Virus record (IMG/VR): IMGVR_UViG_3300028886_000036
Location: 128,001-192,000 of that record
Strand: one strand, 5' to 3'
Source: a virus
Lineage: Duplodnaviria; Caudoviricetes
DNA: 64,000 bases
Positions 1 to 64,000 of the stretch are shown here, piece by piece. Numbering within the stretch: the first letter of the stretch is position 1; each line of letters opens with the position of its first letter. A program made the position numbers and the translations under genes. The notes beneath the pieces were generated by a model. The model saw nothing but the letters and a program-made list of their open reading frames with translations. It was not told the origin of the DNA and ran no database searches.

Positions 1-88
1 CACACCTGATAATGAAAATCAGGAGTTAGATGAACCTTAAGTGGCAAAGCTTCTATTAATATAAAAAAGGAGGCTAAAGAAAAAACAT

Positions 89-850
89 ATGAATCCTAAT
101 GAAGCACCAAGGGCTTTTAGGCCCAATCGTTGGGGTGAATCCACAAAGATAGTTGTTGAGAATAACTATTTTGGTGAATGCCCCGGTCTTTATAATACAT
201 TTGAATTAAATTGTTCTGTTGCAGATGGTTCTAAGTTTAACAATAATACATTTGTTCCAGAAGCATCTACTCATAACTTTATTAATTTATATCAGGTTGA
301 TAGTGGTACAGAGGATAAGCCAGTTGTAATTGAAATAAAGGATAATGTTTTTGAGTGTAGTACAGATACTAACCCAATCAGAGTTGCTTGCAAGGGTGCC
401 CCAAAGAATGTTGAAATACATATCGAGGGTAATAAGTATATCTGTGAAAATCTTGATGAGAATTATAGTGGGCTTTTCTTTATTCAGCCCTATAATATGG
501 ACACTGAAGATTTAAGTGGAGTTACGATTTATCTTAAGGATAACGTTATCCCAGAAAATGCTAATCTGTTCTACTATTATGCTAAAGATGGTGTAGATTC
601 TAAGTTAATTACTCTTAATGAAGAGTTACTTCCAAAGGTTTTTATCTTTGAAGTTGATGAGGATGGCAATGCTGGTTGGAAGCAGCTTTCAATTTTACAG
701 TATCTTTCACCTTATTCAAAACAGAAAGAGCTTGATCCACTTTTAGCTGCTTTGGAAGTTACTGATGATACAGATACTACTACACCAACAGACAACACTG
801 ATAATACAGATGATACTGATGGTGGAGAGACTATACCAACTGGCGAGTAA
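89..850 (+). CDS. Parallel beta-helix (pectin-lyase-like) protein with acidic Thr/Asp tail, probably virion-associated
   Basis: Repeated I-x-x-N-x-F beta-helix strands (VVENNYF, FNNNTF, IKDNVF, IEGNKY, LKDNVI); AGGAGG RBS. Confidence 0.45.
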   Translation: MNPNEAPRAFRPNRWGESTKIVVENNYFGECPGLYNTFELNCSVADGSKFNNNTFVPEASTHNFINLYQVDSGTEDKPVVIEIKDNVFECSTDTNPIRVACKGAPKNVEIHIEGNKYICENLDENYSGLFFIQPYNMDTEDLSGVTIYLKDNVIPENANLFYYYAKDGVDSKLITLNEELLPKVFIFEVDEDGNAGWKQLSILQYLSPYSKQKELDPLLAALEVTDDTDTTTPTDNTDNTDDTDGGETIPTGE

Positions 851-862
851 TAATTAAACAAT

Positions 863-899
863 AAAGATACAGTAGGTGTTATGCCTATTGTATCTTTTT
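863..899 (+). terminator. Intrinsic terminator
   Basis: aaagatacagtagg...cctattgtatctttt stem followed by T-tract. Confidence 0.75.
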
Positions 900-949
900 A
901 TAATGTGTGATATAATTATAAACATCTCTAGGAAGGAGATGAGAGTAAA

Positions 950-2824
950 ATATTTATTATTAAAGAAGTAGATAAGTCAGATTTAGAAAAATTAGCTGAC
1001 GCATATTGTAAAGCATTTTTACCATTAAGACCTACTAATGTTAGTGAAGAAGTTAACATAAAGAATATGAAGAATTATTTTTTGAAAGATCTTCAACAAA
1101 AAATGAATCAATATGATTCTATACAAGAATGTATGGTTGAAACAGATACAAATGATTATGTGGCATATTTTTCAGCATATGCAAATCCAAAATCAGATAC
1201 TGGAGATTCTTTTGTACATATTCCAGAGATTTTTGTTAACCCAGATTATCAAAAGTATGGTCATGGTAGAGCTATAATGAGAGATGGATTAGCATTATGT
1301 TCTGCTAGATTTGAAAATAGTGAATGGATTGATCTTAATACTCAACCCTATAATGAACGAGCTATTAAGCTATATAAGGCTATGGGTTTTGAAGTAATGT
1401 TTGTAATAGGGCATACCGATAATTATTATGTGGTAGGACCAGATAATGAAAAGCACGATATTATTAGAATGGCAAAACCTTTACACGATGAGTTTGCTTT
1501 TAGGCAGTATCCAAACTTTAATCCTACTAATGAAAATAAACCTATTATAGAAAACTATTTTACTAAAGATACTAGGCATACTGAAACTTATATTAAGAAA
1601 GATCAATTCAATGAAAATATAGAATTAATTAATGAAACTGCTACATATCCAGTTAAGTTCTATGATAAATATAAGAAAGACTATTATGGTGAGATGATTA
1701 GATTCCAGTATGGAGTATATGAAGATGATATGTCTTTAAGTAAAAAGGAAGTTAATAGAAGAGCTAAAAGAGACGCATCTACTCTATTATCTGCACAAGA
1801 AAAATTACCAGACTTTACAGTATGGTGTGGAATAACAGATGTATCAATAGCTGCATATATAGTAGTTGCTAAACTTAATGGTGTATGGACATTTACTATG
1901 GATCATTATTATGATACAGATGGTAAAGTTCTAAAAAAATTAGTTGATAAAGCTGTTAGTATAACTAAATTAAAAGAACTTAAAGGCCAAGAAGATTTTA
2001 TATTGGAAAGTATGATGAAAGTTGATGGTTTAAGAGAGAAGAGTAAAACTAAATATAGATCAGTGTTTAAGATTAATGATGAGTTCTTAAATAGTCTAAA
2101 GCAACAAGAAATCCCTCAAGAAGAAACTCCAGAAGAAGAACCAGCACAACCTACTGGAGAAACTATACCACAAGAGAAAGGACCAACGCAGCCTAATGTA
2201 CAACAACCAGTTCAGCAACCACAAGCTCAACCGATTCAGCCTCAAAAACCTGAATTTCAAACGCCATTACCAGCATCAGCTCCGATTGAACCTAAACTTA
2301 AAAACTACGATCAATTCATCAAAGACAGAGAAAAGAAACAAACTCAACTTGCAAAAGATATCAAATCTCAAATTCAGAAAACATCTAAACAAAAACTTCC
2401 AGAACCACAAGTACCTGAAACTCCAGAACCAGAACAACCAAGTGTTGATTCAGAAACTACACCAGCCTCTTTGGAAAAAGATTCTAAACAAATTGTTAAA
2501 GATGCTGAAAAAGTAAGTTCACAAGAACCTCAAGATAATCTTGAAGATATTGGGGAATTTCCTCCGGATATGTTTAAGGAGCCAGATGAAAAGAAACCTG
2601 AAATAAACTTACCAGGGAGGCCGGCTGTTAAACCTGTTATGAGAGACACCAATAATGTAACTAACAAAGTTCTTAATGATTTACCTAAAGGTAGAAATGT
2701 ATCTCCGGTACAAATAATTGATGTTGATAATATAACTAACCCAGATATTAATGGAAATGGTAAGCAAGAAGAAAAACGAGATACTGTTCAGAACATAATG
2801 AATCCAGATATTAAGAAACAATAA
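950..2824 (+). CDS. GNAT acetyltransferase domain + Pro/Gln/Glu-rich low-complexity C-terminus; true start probably upstream of the 1067 ATG
   Basis: GNAT motif A (IFVNPDYQKYGHGRAIM) and motif B (NERAIKLYKAMGF); frame open from 932 encoding IIKEVDKSDLEKLADAY. Confidence 0.7.
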   Translation: MFIIKEVDKSDLEKLADAYCKAFLPLRPTNVSEEVNIKNMKNYFLKDLQQKMNQYDSIQECMVETDTNDYVAYFSAYANPKSDTGDSFVHIPEIFVNPDYQKYGHGRAIMRDGLALCSARFENSEWIDLNTQPYNERAIKLYKAMGFEVMFVIGHTDNYYVVGPDNEKHDIIRMAKPLHDEFAFRQYPNFNPTNENKPIIENYFTKDTRHTETYIKKDQFNENIELINETATYPVKFYDKYKKDYYGEMIRFQYGVYEDDMSLSKKEVNRRAKRDASTLLSAQEKLPDFTVWCGITDVSIAAYIVVAKLNGVWTFTMDHYYDTDGKVLKKLVDKAVSITKLKELKGQEDFILESMMKVDGLREKSKTKYRSVFKINDEFLNSLKQQEIPQEETPEEEPAQPTGETIPQEKGPTQPNVQQPVQQPQAQPIQPQKPEFQTPLPASAPIEPKLKNYDQFIKDREKKQTQLAKDIKSQIQKTSKQKLPEPQVPETPEPEQPSVDSETTPASLEKDSKQIVKDAEKVSSQEPQDNLEDIGEFPPDMFKEPDEKKPEINLPGRPAVKPVMRDTNNVTNKVLNDLPKGRNVSPVQIIDVDNITNPDINGNGKQEEKRDTVQNIMNPDIKKQ

Positions 2825-2863
2825 AAAAAAACTACCAGACCTAATTTGGTCTGGTAGTTTTTT
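2824..2863. terminator. Bidirectional intrinsic terminator between convergent genes
   Basis: aaaaactaccagacc-taattt-ggtctggtagttttt. Confidence 0.85.
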
Positions 2864-2864
2864 G

Positions 2865-3167
2865 TTAATCGCTTATCTTAACTATATGCTCAGATAGTAT
2901 ACTAAAACCACAAGTATTATTCTGATCAGTTATCAAATTAAATTCACAGAAGTCACAATTTTCATCACAGCAAGCATTCAGATTAAATCTACTACTAAAT
3001 ATATGTTCTATTAATTCATTATTATCTATTCTAGAATAGAATGAACACCTTCCAGATCCCTTTCTAAACAAGTTACACAATCCACATGTAGAATGACTAA
3101 AGCATGTATTATTAATTATAGAATACATCATATAAGTTAAAGTTTTTAAGGATTGTAAGTTATGCAT
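2865..3167 (-). CDS. Small Cys-rich protein (two Cys4 modules), array member
   Basis: NTCFSHSTCGLCNL...C and CCDENCDFCEF...CGF. Confidence 0.7.
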   Translation of the reverse strand: MHNLQSLKTLTYMMYSIINNTCFSHSTCGLCNLFRKGSGRCSFYSRIDNNELIEHIFSSRFNLNACCDENCDFCEFNLITDQNNTCGFSILSEHIVKISD

Positions 3168-3468
3168 TTCTATAGGTTATCTTAGAAGCAAAATCTCCAA
3201 ATCCACAAAATCCGCCTGGCCTACTTATTTCACAATCTTCACAACTGATATCGTTAGTACAGCTATTGACTAACTGATTAATCATTGGACTAACAGTTTT
3301 ATCCAAATGAATTATAAACTGTGAAATATGTCTTTCTCTTAAGCTACAGTCTCCATTCGACAATGCTATAGGACAATCTCCCTTGTAGCATTTAGATGCT
3401 GCTTTACATATGTTAATCAATATAATACACATCAGCAATCTAGATTTCTTAGATGCCAGTGAAATCAT
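3160..3468 (-). CDS. Small Cys-rich protein (two Cys4 modules), array member
   Basis: NICKAASKCYKGDCPI...C and SCTNDISCEDCEI...CGF. Confidence 0.7.
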   Translation of the reverse strand: MISLASKKSRLLMCIILINICKAASKCYKGDCPIALSNGDCSLRERHISQFIIHLDKTVSPMINQLVNSCTNDISCEDCEISRPGGFCGFGDFASKITYRNA

Positions 3469-3773
3469 TTTCTTTCCTCGTTTTCTTTACACATTATAAG
3501 CTTCTTTATACTATACTGTGCAACGCAATTAAAATTTTTCTCTAAATTACAACTTTCACAAGTAAGGTTATTATCACAAAAATCTTGATATAACTTTATC
3601 AATTTAATAGGAGATACACAACATTTACTTCCTCCAAAACGTTTTTGCATAAACTTACAACTAGAGCATGGTTTGTTATAACAATAATTGTACATATAAA
3701 TTAAACAGAATGCTATTGGTAACTTTTTTAACATCTTTTCATGGTTCTCCATATTGGGTCTAGTAAACAACAC
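3465..3773 (-). CDS. Small Cys-rich protein (two Cys4 modules); start possibly 3734
   Basis: NYCYNKPCSSCKF...C and FCDNNLTCESCNL...C. Confidence 0.7.
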   Translation of the reverse strand: MLFTRPNMENHEKMLKKLPIAFCLIYMYNYCYNKPCSSCKFMQKRFGGSKCCVSPIKLIKLYQDFCDNNLTCESCNLEKNFNCVAQYSIKKLIMCKENEERK

Positions 3774-4087
3774 TTAGTTGCTGCTTTTATAACTCTAAAT
3801 TTGCATCCATTACAACAATCAAATCTACCATATATAAAATGATTATTACAATGCTTCATAAAGACATCCCACAACTGTTTAACTGTAGGACTGGGAGATA
3901 CACCCACTGACTTACCTCTTAGTATAGAAGATAATCTATCTAACGGATTTACATATAAAGTTAATATACATCTTTTAATTAATGTTCTAGGTTGTATGTT
4001 TGGTTCATAAAAACTACAATTCTCACAGCCAGTTGATATACAGTAGTTCTTAACTATAACATAGATTAAATTATATACTTCGTTCAT
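3728..4087 (-). CDS. Small Cys-rich protein (two Cys4 modules)
   Basis: NYCISTGCENCSF...C and HC...CCNGCKF...C. Confidence 0.7.
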   Translation of the reverse strand: MNEVYNLIYVIVKNYCISTGCENCSFYEPNIQPRTLIKRCILTLYVNPLDRLSSILRGKSVGVSPSPTVKQLWDVFMKHCNNHFIYGRFDCCNGCKFRVIKAATKCCLLDPIWRTMKRC

Positions 4088-4418
4088 TTAGAGTAACCTT
4101 CCAATACCCATAGAAATGATGTCTTGATACAGGATATCTATCTCCATATTGATTCTTTAATAATAAGCACTTATTATTGGTTTTATCAAAGCAATAACAG
4201 TTTACACAGTACATATCCATACCAATAAAATCAAACACGCATACCTTATTAATTAAACAATAGCTATCATCTTTTACATCATATCTACTTGGGACTGTAT
4301 CTTCATTTTTAGCTTTACATCTTTTACATCCAAGTTTACTGAAACAATAGTTTCTATATATCAATTCTATTATAAGTTCTATCTTATTTAAAGGCATTCT
4401 TATTTCCTTTTTGAACAA
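4071..4418 (-). CDS. Small Cys-rich protein (two Cys4 modules)
   Basis: NYCFSKLGCKRC...C and VC...YCVNCYC...C. Confidence 0.7.
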   Translation of the reverse strand: MFKKEIRMPLNKIELIIELIYRNYCFSKLGCKRCKAKNEDTVPSRYDVKDDSYCLINKVCVFDFIGMDMYCVNCYCFDKTNNKCLLLKNQYGDRYPVSRHHFYGYWKVTLNERSI

Positions 4419-4714
4419 ATATTAGGAAGAACCAATTCATGTAAATAGATTAAATACGCACAAGTAAACCACACCTTGCCTCTCAATATATTGTTCCTGT
4501 TTACACAAATAGTACAGTTTCCAGTACACATTTTTCTAGGATTAATTATAGGAGGCACAAAGAACTCTACATACAACATCAAACTTTCTTTGTCAAAAGT
4601 TTTGGTAGTTCCATTATAGTTCTTTTCAATAAAATCTAAAACAGATGGTTCTAGAGAAATCATACGATTAGATATATGTGTCATAGTAAATAAAGTTATA
4701 GATTTATTATTCAT
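4400..4714 (-). CDS. Small Cys-rich protein (one Cys4 module)
   Basis: MCTGNCTICVN...TCAY. Confidence 0.65.
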   Translation of the reverse strand: MNNKSITLFTMTHISNRMISLEPSVLDFIEKNYNGTTKTFDKESLMLYVEFFVPPIINPRKMCTGNCTICVNRNNILRGKVWFTCAYLIYLHELVLPNICSKRK

Positions 4715-4970
4715 ATGAGCCCCTTATTTTTTGTAAAACTATCCATAGAGGACAAGAATAAGTTGTTAGATACCTCTTTCCTCTAAACACACATCCAACA
4801 CAATCAGCATCATTTTTACAAAATCTATTTGTAAAGATTCTACAGATATAATTTAATTCATCTGAACCAATAGCATTGTAATATGGTTCAGTGTGAATAT
4901 CCTTATTAAACTCTTTATTTAAAATTTGAGTTACAGCAAATATATACCACGATTTATAAGGGTTTACCAT
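4707..4970 (-). CDS. Small Cys-rich protein (one Cys4 module)
   Basis: FCKNDADCVGCVF...SCPL. Confidence 0.65.
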   Translation of the reverse strand: MVNPYKSWYIFAVTQILNKEFNKDIHTEPYYNAIGSDELNYICRIFTNRFCKNDADCVGCVFRGKRYLTTYSCPLWIVLQKIRGSYE

Positions 4971-5265
4971 CTGAGTCCCTCCAGCAGCAAACTAAAGCCT
5001 TATTCAAATAGATTAACAATATACAAGTACACCATCTATCATATTCCCTATTACCATTTAAAATACACCCATCACATATATCGACATCTAAGCCTTCATA
5101 TTCTGGATTTGCATAACTACTACAAAAGTCATGTATATAATAATTTAAAGTGTCTTTCTCTATATTTTCTGTTTCATCATAAAATCTATTAGATAGATCT
5201 TTAAGCAGCATAAAACGATTAGATGTCATAATAATTGTCATGAAATACTTTCCACCAACAGTCAA
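4954..5265 (-). CDS. Small Cys-rich protein (one Cys4 module), first gene of the array; likely TTG start at 5265
   Basis: FC...ICDGCIL...CTCIL; GAGGTG RBS at 5272-5277. Confidence 0.6.
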   Translation of the reverse strand: MTVGGKYFMTIIMTSNRFMLLKDLSNRFYDETENIEKDTLNYYIHDFCSSYANPEYEGLDVDICDGCILNGNREYDRWCTCILLIYLNKALVCCWRDSDGKPL

Positions 5266-5300
5266 GTTATACACCTCATTTGAAAGGAGTTTTATTAAAT

Positions 5301-6023
5301 ATGAAAAGATATAGACTTAAACTTAAAGAATCAGATCAACCAATGAATCCACCAAATGTTCCACAGGTATCTGATCCAAATATGCAAGCAGATCTTCAAG
5401 AACCTGCAGATACTGATAGAAATGAAATTCAAGTAATCACTTCAATACCTCCCGAGATGAAAGAGTCTTTACAAAAGTTTTTTAATAAGACTCATACCCA
5501 CCCAAATCAATATTATCCAGAAGACAAATCAGATAATCAAGCTATCATGAGATATCTTGGTACTGATAATAAGAACTTTAGTTTTAGAGTAGCCGCAGTT
5601 CAAGGTGACGAGATAATAGCACTCATAGATAGTATTCCTCTATTTATAAACAACAATCAACTTAAGGTATATGCATCATATACCTATGGAGATCCTACAG
5701 ATAATTCAGATATTAATCAGCAAATGATACAGCAAGCTATTCAATTAGCTATGAAGAACCCAGATCCACAAGTACAGTGGATGGTTTTTAATGATTTATC
5801 TAAACACGATGACAGATCGTGGGTAAATGCTTTACAAGACTTTGGTTTTATCCAGCCATATAGATTTGTAAACCCAGCTTTTAAAGACACAGTTGTATTG
5901 GTTCATGTTATTAGATCTAATGCTCCATCTCAATATCCGATTACAGCTGAACAAGATGTTAGAAATGCTGGGGAGAATCTTCCATTTGACCAAGCTAAAG
6001 ATGAATTGTTAAGCATACGTTAG
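5301..6023 (+). CDS. Hypothetical protein, possibly degenerate GNAT fold, putative virion protein
   Basis: AAGGAG RBS then ATG 5301; N-terminal LKLKES; C-terminal ...WVNALQDFGF resembles GNAT motif B. Confidence 0.45.
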   Translation: MKRYRLKLKESDQPMNPPNVPQVSDPNMQADLQEPADTDRNEIQVITSIPPEMKESLQKFFNKTHTHPNQYYPEDKSDNQAIMRYLGTDNKNFSFRVAAVQGDEIIALIDSIPLFINNNQLKVYASYTYGDPTDNSDINQQMIQQAIQLAMKNPDPQVQWMVFNDLSKHDDRSWVNALQDFGFIQPYRFVNPAFKDTVVLVHVIRSNAPSQYPITAEQDVRNAGENLPFDQAKDELLSIR

Positions 6024-6078
6024 TAAAACTAAAGACACTAACACAATAATATAATATATATAGAAAGTTTGTGATAAA

Positions 6079-6777
6079 ATGTCATTAGATTTAAGTAAAT
6101 GCTATAGAGCTAAAGTTACAAATAATAATTATAAAAAGGCACCGGCAAAAGCTGCTCCAGGTAGTGTGGAAGTATTTGTTCCAGACTGGACAGCTGAGAA
6201 AGTGGCTGGCAATAGAAAAGGATTAGTATGGGCAGCACCATTAAACGCATGCTTCTTAGGTTCAGATTCAAAAGAAGCTAATAAGAATGTTGGACAATGT
6301 ATAATACCTCCTGTTGGATCTGATGTGTGGGTTGCAATTGAAGACGGTAATTATGCTAATGCTTATTATTTTGGTTCAGTTGCATTAGTTAATCAAGATA
6401 CTATCCCTGATGATAACAAGCAATTATCTTGTCCTCAAAATGCATATACTCTTTTAAAAACCCCAATGGGTAGGGGCATTGTAGTTGTTGACGAAGGTAA
6501 AGATAAAAAGAGTGGAATAGTTATAAAGGGTAAGGGCTCTAATACTAGTAAAGTATTAGGAGATAGTAATCAAATGTATATAACCCTATCTGAAAACTCA
6601 TTTAACGGAATACGTATTCAGTCTGGAAATGGACAACAATTTATTATTATTGATAAAGATGCAAATACAATTGATATTGTCCAAGGTGGATCAAGAATAC
6701 ATATGACTGAGGATAGAATAGATATTGAATCTGATATAGTTAATATCAGAGGAGAAACTAGAATTAATTTAAACTAA
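6079..6777 (+). CDS. Baseplate spike/hub protein (gp5/VgrG/GpV-like OB fold + beta-helix)
   Basis: YRAKV...VEVFVP...WAAP...IPPVGSDVWVAIEDGNYANAYYFG OB signature, then KTPMGRGI and beta-strand repeats. Confidence 0.75.
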   Translation: MSLDLSKCYRAKVTNNNYKKAPAKAAPGSVEVFVPDWTAEKVAGNRKGLVWAAPLNACFLGSDSKEANKNVGQCIIPPVGSDVWVAIEDGNYANAYYFGSVALVNQDTIPDDNKQLSCPQNAYTLLKTPMGRGIVVVDEGKDKKSGIVIKGKGSNTSKVLGDSNQMYITLSENSFNGIRIQSGNGQQFIIIDKDANTIDIVQGGSRIHMTEDRIDIESDIVNIRGETRINLN

Positions 6778-6818
6778 AACCGGATACAGGGAGAAATCCC
6801 TATATCCGGTTCTTTTTA
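6778..6818. terminator. Bidirectional terminator
   Basis: aaccggatacaggg-agaaat-ccctatatccggtt + T-tract. Confidence 0.75.
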
Positions 6819-6819
6819 T

Positions 6820-6981
6820 TTACACACTAAGTTTATCGATTTTGTTCTGAATATTTTTAAGATGCCTTTCAAGCTTTTGAATAATTTTAGTTCTGGTATG
6901 ACTAGATTTTTTATGGAATTCAATTTGCTTAATCAAATTTCGTTCTATAGCTAACAACATATTCAGAGTAGGATTGTCCAC
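6820..6981 (-). CDS. 53-aa hypothetical protein (not in ORF track)
   Basis: GGAGAG RBS, GTG start, MDNPTLNMLLAIERNL...KLSV*. Confidence 0.5.
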   Translation of the reverse strand: MDNPTLNMLLAIERNLIKQIEFHKKSSHTRTKIIQKLERHLKNIQNKIDKLSV

Positions 6982-7013
6982 GATACACTCTCCTTCTAAA
7001 GCTGCTTATAGAA

Positions 7014-7220
7014 TTAATGACGAGTACTATCATACCATCCGATTAAAATAGCTATAAACATTAGAATTGCGACAAATGCTGCTCCATATTCAATAATTAT
7101 AGAGTTTGTTTGATCTGGAGGTTGTTTAACCGATGTTTCCGTATTTTGATTATGATGTCTAACCATGGGTATAAATATAAATGTATTTCTTCCTACAGGA
7201 ACAAACATAATAATCTCCAC
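7014..7220 (-). CDS. Small membrane protein
   Basis: C-terminal hydrophobic helix. Confidence 0.55.
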   Translation of the reverse strand: MEIIMFVPVGRNTFIFIPMVRHHNQNTETSVKQPPDQTNSIIIEYGAAFVAILMFIAILIGWYDSTRH

Positions 7221-7223
7221 CTT

Positions 7224-8060
7224 TTATTGTTGTATTAACTTGTCATATCTGTCATAAGCTTTTTTCTTCTCAAGTTCAGAAGCATTATCACAGATATCTG
7301 AAACTATATCGTGTATCTGTTCTTCAATATTATTAAACTCATCAACTTTAACTATTATACTATTGTCATATTCATCACAGTAGTTTTTCTCTGGAACTGC
7401 TTCCATAAAAGATTTGATTAAATCCTTTTTACTTCTAACTGTGCATATGATATCTTTACCAGTATAGTTCAATTGGTATGTGATTATAAACTTCAACCCA
7501 GATTCAGCATAGTTATCAATAATCATTTCTTCAATGTATCTAGATAACCTGAAGTTTGATCTACAGATTGCTATATCATTCTTATAGTAACAAAATTTAT
7601 TTACATAATCTGTAGCTAGCTTTTGATGTTCAACCACATACAATCTACCTAGATCTTGTTCAGCTTTAGTTAAAGTTAACGAATCTGTACTGATAAACTT
7701 ATTTACAAACTGCTCATGCCCGACTGCTTCATAGTAATTATATACTACTTCTAGATCTACATTATGGGATAAGAGAGAGTTTGCTATAGCAGCGTACTTA
7801 AACAAAGTTCTATCTACATTTAAAAGCTTACCAAGATTAGCTGTAGCACTAACTTCTTTTTCTCTATCAATAATGTAAGCATCAGTTAAATAGCTAAGAT
7901 CAATTCCAAATCCAAGAATATGAGTTGGGTTATATAGTTGAATAGCTTCTTCAATTCTTTTTTTACTGCAAGTAAAGAAGCTTCTTTCTTTAGTATGATG
8001 AAAATATAGGATTTGGGATAGAGCAGAGTCTATCCCATAGCTACTTATTAGAAAGGACAT
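7224..8060 (-). CDS. Degenerate DHH/DHHA1-like protein
   Basis: Colinear resemblance to 51193-52176 (EVSATA vs EISATK; TVRSK vs SLRTT) without DxD/DHH/GGGH motifs. Confidence 0.4.
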   Translation of the reverse strand: MSFLISSYGIDSALSQILYFHHTKERSFFTCSKKRIEEAIQLYNPTHILGFGIDLSYLTDAYIIDREKEVSATANLGKLLNVDRTLFKYAAIANSLLSHNVDLEVVYNYYEAVGHEQFVNKFISTDSLTLTKAEQDLGRLYVVEHQKLATDYVNKFCYYKNDIAICRSNFRLSRYIEEMIIDNYAESGLKFIITYQLNYTGKDIICTVRSKKDLIKSFMEAVPEKNYCDEYDNSIIVKVDEFNNIEEQIHDIVSDICDNASELEKKKAYDRYDKLIQQ

Positions 8061-8784
8061 TACAGTAATGCCAAATGGTACTCTGAATCTTTTCCGCCAT
8101 TTGTCTTACAGTCATTCCGGTAGTGTTAATAGTAACAGTATAATCACTATTGGAGTATTCTTCTGTAAAGATCTTGTTAGTGTATGCTCGATTAAGTTTC
8201 TCCTGAAGTCTTCTAGCTACATCAATAGGATCATTATTAATAACTTCACGGCTATTCATTCTATCCTTAATTGTATTAGAATCAGCTACAAACACTATTG
8301 TGAGCTTGGCTTTAGGAATCATATAGTTGGTCATACCAACACTATACCAAAGATCCTTAAGCATTTCTCTACACACTGGATCTGAATCATCCGAGTAAAT
8401 ATTATCGTAGTCTTCAATGAGCAATTCTGCACAGCATTTGGAGTAAACTGCTTGAGAAAGACTATACCTATCAAACAAATAGATATCTCCTTTCTTTGCA
8501 TAATTCTCAAGCTCTTTAGAACACAGCAATTTATCTGTAGTATGTACAAAATCAAATCGCTTAAGTGCATCTGCTCTTTCTACAAAACTCTTTGAATTAA
8601 AGAATGTTTCAATACAAAGTTTTGCAGTATTCTTAAGATATTCCGCATCATTAAAGAATGAAGTCTTTGGATAATTATATGCTGGAAACTTCATTCCATA
8701 TTGATAGACATGCATAAACTGGTTAATCTCGTTAATAGCGCTGGTCTTGCCGATACCATCTTGTCCTTCAATAGCTACAATCAT
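8041..8784 (-). CDS. tmk: Thymidylate (dTMP) kinase
   Basis: IEGQDGIGKTS P-loop, KFP, FDRYSLS motif. Confidence 0.85.
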   Translation of the reverse strand: MIVAIEGQDGIGKTSAINEINQFMHVYQYGMKFPAYNYPKTSFFNDAEYLKNTAKLCIETFFNSKSFVERADALKRFDFVHTTDKLLCSKELENYAKKGDIYLFDRYSLSQAVYSKCCAELLIEDYDNIYSDDSDPVCREMLKDLWYSVGMTNYMIPKAKLTIVFVADSNTIKDRMNSREVINNDPIDVARRLQEKLNRAYTNKIFTEEYSNSDYTVTINTTGMTVRQMAEKIQSTIWHYCNVLSNK

Positions 8785-8786
8785 AG

Positions 8787-9326
8787 TTAATAGTCTCCTT
8801 TCACAGGGTCTTCTTCAGCATACTTGAGTACAACTTCAATACCGCTATGCTTCTCAAGAGAATACTTACTGATACATCCAAGATAGTGATAATGTTCATC
8901 ATTATCTTTAGTGCTAAACCATACATGAATCTGTCTATAGTCTTCATCGAATTTACACAACACTTTACCTACAAACTTATCCTCTCTATGCAACTTATCT
9001 CCAACCTGGACTACTGTAAAGTCTTTACACCTAATGAGAGGAACATTCTCACTAACTTTAGTTACAACATTATTTTCATCCATTTCAAATTTATCCTCAT
9101 TAGGAAATTGCTTATAAAACCAGTCAACTTTATCATTATAGTCATATGCTTTAGTAGAGATGTTATGACCATATGCTGCGGTCCAGGTACTGTTATCTAA
9201 AAATTCCTTATCAAAACAGAGAAAACCGTTATTATCATCAGTTACAATAGCAAGGAGCCTAGAAACATATTCCTTATTCATTAGTGTCTCCTCCTTCTTG
9301 GCAATGTGCCATTTGAAGATGTACAA
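8787..9326 (-). CDS. Hypothetical protein
   Basis: ORF in operon with RBS. Confidence 0.55.
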   Translation of the reverse strand: MYIFKWHIAKKEETLMNKEYVSRLLAIVTDDNNGFLCFDKEFLDNSTWTAAYGHNISTKAYDYNDKVDWFYKQFPNEDKFEMDENNVVTKVSENVPLIRCKDFTVVQVGDKLHREDKFVGKVLCKFDEDYRQIHVWFSTKDNDEHYHYLGCISKYSLEKHSGIEVVLKYAEEDPVKGDY

Positions 9327-9643
9327 ATATAACCATTATCGTAACTGTTTGGAACAGTAGCATTTGTAAAATCCCAACTTGTATCCCAATTATTTTTTAT
9401 GATATATTCCATAACATCTATATGCTTTAAATTCTGATGAGCATATATAGGGTCATAAGGGGTCTTTAAATGATTAATATACATTGAGTTTACTTTATCT
9501 ATAAACTCATTTTTTAGCCATTCTTTAGCTAGATAAAAAGAGTTATCGTTAAATGCTGAAGATACATGAGTCTGCGAAGTATAATACGTATTATTATTAG
9601 ATGGAAGTATACTATTAGCTATATCTTTATAATCGATGTCCAA
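9281..9643 (-). CDS. Hypothetical protein, paralog of 9673-9870
   Basis: YIIKNNWDTSWD...YICTSSNGTLPRRRR. Confidence 0.55.
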   Translation of the reverse strand: MDIDYKDIANSILPSNNNTYYTSQTHVSSAFNDNSFYLAKEWLKNEFIDKVNSMYINHLKTPYDPIYAHQNLKHIDVMEYIIKNNWDTSWDFTNATVPNSYDNGYICTSSNGTLPRRRRH

Positions 9644-9672
9644 CTAAACCACCCTCACGAGATCCTTATTCA

Positions 9673-9870
9673 TTAGCATCTCCTCCTTACAGGTTGAACT
9701 CCATTAGCCGATGTGCATACATACCAGGAGTCAGCACAATAACCAGTACTAGCTGTCTGAATATCCCAAATAAGATTAAAGTTGCTTTTAATAATATATT
9801 TTACAACTGAAGAGCACTTTATATCGCTCGGAGGATATCTAGGTATACAAATATCAGATTTAATATACAT
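9673..9870 (-). CDS. Hypothetical protein, truncated/split paralog of 9281-9643
   Basis: YIIKSNFNLIWD...YVCTSANGVQPVRRR. Confidence 0.45.
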   Translation of the reverse strand: MYIKSDICIPRYPPSDIKCSSVVKYIIKSNFNLIWDIQTASTGYCADSWYVCTSANGVQPVRRRC

Positions 9871-9974
9871 ATTATTAAAGATTATTTTGATCTAAATAGT
9901 AATAATCATACACGCTAATACCATCTTGAGTCTCAGAGTTCATTATACTCTTATACTCAGTAGTATCTACATCA

Positions 9975-10754
9975 CTAACTTTTTTGTGGATCCTCCTTAG
10001 AGGCTTCTTTGTATTCTGCTCCATTTTCACTAACAGGCTCCTCCTTATTAAGTTCTTCAGAAACGCCAGTCGAACCAAAACCGCCTTCGCCTCTGTCTGT
10101 TTCTTCCTTGTCAACATCACCTTCAAGAATTCTAGCAGAAACAAATGGGGCAAAAACTAACTGAGCAATTCTATCGCCTTTTCTAATTTCAAAATCTTTA
10201 TCACTAAAATTAGCCAAGATAACACCAATTTCACCACGATATCCACTATCAATAGTTCCTGGAGTATTAAGTACAGTAATTCCGTGCTTAAGAGCTAATC
10301 CAGATCTAGGTCTAACTTGAATCTCAAAACCTTCTGGGATTCTAACTCTCAAACCTGTATGAACAAGCTTATGACCTCTAGCTGGAATTGTAATTTTCTC
10401 AATAGATCTAATATCCATTCCAGCATCGCCTGGATGTGCATACTCTGGAAGATCTGCAGTAGGATCGATCTTTTGAAAAACTAATTTAGGCGTACTAAGA
10501 ATACTATCTCCATCTCCACCACCAAACATCTTGAAAAGATTCTGAAGTTCATCTAATCCAGCCATATCCTCTGGATTAAACTCCTCATCTCCAATAGTAC
10601 CATCTTCATTAGTGAAAATATCTTCAAGTTCTTCTTCATTAGGTTTTGGAACACTATCAAACACCTTTTTAAGCTCTGGGTTATTTTCTATTGTTTCATC
10701 CAACTTACTACCCATTGTCTCAATATTAGAATTGTTTTCGTTAACTTCACTCAT
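9975..10754 (-). CDS. dut: Trimeric dUTPase with acidic N-terminal extension
   Basis: Motifs AGMDI, RPRSGLA, GTIDSGYRGEI, DRIAQL, RGEGGFGSTG. Confidence 0.95.
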   Translation of the reverse strand: MSEVNENNSNIETMGSKLDETIENNPELKKVFDSVPKPNEEELEDIFTNEDGTIGDEEFNPEDMAGLDELQNLFKMFGGGDGDSILSTPKLVFQKIDPTADLPEYAHPGDAGMDIRSIEKITIPARGHKLVHTGLRVRIPEGFEIQVRPRSGLALKHGITVLNTPGTIDSGYRGEIGVILANFSDKDFEIRKGDRIAQLVFAPFVSARILEGDVDKEETDRGEGGFGSTGVSEELNKEEPVSENGAEYKEASKEDPQKS

Positions 10755-10874
10755 AACTAAACTCCTCCTAAAATTTTAAAGATTAAGGAACAAATTAAAA
10801 ACTATTAAACATCACATTAATATGCGATATTTACTCCATTTACCCTTGCGGGAAGGAGCAATTCCAATGATGTT

Positions 10875-10902
10875 ATTATACATCATTATTCTTAAATGTC
10901 AA
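10875..10902 (-). promoter_or_regulatory. Host sigmaA/70-type promoter for the dut operon
   Basis: TTGACA-16nt-TATAAT on minus strand. Confidence 0.75.
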
Positions 10903-11080
10903 TAGTTTAAGTTCAATAGTCTATCACAATATTTAATTACAGTATTAATTACAATAATAACTACAATAAGACAGACTGACAGACTTAACTGACAGAACTG
11001 TTTGGTACTTAATTACAATAAGTGTTACTTAATTACAATAGTTTGGTTCTATTTAGGTACTGAAAAGGAGAATTACAATA
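10899..11080. repeat. Array of AATTACAATA-like direct repeats in non-coding DNA
   Basis: Copies at 10935, 10947, 10959 (12-bp period) and 11011, 11031, 11071 (20/40-bp spacing). Confidence 0.7.
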
Positions 11081-11081
11081 T

Positions 11082-11098
11082 TAGTATATATTTACAAA
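11082..11098 (-). promoter_or_regulatory. Putative phage-RNAP promoter motif
   Basis: TTTGTAAATATATACTA; near-identical copies at 20482, 39803, 40508, 52777. Confidence 0.65.
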
Positions 11099-11133
11099 AA
11101 TTGAGATGGACTAATATCTAGCCCATCTCAATT
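11099..11133 (-). terminator. Intrinsic terminator abutting the promoter motif
   Basis: aattgagatgg...ccatctcaatt stem; T-tract on minus strand. Confidence 0.75.
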
Positions 11134-11138
11134 AAGCT

Positions 11139-11528
11139 TTACCAGCGTTTATATCTCCAATTACATCCAACATACTTATTAATACAGTTTCTCAGTTTAG
11201 AGATAAACGCAAAATATGAGCATTCATGATATCTACCTTCATCACATACGACTAATTCACAATCTCTACAGCTAGTCATTATACACTTATTTCTTAAATT
11301 TCTAAATAAGGGGTACACTATTGCAATCTTGTTATACATAAACGAATTTAAACTTGATAACCAAGTTGGTTTTACTATGATCTTACATCTATAGTATGGA
11401 TCTTTAAGTGGGCATTTAGGAGTACATCTAGATTGCCCCAAACAAATATTTTGAATAAATATTGTAAATGCTATCAAATCAGGTTGTCTAGGTTTGTTTG
11501 GTTTATTGGATTGAATCATTTTCTTCAC
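11139..11528 (-). CDS. Small Cys-rich protein (two Cys4 modules)
   Basis: NICLGQSRCTPKCPL...C and KCIMTSCRDCEL...CSY. Confidence 0.7.
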   Translation of the reverse strand: MKKMIQSNKPNKPRQPDLIAFTIFIQNICLGQSRCTPKCPLKDPYYRCKIIVKPTWLSSLNSFMYNKIAIVYPLFRNLRNKCIMTSCRDCELVVCDEGRYHECSYFAFISKLRNCINKYVGCNWRYKRW

Positions 11529-11907
11529 CCTTTTTTAACTTGATAAATTCCTCTTCAATTGCTTCTAGTTCTGGAGTTGACATTCGATATCTGTAAATAG
11601 TTCTTACTATGCCAAACTCAGATTGTGGTATTAAGAAGTCTTTCTTATTATCAGTGCCTTTAAACCAGTATATTAGGCCGTGCTCTTTGTCAAATGTTTT
11701 CCCAAGATAATGAGTAGCTTTGTACTCATCTGTTAGGCATTTAGTTATAGACATCGAAGCTTCAAACCTATCCAACTTCTTGTTTACACGTTGCCTATAT
11801 CTTCTAATACTATGATTAGTGATATAGAAGTTATCTGAAATTTTTTCTTTAACACGATCTCTTTCATATAGAATTTTACTTACTTCAGCATCCTGCTTCT
11901 CCTTCAT
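11503..11907 (-). CDS. Hypothetical protein with HxxxRxxxR motif (possible RelE/BECR-like RNase fold)
   Basis: GGAGGA RBS before MKEKQD; FYITNHSIRRYRQRV...VRTIY. Confidence 0.4.
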   Translation of the reverse strand: MKEKQDAEVSKILYERDRVKEKISDNFYITNHSIRRYRQRVNKKLDRFEASMSITKCLTDEYKATHYLGKTFDKEHGLIYWFKGTDNKKDFLIPQSEFGIVRTIYRYRMSTPELEAIEEEFIKLKKGEENDSIQ

Positions 11908-12172
11908 ATTTCCTCCGACTATTATATTTCTCCCACATAGTTGCAAATATACAGTCTTCTGTATTACTAAGTAACTCGCAATCTGAACACGTAAGTAACG
12001 TATCACATATATCCACAATCGGACTATCTACTTTTTTATAGAGTCTACATGGTATTACAAAGTCATACTCTCTACAATATAAATCACATTTATCACAAGA
12101 TCTTTTAGTTAAGCACAAGTTTAACATCTGGATTATTAACAAGTTTGCTAAAGATTTCTTGGTATCCTGCAT
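11885..12172 (-). CDS. Small Cys-rich protein (two Cys4 modules)
   Basis: NLCLTKRSCDKCDL...C and ICDTLLTCSDCEL...CIF. Confidence 0.7.
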   Translation of the reverse strand: MQDTKKSLANLLIIQMLNLCLTKRSCDKCDLYCREYDFVIPCRLYKKVDSPIVDICDTLLTCSDCELLSNTEDCIFATMWEKYNSRRKYEGEAGC

Positions 12173-12435
12173 ATTATTTTACAGAAATAACATAAACCTC
12201 CTTTAGAAAATTTATCAAGTATACAATCTCTACAATCTGTAAAACTACAAAGTTTTATTACGGGATTATCTTCGAGTATAGTGCCTTCTAAATCTACGGG
12301 AGCTATAGAATCTCCATATTCAAATATGCACTCGTTCCTAAACTTACAAGTTCCACAATACTCGTAAGAATAACAAGTATTTGTAGCTTGAATATACAAC
12401 AAATTACAGCTAGCATTAAGTTCGTTAACTGTCAT
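12148..12435 (-). CDS. Small Cys-rich protein (two Cys4 modules)
   Basis: NTCYSYEYCGTCKFRNECIF and LCSFTDCRDCIL...CYF. Confidence 0.7.
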   Translation of the reverse strand: MTVNELNASCNLLYIQATNTCYSYEYCGTCKFRNECIFEYGDSIAPVDLEGTILEDNPVIKLCSFTDCRDCILDKFSKGGLCYFCKIICRIPRNL

Positions 12436-14402
12436 TTGTTTAAATTGATAACCACACTATTACTGCCAATTATATTATCATCATGAGTGCTTACAAAACA
12501 CTGTGACGCTGCACCCATATGTGAAAGTAACTTCGCAATATCATTCTTACGATCATCATCTAAGAATGTAGTTGGCTCATCGACTAGCATAATAGGAACA
12601 CACTCCCCCATAATTTTTAATAATGCTAATCTAAGAGACAATCCAACTGCTACCATTTGGGCTCCTGATAACTGCTCAAATCTCTTATCTCCAACAGTTA
12701 TTAGAACTTTAGACCAATCTATCTTAATCTCACCCAAACCAGAGAAACTAAACAGATCATAAAACTCTTTATTTAATACAGCTACTACTGGATTAAACAA
12801 AGTTTGTCTAAGTCTATTTGGCACCTCAGAAAATATGTCTTTCCAATGCTGTATAGCTTTTATCTTATCATAAATCTCATTCTGCTTAACCATAAGATTA
12901 TCGATAGTAGATTTGGATTGATTATACATATCGAGATGCTTCTTACACAAATCAACCATACTAATCAAATGATCAAGATTTCTCAAGTTGGAGATTTCTT
13001 CCAAGCTAGGGACACCAGAAAGCTCATTAGACAATCTTTTAAACTCAGAATAGTTTGGCATCATAGACTTTTTAATATTTTCAAAGATAGATATCTGTGA
13101 TTCATAATAACTCCAAGCTTTTTGGACCCTATCAAATTCTTCATTGGTTACTTCAGATGGAGAATCCTTACAAAGTGCTTTAAGGCTATCAATTTTAGAA
13201 TCTATTTCAGATAATTTATTTTCAATAGCTTCCTTAGCTGATAGACCAGTTGCTCTAACATACATAACAACTTCTTTATAAGGATTCAATTCTTTAACTA
13301 GATAAGCTACTCTTTGCTTTAACTTTAACAATTCATTAGCATCAATATCGTCAAGTTTATGATACTCTTTCATTAACTGAATTGCTTCTTCATTATCTGA
13401 TATTTTATCTTCATTAGTGATGTAGTAGAAGATGGAATCCTTTATATCTTTGATGTGTTTTAACTCTTCTTCAGTATGACCTACTCTCGGAAGTTTTATG
13501 TTAATGTATTCATCAATTAGATCAGTCACATTGCATGACTTGAATCTTTCAGCTTCTTCAGATAATGAGTTAATTTCAGTAAGATTCCTTTGGTATGCTT
13601 CGTACTGAACTTGCTGTGCTCGTAAATCGGCTATAGTTTTTTCCGGCTTAACAAGAGTATCAACTAAAGCTTTAGCCTCATCATATCTTTTTTTCTGATC
13701 ACGCAATATAGCTTTTAATGAGGCAAGTTTATTATGCATTTCTTCAAATCTATTTAAAGAACTATTACTAAGATGAGGAAGATCGTTAAGTTTATTAAGT
13801 TTAGAAGAGTAGTCACTGTATTCAGATATTAACTCATCATACTTAATAGAATTCATAAGATCTCTATTGTGCATAATATCATTATCAATATCTGATAATT
13901 CAGACTCATATTGTTTAACCATTCTAGTAAGTTCAGTATTACCATCACTTATTCTCTTTGAATCTATTATCAAAGAAATAAGTTTATCTACTACAGCCTT
14001 ACCATTGCCAGAGAGGAAGATATCAGCAATTTCTCCCTGTCTGACATAAGACAAATTGTATAAGAGGGCTGGATCAAAGGAAAGATGATCATATACATCT
14101 TTTACTTTTTTAAATACAGATCCATTAGGCAGTTTTAATTTTGCACCCTTGCATGTGCGCCCAATTTTAGTCCCGTCATCCAACTCTAACACAATTAAAA
14201 AATCTTTATCGGCTGGGCCTATGTATGCATCATTAGTAATACCTTTAGCCACCTTACCAGTTAACGCTAGAGATATGGCTTGCAGAATGGTAGTTTTTCC
14301 ACTACCATTCTGCCCAAGTATAAAGACATTCTTATTATTACTGCAATCAATGTTTAAATCTTGGATTTTTCCAAAGTTATGTATTTGTATTGTTTTGATC
14401 AC
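12432..14402 (-). CDS. sbcC: SbcC/Rad50-like SMC ATPase
   Basis: GQNGSGKTT Walker A, VRQGEI Q-loop, coiled coil, LSGAQ signature, VDEPT Walker B/D-loop, STHD. Confidence 0.9.
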   Translation of the reverse strand: MIKTIQIHNFGKIQDLNIDCSNNKNVFILGQNGSGKTTILQAISLALTGKVAKGITNDAYIGPADKDFLIVLELDDGTKIGRTCKGAKLKLPNGSVFKKVKDVYDHLSFDPALLYNLSYVRQGEIADIFLSGNGKAVVDKLISLIIDSKRISDGNTELTRMVKQYESELSDIDNDIMHNRDLMNSIKYDELISEYSDYSSKLNKLNDLPHLSNSSLNRFEEMHNKLASLKAILRDQKKRYDEAKALVDTLVKPEKTIADLRAQQVQYEAYQRNLTEINSLSEEAERFKSCNVTDLIDEYINIKLPRVGHTEEELKHIKDIKDSIFYYITNEDKISDNEEAIQLMKEYHKLDDIDANELLKLKQRVAYLVKELNPYKEVVMYVRATGLSAKEAIENKLSEIDSKIDSLKALCKDSPSEVTNEEFDRVQKAWSYYESQISIFENIKKSMMPNYSEFKRLSNELSGVPSLEEISNLRNLDHLISMVDLCKKHLDMYNQSKSTIDNLMVKQNEIYDKIKAIQHWKDIFSEVPNRLRQTLFNPVVAVLNKEFYDLFSFSGLGEIKIDWSKVLITVGDKRFEQLSGAQMVAVGLSLRLALLKIMGECVPIMLVDEPTTFLDDDRKNDIAKLLSHMGAASQCFVSTHDDNIIGSNSVVINLNK

Positions 14403-15057
14403 GGTTTCCTGAACATCTCCTTAAATAAGCTTTGTGCATTAATTCTTCTATCTTTAATTTAGTTCTTACTTCTTTTCTCCACTCTGGGCACGAATAATTT
14501 CTCGATGCGATCTTATCCTCAACCATGCTAAATACATTAGTACTAGTAGACTCATGTGTTACTAGCCTAATATAAACTGATGATCTGCCAATTGAGTGCT
14601 CTTCGCAATATTTAAAATACTGCTCAAACTTTGGTATATCCGAATATGTATCAATTCTCCCAAAGGTATAATGGTAATAATACCCACCAGTACTTATATT
14701 AGCAATAGCACGGTTTTTAAACATAGTATATAAACGCTTTATCGACGGGTACGACACTAATTCAAGATATAGATATTTATTTGTTAGAAAGTAATCTAGT
14801 CCTTTTGTTATAAAATCAGATTCTGTATGGGGTGGCTTTACAACAGAACCTGTTCTAAAGTACCATCCATATTTTATAGTTTCCTCGCCATTCTCAACAA
14901 TAATTTTATTATAGTATCTTTTTAGAGTTTTTTCAATGTAGTCATTTACAACATTGATATCCTCTGTAACAAATTTATAATCAGTTGAATCTCCACCGAT
15001 GTTAGTTATAACTTCATACGCTGGCATCATCATTCTCCTCGTTGATAAGCTTATCAA
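14377..15057 (-). CDS. Hypothetical protein
   Basis: Long ORF in operon. Confidence 0.55.
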   Translation of the reverse strand: MISLSTRRMMMPAYEVITNIGGDSTDYKFVTEDINVVNDYIEKTLKRYYNKIIVENGEETIKYGWYFRTGSVVKPPHTESDFITKGLDYFLTNKYLYLELVSYPSIKRLYTMFKNRAIANISTGGYYYHYTFGRIDTYSDIPKFEQYFKYCEEHSIGRSSVYIRLVTHESTSTNVFSMVEDKIASRNYSCPEWRKEVRTKLKIEELMHKAYLRRCSGNRDQNNTNT

Positions 15058-15109
15058 TATCTTCTTTATTTACTGGTTCACTATCAAGTTTTAATATGAG
15101 TTATGTATC

Positions 15110-15463
15110 TTAACTGTTTTTATCACACATACCATTCTCCTTTTTTACATTTTTAATGAAAGCCTCAAGATCTTCTTTAGAATAGATCTTACCATCAATT
15201 CTAAGATTATATGATCCAAGATCCATATCGCTAAGAACTTTTTCTAGTACTCTCAAACGCTCTTCTAATGTAGCTTCTTCTGGGAAAGTGTAACGAATAG
15301 TATTACTAAAGAAATTACTATATCCTTTATAATACTCGTTATTATCCTCGTCGCTAGATTCATAAAAATACTTACTAGCTACACAACTATTTATACACAT
15401 GCAAATTGCAATTACACTAATTGTAGCAGCTAGGCAAATGCTAATGATTGCATCAGTTGACAT
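15110..15463 (-). CDS. Hypothetical protein with N-terminal TM anchor
   Basis: Hydrophobic N-terminus. Confidence 0.55.
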   Translation of the reverse strand: MSTDAIISICLAATISVIAICMCINSCVASKYFYESSDEDNNEYYKGYSNFFSNTIRYTFPEEATLEERLRVLEKVLSDMDLGSYNLRIDGKIYSKEDLEAFIKNVKKENGMCDKNS

Positions 15464-16632
15464 TAAAAGTCATCCTCCTTATCAATAAGACCTTCCATCT
15501 CTGCATTCAAATCAACTTCGCTGATCTGGTTTGTCCTATCAACAACAGGAATCTTAATACCACTAATCACATCAAGAACTTCAATTTCACCTTTTGCAAA
15601 CATCTTCAATTTCATCCTTTCATCATCTGATAATTCTGGGAACATTAACCCAAATATCTTATCTTGGTTAACACTCTTAATTTCGACGCTATCCAAATCC
15701 AATTCTTCAGAAGTACCCTCAGTTAAGTTAACTGGTTTATACTTTAAGAAGACATTGGGTTTGGTTATGGCGACTGCTTCGCTAGATACTATGAGATACA
15801 TTTTATCATCATCGATAGCTTCCTCCTCACTGTCTATTAAAATTGGTTTCATTTCTGGGTAAGTATGTCTATTAATACTACCAGTTTCTGGGTTTACTTC
15901 AACGTATGACGGGATACAGTTTTTACTGTATAACTCATCCACATTGAACATATAACTTGACCCAGTAGTATGAAACCTGCCACGATCATAGCAAATGTGA
16001 CAATCTCCAGCGATAATAACATCATATGGATCAAATACATGCGCATCCTCCTCTACTATTCCTGCGAACTTATTTTGGTCTATAGTAGTAAAATGACTAA
16101 CTAAAATTTTATTTCCTTTGAAGTTATCATTTTCAACTAATTCTTTTACTTCCAATAGATCAGCTAATAACATCCCAGAGTAAGGAATTAAGTAAAGTCT
16201 TGTATTAGCTTCAGTATAACTATTATAGCTAATGAAGAAATCCCTTCGTAACTCTTCAATAATAGTGTAGCTTTCAGCTGCATAAAGACTTTTCTCATAT
16301 TCTTCCTTGAAAATACTCGCTGGACAAACTCCGTCGATGCTAATCCTGTCATGATTTCCAGGAATAAGTATAAAACGAATTTCATTAGGATTGTTAATCC
16401 TAATGCTATTAAGAGTATCCTTAACCCATAAGAGATCATTTGGCCTAGGATTGTCGCTATCCCAAAGATCTCCAGCAAACACGTATGTGATAGCATCATG
16501 ATCACCAAACCTCTCTCTATGAGTTTTAGCTATATCCTTAACAATGTATGCCCAAGAGTCTCTAATCTTTTGGGCATACATTTTATTCCTACGATTAGCT
16601 CCAATATGACAATCTCCCATAATATAAATCAT
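15463..16632 (-). CDS. sbcD: SbcD/Mre11-like metallophosphoesterase nuclease
   Basis: DCHIG, AGDLWD, PGNHD, SH, GDCH motifs; near sbcC. Confidence 0.85.
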   Translation of the reverse strand: MIYIMGDCHIGANRRNKMYAQKIRDSWAYIVKDIAKTHRERFGDHDAITYVFAGDLWDSDNPRPNDLLWVKDTLNSIRINNPNEIRFILIPGNHDRISIDGVCPASIFKEEYEKSLYAAESYTIIEELRRDFFISYNSYTEANTRLYLIPYSGMLLADLLEVKELVENDNFKGNKILVSHFTTIDQNKFAGIVEEDAHVFDPYDVIIAGDCHICYDRGRFHTTGSSYMFNVDELYSKNCIPSYVEVNPETGSINRHTYPEMKPILIDSEEEAIDDDKMYLIVSSEAVAITKPNVFLKYKPVNLTEGTSEELDLDSVEIKSVNQDKIFGLMFPELSDDERMKLKMFAKGEIEVLDVISGIKIPVVDRTNQISEVDLNAEMEGLIDKEDDF

Positions 16633-16685
16633 GTTCTAATAGCCTCCTTATGTTTTTATTATAGATTATATCATAGTTACTCATA

Positions 16686-17048
16686 TTAGTCTAGCCCTTC
16701 TTGGTTACACAATTTTAAAAAAAGATTACGTTCTTTCCAGAAGGTTACATTACATTTGTTTAGCTTATGGTTATAGAGTGGACAGGTTTGACAGTCATCT
16801 TTGAACTGATTATGAATTACACCTGCTTCTCTAACTGCATCAGCTTTTTTATCAAGAAGTGGTTTCTCATCAAATGAAATATTTTTAACCCAATCGTCCA
16901 TACTATAAACGAGTGCTGCACACTCGAAAGTGTGCAGCACTTTGATATTGAGCTTACATCCTTGGCATTTACCCGCACAAGGATAACTCAAAATGTCCTT
17001 TATATCTTTAGTTCTCATCGTCGGATACATCAGGATTTTCAAGTTCAA
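16686..17048 (-). CDS. Small Cys-rich protein, divergent family member
   Basis: PCAGKCQGCKL...C and H...CQTCPL...C. Confidence 0.55.
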   Translation of the reverse strand: MNLKILMYPTMRTKDIKDILSYPCAGKCQGCKLNIKVLHTFECAALVYSMDDWVKNISFDEKPLLDKKADAVREAGVIHNQFKDDCQTCPLYNHKLNKCNVTFWKERNLFLKLCNQEGLD

Positions 17049-18543
17049 TTAATTTAACATTTTTACAATCAACAAATTTATCTTTATATTGCTCGACTTT
17101 TGATCCACCGGCGAGACCTATAATAATCTGATGGTTTTTAGATAGTTCTCTAATAGTATCAAAATCACGCTCTGGAGTATACAAATCTGTCAAGAAAACG
17201 ATAAGATTAGTTCTGCCTTTTTCAGCAGTCATAATCATTCCTTCTGACAAATCAGTTCCTCCGCCACTAGGAATTTCAAGCGACCTCAATTTACTGGTAG
17301 TAATGTTCTTATAGTCCTGCACAAAATCAGTATCCCACAAGAGCATATACTTTACTTTACCAATAAAGGAACAAATTTTCGAGATATTTCTAATAGCGTT
17401 AACGATATCATCTGACATAGACCCAGATACATCAACCATAACAGAAACATCTTGATAAGCATCCCTTCTACTGCCAGGGCAAATCTCACCAAATCTTCTG
17501 TTAGGTCTAATCCAAGTCCTCTGACGATAGGCGGTCTTATTACAGACTCCACCTGTAAACTTACCAATAATCCTTTCCCATTCAGACTTAAGCTTCTGAG
17601 GTTTTGGAAGTTTTAGCTTAATTATCTTATTGAGCTGGTGATTGTTGCCAAACATCTTTGCAGAAGATTCTCCAACAGCTTTTTCAAAATCTTGAAGAAC
17701 CTTATTAACTGCATTATCAATTTGTTCACTATCACCAATACTAGGATTCATCCCAGTGTTGTTAGGATCACTATCAGGATTATTTCCATTCTCAACAGTA
17801 GTTGCTGATGAATTACTATTACCCTGACCATCTCCAGCACTACCGATCCCAATACTAGGCGGATCTTTAATATTTGCCTCCATCCATTTATACAGATCTT
17901 GCCAAATATTATGATCAGCTTTCTTTAGGAAACCACTAATATATTTTCCAATATCTGCAGAGTCCTCAATTTCTGGAATTTCGTTATCTTCCGGTTCTTC
18001 AGGTTCTTCAGGTTGAGGATTAGCAGCGGCTTTCTCTGCAGCTTCCCTGAGCTTTTTAGCAATTTCAGACAGTCGCTTCAGAATTTCTTCCTTTGAATTA
18101 TGCTGATTTTGTTCTTCAACATATTCAGTAACTGTCATACTATTATACTTCATAAACTCTGGGAAGGTAAACAAATATGAATTAATCTGGGCATCCATTG
18201 CAACATTCTTAAGTTCATGATTAGGATATTTCTTTCCTGTATAGCTCATATGCCTGAAGATAATATGACAAGCTTCATGACTAAGCAGAAAAGAAAGATA
18301 ATTTATCCTATCATCAAAGTCTTTAACTTTACTTACAATATCTTCATTAAAGTAAATCGCAAGGTAATTGTTGACCCAACGAACATATGCGATACTTCCT
18401 TTCATATATTCGTTGGGTCTAGCAAATACGGGAATCCTTGCGAGGACATAATAGATAAAGAGTTTGAAATAGTCAGTTTTAAAACTAGTAACAGCTCTAT
18501 CTCTAATCCTACGGATTGCTTCGTCTGCTAGACCCAGATTCAT
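17008..18543 (-). CDS. DUF2201-type metallopeptidase (HExxH) + VWA domain protein
   Basis: SHEACHI, NVAMDAQIN, TWIRPNRR, VDVSGSM MIDAS, GGGTD, FLTD. Confidence 0.85.
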   Translation of the reverse strand: MNLGLADEAIRRIRDRAVTSFKTDYFKLFIYYVLARIPVFARPNEYMKGSIAYVRWVNNYLAIYFNEDIVSKVKDFDDRINYLSFLLSHEACHIIFRHMSYTGKKYPNHELKNVAMDAQINSYLFTFPEFMKYNSMTVTEYVEEQNQHNSKEEILKRLSEIAKKLREAAEKAAANPQPEEPEEPEDNEIPEIEDSADIGKYISGFLKKADHNIWQDLYKWMEANIKDPPSIGIGSAGDGQGNSNSSATTVENGNNPDSDPNNTGMNPSIGDSEQIDNAVNKVLQDFEKAVGESSAKMFGNNHQLNKIIKLKLPKPQKLKSEWERIIGKFTGGVCNKTAYRQRTWIRPNRRFGEICPGSRRDAYQDVSVMVDVSGSMSDDIVNAIRNISKICSFIGKVKYMLLWDTDFVQDYKNITTSKLRSLEIPSGGGTDLSEGMIMTAEKGRTNLIVFLTDLYTPERDFDTIRELSKNHQIIIGLAGGSKVEQYKDKFVDCKNVKLIELENPDVSDDEN

Positions 18544-18558
18544 TCTATCTTCTCCTAC

Positions 18559-19299
18559 TTACTTCTTAAAGTTCTTAGGGAATTTGTACTTATCAGCTTG
18601 CTCAAAATCAAATGTCTTGATGATATCAAAGTTATCATCGTAAACATCGATCTGAGGAGAACCATTCTCCATATTCATCTTAGCTGCGAAAGTATAGAAG
18701 AAGATATGTTCCTCACCCTGAGGATCGGTTTCAATAACACAATTACTATACTCAACAAAGTTAAACGGATATTCAGAACTATGCTTGTTCATAATATTTC
18801 TTGTAAACTTCCAGGCTTCTTTCAGAAGATGGACAAGACAACGACTATCATGAACAACCTGAATATCGTTAATCATTTCATCCTGAAGCATACGATTAAC
18901 GAAATCCAATTCATACGACTTATCTTCACAATAACAGATAACATTAGCGTCTCTGATAACATCCTGAACATCAGAGAAGCAATGATAGAATTCATCCCTG
19001 AACTCTTTATTCTCCTCTGTTTCAGTAAACAAGTTGTCACAGATACGAGTCATCTTAGCAGAACTTGAGACAGGATTACTCACCAACGCAAAGAAGTGCG
19101 CGTTGGGAATCAAATGAGTATATACTGCCTTTACAATTTTATCAAGATTACCGAGGCCGGACTTATTAGCAGGAAGAGCATTATTAAAATCATCAATAAA
19201 CTTATCATCAATAACCATAATTCCAGCATAACCAGGCATAAGAATACCACGATAATTGTACGTCATACTAGTTGTCCTCCTCTTCGTCATTGGACGCAT
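18559..19299 (-). CDS. Hypothetical protein within the MoxR-VWA module
   Basis: ORF between AAA+ and VWA genes. Confidence 0.55.
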   Translation of the reverse strand: MRPMTKRRTTSMTYNYRGILMPGYAGIMVIDDKFIDDFNNALPANKSGLGNLDKIVKAVYTHLIPNAHFFALVSNPVSSSAKMTRICDNLFTETEENKEFRDEFYHCFSDVQDVIRDANVICYCEDKSYELDFVNRMLQDEMINDIQVVHDSRCLVHLLKEAWKFTRNIMNKHSSEYPFNFVEYSNCVIETDPQGEEHIFFYTFAAKMNMENGSPQIDVYDDNFDIIKTFDFEQADKYKFPKNFKK

Positions 19300-20374
19300 T
19301 CATAGCAGCTTCTGCAGCAGCAGCACGTTCTTTGTGATTCTGCTTATATACCTTCCTAATATTATTAAGCCTCTCAATATACTGATAGAAATTAGCATCA
19401 TCACTATTAATCTTCACCTTAGTAAGAACTTCTTTAGTATGCTCAGGGAAGATATTCATATAATTCTCAACCCACTGGAACATACTATCCAATTCTTCAT
19501 TAGACAAAGATTCAGCGTTGCTCATAGCATTAAGAATATCTGCTTTTCTCTTAAGTACATTACTAATATCCATATCTTTCTTAAACAGATCAATCAGATT
19601 ACTAAGACCTTCATCACTTTCAAGGCTAACAATAATTTCATCAGTGTGTTTTGCAACATACTCCTTTCCAATAATACCAGAGCACGCAAGCAAAACTACA
19701 TCTTTATCAAAATATCCATGATGAGTTTTGTTATACTCTTTAGCTACCAAGATCATATCGATCATTTTAGTAAATGATCTTGCACACGCAGGCTGAGGGA
19801 ATTCAAGCTGCTTATTGGTCTTAACCAGCTCTTCTTCCATACTGTTAATAAGATGCGGAACATTTCTTCCAGTATTTTTCAGCCAACCCTTCCACGCATT
19901 AAGATCATTACCAAGCTGGATCTTGCACATACGAGAACTTACTGCCAAGTCCTCATAGCTAGATACCAAGTCATAATCTGACGTATCGGGATTACTGGCG
20001 GTCATGCACCAACAATCTTCAGGAAGTTTGTGCTCGTGCAATACGCCATTCAAAAGCATAGGCATCAATGCATTAATTACAGACTTATCAGTTCTATTAA
20101 TTTCATCAACAAACAACAATGTATTAGGTTCAGTAGGAAACCATGCTGGCCTGGACCAGTGCATTTCATCCTCAACACGATACGGAATGCCAATAAGGTC
20201 CTCTACTGACTGAAGAGCTGCATTAATAGTTACTAACTTCTTTCCATGTTCCTTGGCAATCTCTTCAGCCATAGCGCTTTTACCACAACCTGTAGTGCCA
20301 ACTACTTCAGCAGTGGTTCCAGCCATAAGACACAGCACAACAGCTTTTTTCACATTCTCACGAGTTTCAATCAT
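19268..20374 (-). CDS. MoxR-like AAA+ ATPase
   Basis: GTTGCGKS, EDLIGIP, LFVDEINR, ASNP, R-finger SSRM. Confidence 0.85.
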   Translation of the reverse strand: MIETRENVKKAVVLCLMAGTTAEVVGTTGCGKSAMAEEIAKEHGKKLVTINAALQSVEDLIGIPYRVEDEMHWSRPAWFPTEPNTLLFVDEINRTDKSVINALMPMLLNGVLHEHKLPEDCWCMTASNPDTSDYDLVSSYEDLAVSSRMCKIQLGNDLNAWKGWLKNTGRNVPHLINSMEEELVKTNKQLEFPQPACARSFTKMIDMILVAKEYNKTHHGYFDKDVVLLACSGIIGKEYVAKHTDEIIVSLESDEGLSNLIDLFKKDMDISNVLKRKADILNAMSNAESLSNEELDSMFQWVENYMNIFPEHTKEVLTKVKINSDDANFYQYIERLNNIRKVYKQNHKERAAAAEAAMNASNDEEEDN

Positions 20375-20481
20375 TTGTTAGTTTCCTCCATCAGGAATAC
20401 GTTATTAAATAAATATTAAATTAAGCAACTTAATTAAATACTTAACCTCCCTTTCTGAACTTAATAACTCCGGAACACTTA

Positions 20482-20498
20482 TAGTATATATATACAAA
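20482..20498 (-). promoter_or_regulatory. Putative phage-RNAP promoter motif
   Basis: TTTGTATATATATACTA. Confidence 0.65.
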
Positions 20499-20510
20499 TT
20501 TTTAGATAAA

Positions 20511-20550
20511 ATAAAGGCCTAGATAACTTTTATGCTATCTAGGCCTTTAT
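20511..20550 (-). terminator. Intrinsic terminator
   Basis: ataaaggcctagata...tatctaggcctttat. Confidence 0.8.
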
Positions 20551-20554
20551 TCAG

Positions 20555-21394
20555 TTAATTAAACATCTTGTCGATTTGATCGATATCAGCTTCGTCAAAA
20601 CCAGTATCTGGGATAGGATAATCATCTTCTGGCATAGGAGCAGAAGGTTTCTTATACTGCCTATATGATCTTGGCTGAGGCATGTCATCGGGTGGAATAA
20701 ATTTAGTTTCACGATATCCCTTATCCTCATAAGAAACATTAGAAGGAGTATAGCTATTACTGCTACCTCCGCTATTATACTTGAAGGTTTGAACATCATC
20801 AAGTACAAGCTGCTCCATAGCAATTTCACAGCATTTACAGAACATTCTAGTAGTGTTTTCATTCATAAACATAGTGAGCTTCTTATCATCTTTATTAATA
20901 GTAATGCCACAACCCATTGGATCATAACTATTCTTATAGAACTGCAGTGTAGAAGTCTTATCTTTAAATTTATGGAAAAGCTTTTCACTATAAACCTTTG
21001 GACTACCATTAGACTCAGTTTCAAATACGGGTCTACCATCTTTTTCGACAGGTCTACCAGTAGTCTTATCATACATAGGAACTTTAGTACCAAGTCTACG
21101 CAAATAATAGCTATCAGTATACTTACTAAACATTGCAAGTTCATCAGCACTAAGAGACATCATAACCTTCTCATTAGCCCAATCGCATTTAGTTTTAACT
21201 CCACCAAATGAATTAGTCTCTTGAACTCCGGGACACATCTCAATAGCGCAAGACATGTCATGACTACCATCCTTATAATATGTAGTATTCAAATTAAGCT
21301 GAAAGCCAGTATTCTTAGAATAGGTCTCCATAAGAGTTCTCTTCTCACCACGGTCGCGAACCTTCTCAGCCCTCTTGATAAACGAATCACTCAT
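20555..21394 (-). CDS. Whirly-like ssDNA-binding protein with acidic C-terminal tail (putative SSB)
   Basis: IEMCPG...CDWANEKVMMSLSADEL...KLFH pattern; tail ...DEADIDQIDKMFN; GGAGGA RBS before MSDSF. Confidence 0.55.
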   Translation of the reverse strand: MSDSFIKRAEKVRDRGEKRTLMETYSKNTGFQLNLNTTYYKDGSHDMSCAIEMCPGVQETNSFGGVKTKCDWANEKVMMSLSADELAMFSKYTDSYYLRRLGTKVPMYDKTTGRPVEKDGRPVFETESNGSPKVYSEKLFHKFKDKTSTLQFYKNSYDPMGCGITINKDDKKLTMFMNENTTRMFCKCCEIAMEQLVLDDVQTFKYNSGGSSNSYTPSNVSYEDKGYRETKFIPPDDMPQPRSYRQYKKPSAPMPEDDYPIPDTGFDEADIDQIDKMFN

Positions 21395-21782
21395 CTTCGT
21401 CTTCCTCCTTATTATTTTGTTTCTGATCCAATGCATCTGCTACATCATTAACAATATTATCCATAATATTAAACACACCAGTCATTATGAATACAAATAT
21501 AGACACCCCTATCATCAAAGAACTATACTTAATACCTATATTAAAACCTAACTCTCTAAACAAATATACAGTAAAAGGATATTCACTAAACAATATCCCA
21601 AATACAAACTTATTAATAGTTGTCATTGGTGCATTCCAAAAAACATTTACAAGTACGCCAATCAAAGTTATTTTAGATAAAAATAGTCCTGCAGCTTGAA
21701 CTGATTGAAATGCTATGGCTTCATCTAATAATGATTCTAGTTCTTCTTTAGTGTATCTTTTAAAATAATTATAACCAAACAT
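21387..21782 (-). CDS. Membrane protein, paralog of 21782-22105
   Basis: Several hydrophobic segments. Confidence 0.55.
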   Translation of the reverse strand: MFGYNYFKRYTKEELESLLDEAIAFQSVQAAGLFLSKITLIGVLVNVFWNAPMTTINKFVFGILFSEYPFTVYLFRELGFNIGIKYSSLMIGVSIFVFIMTGVFNIMDNIVNDVADALDQKQNNKEEDEDE

Positions 21783-22105
21783 TACTTAACTTTTTTATAT
21801 TCCTTATACATTGCGTTAAGAAATGCTTCTGAGATAATTCCAAAAACTGCAAGCCAAATAGTAGTTGTGCTAATACTAAAGTTAAAAGGAACTCCAATGT
21901 ACTTCATCAAGTTTATACCAATAGGAAGCCAATTGCTAGACATAAACAAAATGTATATACACAAATTCTTAAATGTAGCAGCAATTCCACTAGCTACAAA
22001 AATATCTTGCCATAAATTATACATCATAAAAATCTTAATAGACAATGCAGTTATAGCGCATATAGATGCACCATAAAGATTAGCTTCTTTGTTAAAATTC
22101 GACAT
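21782..22105 (-). CDS. Membrane protein, paralog of 21387-21782
   Basis: Several hydrophobic segments. Confidence 0.55.
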   Translation of the reverse strand: MSNFNKEANLYGASICAITALSIKIFMMYNLWQDIFVASGIAATFKNLCIYILFMSSNWLPIGINLMKYIGVPFNFSISTTTIWLAVFGIISEAFLNAMYKEYKKVK

Positions 22106-25055
22106 CCAAACCAGCTCCGTTCATAGTAGTTTTAAATGTATCTTTAGTAATGGTATCAAGTGACAAGGGTTGATATGCTTCACTAATACCATCATAAAGA
22201 TATTCCCATAGTCTTACTCTTTCTTTGGGATTGTCAGATTTAATGCTCATGAACTCTTTTTGAGTATCAAATGCTTCATATGCTTGTAAAGCCCAGTTTT
22301 CCATCTCTCCGAGCCTATGCGAATTAGCTCCAGATGGAGGTTGATTATGTTTTCCATATGCGCCAAGGGATCTTCCAAATATCTTATGGTCAGGTTCATG
22401 GTGTAAGTGTAACATGTACATCCAACCAACAGAGCACTTGTACGTATTGTTATTATACACTACATCAGTTTCATAGTCAATCCCTACTAAGTTTTTAACC
22501 TGTTCAAGCTGATCAATATTACAACACCTAAATGGTTCTTGAATAATCTGTAATCCATGTTCTTTTATATCTTCTATAGTATCATCAAATTGAATTAATT
22601 CTTCAAGTTGTTTAGTGTATATCTTATCTTCAGTACAATCCACTATCTCAGCGAATTTAAGAATTGCTTCAATAAACTGCTCTTTAGTATCATTATAATG
22701 CTGTTTGATATACTGATCCATAAACCAAGTTAAATGCAGCTCATAAAGTTGTCCGACATTCATTCTAGTGATAACACCTAATGGATTAAGTACAACATCA
22801 AGATGTCTACCATCAGGCAGTGTTGGCATCTTTTCGTCTGGCATAATAATAGAAATAGTTCCTTTATTACCATGCCTATTACTGATTTTAGATCCAACAG
22901 TTAAAGGTCTTTCACTATAGATAGAATACTCAACAACGCCAGTGTCATCATTGATCTTTTTAGTTTTATCAAGATAGCAATACATTTCAGTATATTTTTG
23001 TTCATCTTCAAGATAAGAGAAAACGTTCTTCATCTTATCTTCAAGCTTTTGTCTTTCAGATACTTGCTTTTTTAACCAAGCACTCATTTGAGTATTTTCT
23101 GACACAGAGTTTTTAACATAGACTTTAGATGTAAACCTACCATCACTATATGCCAATACTTCTTCAACAGTTGGAGTTAATCCAGCTAATGATTCTGTAT
23201 CAACATTACCTAATTTAAAGATTACATCACCTTTATGAACAAAGTCTCCATTATTAGGAAATGGCATATACTCGCTAGAATCTGGTTTTATGTTAAACAA
23301 GCAGTCATTATTTAAATTAATCTTAGCAATATGATTGCATCTGTATGCCATCTTTTTAGCACAAGATTCAGATACAACAATTGCATCCTCGAAATTCCAT
23401 CCATCCAAGGACATAAACCCAACTAAAAGATTCTTACCTAACATTAATTCGTGTGTATAAGGATTAATGTTATTAGTGTGTGCCAATGTACTTCCTTTAC
23501 AGAACTTATCACCATCATTAAGACTAGTTAATAATGTTTTATCAAAATCTGTAAATGCTTTATTACTTAAGTCAATTACTTCTCCATCTAAGTCATTATA
23601 CTTAACTACCATTAAGCTGTCATCTTTATAGATAACCTGACCATCATCTTTAGCTAATTTTAATGAGGAAGTATACTCTGTATATAATGACTCATTTCCA
23701 GTCTTAACTAAAGGAATTTCAGGGTTAGCTATATTTATTGCCTGTCTTTGCTGATTACAACCCATTTCAACTCTAATACCATCGTTATGACAAAGTAATG
23801 GAATCATTTGAGAAGCAGTACTTAATATACTATTAGATTTACTTGGCTTAAGTATTCCATTTTCAAAACCGCAATCCGGTACCAGATGTTGACATATTCC
23901 AATAGCAGGGCCAGATGGAGAATCTATAGGATCAATAATTCCTCTATAAGATTCGTGCAAATTTCTTACTAATGCACTACACGATTCTTTAGCAATTCCA
24001 CCAGGACCATTGTATATAATTCTTGACATCATACACAATTCTCCTAAAGGATTAACCGAATCATCAAGGATTCTACGCTGATCCAAAGTTAAGACCCCAA
24101 TTATAGCATCGGTAAAAACATTATTACTCTTTTTCTTTTTATTGATTTTGTGTTGCTGAGCAAGTTTATAACAAATCCATTCTGAAAGTCTAGCTCGTCT
24201 TTGGCTAATATCATTAATCTCTCTAATTGGCATATTCTGATATTCTAATCTATGTTCATAAAGATACTTTATCATATCTTTCATAGAATAGGGATTATCA
24301 AAAATTCCATTTGGAACCATAATATAATCAATAAGATCTAATACATTAAGTATCTTATCAAGTTTAGAAGCTTTATTCCAAGACTTTAATACTCTTTTGA
24401 ATGCTTCACCATCTTCTAAGCTATATTTAGATTGGCTTTCTTCAAAAGACTTACATCTTTCAACATCATTAAATGGGTCAAGAAGATCTTTGAAATAATC
24501 CTTCTCAAAATTAATATAAATACATTTTTCAACTTGTAATGATAAACATCCATCCATTGGTTCAGAGCTATAATGAATATGTGGCTCATTTTGAATAAAC
24601 TCATCACCAAAACAGTATATCATTAAAAGAAGTAATGGCCACTTATTAGTACTAATCCTAAACTCAGTTATTTGTTTGTCGAATACAAGAGTACAATAAG
24701 TGTTGTGTATAAGTAGAGTGTTTTCATTCTTATTAAATATTGGTATATCCGATATCTGAAATATTGGAATATACCTATTACCATTGATAAGATACGATCC
24801 ATTCTCATATAAAGGGATCTTTACACTAACTTTTTTCTTAGATCCATCTTCAACTACACCAACTTGTTCTGCAGTAAGTATTCTACACAGAGTTTGAGCT
24901 GTTGGATCTACTACATCCACTTTCCCGTGTTTAAATAAAGAAAAGCCTGTGGAGGCTAATATATTTTTAGTAATAGTCTCCACATTATCTATCTGCTGTT
25001 GTCGTATTTCGTAGATGTTGTCTTTAGGTGTTTCAAATGGGATAATGCTATACAA
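22092..25055 (-). CDS. rpoB: RNA polymerase beta subunit, set A (probable non-virion RNAP)
   Basis: GSYLING, MGCNQQRQA, GWNFEDAIVVS, GSKISNRHGNKG, NPLGVITRMNVGQ, RLGEMENWAL. Confidence 0.95.
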   Translation of the reverse strand: MYSIIPFETPKDNIYEIRQQQIDNVETITKNILASTGFSLFKHGKVDVVDPTAQTLCRILTAEQVGVVEDGSKKKVSVKIPLYENGSYLINGNRYIPIFQISDIPIFNKNENTLLIHNTYCTLVFDKQITEFRISTNKWPLLLLMIYCFGDEFIQNEPHIHYSSEPMDGCLSLQVEKCIYINFEKDYFKDLLDPFNDVERCKSFEESQSKYSLEDGEAFKRVLKSWNKASKLDKILNVLDLIDYIMVPNGIFDNPYSMKDMIKYLYEHRLEYQNMPIREINDISQRRARLSEWICYKLAQQHKINKKKKSNNVFTDAIIGVLTLDQRRILDDSVNPLGELCMMSRIIYNGPGGIAKESCSALVRNLHESYRGIIDPIDSPSGPAIGICQHLVPDCGFENGILKPSKSNSILSTASQMIPLLCHNDGIRVEMGCNQQRQAINIANPEIPLVKTGNESLYTEYTSSLKLAKDDGQVIYKDDSLMVVKYNDLDGEVIDLSNKAFTDFDKTLLTSLNDGDKFCKGSTLAHTNNINPYTHELMLGKNLLVGFMSLDGWNFEDAIVVSESCAKKMAYRCNHIAKINLNNDCLFNIKPDSSEYMPFPNNGDFVHKGDVIFKLGNVDTESLAGLTPTVEEVLAYSDGRFTSKVYVKNSVSENTQMSAWLKKQVSERQKLEDKMKNVFSYLEDEQKYTEMYCYLDKTKKINDDTGVVEYSIYSERPLTVGSKISNRHGNKGTISIIMPDEKMPTLPDGRHLDVVLNPLGVITRMNVGQLYELHLTWFMDQYIKQHYNDTKEQFIEAILKFAEIVDCTEDKIYTKQLEELIQFDDTIEDIKEHGLQIIQEPFRCCNIDQLEQVKNLVGIDYETDVVYNNNTYKCSVGWMYMLHLHHEPDHKIFGRSLGAYGKHNQPPSGANSHRLGEMENWALQAYEAFDTQKEFMSIKSDNPKERVRLWEYLYDGISEAYQPLSLDTITKDTFKTTMNGAGLDVEF

Positions 25056-25058
25056 AGC

Positions 25059-25460
25059 TTATTCCCCCTTATCTTCAGGCTCCTTTAAATCTTTTTCTTC
25101 AATAGGGAAGTCTGCAATAATGCTTTCATTAAAGGTATCAATTTCCTTAATGTTTAAAAGTGAGATCTCAGTAAAAGTATCTTTATACTGTGAGTTATGA
25201 AGTATCATATTAATCTTTGCAGTAAGCCACATTGTAAAGCTCTTACCCAGTACTTTATCATAAATATCTCCGAGCTTATTTTTGAATTCTTCTTTCTCAA
25301 TATACTCGGTAATATTAAAATTAAGCATAGTACTTCCACAACCCTTTGGCTTAATCTTTGGGTTGAAGTTAACAATTACACCAAGTCTACGTTTAGTAGC
25401 ATCACTTAATGTAATAACAACATCACATACTAACAATGTATCCATTTTGTGTACTGGCAT
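25059..25460 (-). CDS. Hypothetical protein between beta' and beta genes
   Basis: RBS, tightly coupled in the RNAP operon. Confidence 0.6.
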   Translation of the reverse strand: MPVHKMDTLLVCDVVITLSDATKRRLGVIVNFNPKIKPKGCGSTMLNFNITEYIEKEEFKNKLGDIYDKVLGKSFTMWLTAKINMILHNSQYKDTFTEISLLNIKEIDTFNESIIADFPIEEKDLKEPEDKGE

Positions 25461-25476
25461 ATTTAATCATCCTTTC

Positions 25477-28296
25477 TTAAATAAATAACGCTGATCTTAA
25501 CAATGAAAAGTCTTTTACTTCTTCTAATTGAGGTAATCCCTCATTTAAATACTTTTTAAGATGATATGAAAACCTTTCAAAAGCTAATGCTTGTTCAGGC
25601 ATCATACTAATAATCCTATTTAGACCAACAAATTCATACCCTTCATCTTGATGAAGTCTATATGAATTATAATGATTACTAGCACTTCTGCAAAGCATAG
25701 CAATTATTAGCTCAAAGTTTACTAAGTCTATTGTAGCACAAGATCCATATATGTCAATTATTTGATAGATATACTCTTGTATACTTAAATCGGACTTGTT
25801 ATTCTTGTAGGGATTGTTAAGCAGAGTTGATAATGTTGTAACTGCATTAACAACATCTTTAGATTCAATATTAACTTTAGCAATCTTCTGCCCTGAAATA
25901 AACTTATAGCAATTAGGATCATCACCATATGGTTCTATTAATGGATCAAAGTTTTCTATATTGGTAAGCTCACGTTCAACCCCATCAATATCAAATATTA
26001 CTGTATCATTATTAGTCATAAACATACCGTCAACTTTAGCTCTCCAAACGCCATTTTTCATATCAAAAAATTCCTTAAACTCTGTTGTCGGATCATCTAC
26101 AGAACCACTAGTATGTTTAGTCCTAAGTGTTAACTGGGTTGTTCTTTCACCTAACGACTGGGCAGCTATAAGACCTATTAAATGAGATTTATGAACATTA
26201 AATAAATCACCATAGCATCTTTTACAGATTTTACTGTCAGTACATGTAATAGGTGAATATAAGTCTATTACCTTACCAATATATTCTTTATAGTTATCAT
26301 CTGTGATCTTTCCTTGTTTAGTATATCTACCGTGTAGCATTTTAGCTATCTTTTCATCTCTTACATAGAACTGAAAGGTCTTATCTTCATCACAATGATC
26401 CTTATCAGATAATTGCAATGGAGATAATAGATAAACTAACTTTCTAGTAAGATATCCAGACTTAGCTGTGTTTTCAGCAGTATCTATTAATCCTTTTCTA
26501 CCACCATAACAGGTAGTAAAGAATTCTTCTTTAGTTAACCCGTCCAATAAGGAATGAACAACCGGATCAGGAAGTATCTTACCAGTAACATCGCTAATAT
26601 ACCCCTTTTCCGAAGCGATCTGTCTATATTGATCCCAATTACCTCTAGCACCACTTCTAATCATAAGAGTAGCACTATTATCTTCTACGGTATCTGGGTC
26701 AAAATGCTTAGGATCTTTTATTATAAAATCTTTAACACTAAGTGTTCCGAAGCTATTACTAAACCCTTCTCTGCACAACACATCCATCATATAAATCCAA
26801 TCATAACTATTGATTACTTTTTCAGCATAATCTATAAAGGCATGAATCTTCTTTTTTACAAGTTGTGTATTGAATACTTTAAACAACTCTAAATTATTCC
26901 AAGAAGATTCTGGTATAGCTTTTTTAAATAACTCAATACGTCTTTCAGTGGTGGGTATTCCAAAATACTCAGTTTTAGCTGAATAGTCTCCTGAAGTAAT
27001 TTTAGCCAAACCCATAACTTCGTCCTGTTTAAATGTATAAGTTATTTCTCCATTAGATGGTAATCTTTTATTAGATGTAATCCACATCTTTTCAGCAGCA
27101 TCTTTTATTGAGATACTACTAGGCACATACATGGCCATCTGATCCCCATCAAAGTCTGCGTTGTACCCATCTGTAACTAAAGGATGTATAGTTATAACAT
27201 CATCCCAAATAACGTCAAATACTTTGGAGGATTGGAATGATGGCCTGTGTAAAGTAGGTTGTCTATTAAGAAACACATATGTTCCAACTACTATTTTTTT
27301 AAGTATTGACATTATTGATTCCTTTAAATATGGCTTATCATAATCCCTCAATACTTGTAATGGACTTATGTGATTTTCTTCAGCAACTAATCTTAATACT
27401 TGTGGTTTATATACTTCTTTAGCAATTCCATAAGGTATCTTACAATAACCTAGTGGTAGATTTGTTCCATCTACTGTAATAACTGCTCTGCCACTATAAT
27501 CTATTCTTTTCCCTAACACACTAGATCTAAGAAATCCAGTCTTCTTTTCAAATTTGCCAAGTAGAGTTTTAAAGAGCTCATCTACCTTATATTGTATGGA
27601 AGTGTGTGTTGACTGGAAAATAAATGGTGCGTACTCAATATCAGCTAATTGCCTAAGTATATTAGTATACTTTTCATTTAACTCATCTGAAAAGAATTGT
27701 TTCTCATCATTAGCAGATTGCATAAGTGGTCTAGTTTCTGGTGGTATAACTGGAACATAATGAAGAAAAAGATACTTCTCATATTTACTTACAAATTCTT
27801 TAAAGTTATCGGAGTGTTCCATTAGATATGGATATACTATATCCTTAAATGCTTCTGGTCCACTCTCATATCCGTCTTCAGTTCTGGGTCCAACTATTAC
27901 TTTACCAGAATCATCAGTTTTCACACCGATTCTACCAAGTATTAGTTTACTAATTTTTAACTTACTAATAGCTTTAGATATGCTAATCTTATCTAACATA
28001 TCTAATAGTATTGGATTAACTATTACAATGTTTTTAGGTATTTCTATAGCTGCAAATGTAGTTCTTCTCTTATCACATGTATCTACAGTAACTCCGCAAT
28101 ATTCACAGGTTAATCCTATATGTTCTTTACCATGAAGTCTTCCACAGCTACATGTATAATCTTTAACTGGTCCAAAAATAACTTCACTAAATAACCCATC
28201 TTTATGGAAGGATCTAGCTCTATACATTATTTGTGGGGATTTAACTAGTGGCAATTTACTACACCACTCATTTATATCAATAAGTTCTAGTTTCAA
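25477..28296 (-). CDS. rpoC: RNA polymerase beta' subunit, set A, with Zn-binding domain
   Basis: DGLFSEVIFGP, CSCG..CEYCG, GKRIDYSGRAVI, NRQPTLHR, NADFDGDQM, AAQSLGERTTQLTLRTKH. Confidence 0.95.
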   Translation of the reverse strand: MKLELIDINEWCSKLPLVKSPQIMYRARSFHKDGLFSEVIFGPVKDYTCSCGRLHGKEHIGLTCEYCGVTVDTCDKRRTTFAAIEIPKNIVIVNPILLDMLDKISISKAISKLKISKLILGRIGVKTDDSGKVIVGPRTEDGYESGPEAFKDIVYPYLMEHSDNFKEFVSKYEKYLFLHYVPVIPPETRPLMQSANDEKQFFSDELNEKYTNILRQLADIEYAPFIFQSTHTSIQYKVDELFKTLLGKFEKKTGFLRSSVLGKRIDYSGRAVITVDGTNLPLGYCKIPYGIAKEVYKPQVLRLVAEENHISPLQVLRDYDKPYLKESIMSILKKIVVGTYVFLNRQPTLHRPSFQSSKVFDVIWDDVITIHPLVTDGYNADFDGDQMAMYVPSSISIKDAAEKMWITSNKRLPSNGEITYTFKQDEVMGLAKITSGDYSAKTEYFGIPTTERRIELFKKAIPESSWNNLELFKVFNTQLVKKKIHAFIDYAEKVINSYDWIYMMDVLCREGFSNSFGTLSVKDFIIKDPKHFDPDTVEDNSATLMIRSGARGNWDQYRQIASEKGYISDVTGKILPDPVVHSLLDGLTKEEFFTTCYGGRKGLIDTAENTAKSGYLTRKLVYLLSPLQLSDKDHCDEDKTFQFYVRDEKIAKMLHGRYTKQGKITDDNYKEYIGKVIDLYSPITCTDSKICKRCYGDLFNVHKSHLIGLIAAQSLGERTTQLTLRTKHTSGSVDDPTTEFKEFFDMKNGVWRAKVDGMFMTNNDTVIFDIDGVERELTNIENFDPLIEPYGDDPNCYKFISGQKIAKVNIESKDVVNAVTTLSTLLNNPYKNNKSDLSIQEYIYQIIDIYGSCATIDLVNFELIIAMLCRSASNHYNSYRLHQDEGYEFVGLNRIISMMPEQALAFERFSYHLKKYLNEGLPQLEEVKDFSLLRSALFI

Positions 28297-28328
28297 AATA
28301 AGTACTCCCTTCTAATAGGATACTTATT

Positions 28329-28356
28329 ATTATATACTAAAAATTAAAAAAGTCAA
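28329..28356 (-). promoter_or_regulatory. sigmaA-type promoter for RNAP set A operon
   Basis: TTGACT-16nt-TATAAT. Confidence 0.65.
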
Positions 28357-28384
28357 GTGGATGGATGTGTATCCACCCACTTGA
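28353..28384 (-). terminator. Intrinsic terminator after the HNH gene, overlapping the -35 box
   Basis: tcaagtggatgga-tgtgta-tccacccacttga + T-tract. Confidence 0.7.
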
Positions 28385-28390
28385 ATTATA

Positions 28391-29536
28391 TTATTTATTA
28401 TTTTTTCGTCTATTACAATCTTTACAAAGCATTTGAAGATTGTCTTCGCTTGTATGGCCGCCAAGACTCCACGGAATAATGTGGTCACCTTGCATATCTT
28501 CAAATTCAAATTTCTTACCACAAATCGGACATATATGATTTTGTTTCTCATAAACACGTCTTTTCTGATTTTCTGTAAAAGATCTAATAGACAAATATTT
28601 CTCATAGTTAATACTTCTATCAGAAAGAAGATATGGAATAATGCCAGAATGTTTGGTTACATCATCATCTTGCATAAGTTCAGTCACTTCTTTAGAAAGA
28701 TTGTTTACATCATAATAATTATCTTTATATTTATTATAAAGTAAACCCCAATCTTGGCAATCTGTAACACCTTTTATTTTTATCGGGAAAAGATCTTTAG
28801 CCCAAGTGATTACAGCCTTAAAGTATCTCCACAATTCACTCGCATCTAAATCATGTTGATGAAGAGCCATATACTCTTCAATTGAAGACACATTAGTCTT
28901 ATCAACTATCCAAGCAAGTACCTTTTCAAAATATTCTTGCCTAATTGAATTACCTTTAACATATCCTTCAGAAAGTTTATATGCTGCACAACCCTTTTTA
29001 GAAAAATACAGCTTTGCATCAGATACCCCAGGGCCACAATATGCAGCATTCCTTAATTCTTGACTGGTTAAAACAGCATTAGCTATATTAATAGTTTTAA
29101 ACCAATCTAGTTTTTGAGCTTCAGTACCTTCACAGATTTCGATAAGTAATTCATAATTCAAAATAGAATTTTTCTCTTCATCAGATAAATTATGAAAATA
29201 TCTTGCGTTTCCGTCTATAACAACTGCAAACGTATCCGTCACAAATTGACAAATCGAAATAGTTCTTTGCTGTCCATCAATCAGCTCATACGTATCATTG
29301 CCTTTATCATCAACATTTTTAGACCAGTACATTGCATTAAGTGGCCTGTGTTTAAAAACTGATACAATAACTTCATTTCTTTGTTTTTCGTTATATACAA
29401 ACTCTCTTTGAAAATTAGGTCTTATAGTAAGTTTACCATTATATCCAAAAACACCATCATCCCCAAGATCAACATATCCATTAACTACTTCAGATACTTT
29501 AATAGATTTTGCCGTATAAGTCATATCTGCAGCCAT
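28391..29536 (-). CDS. DUF262 (ParB-like) + HNH endonuclease (GmrSD-like restriction subunit)
   Basis: RPNFQREFVY, IDGQQR, F..IN; CPICG...GDHIIPWSLGG..NLQMLCKDCN. Confidence 0.9.
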   Translation of the reverse strand: MAADMTYTAKSIKVSEVVNGYVDLGDDGVFGYNGKLTIRPNFQREFVYNEKQRNEVIVSVFKHRPLNAMYWSKNVDDKGNDTYELIDGQQRTISICQFVTDTFAVVIDGNARYFHNLSDEEKNSILNYELLIEICEGTEAQKLDWFKTINIANAVLTSQELRNAAYCGPGVSDAKLYFSKKGCAAYKLSEGYVKGNSIRQEYFEKVLAWIVDKTNVSSIEEYMALHQHDLDASELWRYFKAVITWAKDLFPIKIKGVTDCQDWGLLYNKYKDNYYDVNNLSKEVTELMQDDDVTKHSGIIPYLLSDRSINYEKYLSIRSFTENQKRRVYEKQNHICPICGKKFEFEDMQGDHIIPWSLGGHTSEDNLQMLCKDCNRRKNNK

Positions 29537-29548
29537 TATAATTTTCCT

Positions 29549-30523
29549 CTACTTTCTTTTTATAAAAATTCTAGTATACAATCTCTTACCATTAATAACC
29601 CCGCATCCGCCTCTATCTTCATCACTTTGCTTATACTTTAATTGATTGTCTAATATATGTTTAGGGCAACATGCTTTAGTATTACCACTAGCTTGCCACA
29701 CTATTTCAAATTGATCTGGACAATATTTATCTATAAACGATATTGGAACTCCCATTATGCCAATATAGTTATCAGGAATCTTGTCAGTTTTATCTACATT
29801 AATAGCGTCAAAATTATCATATTTAGGATATTCTTTTGGGTCATATGTTGCATATAACTTCAATTCCTGATGTCGTTTATTATGGTCAAGATTTGTGAAC
29901 CAACAAATATTACCAAGTGATTGATATCTAATACCATCTTTCTCAATCTGATTATCTCGCTTAGGAGCATTATTAGGTATTTTAAAAGTCATGCTTTTAT
30001 GGGCAGACGCACCAAGCCATATTTTATCATATTTAAATAGTGGAAATATCTCTTTACACACTATAGCATTTTGATTTCCTATAATTAAAAATTTTTTATC
30101 GTATTCTATTAATTGCGCTAAGTATTCTCTAAACAAACTAAATGGAGGATTAGTTACAACTATATCTGCTTCTTTTAAAAGATCGATGCATTCTTGATTC
30201 CTAAAATCACCGTTAGATATCAATGGGGTCGTTGTACAAAATGAAACATCATTATCGTTACCACCACAATATTCTACTTTATATGTAGGTTTTTCTTTAT
30301 CATAATGAGTAGCTATAAGTTTCTTTAATCCTAGTGCCCCAAATAATAAATGAAAATATTCCCAAAAAGCTGAACTTTCATCATCACAATTACACAATAC
30401 AATTTTATCTTTAAAATGAGATTTATAATAAACTAATTCGTTTTCAACATCTATTCTCTGTGTATAAAATTCATCGTTTTTTTCTTTTTTAGCTTTATGC
30501 AGTGTCTTAATACTATTAGCCAT
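29549..30523 (-). CDS. Adenine-specific DNA methyltransferase, EcoRI-methylase family
   Basis: NDEFYT, VLCNCDD, GDFRN, VVTNPPFSLFREY, MGVPISF. Confidence 0.9.
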   Translation of the reverse strand: MANSIKTLHKAKKEKNDEFYTQRIDVENELVYYKSHFKDKIVLCNCDDESSAFWEYFHLLFGALGLKKLIATHYDKEKPTYKVEYCGGNDNDVSFCTTTPLISNGDFRNQECIDLLKEADIVVTNPPFSLFREYLAQLIEYDKKFLIIGNQNAIVCKEIFPLFKYDKIWLGASAHKSMTFKIPNNAPKRDNQIEKDGIRYQSLGNICWFTNLDHNKRHQELKLYATYDPKEYPKYDNFDAINVDKTDKIPDNYIGIMGVPISFIDKYCPDQFEIVWQASGNTKACCPKHILDNQLKYKQSDEDRGGCGVINGKRLYTRIFIKRK

Positions 30524-30567
30524 ATTTTAATAAAAACACTCTCTCTTTCTTATTCTCTATTTTTTTT

Positions 30568-30606
30568 TACTGTGAGATAGTGGTAAGTGCCACTATCTCA
30601 CAAGTA
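30568..30606. other. Stem-loop without a U-tract at the topoisomerase/methylase boundary
   Basis: tgtgagatagtgg-taagtg-ccactatctcaca. Confidence 0.55.
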
Positions 30607-30612
30607 TTACAT

Positions 30613-31887
30613 CTACTTTAAACTATCAACAATTTCATTTACACAAAAACTATCAAGATTAGTTAAGTTATTCTGTGTTTCTTTTAATTCATCTTCTACA
30701 CTTTGCAGTTTCTTTTCAGCATTACAGATCTGCTTAAGATTGTACTGCATAAGTGTATCAGTTAACTCATCAGAAATACCAAGCTTCTTTTTAACACGAT
30801 CCCTTGTCTTATCATTCAAAGGATTCAAGTAAGGCTTCATCTTAATCAGCCAATTAGTAAGATCAATTTTATCTTGAAGAACTTTAACTGCCTTATTAAG
30901 ATGATTCTCTACAGCTTTCTTATAATAACTATAGGTAGTTTGTACAATTTCAGGCAAGCTGTAATGTCTCACAATTTGCTTATTGTGAAAAATCAGCTCA
31001 CATTTTAACTTACCCTTAAGCTCTTTATTCAGATCATAACTATCAATGTTTTTCCCTCTCGGTAAAGATACTTCAACATTTGTAGTATCCTTACTAAGAT
31101 CTGTAAGGGATGCATCTTCAAAAGAACTTAACAAACCCCTGGGTGAATTTTTCATCAAAGGAAACTCTAATATATTAAACGACTTTTTATCCGAAGCTGT
31201 TACATATCTAGCAACTGTTTCAATAGTTCCAACACCTTTACTATACAAATCAGCTGGGCACGGAACTTCAATTGTTCTATATTGGACTCTAACTGATTGA
31301 GTTTTCGGATTCTTTAAAAGTTCAAGAAGATCTTCCATTTTAAACTTTGGAAGATAAAACGCTATACAAAATCCTATTGCATATACAAATGTTTCATAGT
31401 TTGTCAAATGACAGATATTAAGCGGAAACGGTGTAGGCAAATACTCCGGTTCTTTATTACCCAAATCATTGATAAAATATGGAACATCGTCTATATACTT
31501 AAAAGCTAATTTCAATATTCGTGGATCCAACATACATTCTGTATATCTAGTAGCTGCGGCTTCAATTGGATCCAATCCGACATTAGATCCAAAATTACCT
31601 TTGCCTTTCATTAACCCATCTCTAACCATCCCTTCAATACATCCAGCGATTGAAGAATCACCGTGTGGGTGAAACTTTCCCATAGTCTCACCCACAACTC
31701 GTGCAGTCTTAGTTAATGAATCTTTAGCTACCAGGTATGTTGCATATAATGTTCTTCTCTGTACTGACTTAAGCCCATCAGCTTCGTAGCAAACTACTCT
31801 ACCATCATCAATATTAATATATCTTCCGTATTCTGTGTAGTTTGCTTTTACAATGTCACTAGCCGCTTTTTGCGTTATATATGCCAT
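30613..31887 (-). CDS. Type IIA topoisomerase A subunit (GyrA/ParC/T4 gp52-like, no CTD)
   Basis: DGLKSVQRR, KTARVVG, FHPHGDSSI, GNFGS, AAATRYTE (catalytic Tyr). Confidence 0.92.
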   Translation of the reverse strand: MAYITQKAASDIVKANYTEYGRYINIDDGRVVCYEADGLKSVQRRTLYATYLVAKDSLTKTARVVGETMGKFHPHGDSSIAGCIEGMVRDGLMKGKGNFGSNVGLDPIEAAATRYTECMLDPRILKLAFKYIDDVPYFINDLGNKEPEYLPTPFPLNICHLTNYETFVYAIGFCIAFYLPKFKMEDLLELLKNPKTQSVRVQYRTIEVPCPADLYSKGVGTIETVARYVTASDKKSFNILEFPLMKNSPRGLLSSFEDASLTDLSKDTTNVEVSLPRGKNIDSYDLNKELKGKLKCELIFHNKQIVRHYSLPEIVQTTYSYYKKAVENHLNKAVKVLQDKIDLTNWLIKMKPYLNPLNDKTRDRVKKKLGISDELTDTLMQYNLKQICNAEKKLQSVEDELKETQNNLTNLDSFCVNEIVDSLK

Positions 31888-32213
31888 TATAAATAGTTCC
31901 TCACGTAGTATTCAAGTTCTTCTTCAAAGTTATCCATCATGATATCACTATTTGTTTCTGCTGAACCTTGTTCAATATCTGACGAATATCTTCTCAAAGC
32001 AACTAAAGTACATAACAAATCATGATCAGTTCTTAATTGAAGATCTACATCCTGCTTCTTTTTAAGAATAGCTTCGTAGTCACTATCTTCAAGTTTTAGA
32101 TGTTTTTCAATGTCTTTAAGCTCATCAGGGGCCATATACAATGTAGAATCAGTATATCCTAAACATCTTAAAATTATCTTATTAATACTATCTTTTTGAT
32201 CCTGTGTAATCAT
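31887..32213 (-). CDS. Hypothetical protein
   Basis: ORF coupled to the topo gene. Confidence 0.55.
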   Translation of the reverse strand: MITQDQKDSINKIILRCLGYTDSTLYMAPDELKDIEKHLKLEDSDYEAILKKKQDVDLQLRTDHDLLCTLVALRRYSSDIEQGSAETNSDIMMDNFEEELEYYVRNYL

Positions 32214-32220
32214 ACGTTAA

Positions 32221-32820
32221 TCACGGCCCTTCTACAAAACTGTAATTTTTAGCCTTAAATTCACTATAACCATCTGGAGGAGAATCCTCAATACTAATCA
32301 AATGCCACTTCCAAGAACCTACTCGATTTTCATTAGTGCCACTATAATCTCCACCACCTCTACCATTACCAACCGCAGTAAGAATAGGAAGTGGATCAAT
32401 TATACCCCAAACATTATACTTACTCGCATTATAATACTTATGCATATCAATATAACCCTTAAGAGTATGATTCACTAAATAACTGTGCTCATAATCAATT
32501 GGGGTTCCTGGGGTTGTATCATTGCTTCTACGACTACAAGATCTCCCCCAAACAAATTTATAGGTTGGGATACTAGGCTGCTTTTCTTTAACTCTATTAC
32601 TTCTGAAATAGAATTCATCACCTTTTTCATTAGCATAGTCCCCAACCCACAATACTCTTTTAGGGTTCTTATAAATTAAACTATGAATTTTTACCATAAA
32701 ATCAGTATCAACAAAACTATGCTCAGTTAGCTTTAAGCCGTCATCAAAATCTAACGGATAATACACTTTCTTATTCCAACCACGCTCTGACCCTATAACG
32801 CTCTGATAATACTGACCCAC
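32221..32820 (-). CDS. Phage hypothetical protein
   Basis: MGQYY...GLKLTEHS...WVGDYA...GNGRGGGDY; strong RBS. Confidence 0.6.
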   Translation of the reverse strand: MGQYYQSVIGSERGWNKKVYYPLDFDDGLKLTEHSFVDTDFMVKIHSLIYKNPKRVLWVGDYANEKGDEFYFRSNRVKEKQPSIPTYKFVWGRSCSRRSNDTTPGTPIDYEHSYLVNHTLKGYIDMHKYYNASKYNVWGIIDPLPILTAVGNGRGGGDYSGTNENRVGSWKWHLISIEDSPPDGYSEFKAKNYSFVEGP

Positions 32821-32832
32821 AAATTATCCTCC

Positions 32833-33372
32833 TTACAGGAAATTTTCACACCTAGGCAATCCACCATCCCAATACAACTGTATATTCTTATTAATTAAAA
32901 TAGTATGCTCATCAAGTAGAGGATCTATGTTAAATCCTTGATCAAAAACTCCTTCAAAGTAATCCTTATTAAGGCAATATACAAAGTCAGAGTCCTTTTC
33001 TCTATTTGATGCAATATAAATTACATATACCCCATTAGTATCTGTGGGCATGTCTACTAGAGCATAATTACCAAATAACTGTATCTTATGTCCATTAAAC
33101 ATACCCACGCCAGTCTTATTTACATTTACTCTTTTCCAATCATAGATGGCTTTGTGCTTCTTACAATATACATTTTTACTACCAGTTCTCTCTTGCATCT
33201 CTTTGCAATACTTGCACTCTTCCGGTTCTATGGTTTTTTTAAGAGCAACCTTCTGAATCATATTCTTACTGAAAGTGTTAAAGTTCAATATAAACTGCAT
33301 TAAAGTTTCTGGCCTGAATTGCAGTTTATGCTTTGTAATATATTCCTTCGCATTAATTACAATATCTTCCAA
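32833..33372 (-). CDS. Hypothetical protein with CxxC...CxxH zinc site
   Basis: CKYC...YCKKH. Confidence 0.55.
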   Translation of the reverse strand: MEDIVINAKEYITKHKLQFRPETLMQFILNFNTFSKNMIQKVALKKTIEPEECKYCKEMQERTGSKNVYCKKHKAIYDWKRVNVNKTGVGMFNGHKIQLFGNYALVDMPTDTNGVYVIYIASNREKDSDFVYCLNKDYFEGVFDQGFNIDPLLDEHTILINKNIQLYWDGGLPRCENFL

Positions 33373-33389
33373 TAATAATCATCTCCTAA

Positions 33390-34229
33390 CTAAGAATTTA
33401 CAAACTTTTCCTTTCTGGCCTTCTCCCAAGAAAGATCTGTTTCTTTCTCGATTAATTTAGCTAAATCTATAAGTCTAGAACAAACCTCGCTTGCTAAATC
33501 TAACTTAGTGTAATCAGAAACTTCTTTTCCTAAATTATACCCTACTTCAAGCCATTTGTCAACACGAGTTTTTATATCAGTAAAAGATGTCCTAGTTCTA
33601 GTTGCTTGACCTTGTGATTTATTTAGGCTTTTAAGATTATGTTCTTTAGTATATTTACTACGATATTCTCGTCTATTTAACTCACTTGGAGTTATCCAAT
33701 GCCATCCGCCATCTTTTTCCCAAATATCAATAACCATATTATTAAAACTTTCTGGCATTGGTACAGCATTTTTATAATAATCCTTAATGTCTCTGTTAAT
33801 TGTATTAACAGCAAACTCTAGATCAAATTCTTCGTTTGGATCAGTTATATCAACTTCATACAGCAATATAACTAACGATCTAGCGCAATTGCCCTGCTCA
33901 GGAACTATATTATAAAACGTTTCAAATAACGGGCTAATCAAGCTAAATGTTTTCATATCAATAGAATTTAAAACTGTAGATTGATTAGTAGCATTCTGTT
34001 TTTTATCCCTTGAAAAAAGTGGCATACATCTAAGATTTGTGTGGATTTTAAGATAGTTATTAATAGCTTTAGCTTTAAGACCTACGTTTTTAGAACTATT
34101 ACTACCAGTATGTTTACAAAAAGAGTCCATACAGCTAAGCATAAATTTTCTTCCATTAGGCGTAGACCAGCAAGAATTATTCATCAAGTTTTTAATTTCA
34201 GATACGTCATATGTTGCATGAAACGGCAT
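33390..34229 (-). CDS. Hypothetical protein
   Basis: GGAGG RBS, 279 aa. Confidence 0.6.
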   Translation of the reverse strand: MPFHATYDVSEIKNLMNNSCWSTPNGRKFMLSCMDSFCKHTGSNSSKNVGLKAKAINNYLKIHTNLRCMPLFSRDKKQNATNQSTVLNSIDMKTFSLISPLFETFYNIVPEQGNCARSLVILLYEVDITDPNEEFDLEFAVNTINRDIKDYYKNAVPMPESFNNMVIDIWEKDGGWHWITPSELNRREYRSKYTKEHNLKSLNKSQGQATRTRTSFTDIKTRVDKWLEVGYNLGKEVSDYTKLDLASEVCSRLIDLAKLIEKETDLSWEKARKEKFVNS

Positions 34230-34250
34230 AGATAATACCCTCCTTCAAAT

Positions 34251-34279
34251 ATAGGGGGCCCTTTAATAAGGGCCCCATG
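34251..34279 (-). terminator. GC-rich hairpin/terminator
   Basis: ggggccctt-taat-aagggcccc. Confidence 0.6.
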
Positions 34280-34296
34280 AATAAACTTATGCCTAT

Positions 34297-35139
34297 TTAA
34301 ACATTAAAGCCATGACTTCTAAACGCAGGGGCAACCCAAGCTTTATAATCAATGTAGATTTGCGGATTATAAGTAGTTTTGAAGTTATCCTCAAAATCCC
34401 AGCTAAATTTAAGATCATCAAGATATCCACATCTACTTCTATATGGTTCCGGCATTTTATCTACTAGATTATATAACTCAGCAGTAAGGGAATCCATAGC
34501 CAGCAAAATAAACTGTAAACGACACATATTGAACGTTCTTCCAGAGTCTTCGATAATTTTATCATACTCAAGAAGTTTTAAGATGTCGTATTTACTAAGA
34601 CCACGGCCCAAAGATAAATTTTCGTAACAATTATTTTGATAACCTCTTAACGAGTCTTTTTCAATTGTAAAGTAACATCCTTCAGGACCTAAGTACATGT
34701 TCTTATCCATATCAGCACACCAATTAAGATTATACGTATAACCTTTATTATAATACTTGCCACCGGTGGCTGGGTTAACATAGAGTCTCCTGGTAATTTT
34801 AAAACCCAAATCCATGAGACCTCCCCAGATTCTTTTAAATCTTACAGGCCAAGTTTTATATTTAGGGCGATCGCATCCATTGAAAAACACGAAGTTAAAA
34901 TATGTCTTTCTAACAATGCTAACTCCGTTCCAAACAAAAGGATCATTAATATCACGGTCATTAAACACTTCGAGAGCTTGCTTTCTGCCAAGAATTAATG
35001 GTGTTGGCAATAACTTAACAATATTTGTAAGCTGCAAGATATCGACAGAAATACATCCGGTCAGTTCTCTAGATAATGTATTGTCTGTATGAATAAAACG
35101 TGTAAGTGCGCCTTCAGTCATTTTATTACTCCTTTTCAA
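34297..35139 (-). CDS. Hypothetical protein
   Basis: Long ORF in operon. Confidence 0.55.
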   Translation of the reverse strand: MKRSNKMTEGALTRFIHTDNTLSRELTGCISVDILQLTNIVKLLPTPLILGRKQALEVFNDRDINDPFVWNGVSIVRKTYFNFVFFNGCDRPKYKTWPVRFKRIWGGLMDLGFKITRRLYVNPATGGKYYNKGYTYNLNWCADMDKNMYLGPEGCYFTIEKDSLRGYQNNCYENLSLGRGLSKYDILKLLEYDKIIEDSGRTFNMCRLQFILLAMDSLTAELYNLVDKMPEPYRSRCGYLDDLKFSWDFEDNFKTTYNPQIYIDYKAWVAPAFRSHGFNV

Positions 35140-35527
35140 TTTTTTCAGATATATTATATTTATTAATTATCACCATAGCCTTCGTTATCCACAATACAGA
35201 TTCATTAAAGCTAAGATCCTTAAAGTCAGGCTTAGCATCTAACGTCCCATCATAGCCAGCATAATACATATCTTTAGCCAGCTTAAAGATAAGATCTTTA
35301 TTCTCAAAATTATACGACTTTTCTATTTCAGGAGTAATCCATTTACGTCTAAACCACTTGTCTCCTTTCAACTCCTCATAATGATTAAGCCAATCACGAC
35401 ACATGTCAAATACATTATTAATTACATTTTCTACTGGTTCGTTCATAATCTTCAAACCTGAGTTTGCAAATATGCTTACGATCAATATCCCTAATAACCA
35501 CTCCTTCAGATTTGCCAAACAGATCAC
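35126..35527 (-). CDS. Hypothetical protein
   Basis: ORF in operon; start uncertain. Confidence 0.45.
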   Translation of the reverse strand: MICLANLKEWLLGILIVSIFANSGLKIMNEPVENVINNVFDMCRDWLNHYEELKGDKWFRRKWITPEIEKSYNFENKDLIFKLAKDMYYAGYDGTLDAKPDFKDLSFNESVLWITKAMVIINKYNISEKIEKE

Positions 35528-36266
35528 TGTACTCTTTCTTATTATCGGGAGTTCCGATCACTGCTTGGCTTTTGTTAAACTTCTTTATCCATTTATAAGT
35601 TACACCAAAATCAGTAGGAAGATCCTTAGCCCTGATTCTAGTTAATTCAGGAGTTCTTTCCAACTGAAATTGAGTACAAAAGATATCCAGTGCATTATAA
35701 TCATACCAATAATCAGTACTATCAGATTTCCATCTAGAAATATCCGAAATATCTTTTTCTAACAGTTTTTCAAATTCAATGCAAGGAATAACCCTAACAT
35801 CAAATACCCTAAATTTACGACTGGCCAAAGTATTAACACTACAATATTCTTTACTACCATTAGAGATATTATAGCCATATACCTCACCAAATACTACCAT
35901 TACCACATCACTTTCAACATCATCAGCAAAGCTTTTGATCAAATAATCACAAGAACTCAACACAGTGTTAACTGTAGAATCTGTGATAATTCTATCACCT
36001 TTAGCATGAACAATATTCGATCTAGTTCCTACCAAATAATCATCATTGGTAAGGATAAGTCTCATATTAGTTCCATCGACTTTTTCAGTTACCTCAAGAA
36101 TTGATTCGGGATCAAATTTATTTTCATCATATACTTCATTAAGTAGACAACCTTTAGTACCAAGCTTATGATAAGTAAGAATACTTGGATATTCAGTAAG
36201 AGTATTTATTTTTTCTAAACCAAACTGCTTAACTGCTTCGTTTAACCAAGTACTTTTAGAGCTCAT
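35418..36266 (-). CDS. RNA ligase family (Rnl2-like nucleotidyltransferase)
   Basis: TEKVDGTN (motif I), FGEVYG, FRVFDV, EGVVI, KLRFEDY. Confidence 0.8.
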   Translation of the reverse strand: MSSKSTWLNEAVKQFGLEKINTLTEYPSILTYHKLGTKGCLLNEVYDENKFDPESILEVTEKVDGTNMRLILTNDDYLVGTRSNIVHAKGDRIITDSTVNTVLSSCDYLIKSFADDVESDVVMVVFGEVYGYNISNGSKEYCSVNTLASRKFRVFDVRVIPCIEFEKLLEKDISDISRWKSDSTDYWYDYNALDIFCTQFQLERTPELTRIRAKDLPTDFGVTYKWIKKFNKSQAVIGTPDNKKEYSDLFGKSEGVVIRDIDRKHICKLRFEDYERTSRKCN

Positions 36267-36466
36267 TCAATTTTCTCCTTTTCTTTAACTAGCTCTTCTA
36301 ATTTATCAATAACCATCCTTAAACTACTAACACACTCAGAATAAGCATCTAATTCTGCATTCACATCATCAGCAAGATCACTTCCTTGAAAGTTATATAA
36401 ATCATTAAACGCCCGATCTGCTTCACATGCCATATTATGAAGTCTAACCCATTCCTTATTAGTCAC
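36263..36466 (-). CDS. Small coiled-coil hypothetical protein
   Basis: AGGAGG RBS, GTG start. Confidence 0.55.
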   Translation of the reverse strand: MTNKEWVRLHNMACEADRAFNDLYNFQGSDLADDVNAELDAYSECVSSLRMVIDKLEELVKEKEKIE

Positions 36467-36493
36467 AAATACTTTCCTCCTATAAATTAAGGA

Positions 36494-38281
36494 CTACTTA
36501 ATGTAGTCCTTAACAATTTCTTGTTTGTTTTCCCAGATATGCTCAATATCTTCTAGGTTAGATGGCGTTACCTGGATCAAGTGTCTAGTATTCTCGTCAA
36601 ACGCGCATTCATACAATTCCTCCGGAGACATTTCTCCAAGTCCTTTATACCTGGATATATTAGCTCCCTTTTTCCTATACTTATTATAAGTAGCGTCATC
36701 AAATATTGGAATAAACTTTTTCTTTTCATATGTTCCAAACAAGGGCATTACTCCAATATACAGATTACCGTTTTTAATAAGCTCAGATGCAAACTTACCA
36801 AAGAACGATACTAGCAATGCCGCAATATGCAATCCATCAACATCAGAATCTGAAAGGCAAACTACTTTACCATATCTAAGCTCATTCAGATCTGGGTTAT
36901 TAGGTTTAATTCCAATACTGTTGAAAATTGCTCCAAGAGTTTTACTATCTACAATTTTGTCAAAACTACTATTCAACACATTAAGAATTTTACCTCTTAA
37001 TGGTAGAACAGCATGCTTTGTTACATCTCTAGCTTGAAGAAGAGTACCACCTGCTGAGTTACCTTCAACTATATAGAGCTCTCTTTCTTCGAGTTTTTTA
37101 CTGGTACAGTCTCGAAGATTCTCCACATTGACTTTATTACCCTTTTTACCTTTACCCAAGTTTTTACTATCTTTCTGCATTTTAACAGACTCAGCATAAT
37201 CAATCTGATCTGTTACAAATTCAGAAAATTTATCTAATAGCTTATCCACATTATCTTGATTGAAGATATAGTCATATTTACCTCTACCTCCAACCAAGCT
37301 ATACTTTTGTTGTCCAGAAAATGATGGATCAGATAGTTTCGCTATCAACAATACATTAATACCAACTACCATATCATCTTCTGACACATATTTATCTTTA
37401 GCCTTTCTAAATAGATAATCATTAAAAGCTTTTCTGATAAATATTCTGTCAGCACCAATAGTGGTCATTGGAAGAGTATTCACAATACTACTATAACTGA
37501 ACTGCGTAGTTTCTGACCTATTCATATATACAGTAACTTCATCAGTAATTTCTTTACCTTCAGGAGTAACTCTTTTACCTTTAATAGTTCCTACACAGGT
37601 TTCTTTGTCAGATTTCTTCATAAAGTTAGTAACAATATCATTATCAATATACACATTAGATTCTTTTCCAGATTTATCAATTACCTTTAATGATACATTT
37701 ACTTTCTCATTGTTAGCTGTAACCAAGATACATTTAAGTCTCTCAATTACATCATCTTTAGAAATTTCAACTGTATCAAAGTATTGAGGATCTGGTTTAA
37801 ATTCTACTTTGGTGCTATATGATAAACCTCTAATTACATTAGGTTTAACATCTTTACTAGGACTATTATAAAAGATATATTCCTTATGAGACCTTTTATC
37901 TTTTACAGTAATGTTCAAATATTCTGACAAGGCATTTACAATTGTTAAACCTTCGCCATGCAACCCAGACTTCTGATCATAAAGATCATTATCGAACTTG
38001 CCACCTGTACGAAGATCTGTACAAATTTCAATCGGGACATCATATGTAAGACCTTCTTGTCTGATTGGAATGCCTCTACCATTATCAATAACACTATAGA
38101 CTCCTTTCTGATAGTCTAGTGTCACAATAATAGTATCAGCTTTTTTACTAAGCAATTCATCTGCTGCATTATCAATCACTTCTGTCAGTAGATAAAACGG
38201 AGTAGTAGTATCTCTCACATAATGTCCGGGCCTAGTTTGAATATGTTCAAATTCACTCACATGTCTTATCGCCATTATCAA
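36494..38281 (-). CDS. Type IIA topoisomerase B subunit (GyrB/ParE-like ATPase + Toprim)
   Basis: EVIDNAADE, DNGRGIP, GLHGEG, VEGNSA, PLRGKILN, DSDVDG, RYKGLGEM. Confidence 0.95.
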   Translation of the reverse strand: MIMAIRHVSEFEHIQTRPGHYVRDTTTPFYLLTEVIDNAADELLSKKADTIIVTLDYQKGVYSVIDNGRGIPIRQEGLTYDVPIEICTDLRTGGKFDNDLYDQKSGLHGEGLTIVNALSEYLNITVKDKRSHKEYIFYNSPSKDVKPNVIRGLSYSTKVEFKPDPQYFDTVEISKDDVIERLKCILVTANNEKVNVSLKVIDKSGKESNVYIDNDIVTNFMKKSDKETCVGTIKGKRVTPEGKEITDEVTVYMNRSETTQFSYSSIVNTLPMTTIGADRIFIRKAFNDYLFRKAKDKYVSEDDMVVGINVLLIAKLSDPSFSGQQKYSLVGGRGKYDYIFNQDNVDKLLDKFSEFVTDQIDYAESVKMQKDSKNLGKGKKGNKVNVENLRDCTSKKLEERELYIVEGNSAGGTLLQARDVTKHAVLPLRGKILNVLNSSFDKIVDSKTLGAIFNSIGIKPNNPDLNELRYGKVVCLSDSDVDGLHIAALLVSFFGKFASELIKNGNLYIGVMPLFGTYEKKKFIPIFDDATYNKYRKKGANISRYKGLGEMSPEELYECAFDENTRHLIQVTPSNLEDIEHIWENKQEIVKDYIK

Positions 38282-38921
38282 GTTCCTTTCCTAAAACACT
38301 CTCTGGCAGTGAATCTATAGATGGAAGTTTCATAAACTCACATACCAAAACATTTTGACCAAACACATCATAGTTGGTCTTAGTTATACAGTACTCTCCA
38401 ATAATGCTTTCTTCGTTAATCTTATAAATATACGCATCTTCTTTATCTACATTATTAAAATCAGCAACCTCTTGAGCTTGAATAGACCTAATTATAAATT
38501 GAATTATTTGAAGTGCTGGCGCAATTCGGGAGTTTATATATTCAGCTTCTTCTTCTGATTCAAAGTTTTCAACAGGAATTGTATCTGGAAATACTTCTTC
38601 TATGGTAGCCATATTAGTAGTTAGCAAAAATCTAGCACCTATAGCATATTGCTCAAGTAGTAGCTTTTCAGGTATAGTGTAAGTTCTAAAGTTATTACTT
38701 ACATACTTCCCTTCATTTATACTGCTAAAATATTTCAGTAACTTCTTAAGTCCTTTTACTGGATCATATTTTCTAAAAGACTGAAGTACTATTGGCTTAT
38801 AATCACTAGCTTCAAGTTCTTTTACATCACTAATTACAGGTATTAGAAATGTGAAGTTAGAACTTTTAGGAGTAGCTTTCAAATATTTTTCATCGGGTCT
38901 ACTAATCATGTTTAATCCCAC
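38253..38921 (-). CDS. Hypothetical protein
   Basis: ORF in operon. Confidence 0.55.
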   Translation of the reverse strand: MGLNMISRPDEKYLKATPKSSNFTFLIPVISDVKELEASDYKPIVLQSFRKYDPVKGLKKLLKYFSSINEGKYVSNNFRTYTIPEKLLLEQYAIGARFLLTTNMATIEEVFPDTIPVENFESEEEAEYINSRIAPALQIIQFIIRSIQAQEVADFNNVDKEDAYIYKINEESIIGEYCITKTNYDVFGQNVLVCEFMKLPSIDSLPESVLGKELDNGDKTCE

Positions 38922-39364
38922 AGATATCCGAAATAGTCAATAAACAACTGAAGTCCCTCATCAACTTCTTTTTGGTTGTCGAGATATCTACTAGAAGAAT
39001 CTTCCATAGACATAATATCCCACGACTTAATCATTTTGTCAAGCATATTATCCCAAATTTCTTCAAGTTCTTTATGAGACTTACAATCATTTTTAGGATC
39101 CATTTTAAAGCATCCGGGGATACCATGCCTATTATAGTTTTTAAAGTTGACCAATGCTCTTTTAATAAGATCTGCCAAATCATGATCCATATTCCAAGCA
39201 TCACGATTAATAAACTTATTTTTTCTAGCTGCATCAAGCTGTTGGTCTAACTTATCAAACCTAGACTCCCACTTAAGTTTCCATCTTTTGTGAGACTCTT
39301 TACACATACGAAGCCTTTGTCTAAGAATCTCATTTTCTTTTTTAAGCTTTTCAAGCTCGGTCAT
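38912..39364 (-). CDS. Phage hypothetical protein
   Basis: WNMD...WDNMLDKMI...EGLQLFIDYFGYLWD. Confidence 0.6.
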   Translation of the reverse strand: MTELEKLKKENEILRQRLRMCKESHKRWKLKWESRFDKLDQQLDAARKNKFINRDAWNMDHDLADLIKRALVNFKNYNRHGIPGCFKMDPKNDCKSHKELEEIWDNMLDKMIKSWDIMSMEDSSSRYLDNQKEVDEGLQLFIDYFGYLWD

Positions 39365-39370
39365 TTGTCA

Positions 39371-39799
39371 TCACTCCAATGTGCAATCAAAATAATGATA
39401 ATCGAAACTAACATTTTGATTATACACCATTTCAAATACTTTTTCTAGTCTTCTACAAATATCATCTTCAATACAAAAACCATATGAACAAGTTTTTATA
39501 ATATTATCATTAAAAGTTCGTAAATCTAATATAATTGCAATCTCTCTAGAAACGTCTACTACATTATCTCTATACGATATAAAAATTTTCCAATATCTAG
39601 ACATACTATATCGTCTACTATGTACTAGCATAAAACTCAAACTTATAATTTCATCCTTCATAATACGATCCATAACAATAGCATTAAATCTTTGACAATA
39701 CAGCATTAACTTATTACGCTTAGTAAGTTTACTACTGTAATCCTTAGCCGATCTATACAAATAATCCCTCCTAAAGTAGAACCTTAAATCTTGGAACAT
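39371..39799 (-). CDS. Hypothetical protein, possibly leaderless
   Basis: ATG immediately downstream of the promoter motif, no SD. Confidence 0.5.
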   Translation of the reverse strand: MFQDLRFYFRRDYLYRSAKDYSSKLTKRNKLMLYCQRFNAIVMDRIMKDEIISLSFMLVHSRRYSMSRYWKIFISYRDNVVDVSREIAIILDLRTFNDNIIKTCSYGFCIEDDICRRLEKVFEMVYNQNVSFDYHYFDCTLE

Positions 39800-39802
39800 T
39801 AA

Positions 39803-39819
39803 TAGTATATATTTACAAA
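39803..39819 (-). promoter_or_regulatory. Putative phage-RNAP promoter motif
   Basis: TTTGTAAATATATACTA. Confidence 0.65.
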
Positions 39820-39839
39820 TTTTAAGGTAACAAAAATAA

Positions 39840-39869
39840 AAACAAAGAGAGGTTTCCCTCTCTTTGTTT
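39840..39869 (-). terminator. Intrinsic terminator
   Basis: aaacaaagagagg-tttc-cctctctttgttt. Confidence 0.8.
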
Positions 39870-39874
39870 ATACG

Positions 39875-40033
39875 CTAAATAATTACATCTACAATAGCTA
39901 TTATAGCTATAATTGGATACACGACTGTAAGTATTACCTCTAAGAGGTTCTTAAATTTACTATTCGTACAAATAGATATATCATACAAGGCTATTCCGAA
40001 AAACATTATAATTACACATAGTCCAATAAACAT
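39875..40033 (-). CDS. 52-aa two-TM membrane peptide (not in ORF track)
   Basis: AAGGAG RBS; MFIGLCVIIMFFGIALYD...IIAIVDVII*. Confidence 0.6.
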   Translation of the reverse strand: MFIGLCVIIMFFGIALYDISICTNSKFKNLLEVILTVVYPIIAIIAIVDVII

Positions 40034-40046
40034 TTTTTTTTCTCCT

Positions 40047-40127
40047 TTACAGAACTGCTACGACGATAGCCATAGCTTCTTTAATAGTAAGCATCTTAAT
40101 AAATGAAAATGTAAACACGCTAAACAT
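40047..40127 (-). CDS. 26-aa hydrophobic peptide (not in ORF track)
   Basis: AAAGGAGGT RBS; MFSVFTFSFIKMLTIKEAMAIVVAVL*. Confidence 0.5.
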   Translation of the reverse strand: MFSVFTFSFIKMLTIKEAMAIVVAVL

Positions 40128-40183
40128 CTATGCCACCTCCTTTCTATAGGAGATAACATAAATTTTAGCTGGTCGAACGCAGC

Positions 40184-40444
40184 TCATTGCTGCAACAAGT
40201 TACTTATTAATATTTCGTTAGTTATCCTATCAGTTATTTCATACAATATTTTGCATGTTTCTGGTGCTGTTCCTATAAATAATAGATTAACTCCATACCT
40301 TGCAAAATCAAACACTATATTATTTTTAAAATAATGTAGATTTTGCTCTTTATATCGTTTCACCTCCTTCTTCATCTCATCACTATTCCACGCTAACCTA
40401 ACAAGACTTGATGCAAAAACTTTGAGCATAGGCTTACTTAGCAT
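40184..40444 (-). CDS. Small hypothetical protein
   Basis: AAAGGAGG RBS. Confidence 0.6.
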   Translation of the reverse strand: MLSKPMLKVFASSLVRLAWNSDEMKKEVKRYKEQNLHYFKNNIVFDFARYGVNLLFIGTAPETCKILYEITDRITNEILISNLLQQ

Positions 40445-40507
40445 ATGCCCTCCTCCTTTCTCCCTATTATAGGGAAATTACACCCATTTGAAATACAGGT
40501 GCAATAG

Positions 40508-40524
40508 AAGTATATATATTCAAA
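40508..40524 (-). promoter_or_regulatory. Putative phage-RNAP promoter motif
   Basis: TTTGAATATATATACTT. Confidence 0.55.
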
Positions 40525-40535
40525 ACACAAAATAA

Positions 40536-40568
40536 AAGTAGACACCGCTATTACAGCAGTGTCTACTT
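40536..40568 (-). terminator. Intrinsic terminator after beta set B
   Basis: aagtagacac...gtgtctactt + T-tract. Confidence 0.75.
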
Positions 40569-40575
40569 ATTTTAT

Positions 40576-43500
40576 TTAACCATTAATATCAATGCCCATA
40601 CCTGTTATAACAGCATTAAAGTATTCTCCAGCTCCGGATAACTTAATTTCAGTAGTAATGTCAGCACTTCCATTTCTTATTATATCAGATATAACCTGTC
40701 GTTTTACATCGGAATTTTCAGCAGATACAGCAAACATTTGCTTAATAATTTCTTTACCTTCATTACCATATGATAATAAGCACCAAGTATCCATTTCACC
40801 CATTCTTTGACCTCCAGCTCTAGCTTTTCCTCTAGTGGGGCTCATAGAAGTCTTAACATATCTACCAACATTTCTAGCATGAGATTTAAGTTCAGCAATC
40901 TGTTCAAGTCTCTGGAAATACATAATACCACAAGCCACAGGATATCTTGTCTTAGCATTTGGACCTAATTCTGGTATAGTCAAGTATTCACAGAATTTAG
41001 CACCAAACTTTTTACTAGCTGCAATTATTTGATCTATGCTATCCCCTTGAAATGGAGCTACTAATAATTTTAATTTACTCTGTATAGCATCTTGAACATA
41101 CTTATCAAATTCACTAGAATTCATGGCCCTCAAGTTCTGAGCTATCTTAGAACTATAGGTTTTATTGTCAGTACCGTCCATAGATTTATATAAGTCTATA
41201 ATAAAGTTTTCAATAGCAGTTCTTCCAGCTTTTTTATTGTACATATTAGTCAAAGTTTCAGTAGCTTTAAGCATTATTCTAGATGCAGCTAATTCATGTA
41301 ACTGACCAACATTCATTCTTCCAATTACACAAAGATTTGGATATATAACTTCTATAGCTTTTCCATCTTCTGTGTGAGGCATAAGATTATCTGGAAGTAT
41401 CTTAGTAATAACACCTTTACCACCATGCCTGTTAGATAACTTATCTCCAAGATTAGCTGGCATATAAGATACAAGTTCTATAATGACTTTATTACCTTTA
41501 AATGCTTCTCCATGATCGGTATATTTACCAGCATTGTTAAGTATAGCTCTTTTATCAAAGAACTTCTTTCCACCAGCCTTAGTTATAGCATCATTAGATT
41601 GGGCATAGTACTGTTCAGTATGATTAATAAGATCCATAACTTGTGATACATCACCGTTAGGGAAGAACTCACATCCAACTACTTTACAGTCAGTTGGAGC
41701 TATTAATTCATAATCATCACTTAAAGCCATATCTCCTACAATAGATTTCTTAATTCTAAGAACCGTATCTCCAGCTTTAAAAGACTGTCCAATTCTAGGG
41801 AATACTTCAATCTGATCATTTGGTAATAATGTAACTTCTGTTTTATCATTATGTAACGAAGTAATTCTCTTAGCAAATGATTCTGAAATAATAAAACCGT
41901 CCTCATAGTTATAACCCATATATGACATATAACAAGTTAAAGCATTGATCCCCTGAGTAAGAGTTGGCTTAATAAACTGATTAGATGCAAGTATTTGGAA
42001 CTTATTAACTTTATCTCCAGCTTTAACTGTAGGTGTATATTCTAATGCTGCATTCTTTCCAGAGCCTGAAATAAGACATTTAGGTCTAATATCTATGATT
42101 TCATTTCTATTATCATCACCTTTTACTATAATTACCTTATCATCAACATAAGTTACTGTGCCGTTTGCAGACGATTTTTTAGCAAAAGTAGATGAGCACA
42201 TAGCCGGTATAACAGCCTCAGCGCCGGTACCAATAATAGGAGCTTCAGAATTCTCAATAGGAACCGTCTGTCTAGCCTGATTGGCAGCCATGATAGCTCT
42301 AGCTTGGTCATCTGCATCTATATACGGAGTGCAGGATAACGCTGGTCCCATTATTTGAGTATTTTTAGGATTAATCTCCATTGGCATAAAACCGTGTTGT
42401 TCTGAATCATACAAATGACCTAAAGATAAGAATATTCTAGTTCCAGGGTCTCCTTCAGAAGTATCTGACGGATCTAAATTACCAAAATGAGATACTCTAA
42501 CCGCTCTATCTCTAGGCATTATAGCATCAGAATTTGGCAATCCACCGGGACCAGCTATTCTAACTGCTGCATAGTTACTAACTTCTTCTATTGGATTCTG
42601 TTCCTGTAATTGCTGAAGAGCACCCTGATCTCTGAAGAATTTAGTAACAAATCCAGAGTCTACACTAATTTCTTTATTAGGATCATAAAGATGCTTTCTT
42701 TTAAAGTTACTAATCCCCTGGTCAATGCCCTTTTCAACGGCAGTTGTAATAATATCAGTTGTTCTCAAATATACATTTTCTATACTTAATTTATCAGATA
42801 CAGCGCCTGAAATAGCTTTATCCGCACAGAATGGAATAATCTCCTTAAGCACAAATGGTAATTGATTGGATTTAAGAACATTTTCAGTTTGGACATCTAC
42901 AATATATTTAATACACTGTCTTAAAACATACTCAGTTTTAGCAGCTCCTGTATATGCCTTTAAACATTCAAAGGCTTCTTGCGTGGAAGTTATATTCTTA
43001 AATTTATATTTTCTAAACATCAATCTTAAACCAGTCTCAATCACTCTATGATGAACATTAGTCTGATCAAAATCACAAACCAACCATTGTTCATTATCTA
43101 ACTGATAACAAGTTTTACCTCTAATCTTTTTATCAGAAAGCATATGATTAACATTATAGTATCTAAGCACGCCTTCTATACCAAGTATAAGAGAGAATAA
43201 CAAAGCTAATGGGATTTTAACTCCACCAACAAAGCATCTAACGTCTTCCTGTTTGTTGAATATTCCATAAAAGAAGGAAATAGATGAATAGTTAGTTCTA
43301 ATTTGTGAATGATGCTTCTTAACTATAAATATAGGAAGAGTAGCCATAATTGTTGGGAAGAACCATTTGAGTCCACCAGAAACAACAAATCTATCTTCAT
43401 GAATAGCTGGAACTCTAAACTTTAAAGTAACCGTTTTTCTAGAAGTTGTAATGCACTTAATATTGATTATATCAAAATCTGATTTATACATTTCTGTATC

Positions 43501-45105
43501 AGCACCTAATGATTGTGTAAACCAAACTTTCTGTACTTTATATCCAATCTCAGATAATCTACCAGATACTGATCTAAAGATGTCATTAACAATTTTATCT
43601 TGATATTTATGTCTTCTAGCAATAGCCATACTAATATTGTTAGTAATTAAAGAATTAACTAATTTATTATCATTAACCTCATCAATATTCTCATCCTTAT
43701 CATATCCAAGTTCTCTAACAACATTCTCTTGTTTTTCAATATCAGGAGTTATCTCTGGTATGTCTCCTGGTTTTATTGTTTTCATAACATTCTTTAATAC
43801 TTTAGTATTTGCAACAGCTGCCTGGGCAATATCTATTTGCTTCTGTTTATCGTTACTATTAACAGCATCTACAGCTGTAACTGCAGCTTGTGGATTTGCT
43901 CTAGTTAATGCATTTAGTCTATTTGCTAAAACAGAACTATTAATACTAAAGTTATTCATAATAGATCTTGCACTTTTGCTAATCTCTCTTACAGCAGCAT
44001 CAATATCCGCCTGCCCTATAGCTTTAAGCTTTGATTCATTATCGTTAGCTTTTTTAATAGGATCCCTTTTAGCTACAGGAAGTATTATCTTTTTAACTAT
44101 AGGATTACTATCATTTTGTTTATCTCCTCTATCAATAATAACATCTTGCTTAATAACTGGCTTCGGCGGTTCTTCTTTTTTAACCATTTGGAATCTATTA
44201 TTGAAGGTTGGAGTAACGCCTCTAGTTTGAACATTATTAGTAGGAATATTCATTCTCATAGCAGTTCCAGCTGGGTTAGGCTGCATAGGAACCGATTGAG
44301 GGCGATTATTACCAAAGCCGAAGAAGTTCTTTATTTTACCAAACATTCCTGGCTGAGGAGGATCTACTTCTGATTTAGGAGGCATCTTTTGTAAAGACAT
44401 TCTAAGATCCGCCATGGATATAGTCTTTTTCTTTTCCTCTTCCTCTTCCTCATCAACAATTCTTGTATTGATAGCATCTCTAATAAACTTAAAGCACATT
44501 TGGAATGTATTCTTCTTATCCAATGCTTTATCATAAATTAATCTAAATTGACCTTTCGATACAGAAAACAAAACTATCTTACTATATGGAACTGACATAT
44601 ACTGCATCTTTCTTAATTTATACAATATGTTAAAAAGATACATATCCTTCATATTAATCTTTTGTCCTAATATACTTGAATCTACGACATACAGTAATAT
44701 TTGTTCATTTCCCAAGTTATTCATACTATTAACTGTATTAGCCATAAAGTTAGATGCAATTTCTACATATCTTAAAGATTCTAACTTATTCTTCATATAC
44801 ATCATATATGGTGTAATATCATATACAAAAGTTTTATTATTAGAGAATTGTGATAAAACTGGATATACATTAAGTGATCCATAGTTCTTTTTAACTTCTT
44901 CAGTTCTAGTTATAAGTAATTTATTAAAAACTCTCAACGATTTAGGCTGATATGCATATAACGGTGGCATATTAAGAGGAAGCCTATCAAAATAAGTTGC
45001 GCCTATTGGGGCACCTTCAACTAAAAGATGTATTATATACCCTTTTCTAGGAATCATAAGATTAGGTGCCATAGTAGAATGAAGTTTTAATGATTTAATT
45101 TGCAT
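40576..45105 (-). CDS. rpoB: RNA polymerase beta subunit, set B, with long N-terminal extension (probable virion RNAP)
   Basis: MAANQARQ, GYNYEDGFIIS, GDKLSNRHGGKGVI, RMNVGQ, GGQRMGEMDTWCL. Confidence 0.93.
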   Translation of the reverse strand: MQIKSLKLHSTMAPNLMIPRKGYIIHLLVEGAPIGATYFDRLPLNMPPLYAYQPKSLRVFNKLLITRTEEVKKNYGSLNVYPVLSQFSNNKTFVYDITPYMMYMKNKLESLRYVEIASNFMANTVNSMNNLGNEQILLYVVDSSILGQKINMKDMYLFNILYKLRKMQYMSVPYSKIVLFSVSKGQFRLIYDKALDKKNTFQMCFKFIRDAINTRIVDEEEEEEKKKTISMADLRMSLQKMPPKSEVDPPQPGMFGKIKNFFGFGNNRPQSVPMQPNPAGTAMRMNIPTNNVQTRGVTPTFNNRFQMVKKEEPPKPVIKQDVIIDRGDKQNDSNPIVKKIILPVAKRDPIKKANDNESKLKAIGQADIDAAVREISKSARSIMNNFSINSSVLANRLNALTRANPQAAVTAVDAVNSNDKQKQIDIAQAAVANTKVLKNVMKTIKPGDIPEITPDIEKQENVVRELGYDKDENIDEVNDNKLVNSLITNNISMAIARRHKYQDKIVNDIFRSVSGRLSEIGYKVQKVWFTQSLGADTEMYKSDFDIINIKCITTSRKTVTLKFRVPAIHEDRFVVSGGLKWFFPTIMATLPIFIVKKHHSQIRTNYSSISFFYGIFNKQEDVRCFVGGVKIPLALLFSLILGIEGVLRYYNVNHMLSDKKIRGKTCYQLDNEQWLVCDFDQTNVHHRVIETGLRLMFRKYKFKNITSTQEAFECLKAYTGAAKTEYVLRQCIKYIVDVQTENVLKSNQLPFVLKEIIPFCADKAISGAVSDKLSIENVYLRTTDIITTAVEKGIDQGISNFKRKHLYDPNKEISVDSGFVTKFFRDQGALQQLQEQNPIEEVSNYAAVRIAGPGGLPNSDAIMPRDRAVRVSHFGNLDPSDTSEGDPGTRIFLSLGHLYDSEQHGFMPMEINPKNTQIMGPALSCTPYIDADDQARAIMAANQARQTVPIENSEAPIIGTGAEAVIPAMCSSTFAKKSSANGTVTYVDDKVIIVKGDDNRNEIIDIRPKCLISGSGKNAALEYTPTVKAGDKVNKFQILASNQFIKPTLTQGINALTCYMSYMGYNYEDGFIISESFAKRITSLHNDKTEVTLLPNDQIEVFPRIGQSFKAGDTVLRIKKSIVGDMALSDDYELIAPTDCKVVGCEFFPNGDVSQVMDLINHTEQYYAQSNDAITKAGGKKFFDKRAILNNAGKYTDHGEAFKGNKVIIELVSYMPANLGDKLSNRHGGKGVITKILPDNLMPHTEDGKAIEVIYPNLCVIGRMNVGQLHELAASRIMLKATETLTNMYNKKAGRTAIENFIIDLYKSMDGTDNKTYSSKIAQNLRAMNSSEFDKYVQDAIQSKLKLLVAPFQGDSIDQIIAASKKFGAKFCEYLTIPELGPNAKTRYPVACGIMYFQRLEQIAELKSHARNVGRYVKTSMSPTRGKARAGGQRMGEMDTWCLLSYGNEGKEIIKQMFAVSAENSDVKRQVISDIIRNGSADITTEIKLSGAGEYFNAVITGMGIDING

Positions 45106-45123
45106 ACTCTAATACCTCCAGTA

Positions 45124-48063
45124 TTACGCATTAACAATATCGTCCAGATCTGATTTAATCCTAAACGAATTATCATCAGTCAATACCGCTGTTGTAAATG
45201 CTTTACTGACATTTTCAAAAGCAGCTCCTCTTCTCCAATTCTCATAAACAGCAACCTGTTTAAGACCAACTCTAAGAGGTTCTCCTTTATGATCGCATCT
45301 ATATGGTATAGCAGGAGTTTTTGCATTTCTAAACAACTGGGACACAAATACCTCAAACGCCCACATTGGTACTCCTGGAAGAGTATTATAATACATCAGT
45401 TCAACCAGTTTATCTGGGTTTGTAATATTAGTTTGTTGGGCAAGTTTTTGTACCTGCATAACAGCCCCTGTTGTAGAGCCAGCAGAGTTCTTCATAGAGC
45501 CAAATATAATATCTTTTGCATAGGGAATCCTAAACGCATTGCCAATATCCTCCAAATCATCTGGATCATTAACTAATAAAGTAAAATCATATGGTAAATC
45601 AAGAACTATTTTAAGTTTTCCAGATTCAATAGTAAAGCTTTTAAATGTCATTTCACCACTAGCATTACTTAAAATTTCTTCTTTTGGTACAGTAACTATT
45701 ATAGGTACCGTTGCAATAACATTATCGTGTTTATCCTGAATACAAACATTTTTAATATCAGGGTTAGATGATAAGAAATTAGCAGCACCTTTAGATGAAG
45801 TTGAGTGGAATGTCTGCATGGTTAATTGAGCTCCTCTTTCACCAACAGCTTGTGCAGCAAGAATTCCAACATTATACGATCCAAGCTTATCATAAAGATC
45901 ATAAGGTAAACAATCCAAACCAAGTTTAAATGGCTCCCAATACACTGGCGAAATAATATCTACTTTCTGGCCAATGTAATCTTCTCCGTTTTCAATAATT
46001 TGACCATTCCATAGTTTTCTGTGATATAACCCATTAGCCATATATTTATCTCTAACATTAACCCTTAAAGGTTTAAATGCATGATTGCCTTTCATAGCAG
46101 GATCCAATACTATAGATGCTGCTAAATAAATAAACTGTCTAGTCATATAACCAGAATTAGCAGTCATCTGAGATCTATCAACTAGCCCAGATCTACCAGA
46201 AACTGATGTAACATAATAATCACTAGGATTAAGGCCTTGCCCGGTTGCTGTTTTAACTGGAGTAGGAATAATTTCTCCATCCTGATTGGCGACATATCCT
46301 TTAGCTACAAATGATGCTTTAATATTGCCAACTTTCTTTTCAGCTCCAGATGCTAAAAAGTCAGCTATTAAGTTATCTGTATCAGCAAATTCTTTCATAA
46401 CATCTTGTGTTAGTTTTTCCAAGTTTTCAGGTATTTCTGTACCCTTAGAGAAAATTTCATCCTTTCTTTTAAGGAATTTATCATCAAGCCTATATATGCT
46501 GATATCCAATGTTTTACCAATTATAGTAGGAATTTTACACGCAGATCTAGCTAATAATCCAGCTCTATGAAATATTTCATCAGAAGGTACTTTGCCAATT
46601 AACTTCCTCAATATTTTAATAGCACCTTTACCATTAACTTGTTCTGTACACGGCATTCCAACTATAATCTCAAATATTGCTCTACCAGCAGTTGTTACAG
46701 ATCCATTATATTTAACAGGAAATGCTGCATCATTATGCTCAAAAATAACTGCTTCAGCTTCTTCAACTGTATTTACAGTAGGAGGATTCACTACTTTTGG
46801 ACCCTTATAATCAGCTGTAAGATAATATATACCTAACGGAACATCTTTTTTAAATTCAAATGATAAATCGTCATCACCTTTAGAAGATGAGCAATCTTTC
46901 CCAATTAATACTTTTTCTTTAGCCAACTTTTGAGCTGTACTAGTTATAGGTAAAAATATAGCCATCTGATCTCCATCAAAATCCGCATTAAATGGTCCAC
47001 ATATAATTGGATGTATGTGGAATGTTTCGTCGTTTACTAATTTCATATACATTCCTCTGACAGAATGTCTATGTAAGCAAGGATCTCGTTTAGCTAAAAC
47101 TACTTTACCTTCCATAGCTTTCTTCAATGCATTAATGACTACTTCCTTAACATTTGCAGGAACCTCATTAGACTTTTCTTTAACTTGATCTATAACTCTA
47201 CCTATATTAAGCTGAGTTGCTTTAACTCCGGCTTTTTCTAAATCATCTTTAAAATCAAATAATAAATTATGTGTAACAAAAGGTTTAAGCAAAGTTAATG
47301 CTATATCTTCTGGAACTCCTATAGTATTAGGCTCAATATTAATATCTCCAGTAATAACCGCTCTTGCCGAGAAATCCATTATCTTACCTAAAAGATTGCT
47401 TCTCTGAATACCTTGCTTACCTTTTATAAGATTAGTTAACTCCTGATATACCTGATATACTTCTTTTTGTATTCTAAGAGTAACTGATCTTAAGTTATTC
47501 CCAGTAGAAAATCTAACTACATTAGCATCATTAATTATCTGTGAGTAGTAACTATTGATAGGTGTCATTTCTATTTTATTTCTAACAATATCAACTGGCC
47601 TATACTGTGGGGGGACAACTATAAGTTTATCAATAAATGCGAATGCCTTATATTTCACAATATATCTTAATAGTTTTATTCCAGCATCAGTTACCATATT
47701 CTTTTCAATAAGTTGCTTACATATCTCTTCAGTATGCTCTATAAAAAAGGGGATACCGTAGTATCCCAATGAATTCTTTTCTATCGACTCTGTATCTGGA
47801 TTTAATGAGATTTCTCCAGTAAAAAACTTTAATAAAGCAGATGCTCTTCTATCTGCTATTTCATATAACAATGGATGTAATACTTGTGTGTTCAAGGAAA
47901 TAAACCCAAATACACTTCTCCATCTTGCACTATTTGGTAATCCAAAAATATAATTACTAAAAAGTCCGTTATCATCAAACTTTTCAGCTTTCATAATATT
48001 AGCTGTAGTAACTTCTTTTACATCATTATCAGCTATAAATTTATTAATATCAAGTAATAGCAA
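45124..48063 (-). CDS. rpoC: RNA polymerase beta' subunit, set B, lacking Zn sites
   Basis: NGLFSNYIFG, GKIMDFSARAVI, KRDPCLHR, FNADFDGDQM, AAQAVGERGAQLTMQTFH. Confidence 0.95.
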   Translation of the reverse strand: MLLLDINKFIADNDVKEVTTANIMKAEKFDDNGLFSNYIFGLPNSARWRSVFGFISLNTQVLHPLLYEIADRRASALLKFFTGEISLNPDTESIEKNSLGYYGIPFFIEHTEEICKQLIEKNMVTDAGIKLLRYIVKYKAFAFIDKLIVVPPQYRPVDIVRNKIEMTPINSYYSQIINDANVVRFSTGNNLRSVTLRIQKEVYQVYQELTNLIKGKQGIQRSNLLGKIMDFSARAVITGDINIEPNTIGVPEDIALTLLKPFVTHNLLFDFKDDLEKAGVKATQLNIGRVIDQVKEKSNEVPANVKEVVINALKKAMEGKVVLAKRDPCLHRHSVRGMYMKLVNDETFHIHPIICGPFNADFDGDQMAIFLPITSTAQKLAKEKVLIGKDCSSSKGDDDLSFEFKKDVPLGIYYLTADYKGPKVVNPPTVNTVEEAEAVIFEHNDAAFPVKYNGSVTTAGRAIFEIIVGMPCTEQVNGKGAIKILRKLIGKVPSDEIFHRAGLLARSACKIPTIIGKTLDISIYRLDDKFLKRKDEIFSKGTEIPENLEKLTQDVMKEFADTDNLIADFLASGAEKKVGNIKASFVAKGYVANQDGEIIPTPVKTATGQGLNPSDYYVTSVSGRSGLVDRSQMTANSGYMTRQFIYLAASIVLDPAMKGNHAFKPLRVNVRDKYMANGLYHRKLWNGQIIENGEDYIGQKVDIISPVYWEPFKLGLDCLPYDLYDKLGSYNVGILAAQAVGERGAQLTMQTFHSTSSKGAANFLSSNPDIKNVCIQDKHDNVIATVPIIVTVPKEEILSNASGEMTFKSFTIESGKLKIVLDLPYDFTLLVNDPDDLEDIGNAFRIPYAKDIIFGSMKNSAGSTTGAVMQVQKLAQQTNITNPDKLVELMYYNTLPGVPMWAFEVFVSQLFRNAKTPAIPYRCDHKGEPLRVGLKQVAVYENWRRGAAFENVSKAFTTAVLTDDNSFRIKSDLDDIVNA

Positions 48064-48080
48064 TTATGTAACCTCCTTGG

Positions 48081-48671
48081 TTACTGTTGAGTTCCTTCTT
48101 CCTGGGATACAGTAATTTCCTCCTGCTTAGAATCAGGAGTCTTTTCTACATCAGCAGAGGTATCCTCAACTTCAAATTTTCCATCTCTTAAATCTTTTAA
48201 GTTATGGAGTGTAATATAAAAATCTGCAATAATTTTGTCAAATCTTTTCATAAGTCTTTCTTTAACAACTGCTCTACATTGCTTAATAGTTCTAACTGCA
48301 GGACCAGATTTAGCAGTTTCAATCCTAATACCAAATTGATTCCAAACTTCACTAATAGCATCCATTAAAGACATATTTAATAATACTTTAGCTTGTCTTT
48401 GCAGCTTACTCGCATCTAGACTAAAAGGAGAATTCTTTTCAGTATAAGGATACTTCTTATCAGGATCAGTAGCTTTAGGATCAACCACTGTGGTTGGATC
48501 TACATAGCAAATGCTCATATATTCCACCACAAGGTTATCTAAAGTATCGTATAATCTTTTATCTATTGCAATCTCATAAGGACGCAACAAAGTTTTAAGG
48601 TTTTCTCCTGGAGTGTTATCACTAGCTAACACATTAAACCACTTTTTAATCAACATTGACATTAGTAACAT
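48081..48671 (-). CDS. Hypothetical protein upstream of beta' set B
   Basis: Coupled ORF in the RNAP operon. Confidence 0.55.
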   Translation of the reverse strand: MLLMSMLIKKWFNVLASDNTPGENLKTLLRPYEIAIDKRLYDTLDNLVVEYMSICYVDPTTVVDPKATDPDKKYPYTEKNSPFSLDASKLQRQAKVLLNMSLMDAISEVWNQFGIRIETAKSGPAVRTIKQCRAVVKERLMKRFDKIIADFYITLHNLKDLRDGKFEVEDTSADVEKTPDSKQEEITVSQEEGTQQ

Positions 48672-50013
48672 ACATCCTTTCTACTTGTGAATTAATAAAA
48701 TCCTTATAGTCTTCTGAAGCAACTTTACGTAAATAATCAACAAACTCATCAATAAACTTAAACCAGTTTATCTCCAATTCTTCATTAGTGTTAACATCAA
48801 CATACTTATACTGATATAACACACTAATACTTTCTATAACTATTTTTTTCAAATTAGCATGATTCAAAAATTTATAGTATTTACCAAGTTCCCTACTAAC
48901 AATAGTACTTTGAGCATATGCTTTTATATCATCTGATAAAGGTTTTCTATCTTGAGATATAGCAGAGGCACTAGTTAATAACTTAAGTAACTCAGTTTTA
49001 TCTGGGTCATGATCTTTAAGAAAATCATAACAATATAAATTAATCAGACAATTATTGTCTAAAGAGATATGATATGAGTTGATTCCAAATATCTTAAATA
49101 TCAATGGATTACATATGTTAACCACTGTTGTATAAGCATTATAGTTACTAAGTTTATTAGCAAGATCTTCATATTTTTTAAATATTGGTTCAAAACATAC
49201 TTTAACTATAGATCTATAGTATATTTCATACTCTTCAATTCTATTAGTATTCTCATTGACAGAAATGTTATTGATTGTACTGTTTACAAACTTTATACCA
49301 AAATTAGTTCTTAATAACCAATCGACTTCATTCTTACATATGCTAATCATGTATGCTATAGGATTTTCTTCTGGTTTTAACGATGGTAAAGCTTTATAAA
49401 TAACTGAGCTAAGTAATCTTAACGCATATCCGTCTGAAGTATAACCTGTAGTTACAGAAAGAAGATCCCATATCTTTTTACCAGATTTAGTAGGATAAGT
49501 ACTCATTATAATACTGTTAATTATCTTATACAACTTATCTAACGTACCATTATTGATCATATCTCTACAGATATATTTTTGCATTTCTTTTTGTGATAAC
49601 TGATCCATAGAATCATCTGTTAAATAACAAACAATAAAAAATCTAGTTCTGATAGAAGTTTTAAATAAATCTTCAGATTCCTTTAGATTGATATTCAGAG
49701 TATATGTGGAATCCTCTTTAACATTCATATTAGTACCAAGATTCATATTAGTATAAGTTTTATCTATAAGATAAAATAGCTTATTACTATACTTTAAAAA
49801 CACTTGATATTTACTAGTAGACTCCAAGTACTCCTTCAAAAACTGTTCATATATGTTTAACAGATCTTTATTAAGAGTTAACATATTATTAACTACACCG
49901 AAAATATCATTAAACTTATTAACTAAAGCAGCAAGCTCTGTAGAGAAAGAAGCTACACTGCCATTTGAAAAAATAAAATCAATGGTTTTCTTTTGTTTAG
50001 ATTTTACATACAT
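48646..50013 (-). CDS. Candidate RNAP promoter-specificity (sigma-like, phiKZ gp68/AR9 gp226-type) subunit
   Basis: 455 aa, helical, KLY...IWD...G...AL...LP...NPI.Y pattern; adjacent to RNAP genes. Confidence 0.45.
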   Translation of the reverse strand: MYVKSKQKKTIDFIFSNGSVASFSTELAALVNKFNDIFGVVNNMLTLNKDLLNIYEQFLKEYLESTSKYQVFLKYSNKLFYLIDKTYTNMNLGTNMNVKEDSTYTLNINLKESEDLFKTSIRTRFFIVCYLTDDSMDQLSQKEMQKYICRDMINNGTLDKLYKIINSIIMSTYPTKSGKKIWDLLSVTTGYTSDGYALRLLSSVIYKALPSLKPEENPIAYMISICKNEVDWLLRTNFGIKFVNSTINNISVNENTNRIEEYEIYYRSIVKVCFEPIFKKYEDLANKLSNYNAYTTVVNICNPLIFKIFGINSYHISLDNNCLINLYCYDFLKDHDPDKTELLKLLTSASAISQDRKPLSDDIKAYAQSTIVSRELGKYYKFLNHANLKKIVIESISVLYQYKYVDVNTNEELEINWFKFIDEFVDYLRKVASEDYKDFINSQVERMYVTNVNVD

Positions 50014-50020
50014 TTAGGTT

Positions 50021-50049
50021 GCTAGGGGTAGTTGTTGGCTACCCCTAGC
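50021..50049. other. Strong hairpin directly upstream of the 50013 start codon
   Basis: gctaggggtag-ttgttgg-ctacccctagc. Confidence 0.6.
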
Positions 50050-50070
50050 TTTATAGCTCCTCTCTAGTTA

Positions 50071-50712
50071 TTATTTCTCTTTCAACGCATCTGTGACTGC
50101 ATTACGGACCACTCCATAAACCTCGGGGTATTGTGAGTTAATGCTATCTGTAACAACTCTTTGAAGCTGTTCACCAACTGCTTTAGTAACAATTTTTTGC
50201 ATTTCAGAATAGATTAGATGACTGGTCATATGAACCCATTCATCACAGAAAAGCTTAATCTGATCAGTGAACTGTTCTACTTCATCAGCATCTCTAAACT
50301 TATAGATCTGCTTACTGGATTTACCTTCAAAACTATCACTAAGATACAACACATATGCAGGAAGACCATCTTTTTCAAGAACTCCAAAGGCAAACTGCAT
50401 TGTATGATTAGTTACAGCATTAGTATATGTACAAGAGAATTGTTTAGTAGCAGTATCTGGATTATTTTTATACTGTTGCACAATATCATTAACTGCTTTA
50501 TAAAATACTTCAGCATTCCTATAATTAGGATTTCCATCTTTAGTAGTCTTATAAGCATTCTTATACAATACAACAGCAATACCATTTTTAGTATCAAAAG
50601 CGCCTGTATCGGTTCTTGGAGCTGAACCAATACGGACTCGATCATTACCATTTTCATCCAAAGCAAAATTCAAATACATGCTATGCGTTTTGTTGTTATA
50701 ATAAGTATTCAT
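50071..50712 (-). CDS. Possible second Whirly/PC4-fold nucleic-acid-binding protein
   Basis: VRIGSAPRTDTGAFDTKNGIAVVL resembles the Whirly AP..YDW..K..F motif. Confidence 0.35.
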   Translation of the reverse strand: MNTYYNNKTHSMYLNFALDENGNDRVRIGSAPRTDTGAFDTKNGIAVVLYKNAYKTTKDGNPNYRNAEVFYKAVNDIVQQYKNNPDTATKQFSCTYTNAVTNHTMQFAFGVLEKDGLPAYVLYLSDSFEGKSSKQIYKFRDADEVEQFTDQIKLFCDEWVHMTSHLIYSEMQKIVTKAVGEQLQRVVTDSINSQYPEVYGVVRNAVTDALKEK

Positions 50713-51149
50713 CTGGTTAAAATACTTCCTTTCAGATATTCTCCATAAATAGCATAAATTAATTCGCCCTTAAAAACCATATCTTCATTAGTAGCACAGC
50801 ATACCATCCATCTATGCTGATAAGATCCATCTCCACAATCGCATATACTACAACTTGCTCTTAAGTGGGCAGGTGGATTAAACCTAGACACAGTATAAAT
50901 TGCTCGTCTAATATCATTAGAAGCAGGTATCTTGTCAACAGTACAATTAAACTCGAAGTATTCGGTGTCATATGGATTGTTAATATAACGACCAAACAAC
51001 ACACGATCAACTTCTTTTTGACCTTTTCGAACTAGTTCAGGTCTGTTAAATTTAGTACGATAGTCTCTAATAAATTTACGACTCTTTCTACCATACTTGT
51101 TATAAAGATAGGCTCCTACTCCAGCAAGACCAAGCAATTCGATAATCAT
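50709..51149 (-). CDS. Hypothetical protein with N-terminal membrane anchor
   Basis: LLGLAGVGAYLY followed by basic residues. Confidence 0.55.
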   Translation of the reverse strand: MIIELLGLAGVGAYLYNKYGRKSRKFIRDYRTKFNRPELVRKGQKEVDRVLFGRYINNPYDTEYFEFNCTVDKIPASNDIRRAIYTVSRFNPPAHLRASCSICDCGDGSYQHRWMVCCATNEDMVFKGELIYAIYGEYLKGSILTR

Positions 51150-51164
51150 ACTTTAACTCTCCTT

Positions 51165-51186
51165 AACTACAATATTAATTACAATA
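51165..51186. repeat. Two AA(C/T)TACAATA copies with a 12-bp period
   Basis: aactacaata-tt-aattacaata, same unit as the 10.9-11.1 kb array. Confidence 0.55.
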
Positions 51187-51192
51187 GACTAA

Positions 51193-52176
51193 CTAACTCT
51201 GATGCTTATATTCTGTAAAATAGTTTCTAATAGTATCAAGCATTTTACTTCTGTCATACGATGGAATATTCGCTATAGATGCCGCTTTGGCATGGCCTCC
51301 GCCTCCGTACTGTTCACTAAACTTACTTAAATCAATATCATCATAAGTAGTTCTAAGTGAAAATACTGTCCCCCCATCTTTTTCGTTAGTTAGAACATAG
51401 CACACATTTTTAATTTCTGGGTGCTGTTCCTCTAAAAACCAAGATATCTCAAACATAGGAATATTCTCTTCTGACACTAACATCACAAATGCAGTGTCAC
51501 CTACATATGAGATACATCGGTCAATAGCGTAGTTAAGTTTACTTTGAACTAATTTATTATAAGTATTTAAAGACGCATCACACCACACTGGTAAATAATC
51601 ATTTCTAATTGGATCATTCACACAGTAGTTAGTTATTTTGGAAAGTCTATCATTGAACTTAATGTATTTGTTTCTGGGATCTTGAAATACTATACAGTCA
51701 TATACTCTTTGAAGATCCCTAGCAATTGGAGACTTCTCAAAGTGCCAGGTGTCGTAAGCACTAACCGCTTCAACAAAATCTGCATATTGAACTAACTTGG
51801 GACATTCGTCTTTAAACAATTCATAGAATATTTTTGTAGCAGATATTTCCTCATTGATATGTTTTTCTACTTTATCGTTGTATGTAGTAGCATCCCTAGA
51901 GGTAATGTGATGATCTATCAGCTTTACGTGCATATCACCAACAGAATCTTTTATTTCGCTCCAGATCAAATCAGATAAAGATATATCTGCCAAATACAAC
52001 CATTCAGCATTTTTTATACAACTTAACGCTTTATTAACTGTATCTGAAATATAATACTTACCTCTATTGTACGAAGCATAATGAATCCACTGGAACTTCA
52101 ATAGCTTGCCTATTACTGCACAACCTATTCCATCCAAGTCATTATGCGTAACTAAGATGTTATTATTATAATACAA
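51193..52176 (-). CDS. DHH/DHHA1 phosphoesterase
   Basis: THNDLDG, LADIS, IDHH, SLRT, GGGGHAKAA. Confidence 0.88.
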   Translation of the reverse strand: MYYNNNILVTHNDLDGIGCAVIGKLLKFQWIHYASYNRGKYYISDTVNKALSCIKNAEWLYLADISLSDLIWSEIKDSVGDMHVKLIDHHITSRDATTYNDKVEKHINEEISATKIFYELFKDECPKLVQYADFVEAVSAYDTWHFEKSPIARDLQRVYDCIVFQDPRNKYIKFNDRLSKITNYCVNDPIRNDYLPVWCDASLNTYNKLVQSKLNYAIDRCISYVGDTAFVMLVSEENIPMFEISWFLEEQHPEIKNVCYVLTNEKDGGTVFSLRTTYDDIDLSKFSEQYGGGGHAKAASIANIPSYDRSKMLDTIRNYFTEYKHQS

Positions 52177-52213
52177 ATTAACAACATCCTTTCTATACTT
52201 TAAGATATTTATT

Positions 52214-52241
52214 ATTATACACTATATGTTCTAAAAGTCAA
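52214..52241 (-). promoter_or_regulatory. sigmaA-type promoter
   Basis: TTGACT-16nt-TATAAT. Confidence 0.65.
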
Positions 52242-52247
52242 GTATAG

Positions 52248-52751
52248 TTAGACATGATAGTCATAACATTTATATACTTCATATTCAAGTTTACTTATTT
52301 TATCTCTAATCATTCTTCTATACAATCCTCTAGCAAAGTCCATCATATCATACATTCCAAAATACGATGTAAGCACTTTTGGATGATCTGGCTGAATGAT
52401 TAACTGCAAAGAATATAGATTATCTGTAAATTTATCAATAGGCTTATTCTCTTGTATAAAACTATTAATTTCTCTAATTCTACCATATAAGTATTTTACA
52501 ACACCTTTAAGTGTAAGTGTAACAACTTTAGTGTTTTTATCAAACTTAAAGTTTTCAGGGAAATAATTCCTAAGAATATCTACTGCAATATCTATACTAG
52601 TTTCATCATAGTAATCTATATCATACCTTTCACTTAAATTAATATCATCAGACTCCCAATAATTACTTACAGTATTATCAATATCATCAATACTTTCACT
52701 AGGCGATTTCAGCACAATCATTTTACTATGCATATAAAGCACTCCTTCCAA
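52248..52751 (-). CDS. Hypothetical protein
   Basis: ORF directly downstream of the promoter motif. Confidence 0.55.
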   Translation of the reverse strand: MEGVLYMHSKMIVLKSPSESIDDIDNTVSNYWESDDINLSERYDIDYYDETSIDIAVDILRNYFPENFKFDKNTKVVTLTLKGVVKYLYGRIREINSFIQENKPIDKFTDNLYSLQLIIQPDHPKVLTSYFGMYDMMDFARGLYRRMIRDKISKLEYEVYKCYDYHV

Positions 52752-52776
52752 GACTATAGACTTTCCTAAACACTAA

Positions 52777-52793
52777 TAGTATATATTTATAAA
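52777..52793 (-). promoter_or_regulatory. Putative phage-RNAP promoter motif
   Basis: TTTATAAATATATACTA. Confidence 0.6.
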
Positions 52794-52836
52794 AATCAGG
52801 ATACTAGGACAACTTAATGCTCCCAGTATCCTGATT
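52794..52836 (-). terminator. Intrinsic terminator abutting the promoter motif
   Basis: aatcaggatact...agtatcctgatt. Confidence 0.75.
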
Positions 52837-52839
52837 AAA

Positions 52840-54387
52840 TTACTTTAACAGAACTACAGCTTTAACAAAGCCAGCTCTTTGTGTTGGATAAACTGATCCT
52901 ATAATGATTCCGTTAAATCCCTTATCTCTATCAAAGACGTTATCATATAAAGTAAACGCATTATCTCCTTCTGTAGATGCAATTACTTTTCTACCAATTA
53001 ACTTATGAAGATCTGCTGAAGATGTTTTTATATAACAAGTCTTTTTACCAGTTAATGCAACTAGCACTTTATTATTGGATTTTATACTTCCACAAATCAC
53101 AGCAGGATTAGTAGTGACAACTCCAATATAGCTAACTGGATCATATGCCATCGGCCTAATTAATCCATCTGAACAGATGCCTACTAAATCTCCATCAGAA
53201 TACTGAAGATCCGGATCTGATTCAAACTCTTCAGCAATATCATTTCCACCACCAGTGTTAATAGTAAATGCCAAGTTGTCATTAATGTTAAACTTATAAG
53301 TCTTATCTTCAGGAATATTGAACACTACATTGCGATCATCATCATATGTAATATCCAAATTATTAATAGTAAACTTTTCTGTGCCAAAAGTAATAGACTT
53401 ACCTGTTCTATTAGCAAGCTTTTCAATAGCAGTTGGGGCTAATGTGCAATCAATATCAACATTTTCAAAATCCTTAAATCTGGCAGTTCCTGAAATATCT
53501 CCAACTAAATTAACATTATAATCTCTAGCAAAGATATAAGTATTTTCTTCACCAGTTTCTGCATTAAATTCAGTTTTAAAATTAATACCATATGGAGAAC
53601 TGTTCTCAATTATACGGGTAAAGTTTTCTGTAAAGTTGTTTTTAGTAATCAAATCATCAAAGGTAATTTGCTTTCCTAATTCAGGAGTTTCCAAAGATTC
53701 AGCTTTAGTTGCAACTGCAGCCCTTTTAACTTCAATATCACTTAACGGAACCCATCTTGGTCTTTCATCCATACTAGTAGCAACTACTATTGATGGATAT
53801 TCAGCTACATTCTTTACAGAGATAGCACCTGGTTCAGTAGAAGTATAATTACCAACTAATTCAGCTAAATCAAATCTAAGCTTATTAGCTAAAGCTTTAC
53901 TATCAATATTAATATTAACTTGTGTAGTGCCTTTAGCAATTTCGGTATCATCTACTTTAACAAAGTCATTACTAAACTTTAACCCAAAGTATGATCCAGG
54001 TCCATTAGCTAAAATCTGATGAGAATTATTATTACTATCTTTAACTATAATCCTAGTAAATGCTTTTGGATCAATATAATACTTCTTATCAATATCACCA
54101 TCAGCATTAGTTGGTTCAGTATAAATAGCCTCATATAACCCAGGCTGTTCTGCTTCTAAAAAGGATCTCTTTTCTGTAGGAATATTAATAGTCCAAACAT
54201 TTGAAGATACTTCATTGAAGTTTTCATTCTCTACAAAGCCACAATTAGTACCTTTATAAAAGATATCAAATCGTGTGGTATACATATGCCTAGGAACAAT
54301 ATAATGACTATATTCGTCACCAAATGTAAACTCCATTTGACGAAGATATTCAACTACATCTTCTTTCTTTTTAAAAATATATGCCAA
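52840..54387 (-). CDS. Tail fibre/appendage-like protein with C-terminal peptidase-G2-like intramolecular chaperone
   Basis: NDIAEEF...GDLV...IGVVTTNPAVI...VLVALTGK. Confidence 0.55.
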   Translation of the reverse strand: MAYIFKKKEDVVEYLRQMEFTFGDEYSHYIVPRHMYTTRFDIFYKGTNCGFVENENFNEVSSNVWTINIPTEKRSFLEAEQPGLYEAIYTEPTNADGDIDKKYYIDPKAFTRIIVKDSNNNSHQILANGPGSYFGLKFSNDFVKVDDTEIAKGTTQVNINIDSKALANKLRFDLAELVGNYTSTEPGAISVKNVAEYPSIVVATSMDERPRWVPLSDIEVKRAAVATKAESLETPELGKQITFDDLITKNNFTENFTRIIENSSPYGINFKTEFNAETGEENTYIFARDYNVNLVGDISGTARFKDFENVDIDCTLAPTAIEKLANRTGKSITFGTEKFTINNLDITYDDDRNVVFNIPEDKTYKFNINDNLAFTINTGGGNDIAEEFESDPDLQYSDGDLVGICSDGLIRPMAYDPVSYIGVVTTNPAVICGSIKSNNKVLVALTGKKTCYIKTSSADLHKLIGRKVIASTEGDNAFTLYDNVFDRDKGFNGIIIGSVYPTQRAGFVKAVVLLK

Positions 54388-54403
54388 TTAAATCAATCCC
54401 TTT

Positions 54404-54925
54404 CTAAAAAGAAATCTGAATCCTGTCAAGCTCTTCAATGCTTCCAGCATTATTAATAGCAATCTGATACTGCTTTAATTGCATGTATACACTAAACTGC
54501 TTATCAAGCATAGCATGATACACCTTATCAACAGTCTCTCTACTTAGATTCATATAAACATTATCATCAACATCAACTAATACACCATTCTCTAACGAAG
54601 CATCTGTCATTCTATCCAACATAGCTCTAACCATTAACAAATCCTTTTCTGCAAATAACATCTTAATAGTAAGTTCATCATTAAGTTTTATTGGAACACT
54701 ACCACTAAGTACCTCTTCATACTTATTCTGTAATTGCTTAAGCATCTTAGCTCTAGTACCTTCAAGAGTTTCAGTTTCAATTTCTTCATCAAGAGCGACT
54801 CCTCTCGACATCAACATATCATCAGTTATAACTTTAGGAAATGAAACATTCTTAAATACTCTTCTAAATTCATTAGGGTCTGTATATGTTTGACCTTTAT
54901 ATTTATAAACTTTTATAAGAATCAC
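54404..54925 (-). CDS. Tail fibre assembly chaperone (DUF4376-like)
   Basis: C-terminal INNAGSIEELDRIQISF; adjacent to fibre gene. Confidence 0.6.
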   Translation of the reverse strand: MILIKVYKYKGQTYTDPNEFRRVFKNVSFPKVITDDMLMSRGVALDEEIETETLEGTRAKMLKQLQNKYEEVLSGSVPIKLNDELTIKMLFAEKDLLMVRAMLDRMTDASLENGVLVDVDDNVYMNLSRETVDKVYHAMLDKQFSVYMQLKQYQIAINNAGSIEELDRIQISF

Positions 54926-55021
54926 CTTCTTTTAAATAAGTTTTATTATAACGTGGTTATCATAGTCCTCAATAATACTGTCGTCAACACCAGTATTAAT
55001 TGTATAAGTATATATAGTATT

Positions 55022-55963
55022 CTAAGAATTGTATACTACAGACACTTGCCCATTAGATCTAGTAATAGTATAGTTTTCAACCGCTTCAATCCTAGATGCT
55101 ATTGATGACCAATTTGAAGCTGTTTGATATGTGCTTAATAATGACTGCGGTACTAATATTTTACAAGTACTATTAAGGCTGCCACAGCTGGAATCAATCA
55201 TGTTAAAAAACGGACCATCTATTATAATATACTGTAAGCTTGTACAACTTGAAAACATATATTCCATAGCATCTGAAGCAACTACTGATTGAGATGTCCA
55301 TCCAGATAAATCAATTACTTGTAAATTATTAGATCCTTGGAATAGACTCTCCATAAATTGCACATTAGAAGTATCTAATCCAGATAAATCTATTGAAGTC
55401 AACGCCTTACACCCATAAACTAAATATCTTAAATTTATACATGCACTAGTATCAATACTATTAAGATCTACAGAAGTTAATGCCTTACAATCCTCTAATA
55501 AACCAACTAGTCTATCAGGTCTAATAGAACTTAAATAACTGACTGCTTCTTGAGGTAACTGAGTCATAGTCTGATAATCATTAGGATAGGTTTTCTTAAT
55601 GTATCTCATTGTAAAGTTAGATACTAATGGTTTAACTACGGAAAAACTACTATTAACAGTAGCATTATAAAAATCTGAATCTCCAGAATATTTGATTATA
55701 ACTTCTTTATACCCAATATCTAAATTAGATACAGTAAATATTGTAGATTCTGTAAGAGATCTTCTCTCATAATATTCATCGTCATTAATGTATATATCAA
55801 GATATCCAGTAGCTTCTGAATTTATAGAAACAGTTATAACTACATTGGATCCAAACGCTATTTCAGATCCAGATACAGATACAGATAGATTACTCTGCTT
55901 CAATGGATGAAACAAGTTTCTATACACTACTGGTATACTAAAGATTGGTCTAAATCTTTTCAT
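55022..55963 (-). CDS. Ig-like domain + BspA/DUF285-type LRR protein
   Basis: YSGDSDFYNA Ig strand; CKALTSIDLSGLDTSNV repeats; VPQSLLSTYQTASNWS cap. Confidence 0.75.
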   Translation of the reverse strand: MKRFRPIFSIPVVYRNLFHPLKQSNLSVSVSGSEIAFGSNVVITVSINSEATGYLDIYINDDEYYERRSLTESTIFTVSNLDIGYKEVIIKYSGDSDFYNATVNSSFSVVKPLVSNFTMRYIKKTYPNDYQTMTQLPQEAVSYLSSIRPDRLVGLLEDCKALTSVDLNSIDTSACINLRYLVYGCKALTSIDLSGLDTSNVQFMESLFQGSNNLQVIDLSGWTSQSVVASDAMEYMFSSCTSLQYIIIDGPFFNMIDSSCGSLNSTCKILVPQSLLSTYQTASNWSSIASRIEAVENYTITRSNGQVSVVYNS

Positions 55964-55991
55964 TGTATTATATCACTTCCATTGAATGTAT

Positions 55992-56465
55992 CTATAAATC
56001 AAAATAAATAGTTGCGTTTGTGGCTCTAAAATTATTACTATATCCAGTTGTTGATTGTATAACAGATTTTGCATCAGCTCTAAAATGAATAGCTGTTATA
56101 GTATACGTATTACGAAACATCTGATCTAGTCCGCTACTACCAACACTAACTAACTTTGGAAATGACATACTTGTTATACTAGTGCAATTACTAAACGCGT
56201 AATATAATCCATAATCTCCTACGCTTGATAGCTTAGGAAATGATACCGCAGTAATACCTGTGCACCCACTAAAAGCGAATGATAACCCATTACTGCCAAC
56301 AGTAGTTAATTCAGGGAACGACACAGTTCCAGTTATGCCAGTACATGAATTAAAAACATTATATAAACCATAAGCATCTATTGTTTTAATATCGCTAAAT
56401 GTTAAATTATTATAGCTTGCTGTTTTTAGAATTGTATTTTCAATTTTAAAACTAGGATATAGCAT
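55992..56465 (-). CDS. BspA-like LRR protein (short)
   Basis: SFPxLxxVGxxGLxxAFxxCTxIT repeats; ends ATNATIYFDL. Confidence 0.75.
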   Translation of the reverse strand: MLYPSFKIENTILKTASYNNLTFSDIKTIDAYGLYNVFNSCTGITGTVSFPELTTVGSNGLSFAFSGCTGITAVSFPKLSSVGDYGLYYAFSNCTSITSMSFPKLVSVGSSGLDQMFRNTYTITAIHFRADAKSVIQSTTGYSNNFRATNATIYFDL

Positions 56466-56479
56466 TAGTCATTACCTCA

Positions 56480-57370
56480 CTACAAATCAAAGTAAATAGT
56501 AGCATTAGTTGCACCAAACTTATTACTATAACCATTAGAAGCTTCTATAACAGATCGAGAACTAGATTTAAAATGCAATGCAGTTATTTTAGTACAACCA
56601 TAAAACATATCTCCAAGCCCGTCAGAACCTACAGTAGTTAATTTAGGAAATGATATACTGCCAGTTATCCCTTTGCAATTATAAAAAGCCTGATATAACC
56701 CATCAGTATCAACACTAGTTAATTTAGGGAACGAAACACTAGTAATTCCATTATTACCACTAGTTGAACATGAAAACGCTGATTGCATCCCTGCACTGCC
56801 AATAGTAGTAAGCTCCGAAAACGGTATAGCACCAGATATATTAATACAACCACCAAATGTACTAGATAAACCATATTCAGCAATTGTTTCTAATTTAGCA
56901 AATGAAACACTAGTAATACTAGTGCATCCATAAAATGTATTATTAAGTCCAGCCTTGCCTACACTACTTAAATTTGGGAATTCTGCTGCCGTAATTCCAG
57001 TGCATCCTTCAAATCCATAGCTTAAACCATATTGACCAATAGTAACTAATTTAGGAAAAGACATGTTACCAGTTATTCCTGTACAATTATAAAACGCTTG
57101 ATATAATCCCGAGTCGTTAATAGTAGTTAATTCTGGGAAAGAAACCTTAGTTAGACCAGTGCAGTTATAAAATTTATTACGCAATCCGTTAGCACTTATT
57201 TCAGTAACATTATTAAATACTCCTTTTAATGAAAAAGTATATGTGCAAATGGCATTACCATTAGAAGTCACAAAATATCTTGTTGTTCCTATCGGTTCCC
57301 CAGTGCTATACATTAAAAGACTTTTATTAAACAGTATAATCACCTTCTTTAAACTCATAGTAGGAGTCAT
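56480..57370 (-). CDS. BspA-like LRR protein (long), paralog of 55992-56465
   Basis: About 8 LRR repeats; ends ATNATIYFDL; start uncertain. Confidence 0.75.
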   Translation of the reverse strand: MTPTMSLKKVIILFNKSLLMYSTGEPIGTTRYFVTSNGNAICTYTFSLKGVFNNVTEISANGLRNKFYNCTGLTKVSFPELTTINDSGLYQAFYNCTGITGNMSFPKLVTIGQYGLSYGFEGCTGITAAEFPNLSSVGKAGLNNTFYGCTSITSVSFAKLETIAEYGLSSTFGGCINISGAIPFSELTTIGSAGMQSAFSCSTSGNNGITSVSFPKLTSVDTDGLYQAFYNCKGITGSISFPKLTTVGSDGLGDMFYGCTKITALHFKSSSRSVIEASNGYSNKFGATNATIYFDL

Positions 57371-57527
57371 CTATGTTTTTAACTAGCATTATAGACCCAT
57401 TCAAATCAATACTAGTTTCTTCATTACATTCTAATCTAAGTATCTTTAGTAATGCATCTTCTCCATAGTTTTTAAGAAAAGTTCTAGCATTACTATCTAT
57501 ATATACTCTAAAAGAAGTATCTAACAT
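57327..57527 (-). CDS. Hypothetical protein
   Basis: Coupled ORF. Confidence 0.5.
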   Translation of the reverse strand: MLDTSFRVYIDSNARTFLKNYGEDALLKILRLECNEETSIDLNGSIMLVKNIDDSYYEFKEGDYTV

Positions 57528-57529
57528 AT

Positions 57530-57793
57530 TTATTTGTTTTGATTAAGAAGCACTTTAAAGAGTTCATCTTTAAACTCATCAAAATCTTTAATCAACTTAG
57601 ATCTTAAATTGGGATTATAGCTCTTTTTCCAATCTATACGATTCAACATCATAAAGTAATGAGCTTCTATTAAATTAAGCATATTCATCAAGTTATCAGT
57701 ATCATAACCTTCTATATCATTATTCACGGTTTCATTATGAATTGCCCCAGCTGCACAAGCTAACGTTGCACCAGCAATCACAGGTATAGTCAT
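57530..57793 (-). CDS. Hypothetical protein
   Basis: Coupled ORF. Confidence 0.5.
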   Translation of the reverse strand: MTIPVIAGATLACAAGAIHNETVNNDIEGYDTDNLMNMLNLIEAHYFMMLNRIDWKKSYNPNLRSKLIKDFDEFKDELFKVLLNQNK

Positions 57794-57795
57794 AA

Positions 57796-58275
57796 TTAAG
57801 ATACCTTCTTTCCATATTGATTATCAGAAACTAAATACACTCCTAATACTTCATCCCAATGTTTTTCTTGATTTGGCTTAAATCTACCAAACTTAAATAT
57901 AATATTACTATATTTTTTATAGTTATCTAAATCACCAATCTCATCTTCATAATAACCTGTATATATTACAAAGTCATCATTACAACCTTTATCTCTAAAA
58001 TACTCTATCAAACTAATAACTTCATCTTCTTGTAAAATTGGTTCTAATCCACCAATCACTATAGCAGAAGTAATAGGATTATTAATGTATCTCCTATATA
58101 TTTGTTCATTTGATAACTCATGCATTTTAGAGTTGTGAAGCTGGTAATTCTGACAGACTTCACGAGAAATACCAGCTTCATCACAACATTTCCAATTACA
58201 ATAGCAAGTTCCAATAAACATGGAAGGCTTCTTGTAATTGACAAAATCTTCATCTTTTAGATTTGAGATTCTCAA
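57796..58275 (-). CDS. nrdG: Anaerobic RNR activase-like radical SAM protein
   Basis: CxxxC-type CYCNWKC, GGLEP, YTGY, KFGRF, SDNQ; follows nrdD. Confidence 0.85.
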   Translation of the reverse strand: MRISNLKDEDFVNYKKPSMFIGTCYCNWKCCDEAGISREVCQNYQLHNSKMHELSNEQIYRRYINNPITSAIVIGGLEPILQEDEVISLIEYFRDKGCNDDFVIYTGYYEDEIGDLDNYKKYSNIIFKFGRFKPNQEKHWDEVLGVYLVSDNQYGKKVS

Positions 58276-61200
58276 AAGAGTTCTCCTTTTTGATCAATTT
58301 CATACCAATCTCTTAAAGCAAACTCTGCTTTACGTTCTTTAGAATAGGACTTCTCTGGAGTGAGGAATCCTACAATTCTCTGCCAAGTAGTAGCAACTGG
58401 CTCGCCACAGATTGGGCAGGTTTTACCAAAGAACGAATGATTATTTTTGCAAGTGCTAATTCTAACACAGAAAGCAAAGTAATTAACTCCTTGATCAGCA
58501 ATATAATTAAGAAGATTCCATGCTGTATCAAAATTAGTTAAAGGAGCATCCAAATTTACATGTGCTATAGAACCGCCTGAACATGCTCTATCAAGTTCTG
58601 CACTAATTCTAATCTTTTCATTAAGTGTAGTTTTTACTCCCAAAGGAATCCACTGATTCCCATACAACGGAAGCTCATAAGCTTCTTCTGGGAAGAACAT
58701 CTGATCTTTCTGCATAAGAACAGCAGCAGCTCTTTCTCCAGGGATCTGCTCTATATTAATCATATAATCTTTATCTTTAGCAAACTCTTCTTTAGTATCG
58801 GTAAGGCATTTAAGAAGATCTTTAGCAAACTGAAGTCCTTCATCAGTATAGAAGGTATTACCAAACTCATCCTGATAAGTAAACCCAAATTTTTGGACAG
58901 CTTCATAGATTCCAATAATACCGATTGTATTATACTGAGATTCCATATGAAGCGCACCACAAGTATAGTTTGGAAGTAATCCTTTTTCGATGTTTCTTTT
59001 AATAATGTGCCTAATCACATCAAGGGTTTCACAGCAAAGGATTGTCCTTTCTTTAAGTGATTTAAAGTACTCTTCTTTAGTAGAAGACTCATAGGCAATT
59101 CTTGCAAGATTGATAGTGTTAACTTTGATAGAACCAACTTCTAGAGCAGTTCCTCCGATTGAGTTAAAATACCCAATTTTTTCTACATTAGATACCAATC
59201 TACAATTATGGGTTATAACTCCATTAGGAAGAGTAAAGTATGGTTCATCTTCATTTTCCATTTCAAAGCAGTATACAAAGTCATCATCATAATCAATTTT
59301 TTCAATAGACTTAATCTTAAAGTAAATCGAATTGTTCTTCCAAACATATACATTCTTCTGTTTTCTTCTAATTGTTTCATACCATCTAATACAATAAACT
59401 GGGTAATTTCTGTTAAACTCTTCTTCTCTGATAACAACCATACCATCGCCAGTTCTATCAGAAACATCAATAATAGTATTCATACCAAGTGATGTAAAAA
59501 GAGCTTCCATTTCATAAATAAGCTTTTTCGAAGTTGAATAGATTCTATTAGAGTTACCACCATCAGTAGCGTAATACCCATCAACAATACCTTTTCTAAA
59601 CTCAATTGATTCAAACAAACAATCAAGATTAAGTTCCTTTTCATTGCAATAGTTACCAGATACATATTCTCTAATAAATTTAGCAACTTCATCATTTCTA
59701 ATTACTACAGGATATACATTGTTATAGATCTTGTTTAATGACATAATACTAACTACATCTTCTGGAAGATTATTAAGAGCTAAATTATACTTTTCTTCAT
59801 TAAGGCTTAAATTAACTGTAGTAGTATATGTATCCTTATGTTCATTATCCATAGATCCATCACCAAGATACATACCAATAAGGTATCCATCTTTATATGT
59901 ATAACCTTTATTTTGTTGCTGACCATTAAGTGCTTTAGTATTGAATTCAATATAATCTTCAGTGGTAAGTTTATCAGTACTAATATCTCCTCTAAGAGTT
60001 GGTGTAAGATGGTTATCTGTCATATATAATTCTTTATTGTTAGTAGTAACAACCTTATACATCTCTCTAGCAGGAAGTTTAATTAATTTACCATTTACCC
60101 AGTTACCATTATGGAATACTGTAAAGTTTCTTTTAGTTTCATTATATGGAGATTCAAATAATTCTTTAAAGGTCATGTAATTAACTCCATCGGAAGATTT
60201 ACTTAAACAATACTGATCTCCACTAAAACAACAATTACTTAAACTAGTAACATCTTCTGAAATATAAAAGTTACTATCATTCCATTTCATATTGTGTTTG
60301 CAGCACCATCTAGCAAAATCCTCATCTGCAAACTTACCACCAATTCGAAGAAGTGCATAAGTAAGTACTGGGAAAGTCATCATATTTCTGTCCCTAATTT
60401 TACTTACCATTCTCATAAAACTCTTCTGATACTCCATAAACTCATCTTCATAATCAATCATATAGCTTCCATCTGGAAACTGCTTATCTCCAAACAAAGC
60501 TTCAAAGTATTCACTATCAAAAATAGTAATATTTGTAACCAATATGTTCACATTAAGACGCTACTCTTAATGTCTGCCTATTTAGACAGCTCTATGTCAC
60601 CATAGAGTGCGGACTATATCACGATCTTTATTACTAAAGACCCCATGCACTTCCACTACCAATCGCTTGTAGTGTACTCCCCAAAGGGATAGTCTCTGAA
60701 CCTTGTTTACATGTGTAAACCTTGGCTGCTAATTATCTCTATTAGAGATTTTTCAGCAATTCACATGGTTTGCTTTAACTATCACTAGTTAAAGGCGCAA
60801 ACAGTTTACGCAGACTGATTAACTCTCAGGAACGGCTGATTAAGCCTAAAAATTATTTCTTGGTGAGCTTGATCTCTGTAATATTCAGGACTCTTAATAT
60901 AATATCCATTCTCACAATCTTTCTTCCAAAAATAGAACGAATATATTAAGAAATTTGGCAAACCGCAAGCTCCTGAAGATCTGTTTGACATGAAACTAAC
61001 AAACTCACCAACAAAGTCTGTAAATGTACTTAAATGCTTTGGAGGTTGAGCATTAAAGTTATTTTGTATAAAGTAAAGACCTTTCTCAGCTAAGTCTTTT
61101 AAATCATAAGCAAAACAGTACGGTAAGAAACTTGTACTGTAAGCATCATGGTTATAGAAGTGTCCATCCCATTCATTCTTTAACCAATCTTTAGCGACTT

Positions 61201-61510
61201 CTAATCCATACTTCTTTTTAAGTTCATAGAAGATCTTGTTAAAAGATTCCAGCTTCAATTCTGGCTTTCGCATCTCTGTCATAAGAGAGCAAATATCTTT
61301 AGTACTAGCATTTGCATTACCATCAATTGACGCATCAGCCGTAGTACTATTCTTATCAATAAAGTTATCAATAAACTCTGTGTTGTTTAACTGACTATTG
61401 CTTAATCCATTCAATATAGTAAGTTTATTACCATATTCTTTCTTAAGCGCTTTCAAGCATTCAACAAAATCTTCATCAAGCTTAATTGAAATATCTAAGT
61501 ATCCAGCCAT
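58272..61510 (-). CDS. nrdD: Class III ribonucleotide reductase; exon 1 61510-60808, exon 2 60538-58272, contains an intein
   Basis: Spliced NQSA-F-TNITIFD; SNC-CRL active site; TINLARIA; IPGE; CxxxH..CPICG; RIVGFL glycyl-radical motif. Confidence 0.92.
59205..60230 (-). mobile_element. Intein (342 aa) with LAGLIDADG homing endonuclease in nrdD
   Basis: C1 CFSGDQ, block B TDNH, YLIGMYLGDGS and IVDGYYATDG, terminal THN followed by C+1. Confidence 0.92.
60539..60807 (-). ncRNA. Group I self-splicing intron (269 nt, no ORF) in nrdD
   Basis: P1 GCGU/GCGC with U.G at the 5' site; P GAATTGCTG, Q TAGCAGCCAAG, R GGTTCAGAGACTA, S GATATAGTCC; terminal G; splicing restores the frame. Confidence 0.9.
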
Positions 61511-61518
61511 ATAATATA

Positions 61519-61728
61519 CTACTCCTCTTCTCCATAATGATTAACATATTTAACAGCTTTGCCATAAGTCAAGATAGTACCATCATCCAATTCTAAAACC
61601 GGCACTGATCTAAAACCTTTAGCTTTCATAACTTCTTTGTCTTCACAGACATTATACTCAATATTCTTATCATTAAGTTTTGATTCAAGAATTTTACATT
61701 TGGAACAACCTGTAGTATAAAGTAGCAT
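61519..61728 (-). CDS. nrdH: Glutaredoxin-like NrdH
   Basis: YTTGCSKC, SVPVL; upstream of nrdD. Confidence 0.8.
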   Translation of the reverse strand: MLLYTTGCSKCKILESKLNDKNIEYNVCEDKEVMKAKGFRSVPVLELDDGTILTYGKAVKYVNHYGEEE

Positions 61729-61758
61729 AAATATAACTTCCTCCTATCTATATAAATA

Positions 61759-61808
61759 AAACCCTTGTTAGTACTAAAAATTATAGCACTAACAGGGGTT
61801 AATGTCAA
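61759..61808 (-). promoter_or_regulatory. sigmaA promoter for the nrd operon overlapped by a terminator hairpin
   Basis: TTGACA-17-TATAAT (61808-61780) within the aacccctgttagt...actaacaagggtt stem. Confidence 0.6.
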
Positions 61809-61812
61809 TATT

Positions 61813-62400
61813 TTACTTGATTGGGAAATCTCTCAAAAACTTCTCAACCATAGGGTCTCTCTTAATTTTATTTTCTGCAACTTCTAGTTCTTCATCGCCT
61901 TCTTTCTTTATATAAATAGGTACTTCATCAATTGCTTTATTGAATTCTTCCATCTGATCTGTAAAGGCTTTAGAGATATTGCCTCTAGCAAGTCTAGTAA
62001 GTGATGGCCCATACTTATTAGCAGCTTTTGAATAAAAAATTGGCTCACCAAAAGTTCTTGAATCTACTGAAATAGTAACAGATCTACCATACTTATCTTC
62101 ATCCATTCTATTTCTCCATCTCTTTATATAAGCAAGTAAATGAAGAATCACATCATAATCTTTAATGTTTGGTGTAATAAAGATACACTTCTTACTATTA
62201 AGCTTATCAATAAGATCCTTCTCAGCAGTAGGAATCTTAAATTTAGTATCAAATGTTTTAGAATGAAGATATGTTTTAATCTTGAATCTAGGATCACACT
62301 CTTGTCCAATATCATCGATAAGATCTCGTTCAAGACCAATTGCTTCTTCATAAGTCTTGTTATTAAGTGTAATTGAAATAATAACACTGAATTCAAACAT
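61813..62400 (-). CDS. Hypothetical protein
   Basis: Coupled ORF. Confidence 0.55.
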   Translation of the reverse strand: MFEFSVIISITLNNKTYEEAIGLERDLIDDIGQECDPRFKIKTYLHSKTFDTKFKIPTAEKDLIDKLNSKKCIFITPNIKDYDVILHLLAYIKRWRNRMDEDKYGRSVTISVDSRTFGEPIFYSKAANKYGPSLTRLARGNISKAFTDQMEEFNKAIDEVPIYIKKEGDEELEVAENKIKRDPMVEKFLRDFPIK

Positions 62401-62705
62401 TAGTTATCTAACTCACTTTCATTAATAATTTTTTTGTCGTATAGGCTAGCTACATAATATTCTACCTGACATCCTTTTGAGTTGCTTATATCATTTACAA
62501 ACACTATAATATCTGCATCGGCCATTAAGCTAATAGTAATACCAAGATACTTAATATCATTAGTATCATTACCACCGAGCATAACTGAATTAATGATAGT
62601 TGCATCAGGATATTTAGACTTAACTTTAGTAGTGACATTTTTTCTAGTAGCCATAATTTCTGCAGTTGACTTACCTGTAATGGGCTGACTAATAAATACT
62701 TTCAT
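62400..62705 (-). CDS. DUF4406 / nucleoside 2'-deoxyribosyltransferase-like protein
   Basis: KVFISQPITG...ADIIVF...SKGCQVEY. Confidence 0.75.
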   Translation of the reverse strand: MKVFISQPITGKSTAEIMATRKNVTTKVKSKYPDATIINSVMLGGNDTNDIKYLGITISLMADADIIVFVNDISNSKGCQVEYYVASLYDKKIINESELDN

Positions 62706-62723
62706 TAGTATCAGATCCTTTCT

Positions 62724-63935
62724 TTAACCAAGATTCTCTAGATCAAGATCTCCATTGGAGCTGGTTCCAATATTATCAAGCTTGCTAAGCAAATCAAGTT
62801 CTTTATCAGAAAGATCTGATTCTTCTTTAGCAGATTTCTTAATCTGAAGATTTTTGTCCCAAGGATTGTTAGTCTGAATCTCTGCTCTTTTCTGAGCATA
62901 CAATTCTTCAAACTTCTGTCTAAAGGTTTCGTCAGTATCGTAAAGGTTCTTAATGTCTCTACGAGCAAACTTAAACTCTTTATAATTCTCTAGTGAGGTC
63001 TTAGAACCAGAAGTAAAACCTTTAGATTCTCTAATAAGATGTTCCTTGGTCCAAAAGTCTGAAAGTCCAGTAGCATAATCCAACACTACCTGAATAGGAA
63101 CTTTAGGAGCAAAGTTCTTGTTTTTAACAAACTTAATCTCAGTCTTAAATCCTCTAATACCCATCATATCATAATCAACATCTCCTCTATTTCTAGAGGT
63201 GCAAAGATTAAATGGGTAATACTGCATTACAGATCCACCAGTAGCTTTTTGGTCTGAGCCATAATTAAGTTCATTAGCTTGAGGAGCATATGGATTAGCA
63301 ACAATCTTAGATCTAAGTTGCTGAATAACTACCAATGTAACATTTGCTTCAGCAATAATCGGAATTAACTGATTCATAATAAAACCGAGTGTTCTAGAAT
63401 GCTCTCCCATTACTTTAGCCATTTCTTCAGCTTCAAGGCTCTTCTTGGTTGGAGTAACTGATTCAGAATCCCAAATTACAATATATGGAACATCGAGAAG
63501 CTTATTCTTAATCTTATAAGAAATAATACCCTTAATAATTGATGCAATATCTTCCATAGTGATAGTTTTAGAAATAAGTTTTGTACGCTTTGGATCGCAC
63601 CCAAGATCTACTAGTCTCTGCATATTAATAGCCTGTTCAACATCAATATAAATTCCTAGAGCTCTAGGATCATACTTTTGAAAACCAACTACATATTGAA
63701 CTGCGGCTGTAGATTTTCCACTACCAGCTCCACCAGTCATAGCTACAAGTTTACCAAGTGGAACTCCTCCACCCATAACAGTATCAAGAAGATCAATACC
63801 AGTAGGAATTACTTTAACATCGCTATCAGCATCTTGAATATTCAATCCCTTAATAGAATTGAGTTCATCATCAAGACCTGCAAGCAGATCATTAGCAACA
63901 CTTTCAACTATCTCATCATTCTTCTTACGAGCCAT
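62724..63935 (-). CDS. RecA/UvsX-like recombinase
   Basis: IPTGIDLLD..GGGVPLG, GGAGSGKST, YIDVEQA, WDS, QQLR, TGG, KNK..P. Confidence 0.9.
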   Translation of the reverse strand: MARKKNDEIVESVANDLLAGLDDELNSIKGLNIQDADSDVKVIPTGIDLLDTVMGGGVPLGKLVAMTGGAGSGKSTAAVQYVVGFQKYDPRALGIYIDVEQAINMQRLVDLGCDPKRTKLISKTITMEDIASIIKGIISYKIKNKLLDVPYIVIWDSESVTPTKKSLEAEEMAKVMGEHSRTLGFIMNQLIPIIAEANVTLVVIQQLRSKIVANPYAPQANELNYGSDQKATGGSVMQYYPFNLCTSRNRGDVDYDMMGIRGFKTEIKFVKNKNFAPKVPIQVVLDYATGLSDFWTKEHLIRESKGFTSGSKTSLENYKEFKFARRDIKNLYDTDETFRQKFEELYAQKRAEIQTNNPWDKNLQIKKSAKEESDLSDKELDLLSKLDNIGTSSNGDLDLENLG

Positions 63936-64000
63936 TTCAAACCAACCCTTTCTTTTATAATATTAATCAGCAGCGGATTCTTTTGTTCTCTCCATAGCTT

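Follow-up and report, generated by a model that had tools for sequence, protein, structure and literature searches.

The window, a stretch of 64,000 nucleotides that was analysed as a whole, belongs to the genome of an uncultured tailed phage, an IMG/VR record of 275,466 bp (~275 kb). Genes encoding a tail sheath, tail fibres and a T4-type major capsid protein (PF07068, E 1.4e-20) were identified in this genome as hallmarks of tailed phages. The window contains exactly two pairs of genes encoding a beta' and a beta subunit of a multisubunit RNA polymerase (RNAP), named here set 1 and set 2, and all four ORFs have beta' placed before beta on the minus strand, as the first-pass annotation had described (Table 1). 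Pfam recognized Rpb1 domains 1/2/4/5 in beta' and Rpb2 domains 3/6/7 in beta (E-values from 1e-20 to 1e-42), and the Rpb1 and Rpb2 scores exceed their cut-offs. The NADFDGD motif was read directly in both beta' subunits, and the GxKxSNRHGxKG and RxGEM motifs are likewise intact in both sets, as GSKISNRHGNKG and RLGEME in beta1 and as GDKLSNRHGGKG and RMGEMD in beta2. Each subunit is encoded by a single uninterrupted reading frame, and a phmmer search of the called ORFs together with a six-frame tblastn search of the whole genome gave two beta', two beta and zero fragments, which bears out the proposal of two complete, unsplit polymerases. The two sets are paralogues with ~25% identity to each other.

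Table 1. Positions of the RNAP genes and of neighbouring features in the window
Feature	Position	Strand	Description
beta1	22092..25055	-	987 aa, compact complete beta; Pfam Rpb2_3/6/7
133-aa ORF	25059..25460	-	between beta'1 and beta1; no family match
beta'1	25477..28296	-	939 aa, type B beta'; Zn ribbon CxC...CxxC and NADFDGD; Pfam Rpb1_1/2/4/5
Consensus sigma70-type promoter	28329..28356	-	TTGACT-16-TATAAT, 33 nt upstream of beta'1
Terminator-like hairpin	28353..28384	-	14-bp stem and T-run; closes upstream HNH gene, overlaps -35 of beta'1 promoter
GmrSD_N + HNH endonuclease gene	28391..29536	-	directly upstream of beta'1 transcription unit; PF03235, PF01844, PHROG HNH families
M1-class promoter-like motif	39794..39827	-	AT-rich, TTTGTAAATATATACTATTAATGTTC; heads topoisomerase II / RNA ligase operon between the RNAP sets
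Intrinsic terminator	40536..40568	-	15-bp stem (6 G-C pairs), then T-run; just downstream of beta2 stop codon
beta2	40576..45105	-	1509 aa, complete beta core and N-terminal extension; Pfam Rpb2_3/6/7 at residues 832-1469
beta2 N-terminal extension	43426..45105	-	~550 aa, lineage-specific
beta'2	45124..48063	-	979 aa, type A beta'; NADFDGD intact, without N-terminal Zn ribbon; Pfam Rpb1_2 and Rpb1_5
Five ORFs upstream of beta'2	48081..52176	-	327-aa DHH phosphoesterase; 146, 213, 455 and 196 aa
Consensus sigma70-type promoter	52214..52241	-	TTGACT-16-TATAAT; heads operon ending in beta'2, beta2
Further M1 sites	starts 52801, 40532, 20506, 11106, 6074		

No match to the alpha-subunit families PF01000 and PF01193 was found anywhere in the genome, the control searches being positive, and the lack of an alpha subunit first remarked for the window is thus extended to the whole record; no sigma gene was found in the genome either. 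The alignment of the beta'1-family profile with bacterial beta' starts at the Zn ribbon and reaches the conserved region at the C-terminus (in Thermus, for example, residue 1453 of 1524), and type A and type B align with each other over the full length (hhalign, E 1e-162), with the Zn-ribbon segment deleted in beta'2 relative to beta'1. On these alignments both beta' subunits are truly full-length, in agreement with their earlier description as compact and complete. In beta1 the part that aligns with bacterial beta runs from the fork/Rif region as far as the C-terminus, the N-terminal third having no alignment to it; beta1 also matches the C-part of the AR9 non-virion RNAP beta (7s00_C, E 2.5e-37).

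The rifampicin-pocket segments quoted in the first-pass annotation (DDSVNPLGELCMMSR and QEQNPIEEVSNYAAV) are present as quoted. They were said to lack the bacterial His and Arg contacts, which is only partly the case: the equivalent of His526 is missing in both beta subunits but beta1 retains those of Asp516 and Arg529. Rifampicin resistance of the phage enzymes is a prediction drawn from these segments. Given the many sigma70-type promoters of this genome, the rifampicin-sensitive host enzyme may still be needed early in infection.

The 133-aa ORF between beta'1 and beta1, missed by the first-pass annotation, is conserved, as a 130-aa homologue (26% identity, E 2e-10) is found at the same position in a relative (L008); in another relative (L011) the ORF is missing at this position. 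It was considered as a missing piece of beta' or beta and rejected, both subunits being complete without it. The GmrSD_N and HNH endonuclease gene located upstream is lacking at this position in both L008 and L011, and was inserted here. A consensus sigma70-type promoter precedes beta'1. No evident promoter of this type was found before beta'1 in L008, which counts against the transcription programme proposed below.

For the N-terminal extension of beta2, a set of 1.8 billion representatives contained only 14 homologues, of which those of ~1470-1550 aa are whole long-beta proteins and the remainder are shorter or partial. AlphaFold predicts a confident alpha/beta domain at residues 1-222, disorder at 226-361 and helices at 362-440. 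This extension gave no significant Pfam family (one weak sub-threshold match, E 0.09), no convincing fold match with Foldseek against the PDB (E of at least 0.09) and no match in the Atlas feature search. A P-loop-kinase/SRP-GTPase-like fold for residues 19-214 was dropped, since the VIA-align wide Z of 5-7 is below the meaningful level.

The operon of set 2 has the order DHH phosphoesterase, 146-aa, 213-aa, 455-aa and 196-aa ORFs, beta'2 and beta2. The five ORFs upstream are apparently co-transcribed with beta'2 because they are tightly packed, and no terminator-like site was found in the intergenic gaps between the promoter and beta'2. The DHH ORF matches phrog_4771 and the other four have no family match. 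The 196-aa ORF was tested as a sigma factor like that of Cobetia phage Carin-5, which has the same length and position, but it was rejected on an E-value of 0.75 and the lack of Pfam and PHROG matches. In the relative L010 similar-sized ORFs follow in the same order upstream of beta'2, a TTGACA-17-TATAGT promoter with TGn occupies the corresponding position, and an equivalent hairpin and T-run are found after beta2.

The dual-RNAP phage lineage proposed in the first-pass annotation is supported, as a conserved one, by a relative at 62/56% identity with the same layout and by the presence of both types in six of the eleven large IMG/VR records checked. A single-sequence search of IMG/VR with beta'2 returned no close relatives. 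By sequence comparison each type constitutes its own deep conserved family, with homologues that are 37-91% identical.

The unsplit dual-RNAP lineage is, however, already known, and a claim of novelty is not supported. Unsplit phage RNAPs have been described as "mReC", multisubunit-RNAP-encoding Caudovirales (Weinheimer & Aylward 2020, PMC7481178), and Supplementary Data 2 of that paper lists '_a' and '_b' pairs of both size classes on single contigs, such as 3300002053_SMTZ23_10000005 (277 kb), 3300017987_Ga0180431_10000006 (308 kb) and 3300017989_Ga0180432_10000070 (149 kb). In these dual-set contigs a beta of ~1360-1390 aa is paired with a beta' of ~1000 aa, and a beta of ~1000 aa with a beta' of ~900 aa. 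The 149,482-bp IMG/VR record that shares metagenome id and length with the last contig encodes beta' proteins of 1005 and 900 aa, and the record is matched by the type A profile. Like the mReC, which are uncultured tailed phages, the present phage has full-length, unsplit beta and beta' genes that cluster apart from bacterial homologues, both pair types on one contig and the hallmarks of tailed phages. Nevertheless the sediment phages of that group are only 26-36% identical to it, and its beta2 is longer. The paper uses the RNAP as a phylogenetic marker and its text is silent on two enzymes per genome, on the relation to the virion (vRNAP) and non-virion (nvRNAP) polymerases and on promoters.

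Beta' trees were built with LG+G4 on all 53 rows and with the C20 mixture model on 26 rows, the cellular references being 11 bacterial beta' sequences. Both phiKZ enzymes join types A and B in one clade (99-100% SH-aLRT) which leaves out bacteria, Rhizobium phage RHph_TM30 (Kleczkowskaviridae), Yersinia phage YerA41 and Carin-5, and which is separated from the 11 bacterial sequences with 99% SH-aLRT. RHph_TM30 and Carin-5 are cultured phages with an unsplit beta', and Carin-5 and YerA41 also have beta' before beta. These three phages are 25-28% identical to beta'1 and, unlike the present phage, have a single beta' gene locus each and branch outside the clade; moreover a sigma factor is annotated beside the beta' gene of Carin-5, a counterpart of which is missing here.

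The strongest PDB matches of beta'1 are bacterial beta' proteins, which could be taken to mean that one of the pairs was recently captured from the host as rpoBC, or is a duplicate in decay. We consider this extremely improbable: the bacterial beta' sequences are ~29% identical to the phage pairs, both pairs fall outside the sampled bacterial clade, the beta'-then-beta order is reversed relative to rpoBC, and searches of the genome gave neither an alpha nor a sigma gene. Moreover both types are deeply conserved families with intact motifs and uninterrupted frames. Neither pair is a recent host capture.

Split forms do exist among the relatives. The type A beta' of L106 is divided into pieces of 779 and 230 aa and the beta of L011 into 418 and 586 aa, and the suggestion of the first-pass annotation that the unsplit form may be ancestral gains some support because both variants are nested inside unsplit clades. 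In L106 and L011 the splits coincide with mobile genes inserted there. One duplication within phages, with gene splitting recurring afterwards, is favoured because both unsplit paralogues share a clade with both phiKZ enzymes, apart from bacteria and single-RNAP phages, and the split variants are nested among them. Against this it counts that the C20 mixture model does not fix the position of phiKZ inside the clade and that the AU test does not reject a duplication confined to phiKZ (p-AU 0.43). Constraining the nvRNAP and type B to stand together raised the log-likelihood by 12.

Profile scores link set 1 to the phiKZ nvRNAP and set 2 to the vRNAP. The beta'1 subunit scored 115 bits on each nvRNAP profile (phrog_2987, phrog_3015) against 64 and 50 on the vRNAP profiles, whereas beta'2 scored 105 bits on the vRNAP N-part profile (phrog_2986) against 87 on the nvRNAP one. 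Phage phiKZ gp180 (vRNAP) matches beta'2 alone and gp74 (nvRNAP) matches beta'1 alone. Among the beta subunits, long N-terminal extensions were found only in the vRNAP-type beta (gp178, 1451 aa) and in beta2. Nevertheless nvRNAP and vRNAP profile scores discriminate poorly for beta, and in phmmer gp178 matches beta1 and not beta2, both of which count against the proposed correspondence.

Phages phiKZ and AR9 resemble the present phage in having two paralogous RNAPs without alpha or sigma, in the same beta' clade, and the promoter-like motifs found here resemble the AR9 early and late consensus. They differ in that their beta and beta' are distributed over four or five polypeptides, each being one protein here, and in that the present phage has a T4-type capsid gene and host-type promoters before both RNAP operons. 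The first-pass annotation had proposed a scan for chimallin and PhuZ, and neither was detected in the genome. For chimallin, phrog_4795 gave no match at E<=0.05 in the six-frame genome and phiKZ gp54 gave no phmmer match, searches that a very divergent shell protein could escape; for a PhuZ-type tubulin, PF00091 gave no match, with positive controls. There was no match in the genome to a gp68-like fifth subunit (phrog_3209) or to the phiKZ-type major capsid protein (phrog_3231), and no phiKZ head protein or protease-family match was detected. With no chimallin, split RNAP, gp68, phiKZ capsid or PhuZ detected, this phage would not be placed in the Chimalliviridae.

Three classes of promoter motif are present in the genome. 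The first comprises strict sigma70 consensus sites, of which 26 were found against ~3 expected, 20 of them intergenic, including those before beta'1, the beta'2 operon and PolB. The enrichment is confined to the strict consensus, as a loose sigma70 scan was not above chance (86 vs 85; 66 vs 58). The second class, M1, was found with a position weight matrix at 30 sites in the whole genome, all on the minus strand and 25 of them intergenic, in front of genes of which several are for DNA metabolism. It resembles the early consensus of the AR9 vRNAP (AAATATATATTAT-N6-G). The raw count of M1 is not above shuffles (24 vs 12), which weighs against the programme proposed below, and the signal lies in the intergenic position and the strand bias. 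The third class, M2 (with a site at genome position 100261, for example), contains AACA and resembles the AR9 late consensus; its sites precede plus-strand genes of the structural block, those for tail fibres included. An SNF2-type helicase gene, itself preceded by an M2 site, is located in this late block. A low-GC Gram-positive-like host is no more than hinted at by strong Shine-Dalgarno motifs and TGn-extended -10 boxes. No tRNA genes were found in the window.

The abundance of sigma70 consensus promoters, along with the lack of any alpha, sigma or gp68-like gene in the genome, could also be explained by hybrid holoenzymes in which phage beta and beta' join host alpha, omega and sigma. In that case one enzyme would read the sigma70-type promoters, most plausibly the bacterial-like set 1, whose beta'1 retains the Zn ribbon and aligns along all of bacterial beta'. 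We find this quite improbable, since phiKZ-type RNAPs do not stably bind bacterial subunits (2026 review), the identity to bacterial subunits is low and the N-terminal third of beta1 has no alignment to bacterial beta.

Since each set sits behind a consensus sigma70-type promoter, a cascade of three polymerases is the most likely programme. The two cores would be ancient paralogues derived from a duplication within the phage lineage, set 1 the counterpart of the phiKZ/AR9 nvRNAP and set 2 that of the vRNAP, each in its own transcription unit. The host RNAP would transcribe the early genes, including those of both phage polymerases and PolB, and the phage enzymes would then share the remaining genes between the two phage-specific promoter classes, M1 probably being read by set 2 and M2, with the tail and structural genes, probably by set 1. 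Neither enzyme would have to be carried in the virion. Should both be synthesized early, transcription from M2 must be held back by some other means, a point against the programme. Taken as a whole, with mReC-lineage cores, ancient duplication, nvRNAP/vRNAP counterparts and a host-first cascade, we judge this account to have about equal chances of being right or wrong. A functional analogy without homology is phage N4, mentioned in the AR9 paper, which likewise uses two phage and one host RNA polymerase for three temporal classes, although its phage enzymes are single-subunit and T7-like and the host enzyme acts late, not early.

In the phiKZ/AR9 scheme, on the other hand, set 2 would be packaged in the head, perhaps by means of the beta2 extension, and injected to read M1 early, set 1 would be the non-virion enzyme for the late M2 genes, and the sigma70-type promoters would be auxiliary. 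The vRNAP-profile affinity of beta'2 and its match to gp180, the extension shared only with gp178 and the close likeness of M1 to the AR9 early consensus agree with this scheme. So does the splitting off of the last ~230 aa of the type A beta' in a relative, reminiscent of jumbo-phage vRNAPs, for which a 2020 review describes a small separate piece of the beta' C-terminus, and the SNF2-type helicase of the late block can be compared with the DEAD/DEAH box helicase gp203 annotated as structural in phiKZ. However a packaged enzyme should be made late, and the operon of set 2 has a sigma70-type promoter and no M2 site; the 26 strong host-type promoters argue for early use of the host RNAP, and the capsid gene is of T4 type, with none of the phiKZ head proteins, protease family, chimallin or gp68 detected. 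We therefore regard packaging of set 2 as rather unlikely. A vRNAP in the functional sense would have to be argued from profile affinity together with promoter context. The most specific form of the preferred cascade can be put forward only tentatively, and is doubtful to a similar degree: both sets would be direct, unfragmented orthologues of the phiKZ vRNAP and nvRNAP in a T4-capsid phage without a nucleus, derived from a single duplication inside phages that preceded fragmentation, packaging and the nucleus, with neither enzyme packaged and transcription passing from the host enzyme to the M1 reader and then to the M2 reader.

This layout is relevant to the origin of the split polymerases in giant phages of phiKZ type. 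A 2026 jumbo-phage review describes phage multisubunit RNAPs as fragmented and those of phiKZ type as having no alpha, sigma or omega homologues, and states as unknown whether vRNAP and nvRNAP go back to a duplication in a phage ancestor or to two acquisitions. Genomes with both paralogues unsplit make this question testable. Moreover the unsplit two-gene cores should make expression and structural work far easier than it is with the four- and five-piece phiKZ enzymes, and they offer a minimal alpha-less and sigma-less RNAP for dissecting promoter recognition, for which the predicted promoter classes are concrete templates.

The genome of this phage (275,466 bp, 32% G+C, 100% complete according to CheckV; the window is its bases 128,001-192,000) carries genes for two multisubunit RNA polymerases, referred to below as set 1 (type B; beta'1 and beta1) and set 2 (type A; beta'2 and beta2), which are about 25% identical to each other. 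As the first-pass annotation had proposed, each is an unsplit pair that retains the NADFDGD, SNRHGxKG (lysine) and R(L/M)GEM motifs intact, and the four genes have the positions given there. Two beta' genes, two beta genes and no stray fragments were found by phmmer on the called ORFs and by six-frame tblastn on the genome.

Positions in the window of the RNA polymerase genes and associated elements
Feature	Position	Strand	Remarks
beta1	22092-25055	minus	987 aa; Rpb2 domains 3, 6, 7 (Pfam)
ORF	25059-25460	minus	133 aa; between beta'1 and beta1
beta'1	25477-28296	minus	939 aa; Rpb1 domains (Pfam)
sigma70-type promoter	28356-28329	minus	33 nt before beta'1, just after the HNH-gene terminator
GmrSD_N + HNH endonuclease gene	28391-29536	minus	directly 5' of the beta'1 unit
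terminator	40568-40536	minus	15-bp stem; end of beta'2-beta2 operon
beta2	40576-45105	minus	1509 aa, 18 nt after beta'2; Rpb2 domains 3, 6, 7 (Pfam)
beta'2	45124-48063	minus	979 aa; Rpb1 domains (Pfam)
sigma70-type promoter	52241-52214	minus	heads operon of DHH phosphoesterase, four unknown ORFs, beta'2, beta2
M1 sites	start 6074, 11106, 20506, 39827, 40532, 52801	minus	

The beta'1-family profile covers bacterial beta' between the Zn ribbon and the C-terminal conserved region (in a Thermus example, residues 509-1453 of 1524 correspond to profile positions 170-927 of 948), and the beta'1 and beta'2 families align end to end over 893 columns (hhalign E 1e-162), the main difference being a Zn-ribbon segment missing from beta'2. 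These alignments indicate that both compact beta' subunits are complete, their small size being explained by the absence of lineage-specific inserts. For both beta subunits the alignment to bacterial beta begins at the fork/rifampicin region and runs to the C-terminus.

The beta2 subunit has about 550 additional residues at its N-terminus, for which a search of 1.8 billion representatives yielded just 14 homologues; those of ~1470-1550 aa are long-beta proteins in full length, the remainder being shorter or partial sequences. In the predicted structure, residues 1-222 form an alpha/beta domain with confidence and residues 226-361 a disordered linker, followed by a helical region; structure searches returned no convincing relative. 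The beta subunit gp178 (1451 aa) of the phiKZ virion RNA polymerase (vRNAP) also carries a long N-terminal extension, but the two do not align.

The unsplit dual arrangement does not mark a new lineage. Tailed-phage contigs from metagenomes in which beta and beta' are unsplit, 97 in all, were described by Weinheimer & Aylward 2020 (PMC7481178) under the name mReC (multisubunit RNAP-encoding Caudovirales), a set from which phiKZ-type genomes were left out because their RNAP genes are fragmented. In Supplementary Data 2 of that study several contigs are entered twice ('_a' and '_b') and two kinds of pair occur, one with beta of ~1360-1390 aa and beta' of ~1000-1017 aa and the other with beta of ~1000-1050 aa and beta' of ~900-976 aa; SMTZ23_10000005 (277 kb), for example, has 1365/1002 and 999/902. 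This is the architecture of the present phage (1509/979 and 987/939), which is thus a member of the mReC group, although two enzymes per genome are mentioned nowhere in the text of that paper and the dual architecture stands undiscussed in its supplement. In a 2026 review, phage multisubunit RNAPs are still described solely in split form, and the question of where vRNAP and the non-virion enzyme (nvRNAP) came from is given as unanswered.

Of 11 large IMG/VR records that the type A profile picked up, 6 also had two beta' genes. Four of these have one beta' of ~1000 aa and one of ~900 aa (one record sharing its metagenome id and its length with a listed mReC contig), and the other two have a shorter type A frame (771 or 784 aa). 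Four complete IMG/VR phage records of 178-210 kb contain a single beta'-domain ORF each, of 1257-2391 aa, and these ORFs could be RNAP subunits that are fused or much extended.

Close homologues are 46-91% identical in the beta'1 family and 37-85% in the beta'2 family, followed by a distant phage family (26-36%) and bacterial beta' (~29%). A Logan contig (62% and 56% identical) shows the same layout of beta'2, long beta2, topoisomerase genes, beta'1, small ORF and beta1. The best isolates in INPHARED, Rhizobium phage RHph_TM30, Cobetia phage Carin-5 and Yersinia phage YerA41 (25-28% identical), have one beta' gene locus each, compared with two here.

In beta' trees rooted on bacteria, with the split phiKZ pieces concatenated (LG+G4, 53 rows; LG+C20, 26 rows), all phage sequences are separated from bacterial beta' with 99% support, which argues against one pair being a recent capture of host rpoBC, as the first-pass annotation had considered. 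RHph_TM30 and YerA41 with Carin-5 branch first, and types A and B form one clade with both phiKZ enzymes (100% with LG+G4, 99% with LG+C20). Inside this clade the long phiKZ branches have no resolved placement: constraining nvRNAP with type B gave a likelihood 12 units better than the quick free tree, and constraining the phiKZ enzymes together cost 1.2 units and was not rejected. Profile scores, obtained after the correspondence of PHROGs to phiKZ subunits had been established, were more informative. The beta'1 protein scored 115 bits on each of the nvRNAP profiles (N- and C-part) versus 64 and 50 on those of vRNAP, and beta'2 scored 105 bits on the vRNAP N-part profile versus 87 on the nvRNAP one; phiKZ gp180 (vRNAP) matches only beta'2 and gp74 (nvRNAP) only beta'1. 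Scores for beta discriminate less well. With moderate confidence, set 1 is taken from these sequence comparisons as the counterpart of nvRNAP and set 2 as that of vRNAP, their duplication having taken place within phages.

Some relatives carry interrupted genes. In the stretch L106:6001-10023 a type A beta' of 779 aa is followed by an unrelated 333-aa ORF, matching no known family, and by a 230-aa ORF matching beta'2 in its C-terminal part (residues 819-962). The 779-aa protein nests among relatives of 1005-1009 aa in the beta' tree, and this looks like a gene split by insertion. In another relative, whose beta'1 is 49% identical, the type B beta consists of 418 + 586 aa in different frames (L011:12863-15882). 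The break, which corresponds to beta1 residue ~405, lies within about ten residues of the start of the AR9 nvRNAP beta C-part, and could reflect either a genuine split or a frameshift in the assembly. Moreover some type A beta' homologues (P0136-P0140) reach 1254-1378 aa, apparently with inserts, and a LAGLIDADG_3 endonuclease domain in P0136 (1378 aa) suggests an intein. All this fits splitting as a recurrent and derived event, partly linked to mobile insertions. The idea that the unsplit state is ancestral thus gains some support from split forms inside an otherwise unsplit clade.

Between the two sets lie genes for a GmrSD/HNH endonuclease, a methyltransferase-like protein, two topoisomerase II subunits and an RNA ligase. 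The endonuclease gene is likely a mobile insertion, since it is missing at that position in relatives.

The lack of a visible alpha subunit in the window extends to the whole genome, where searches for alpha (PF01000, PF01193), sigma regions 2/4 and tubulin (PhuZ) were negative with positive controls; phiKZ chimallin, gp68 and major capsid protein likewise had no match in the genome (phmmer; PHROG profiles). The capsid gene is T4-type (PF07068, E 1.4e-20; gp23-type, genome 269142-270404), and a plus-strand block holds tail sheath and fibre genes. By the gene tests made, the phage is no recognisable member of the Chimalliviridae. In a published grouping of jumbo phages (PMC7824862) the T4 gp23-type capsid marks phages without their own RNAP, so that the present phage, having both, crosses the groups. 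A 620-aa helicase (phrog_62, annotated DNA helicase; genome 70448-72310) is also encoded in this late structural block, where an M2 late-type motif precedes it; it recalls phiKZ gp203, a DEAD/DEAH box helicase annotated as structural.

Three classes of promoter-like sequence were recognised. The strict sigma70 consensus (TTGAC[AT], 16-18 nt, TA[TC]AAT) occurs at 26 sites versus about 3 in shuffles; 20 are intergenic, most shortly 5' of a correctly oriented gene. Besides those preceding the polymerase genes, such sites stand before PolB and before a small-ORF cluster at a strand switch, and in the 56-62% identical relative the set 2 operon is bounded by a similar promoter and terminator. In this relative (L010:1560-1630) the sigma70-type promoter of the DHH-to-beta'2 operon sits between 13-bp inverted-repeat arms followed by a T-run, which may be a regulatory hairpin. 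The other two classes, M1 and M2, are phage-specific and enriched in intergenic DNA. The genome's 30 sites of M1 (consensus TTTGTA(T/A)ATATAT(T/A)AT..AGTGTTC) are confined to the minus strand, and 25 of these are intergenic; its sites in the window include those at the head of the topoisomerase/RNA ligase operon and of an ATPase gene. Several M1 sites are back-to-back with sigma70-type promoters of the plus strand (genome 224.15, 230.22 and 237.20 kb). M2 (consensus TCTGAACAAATATAGAGAA) precedes plus-strand genes of the structural block, including those for tail fibres. M1 resembles the AR9 vRNAP early consensus AAATATATATTAT-N6-G, and the AR9 nvRNAP late consensus has its AACA core in common with M2.

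The most likely mechanism combines three promoter classes with three polymerases. Host RNAP probably opens the programme, producing both phage polymerases, after which, by analogy, M1 would probably be read by set 2 and M2 by set 1. The main rival is the phiKZ scheme, with set 2 packaged in the virion and injected; the sequence affinities of set 2 favour it, as does the similarity of M1 to the promoters of vRNAP, but against it set 2 is preceded by a host-type promoter, lacks a late promoter, and early genes evidently use host-type promoters.

Positions 516, 526 and 531 of beta are the classical rifampicin-resistance hot spots. When aligned to bacterial beta (E. coli numbering), Asp516 is Asp in beta1 and Glu in beta2, His526 is Met and Asn, Arg529 is Arg and Ala, and Ser531 is Ile and Arg, respectively. 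Loss of the H/R contacts therefore holds in full for beta2 and at His526 for beta1, but beta1 keeps the Arg529 equivalent. Given the substitutions at the hot spots, both enzymes are predicted to be rifampicin-insensitive, although the whole infection may be sensitive if host RNAP is needed early.

To the published mReC phages, the present case adds a T4-type capsid gene in a genome where chimallin, PhuZ, gp68 and a phiKZ-type capsid protein all went undetected, a predicted map of three promoter classes, and a clear link to the vRNAP/nvRNAP question together with nested split variants.
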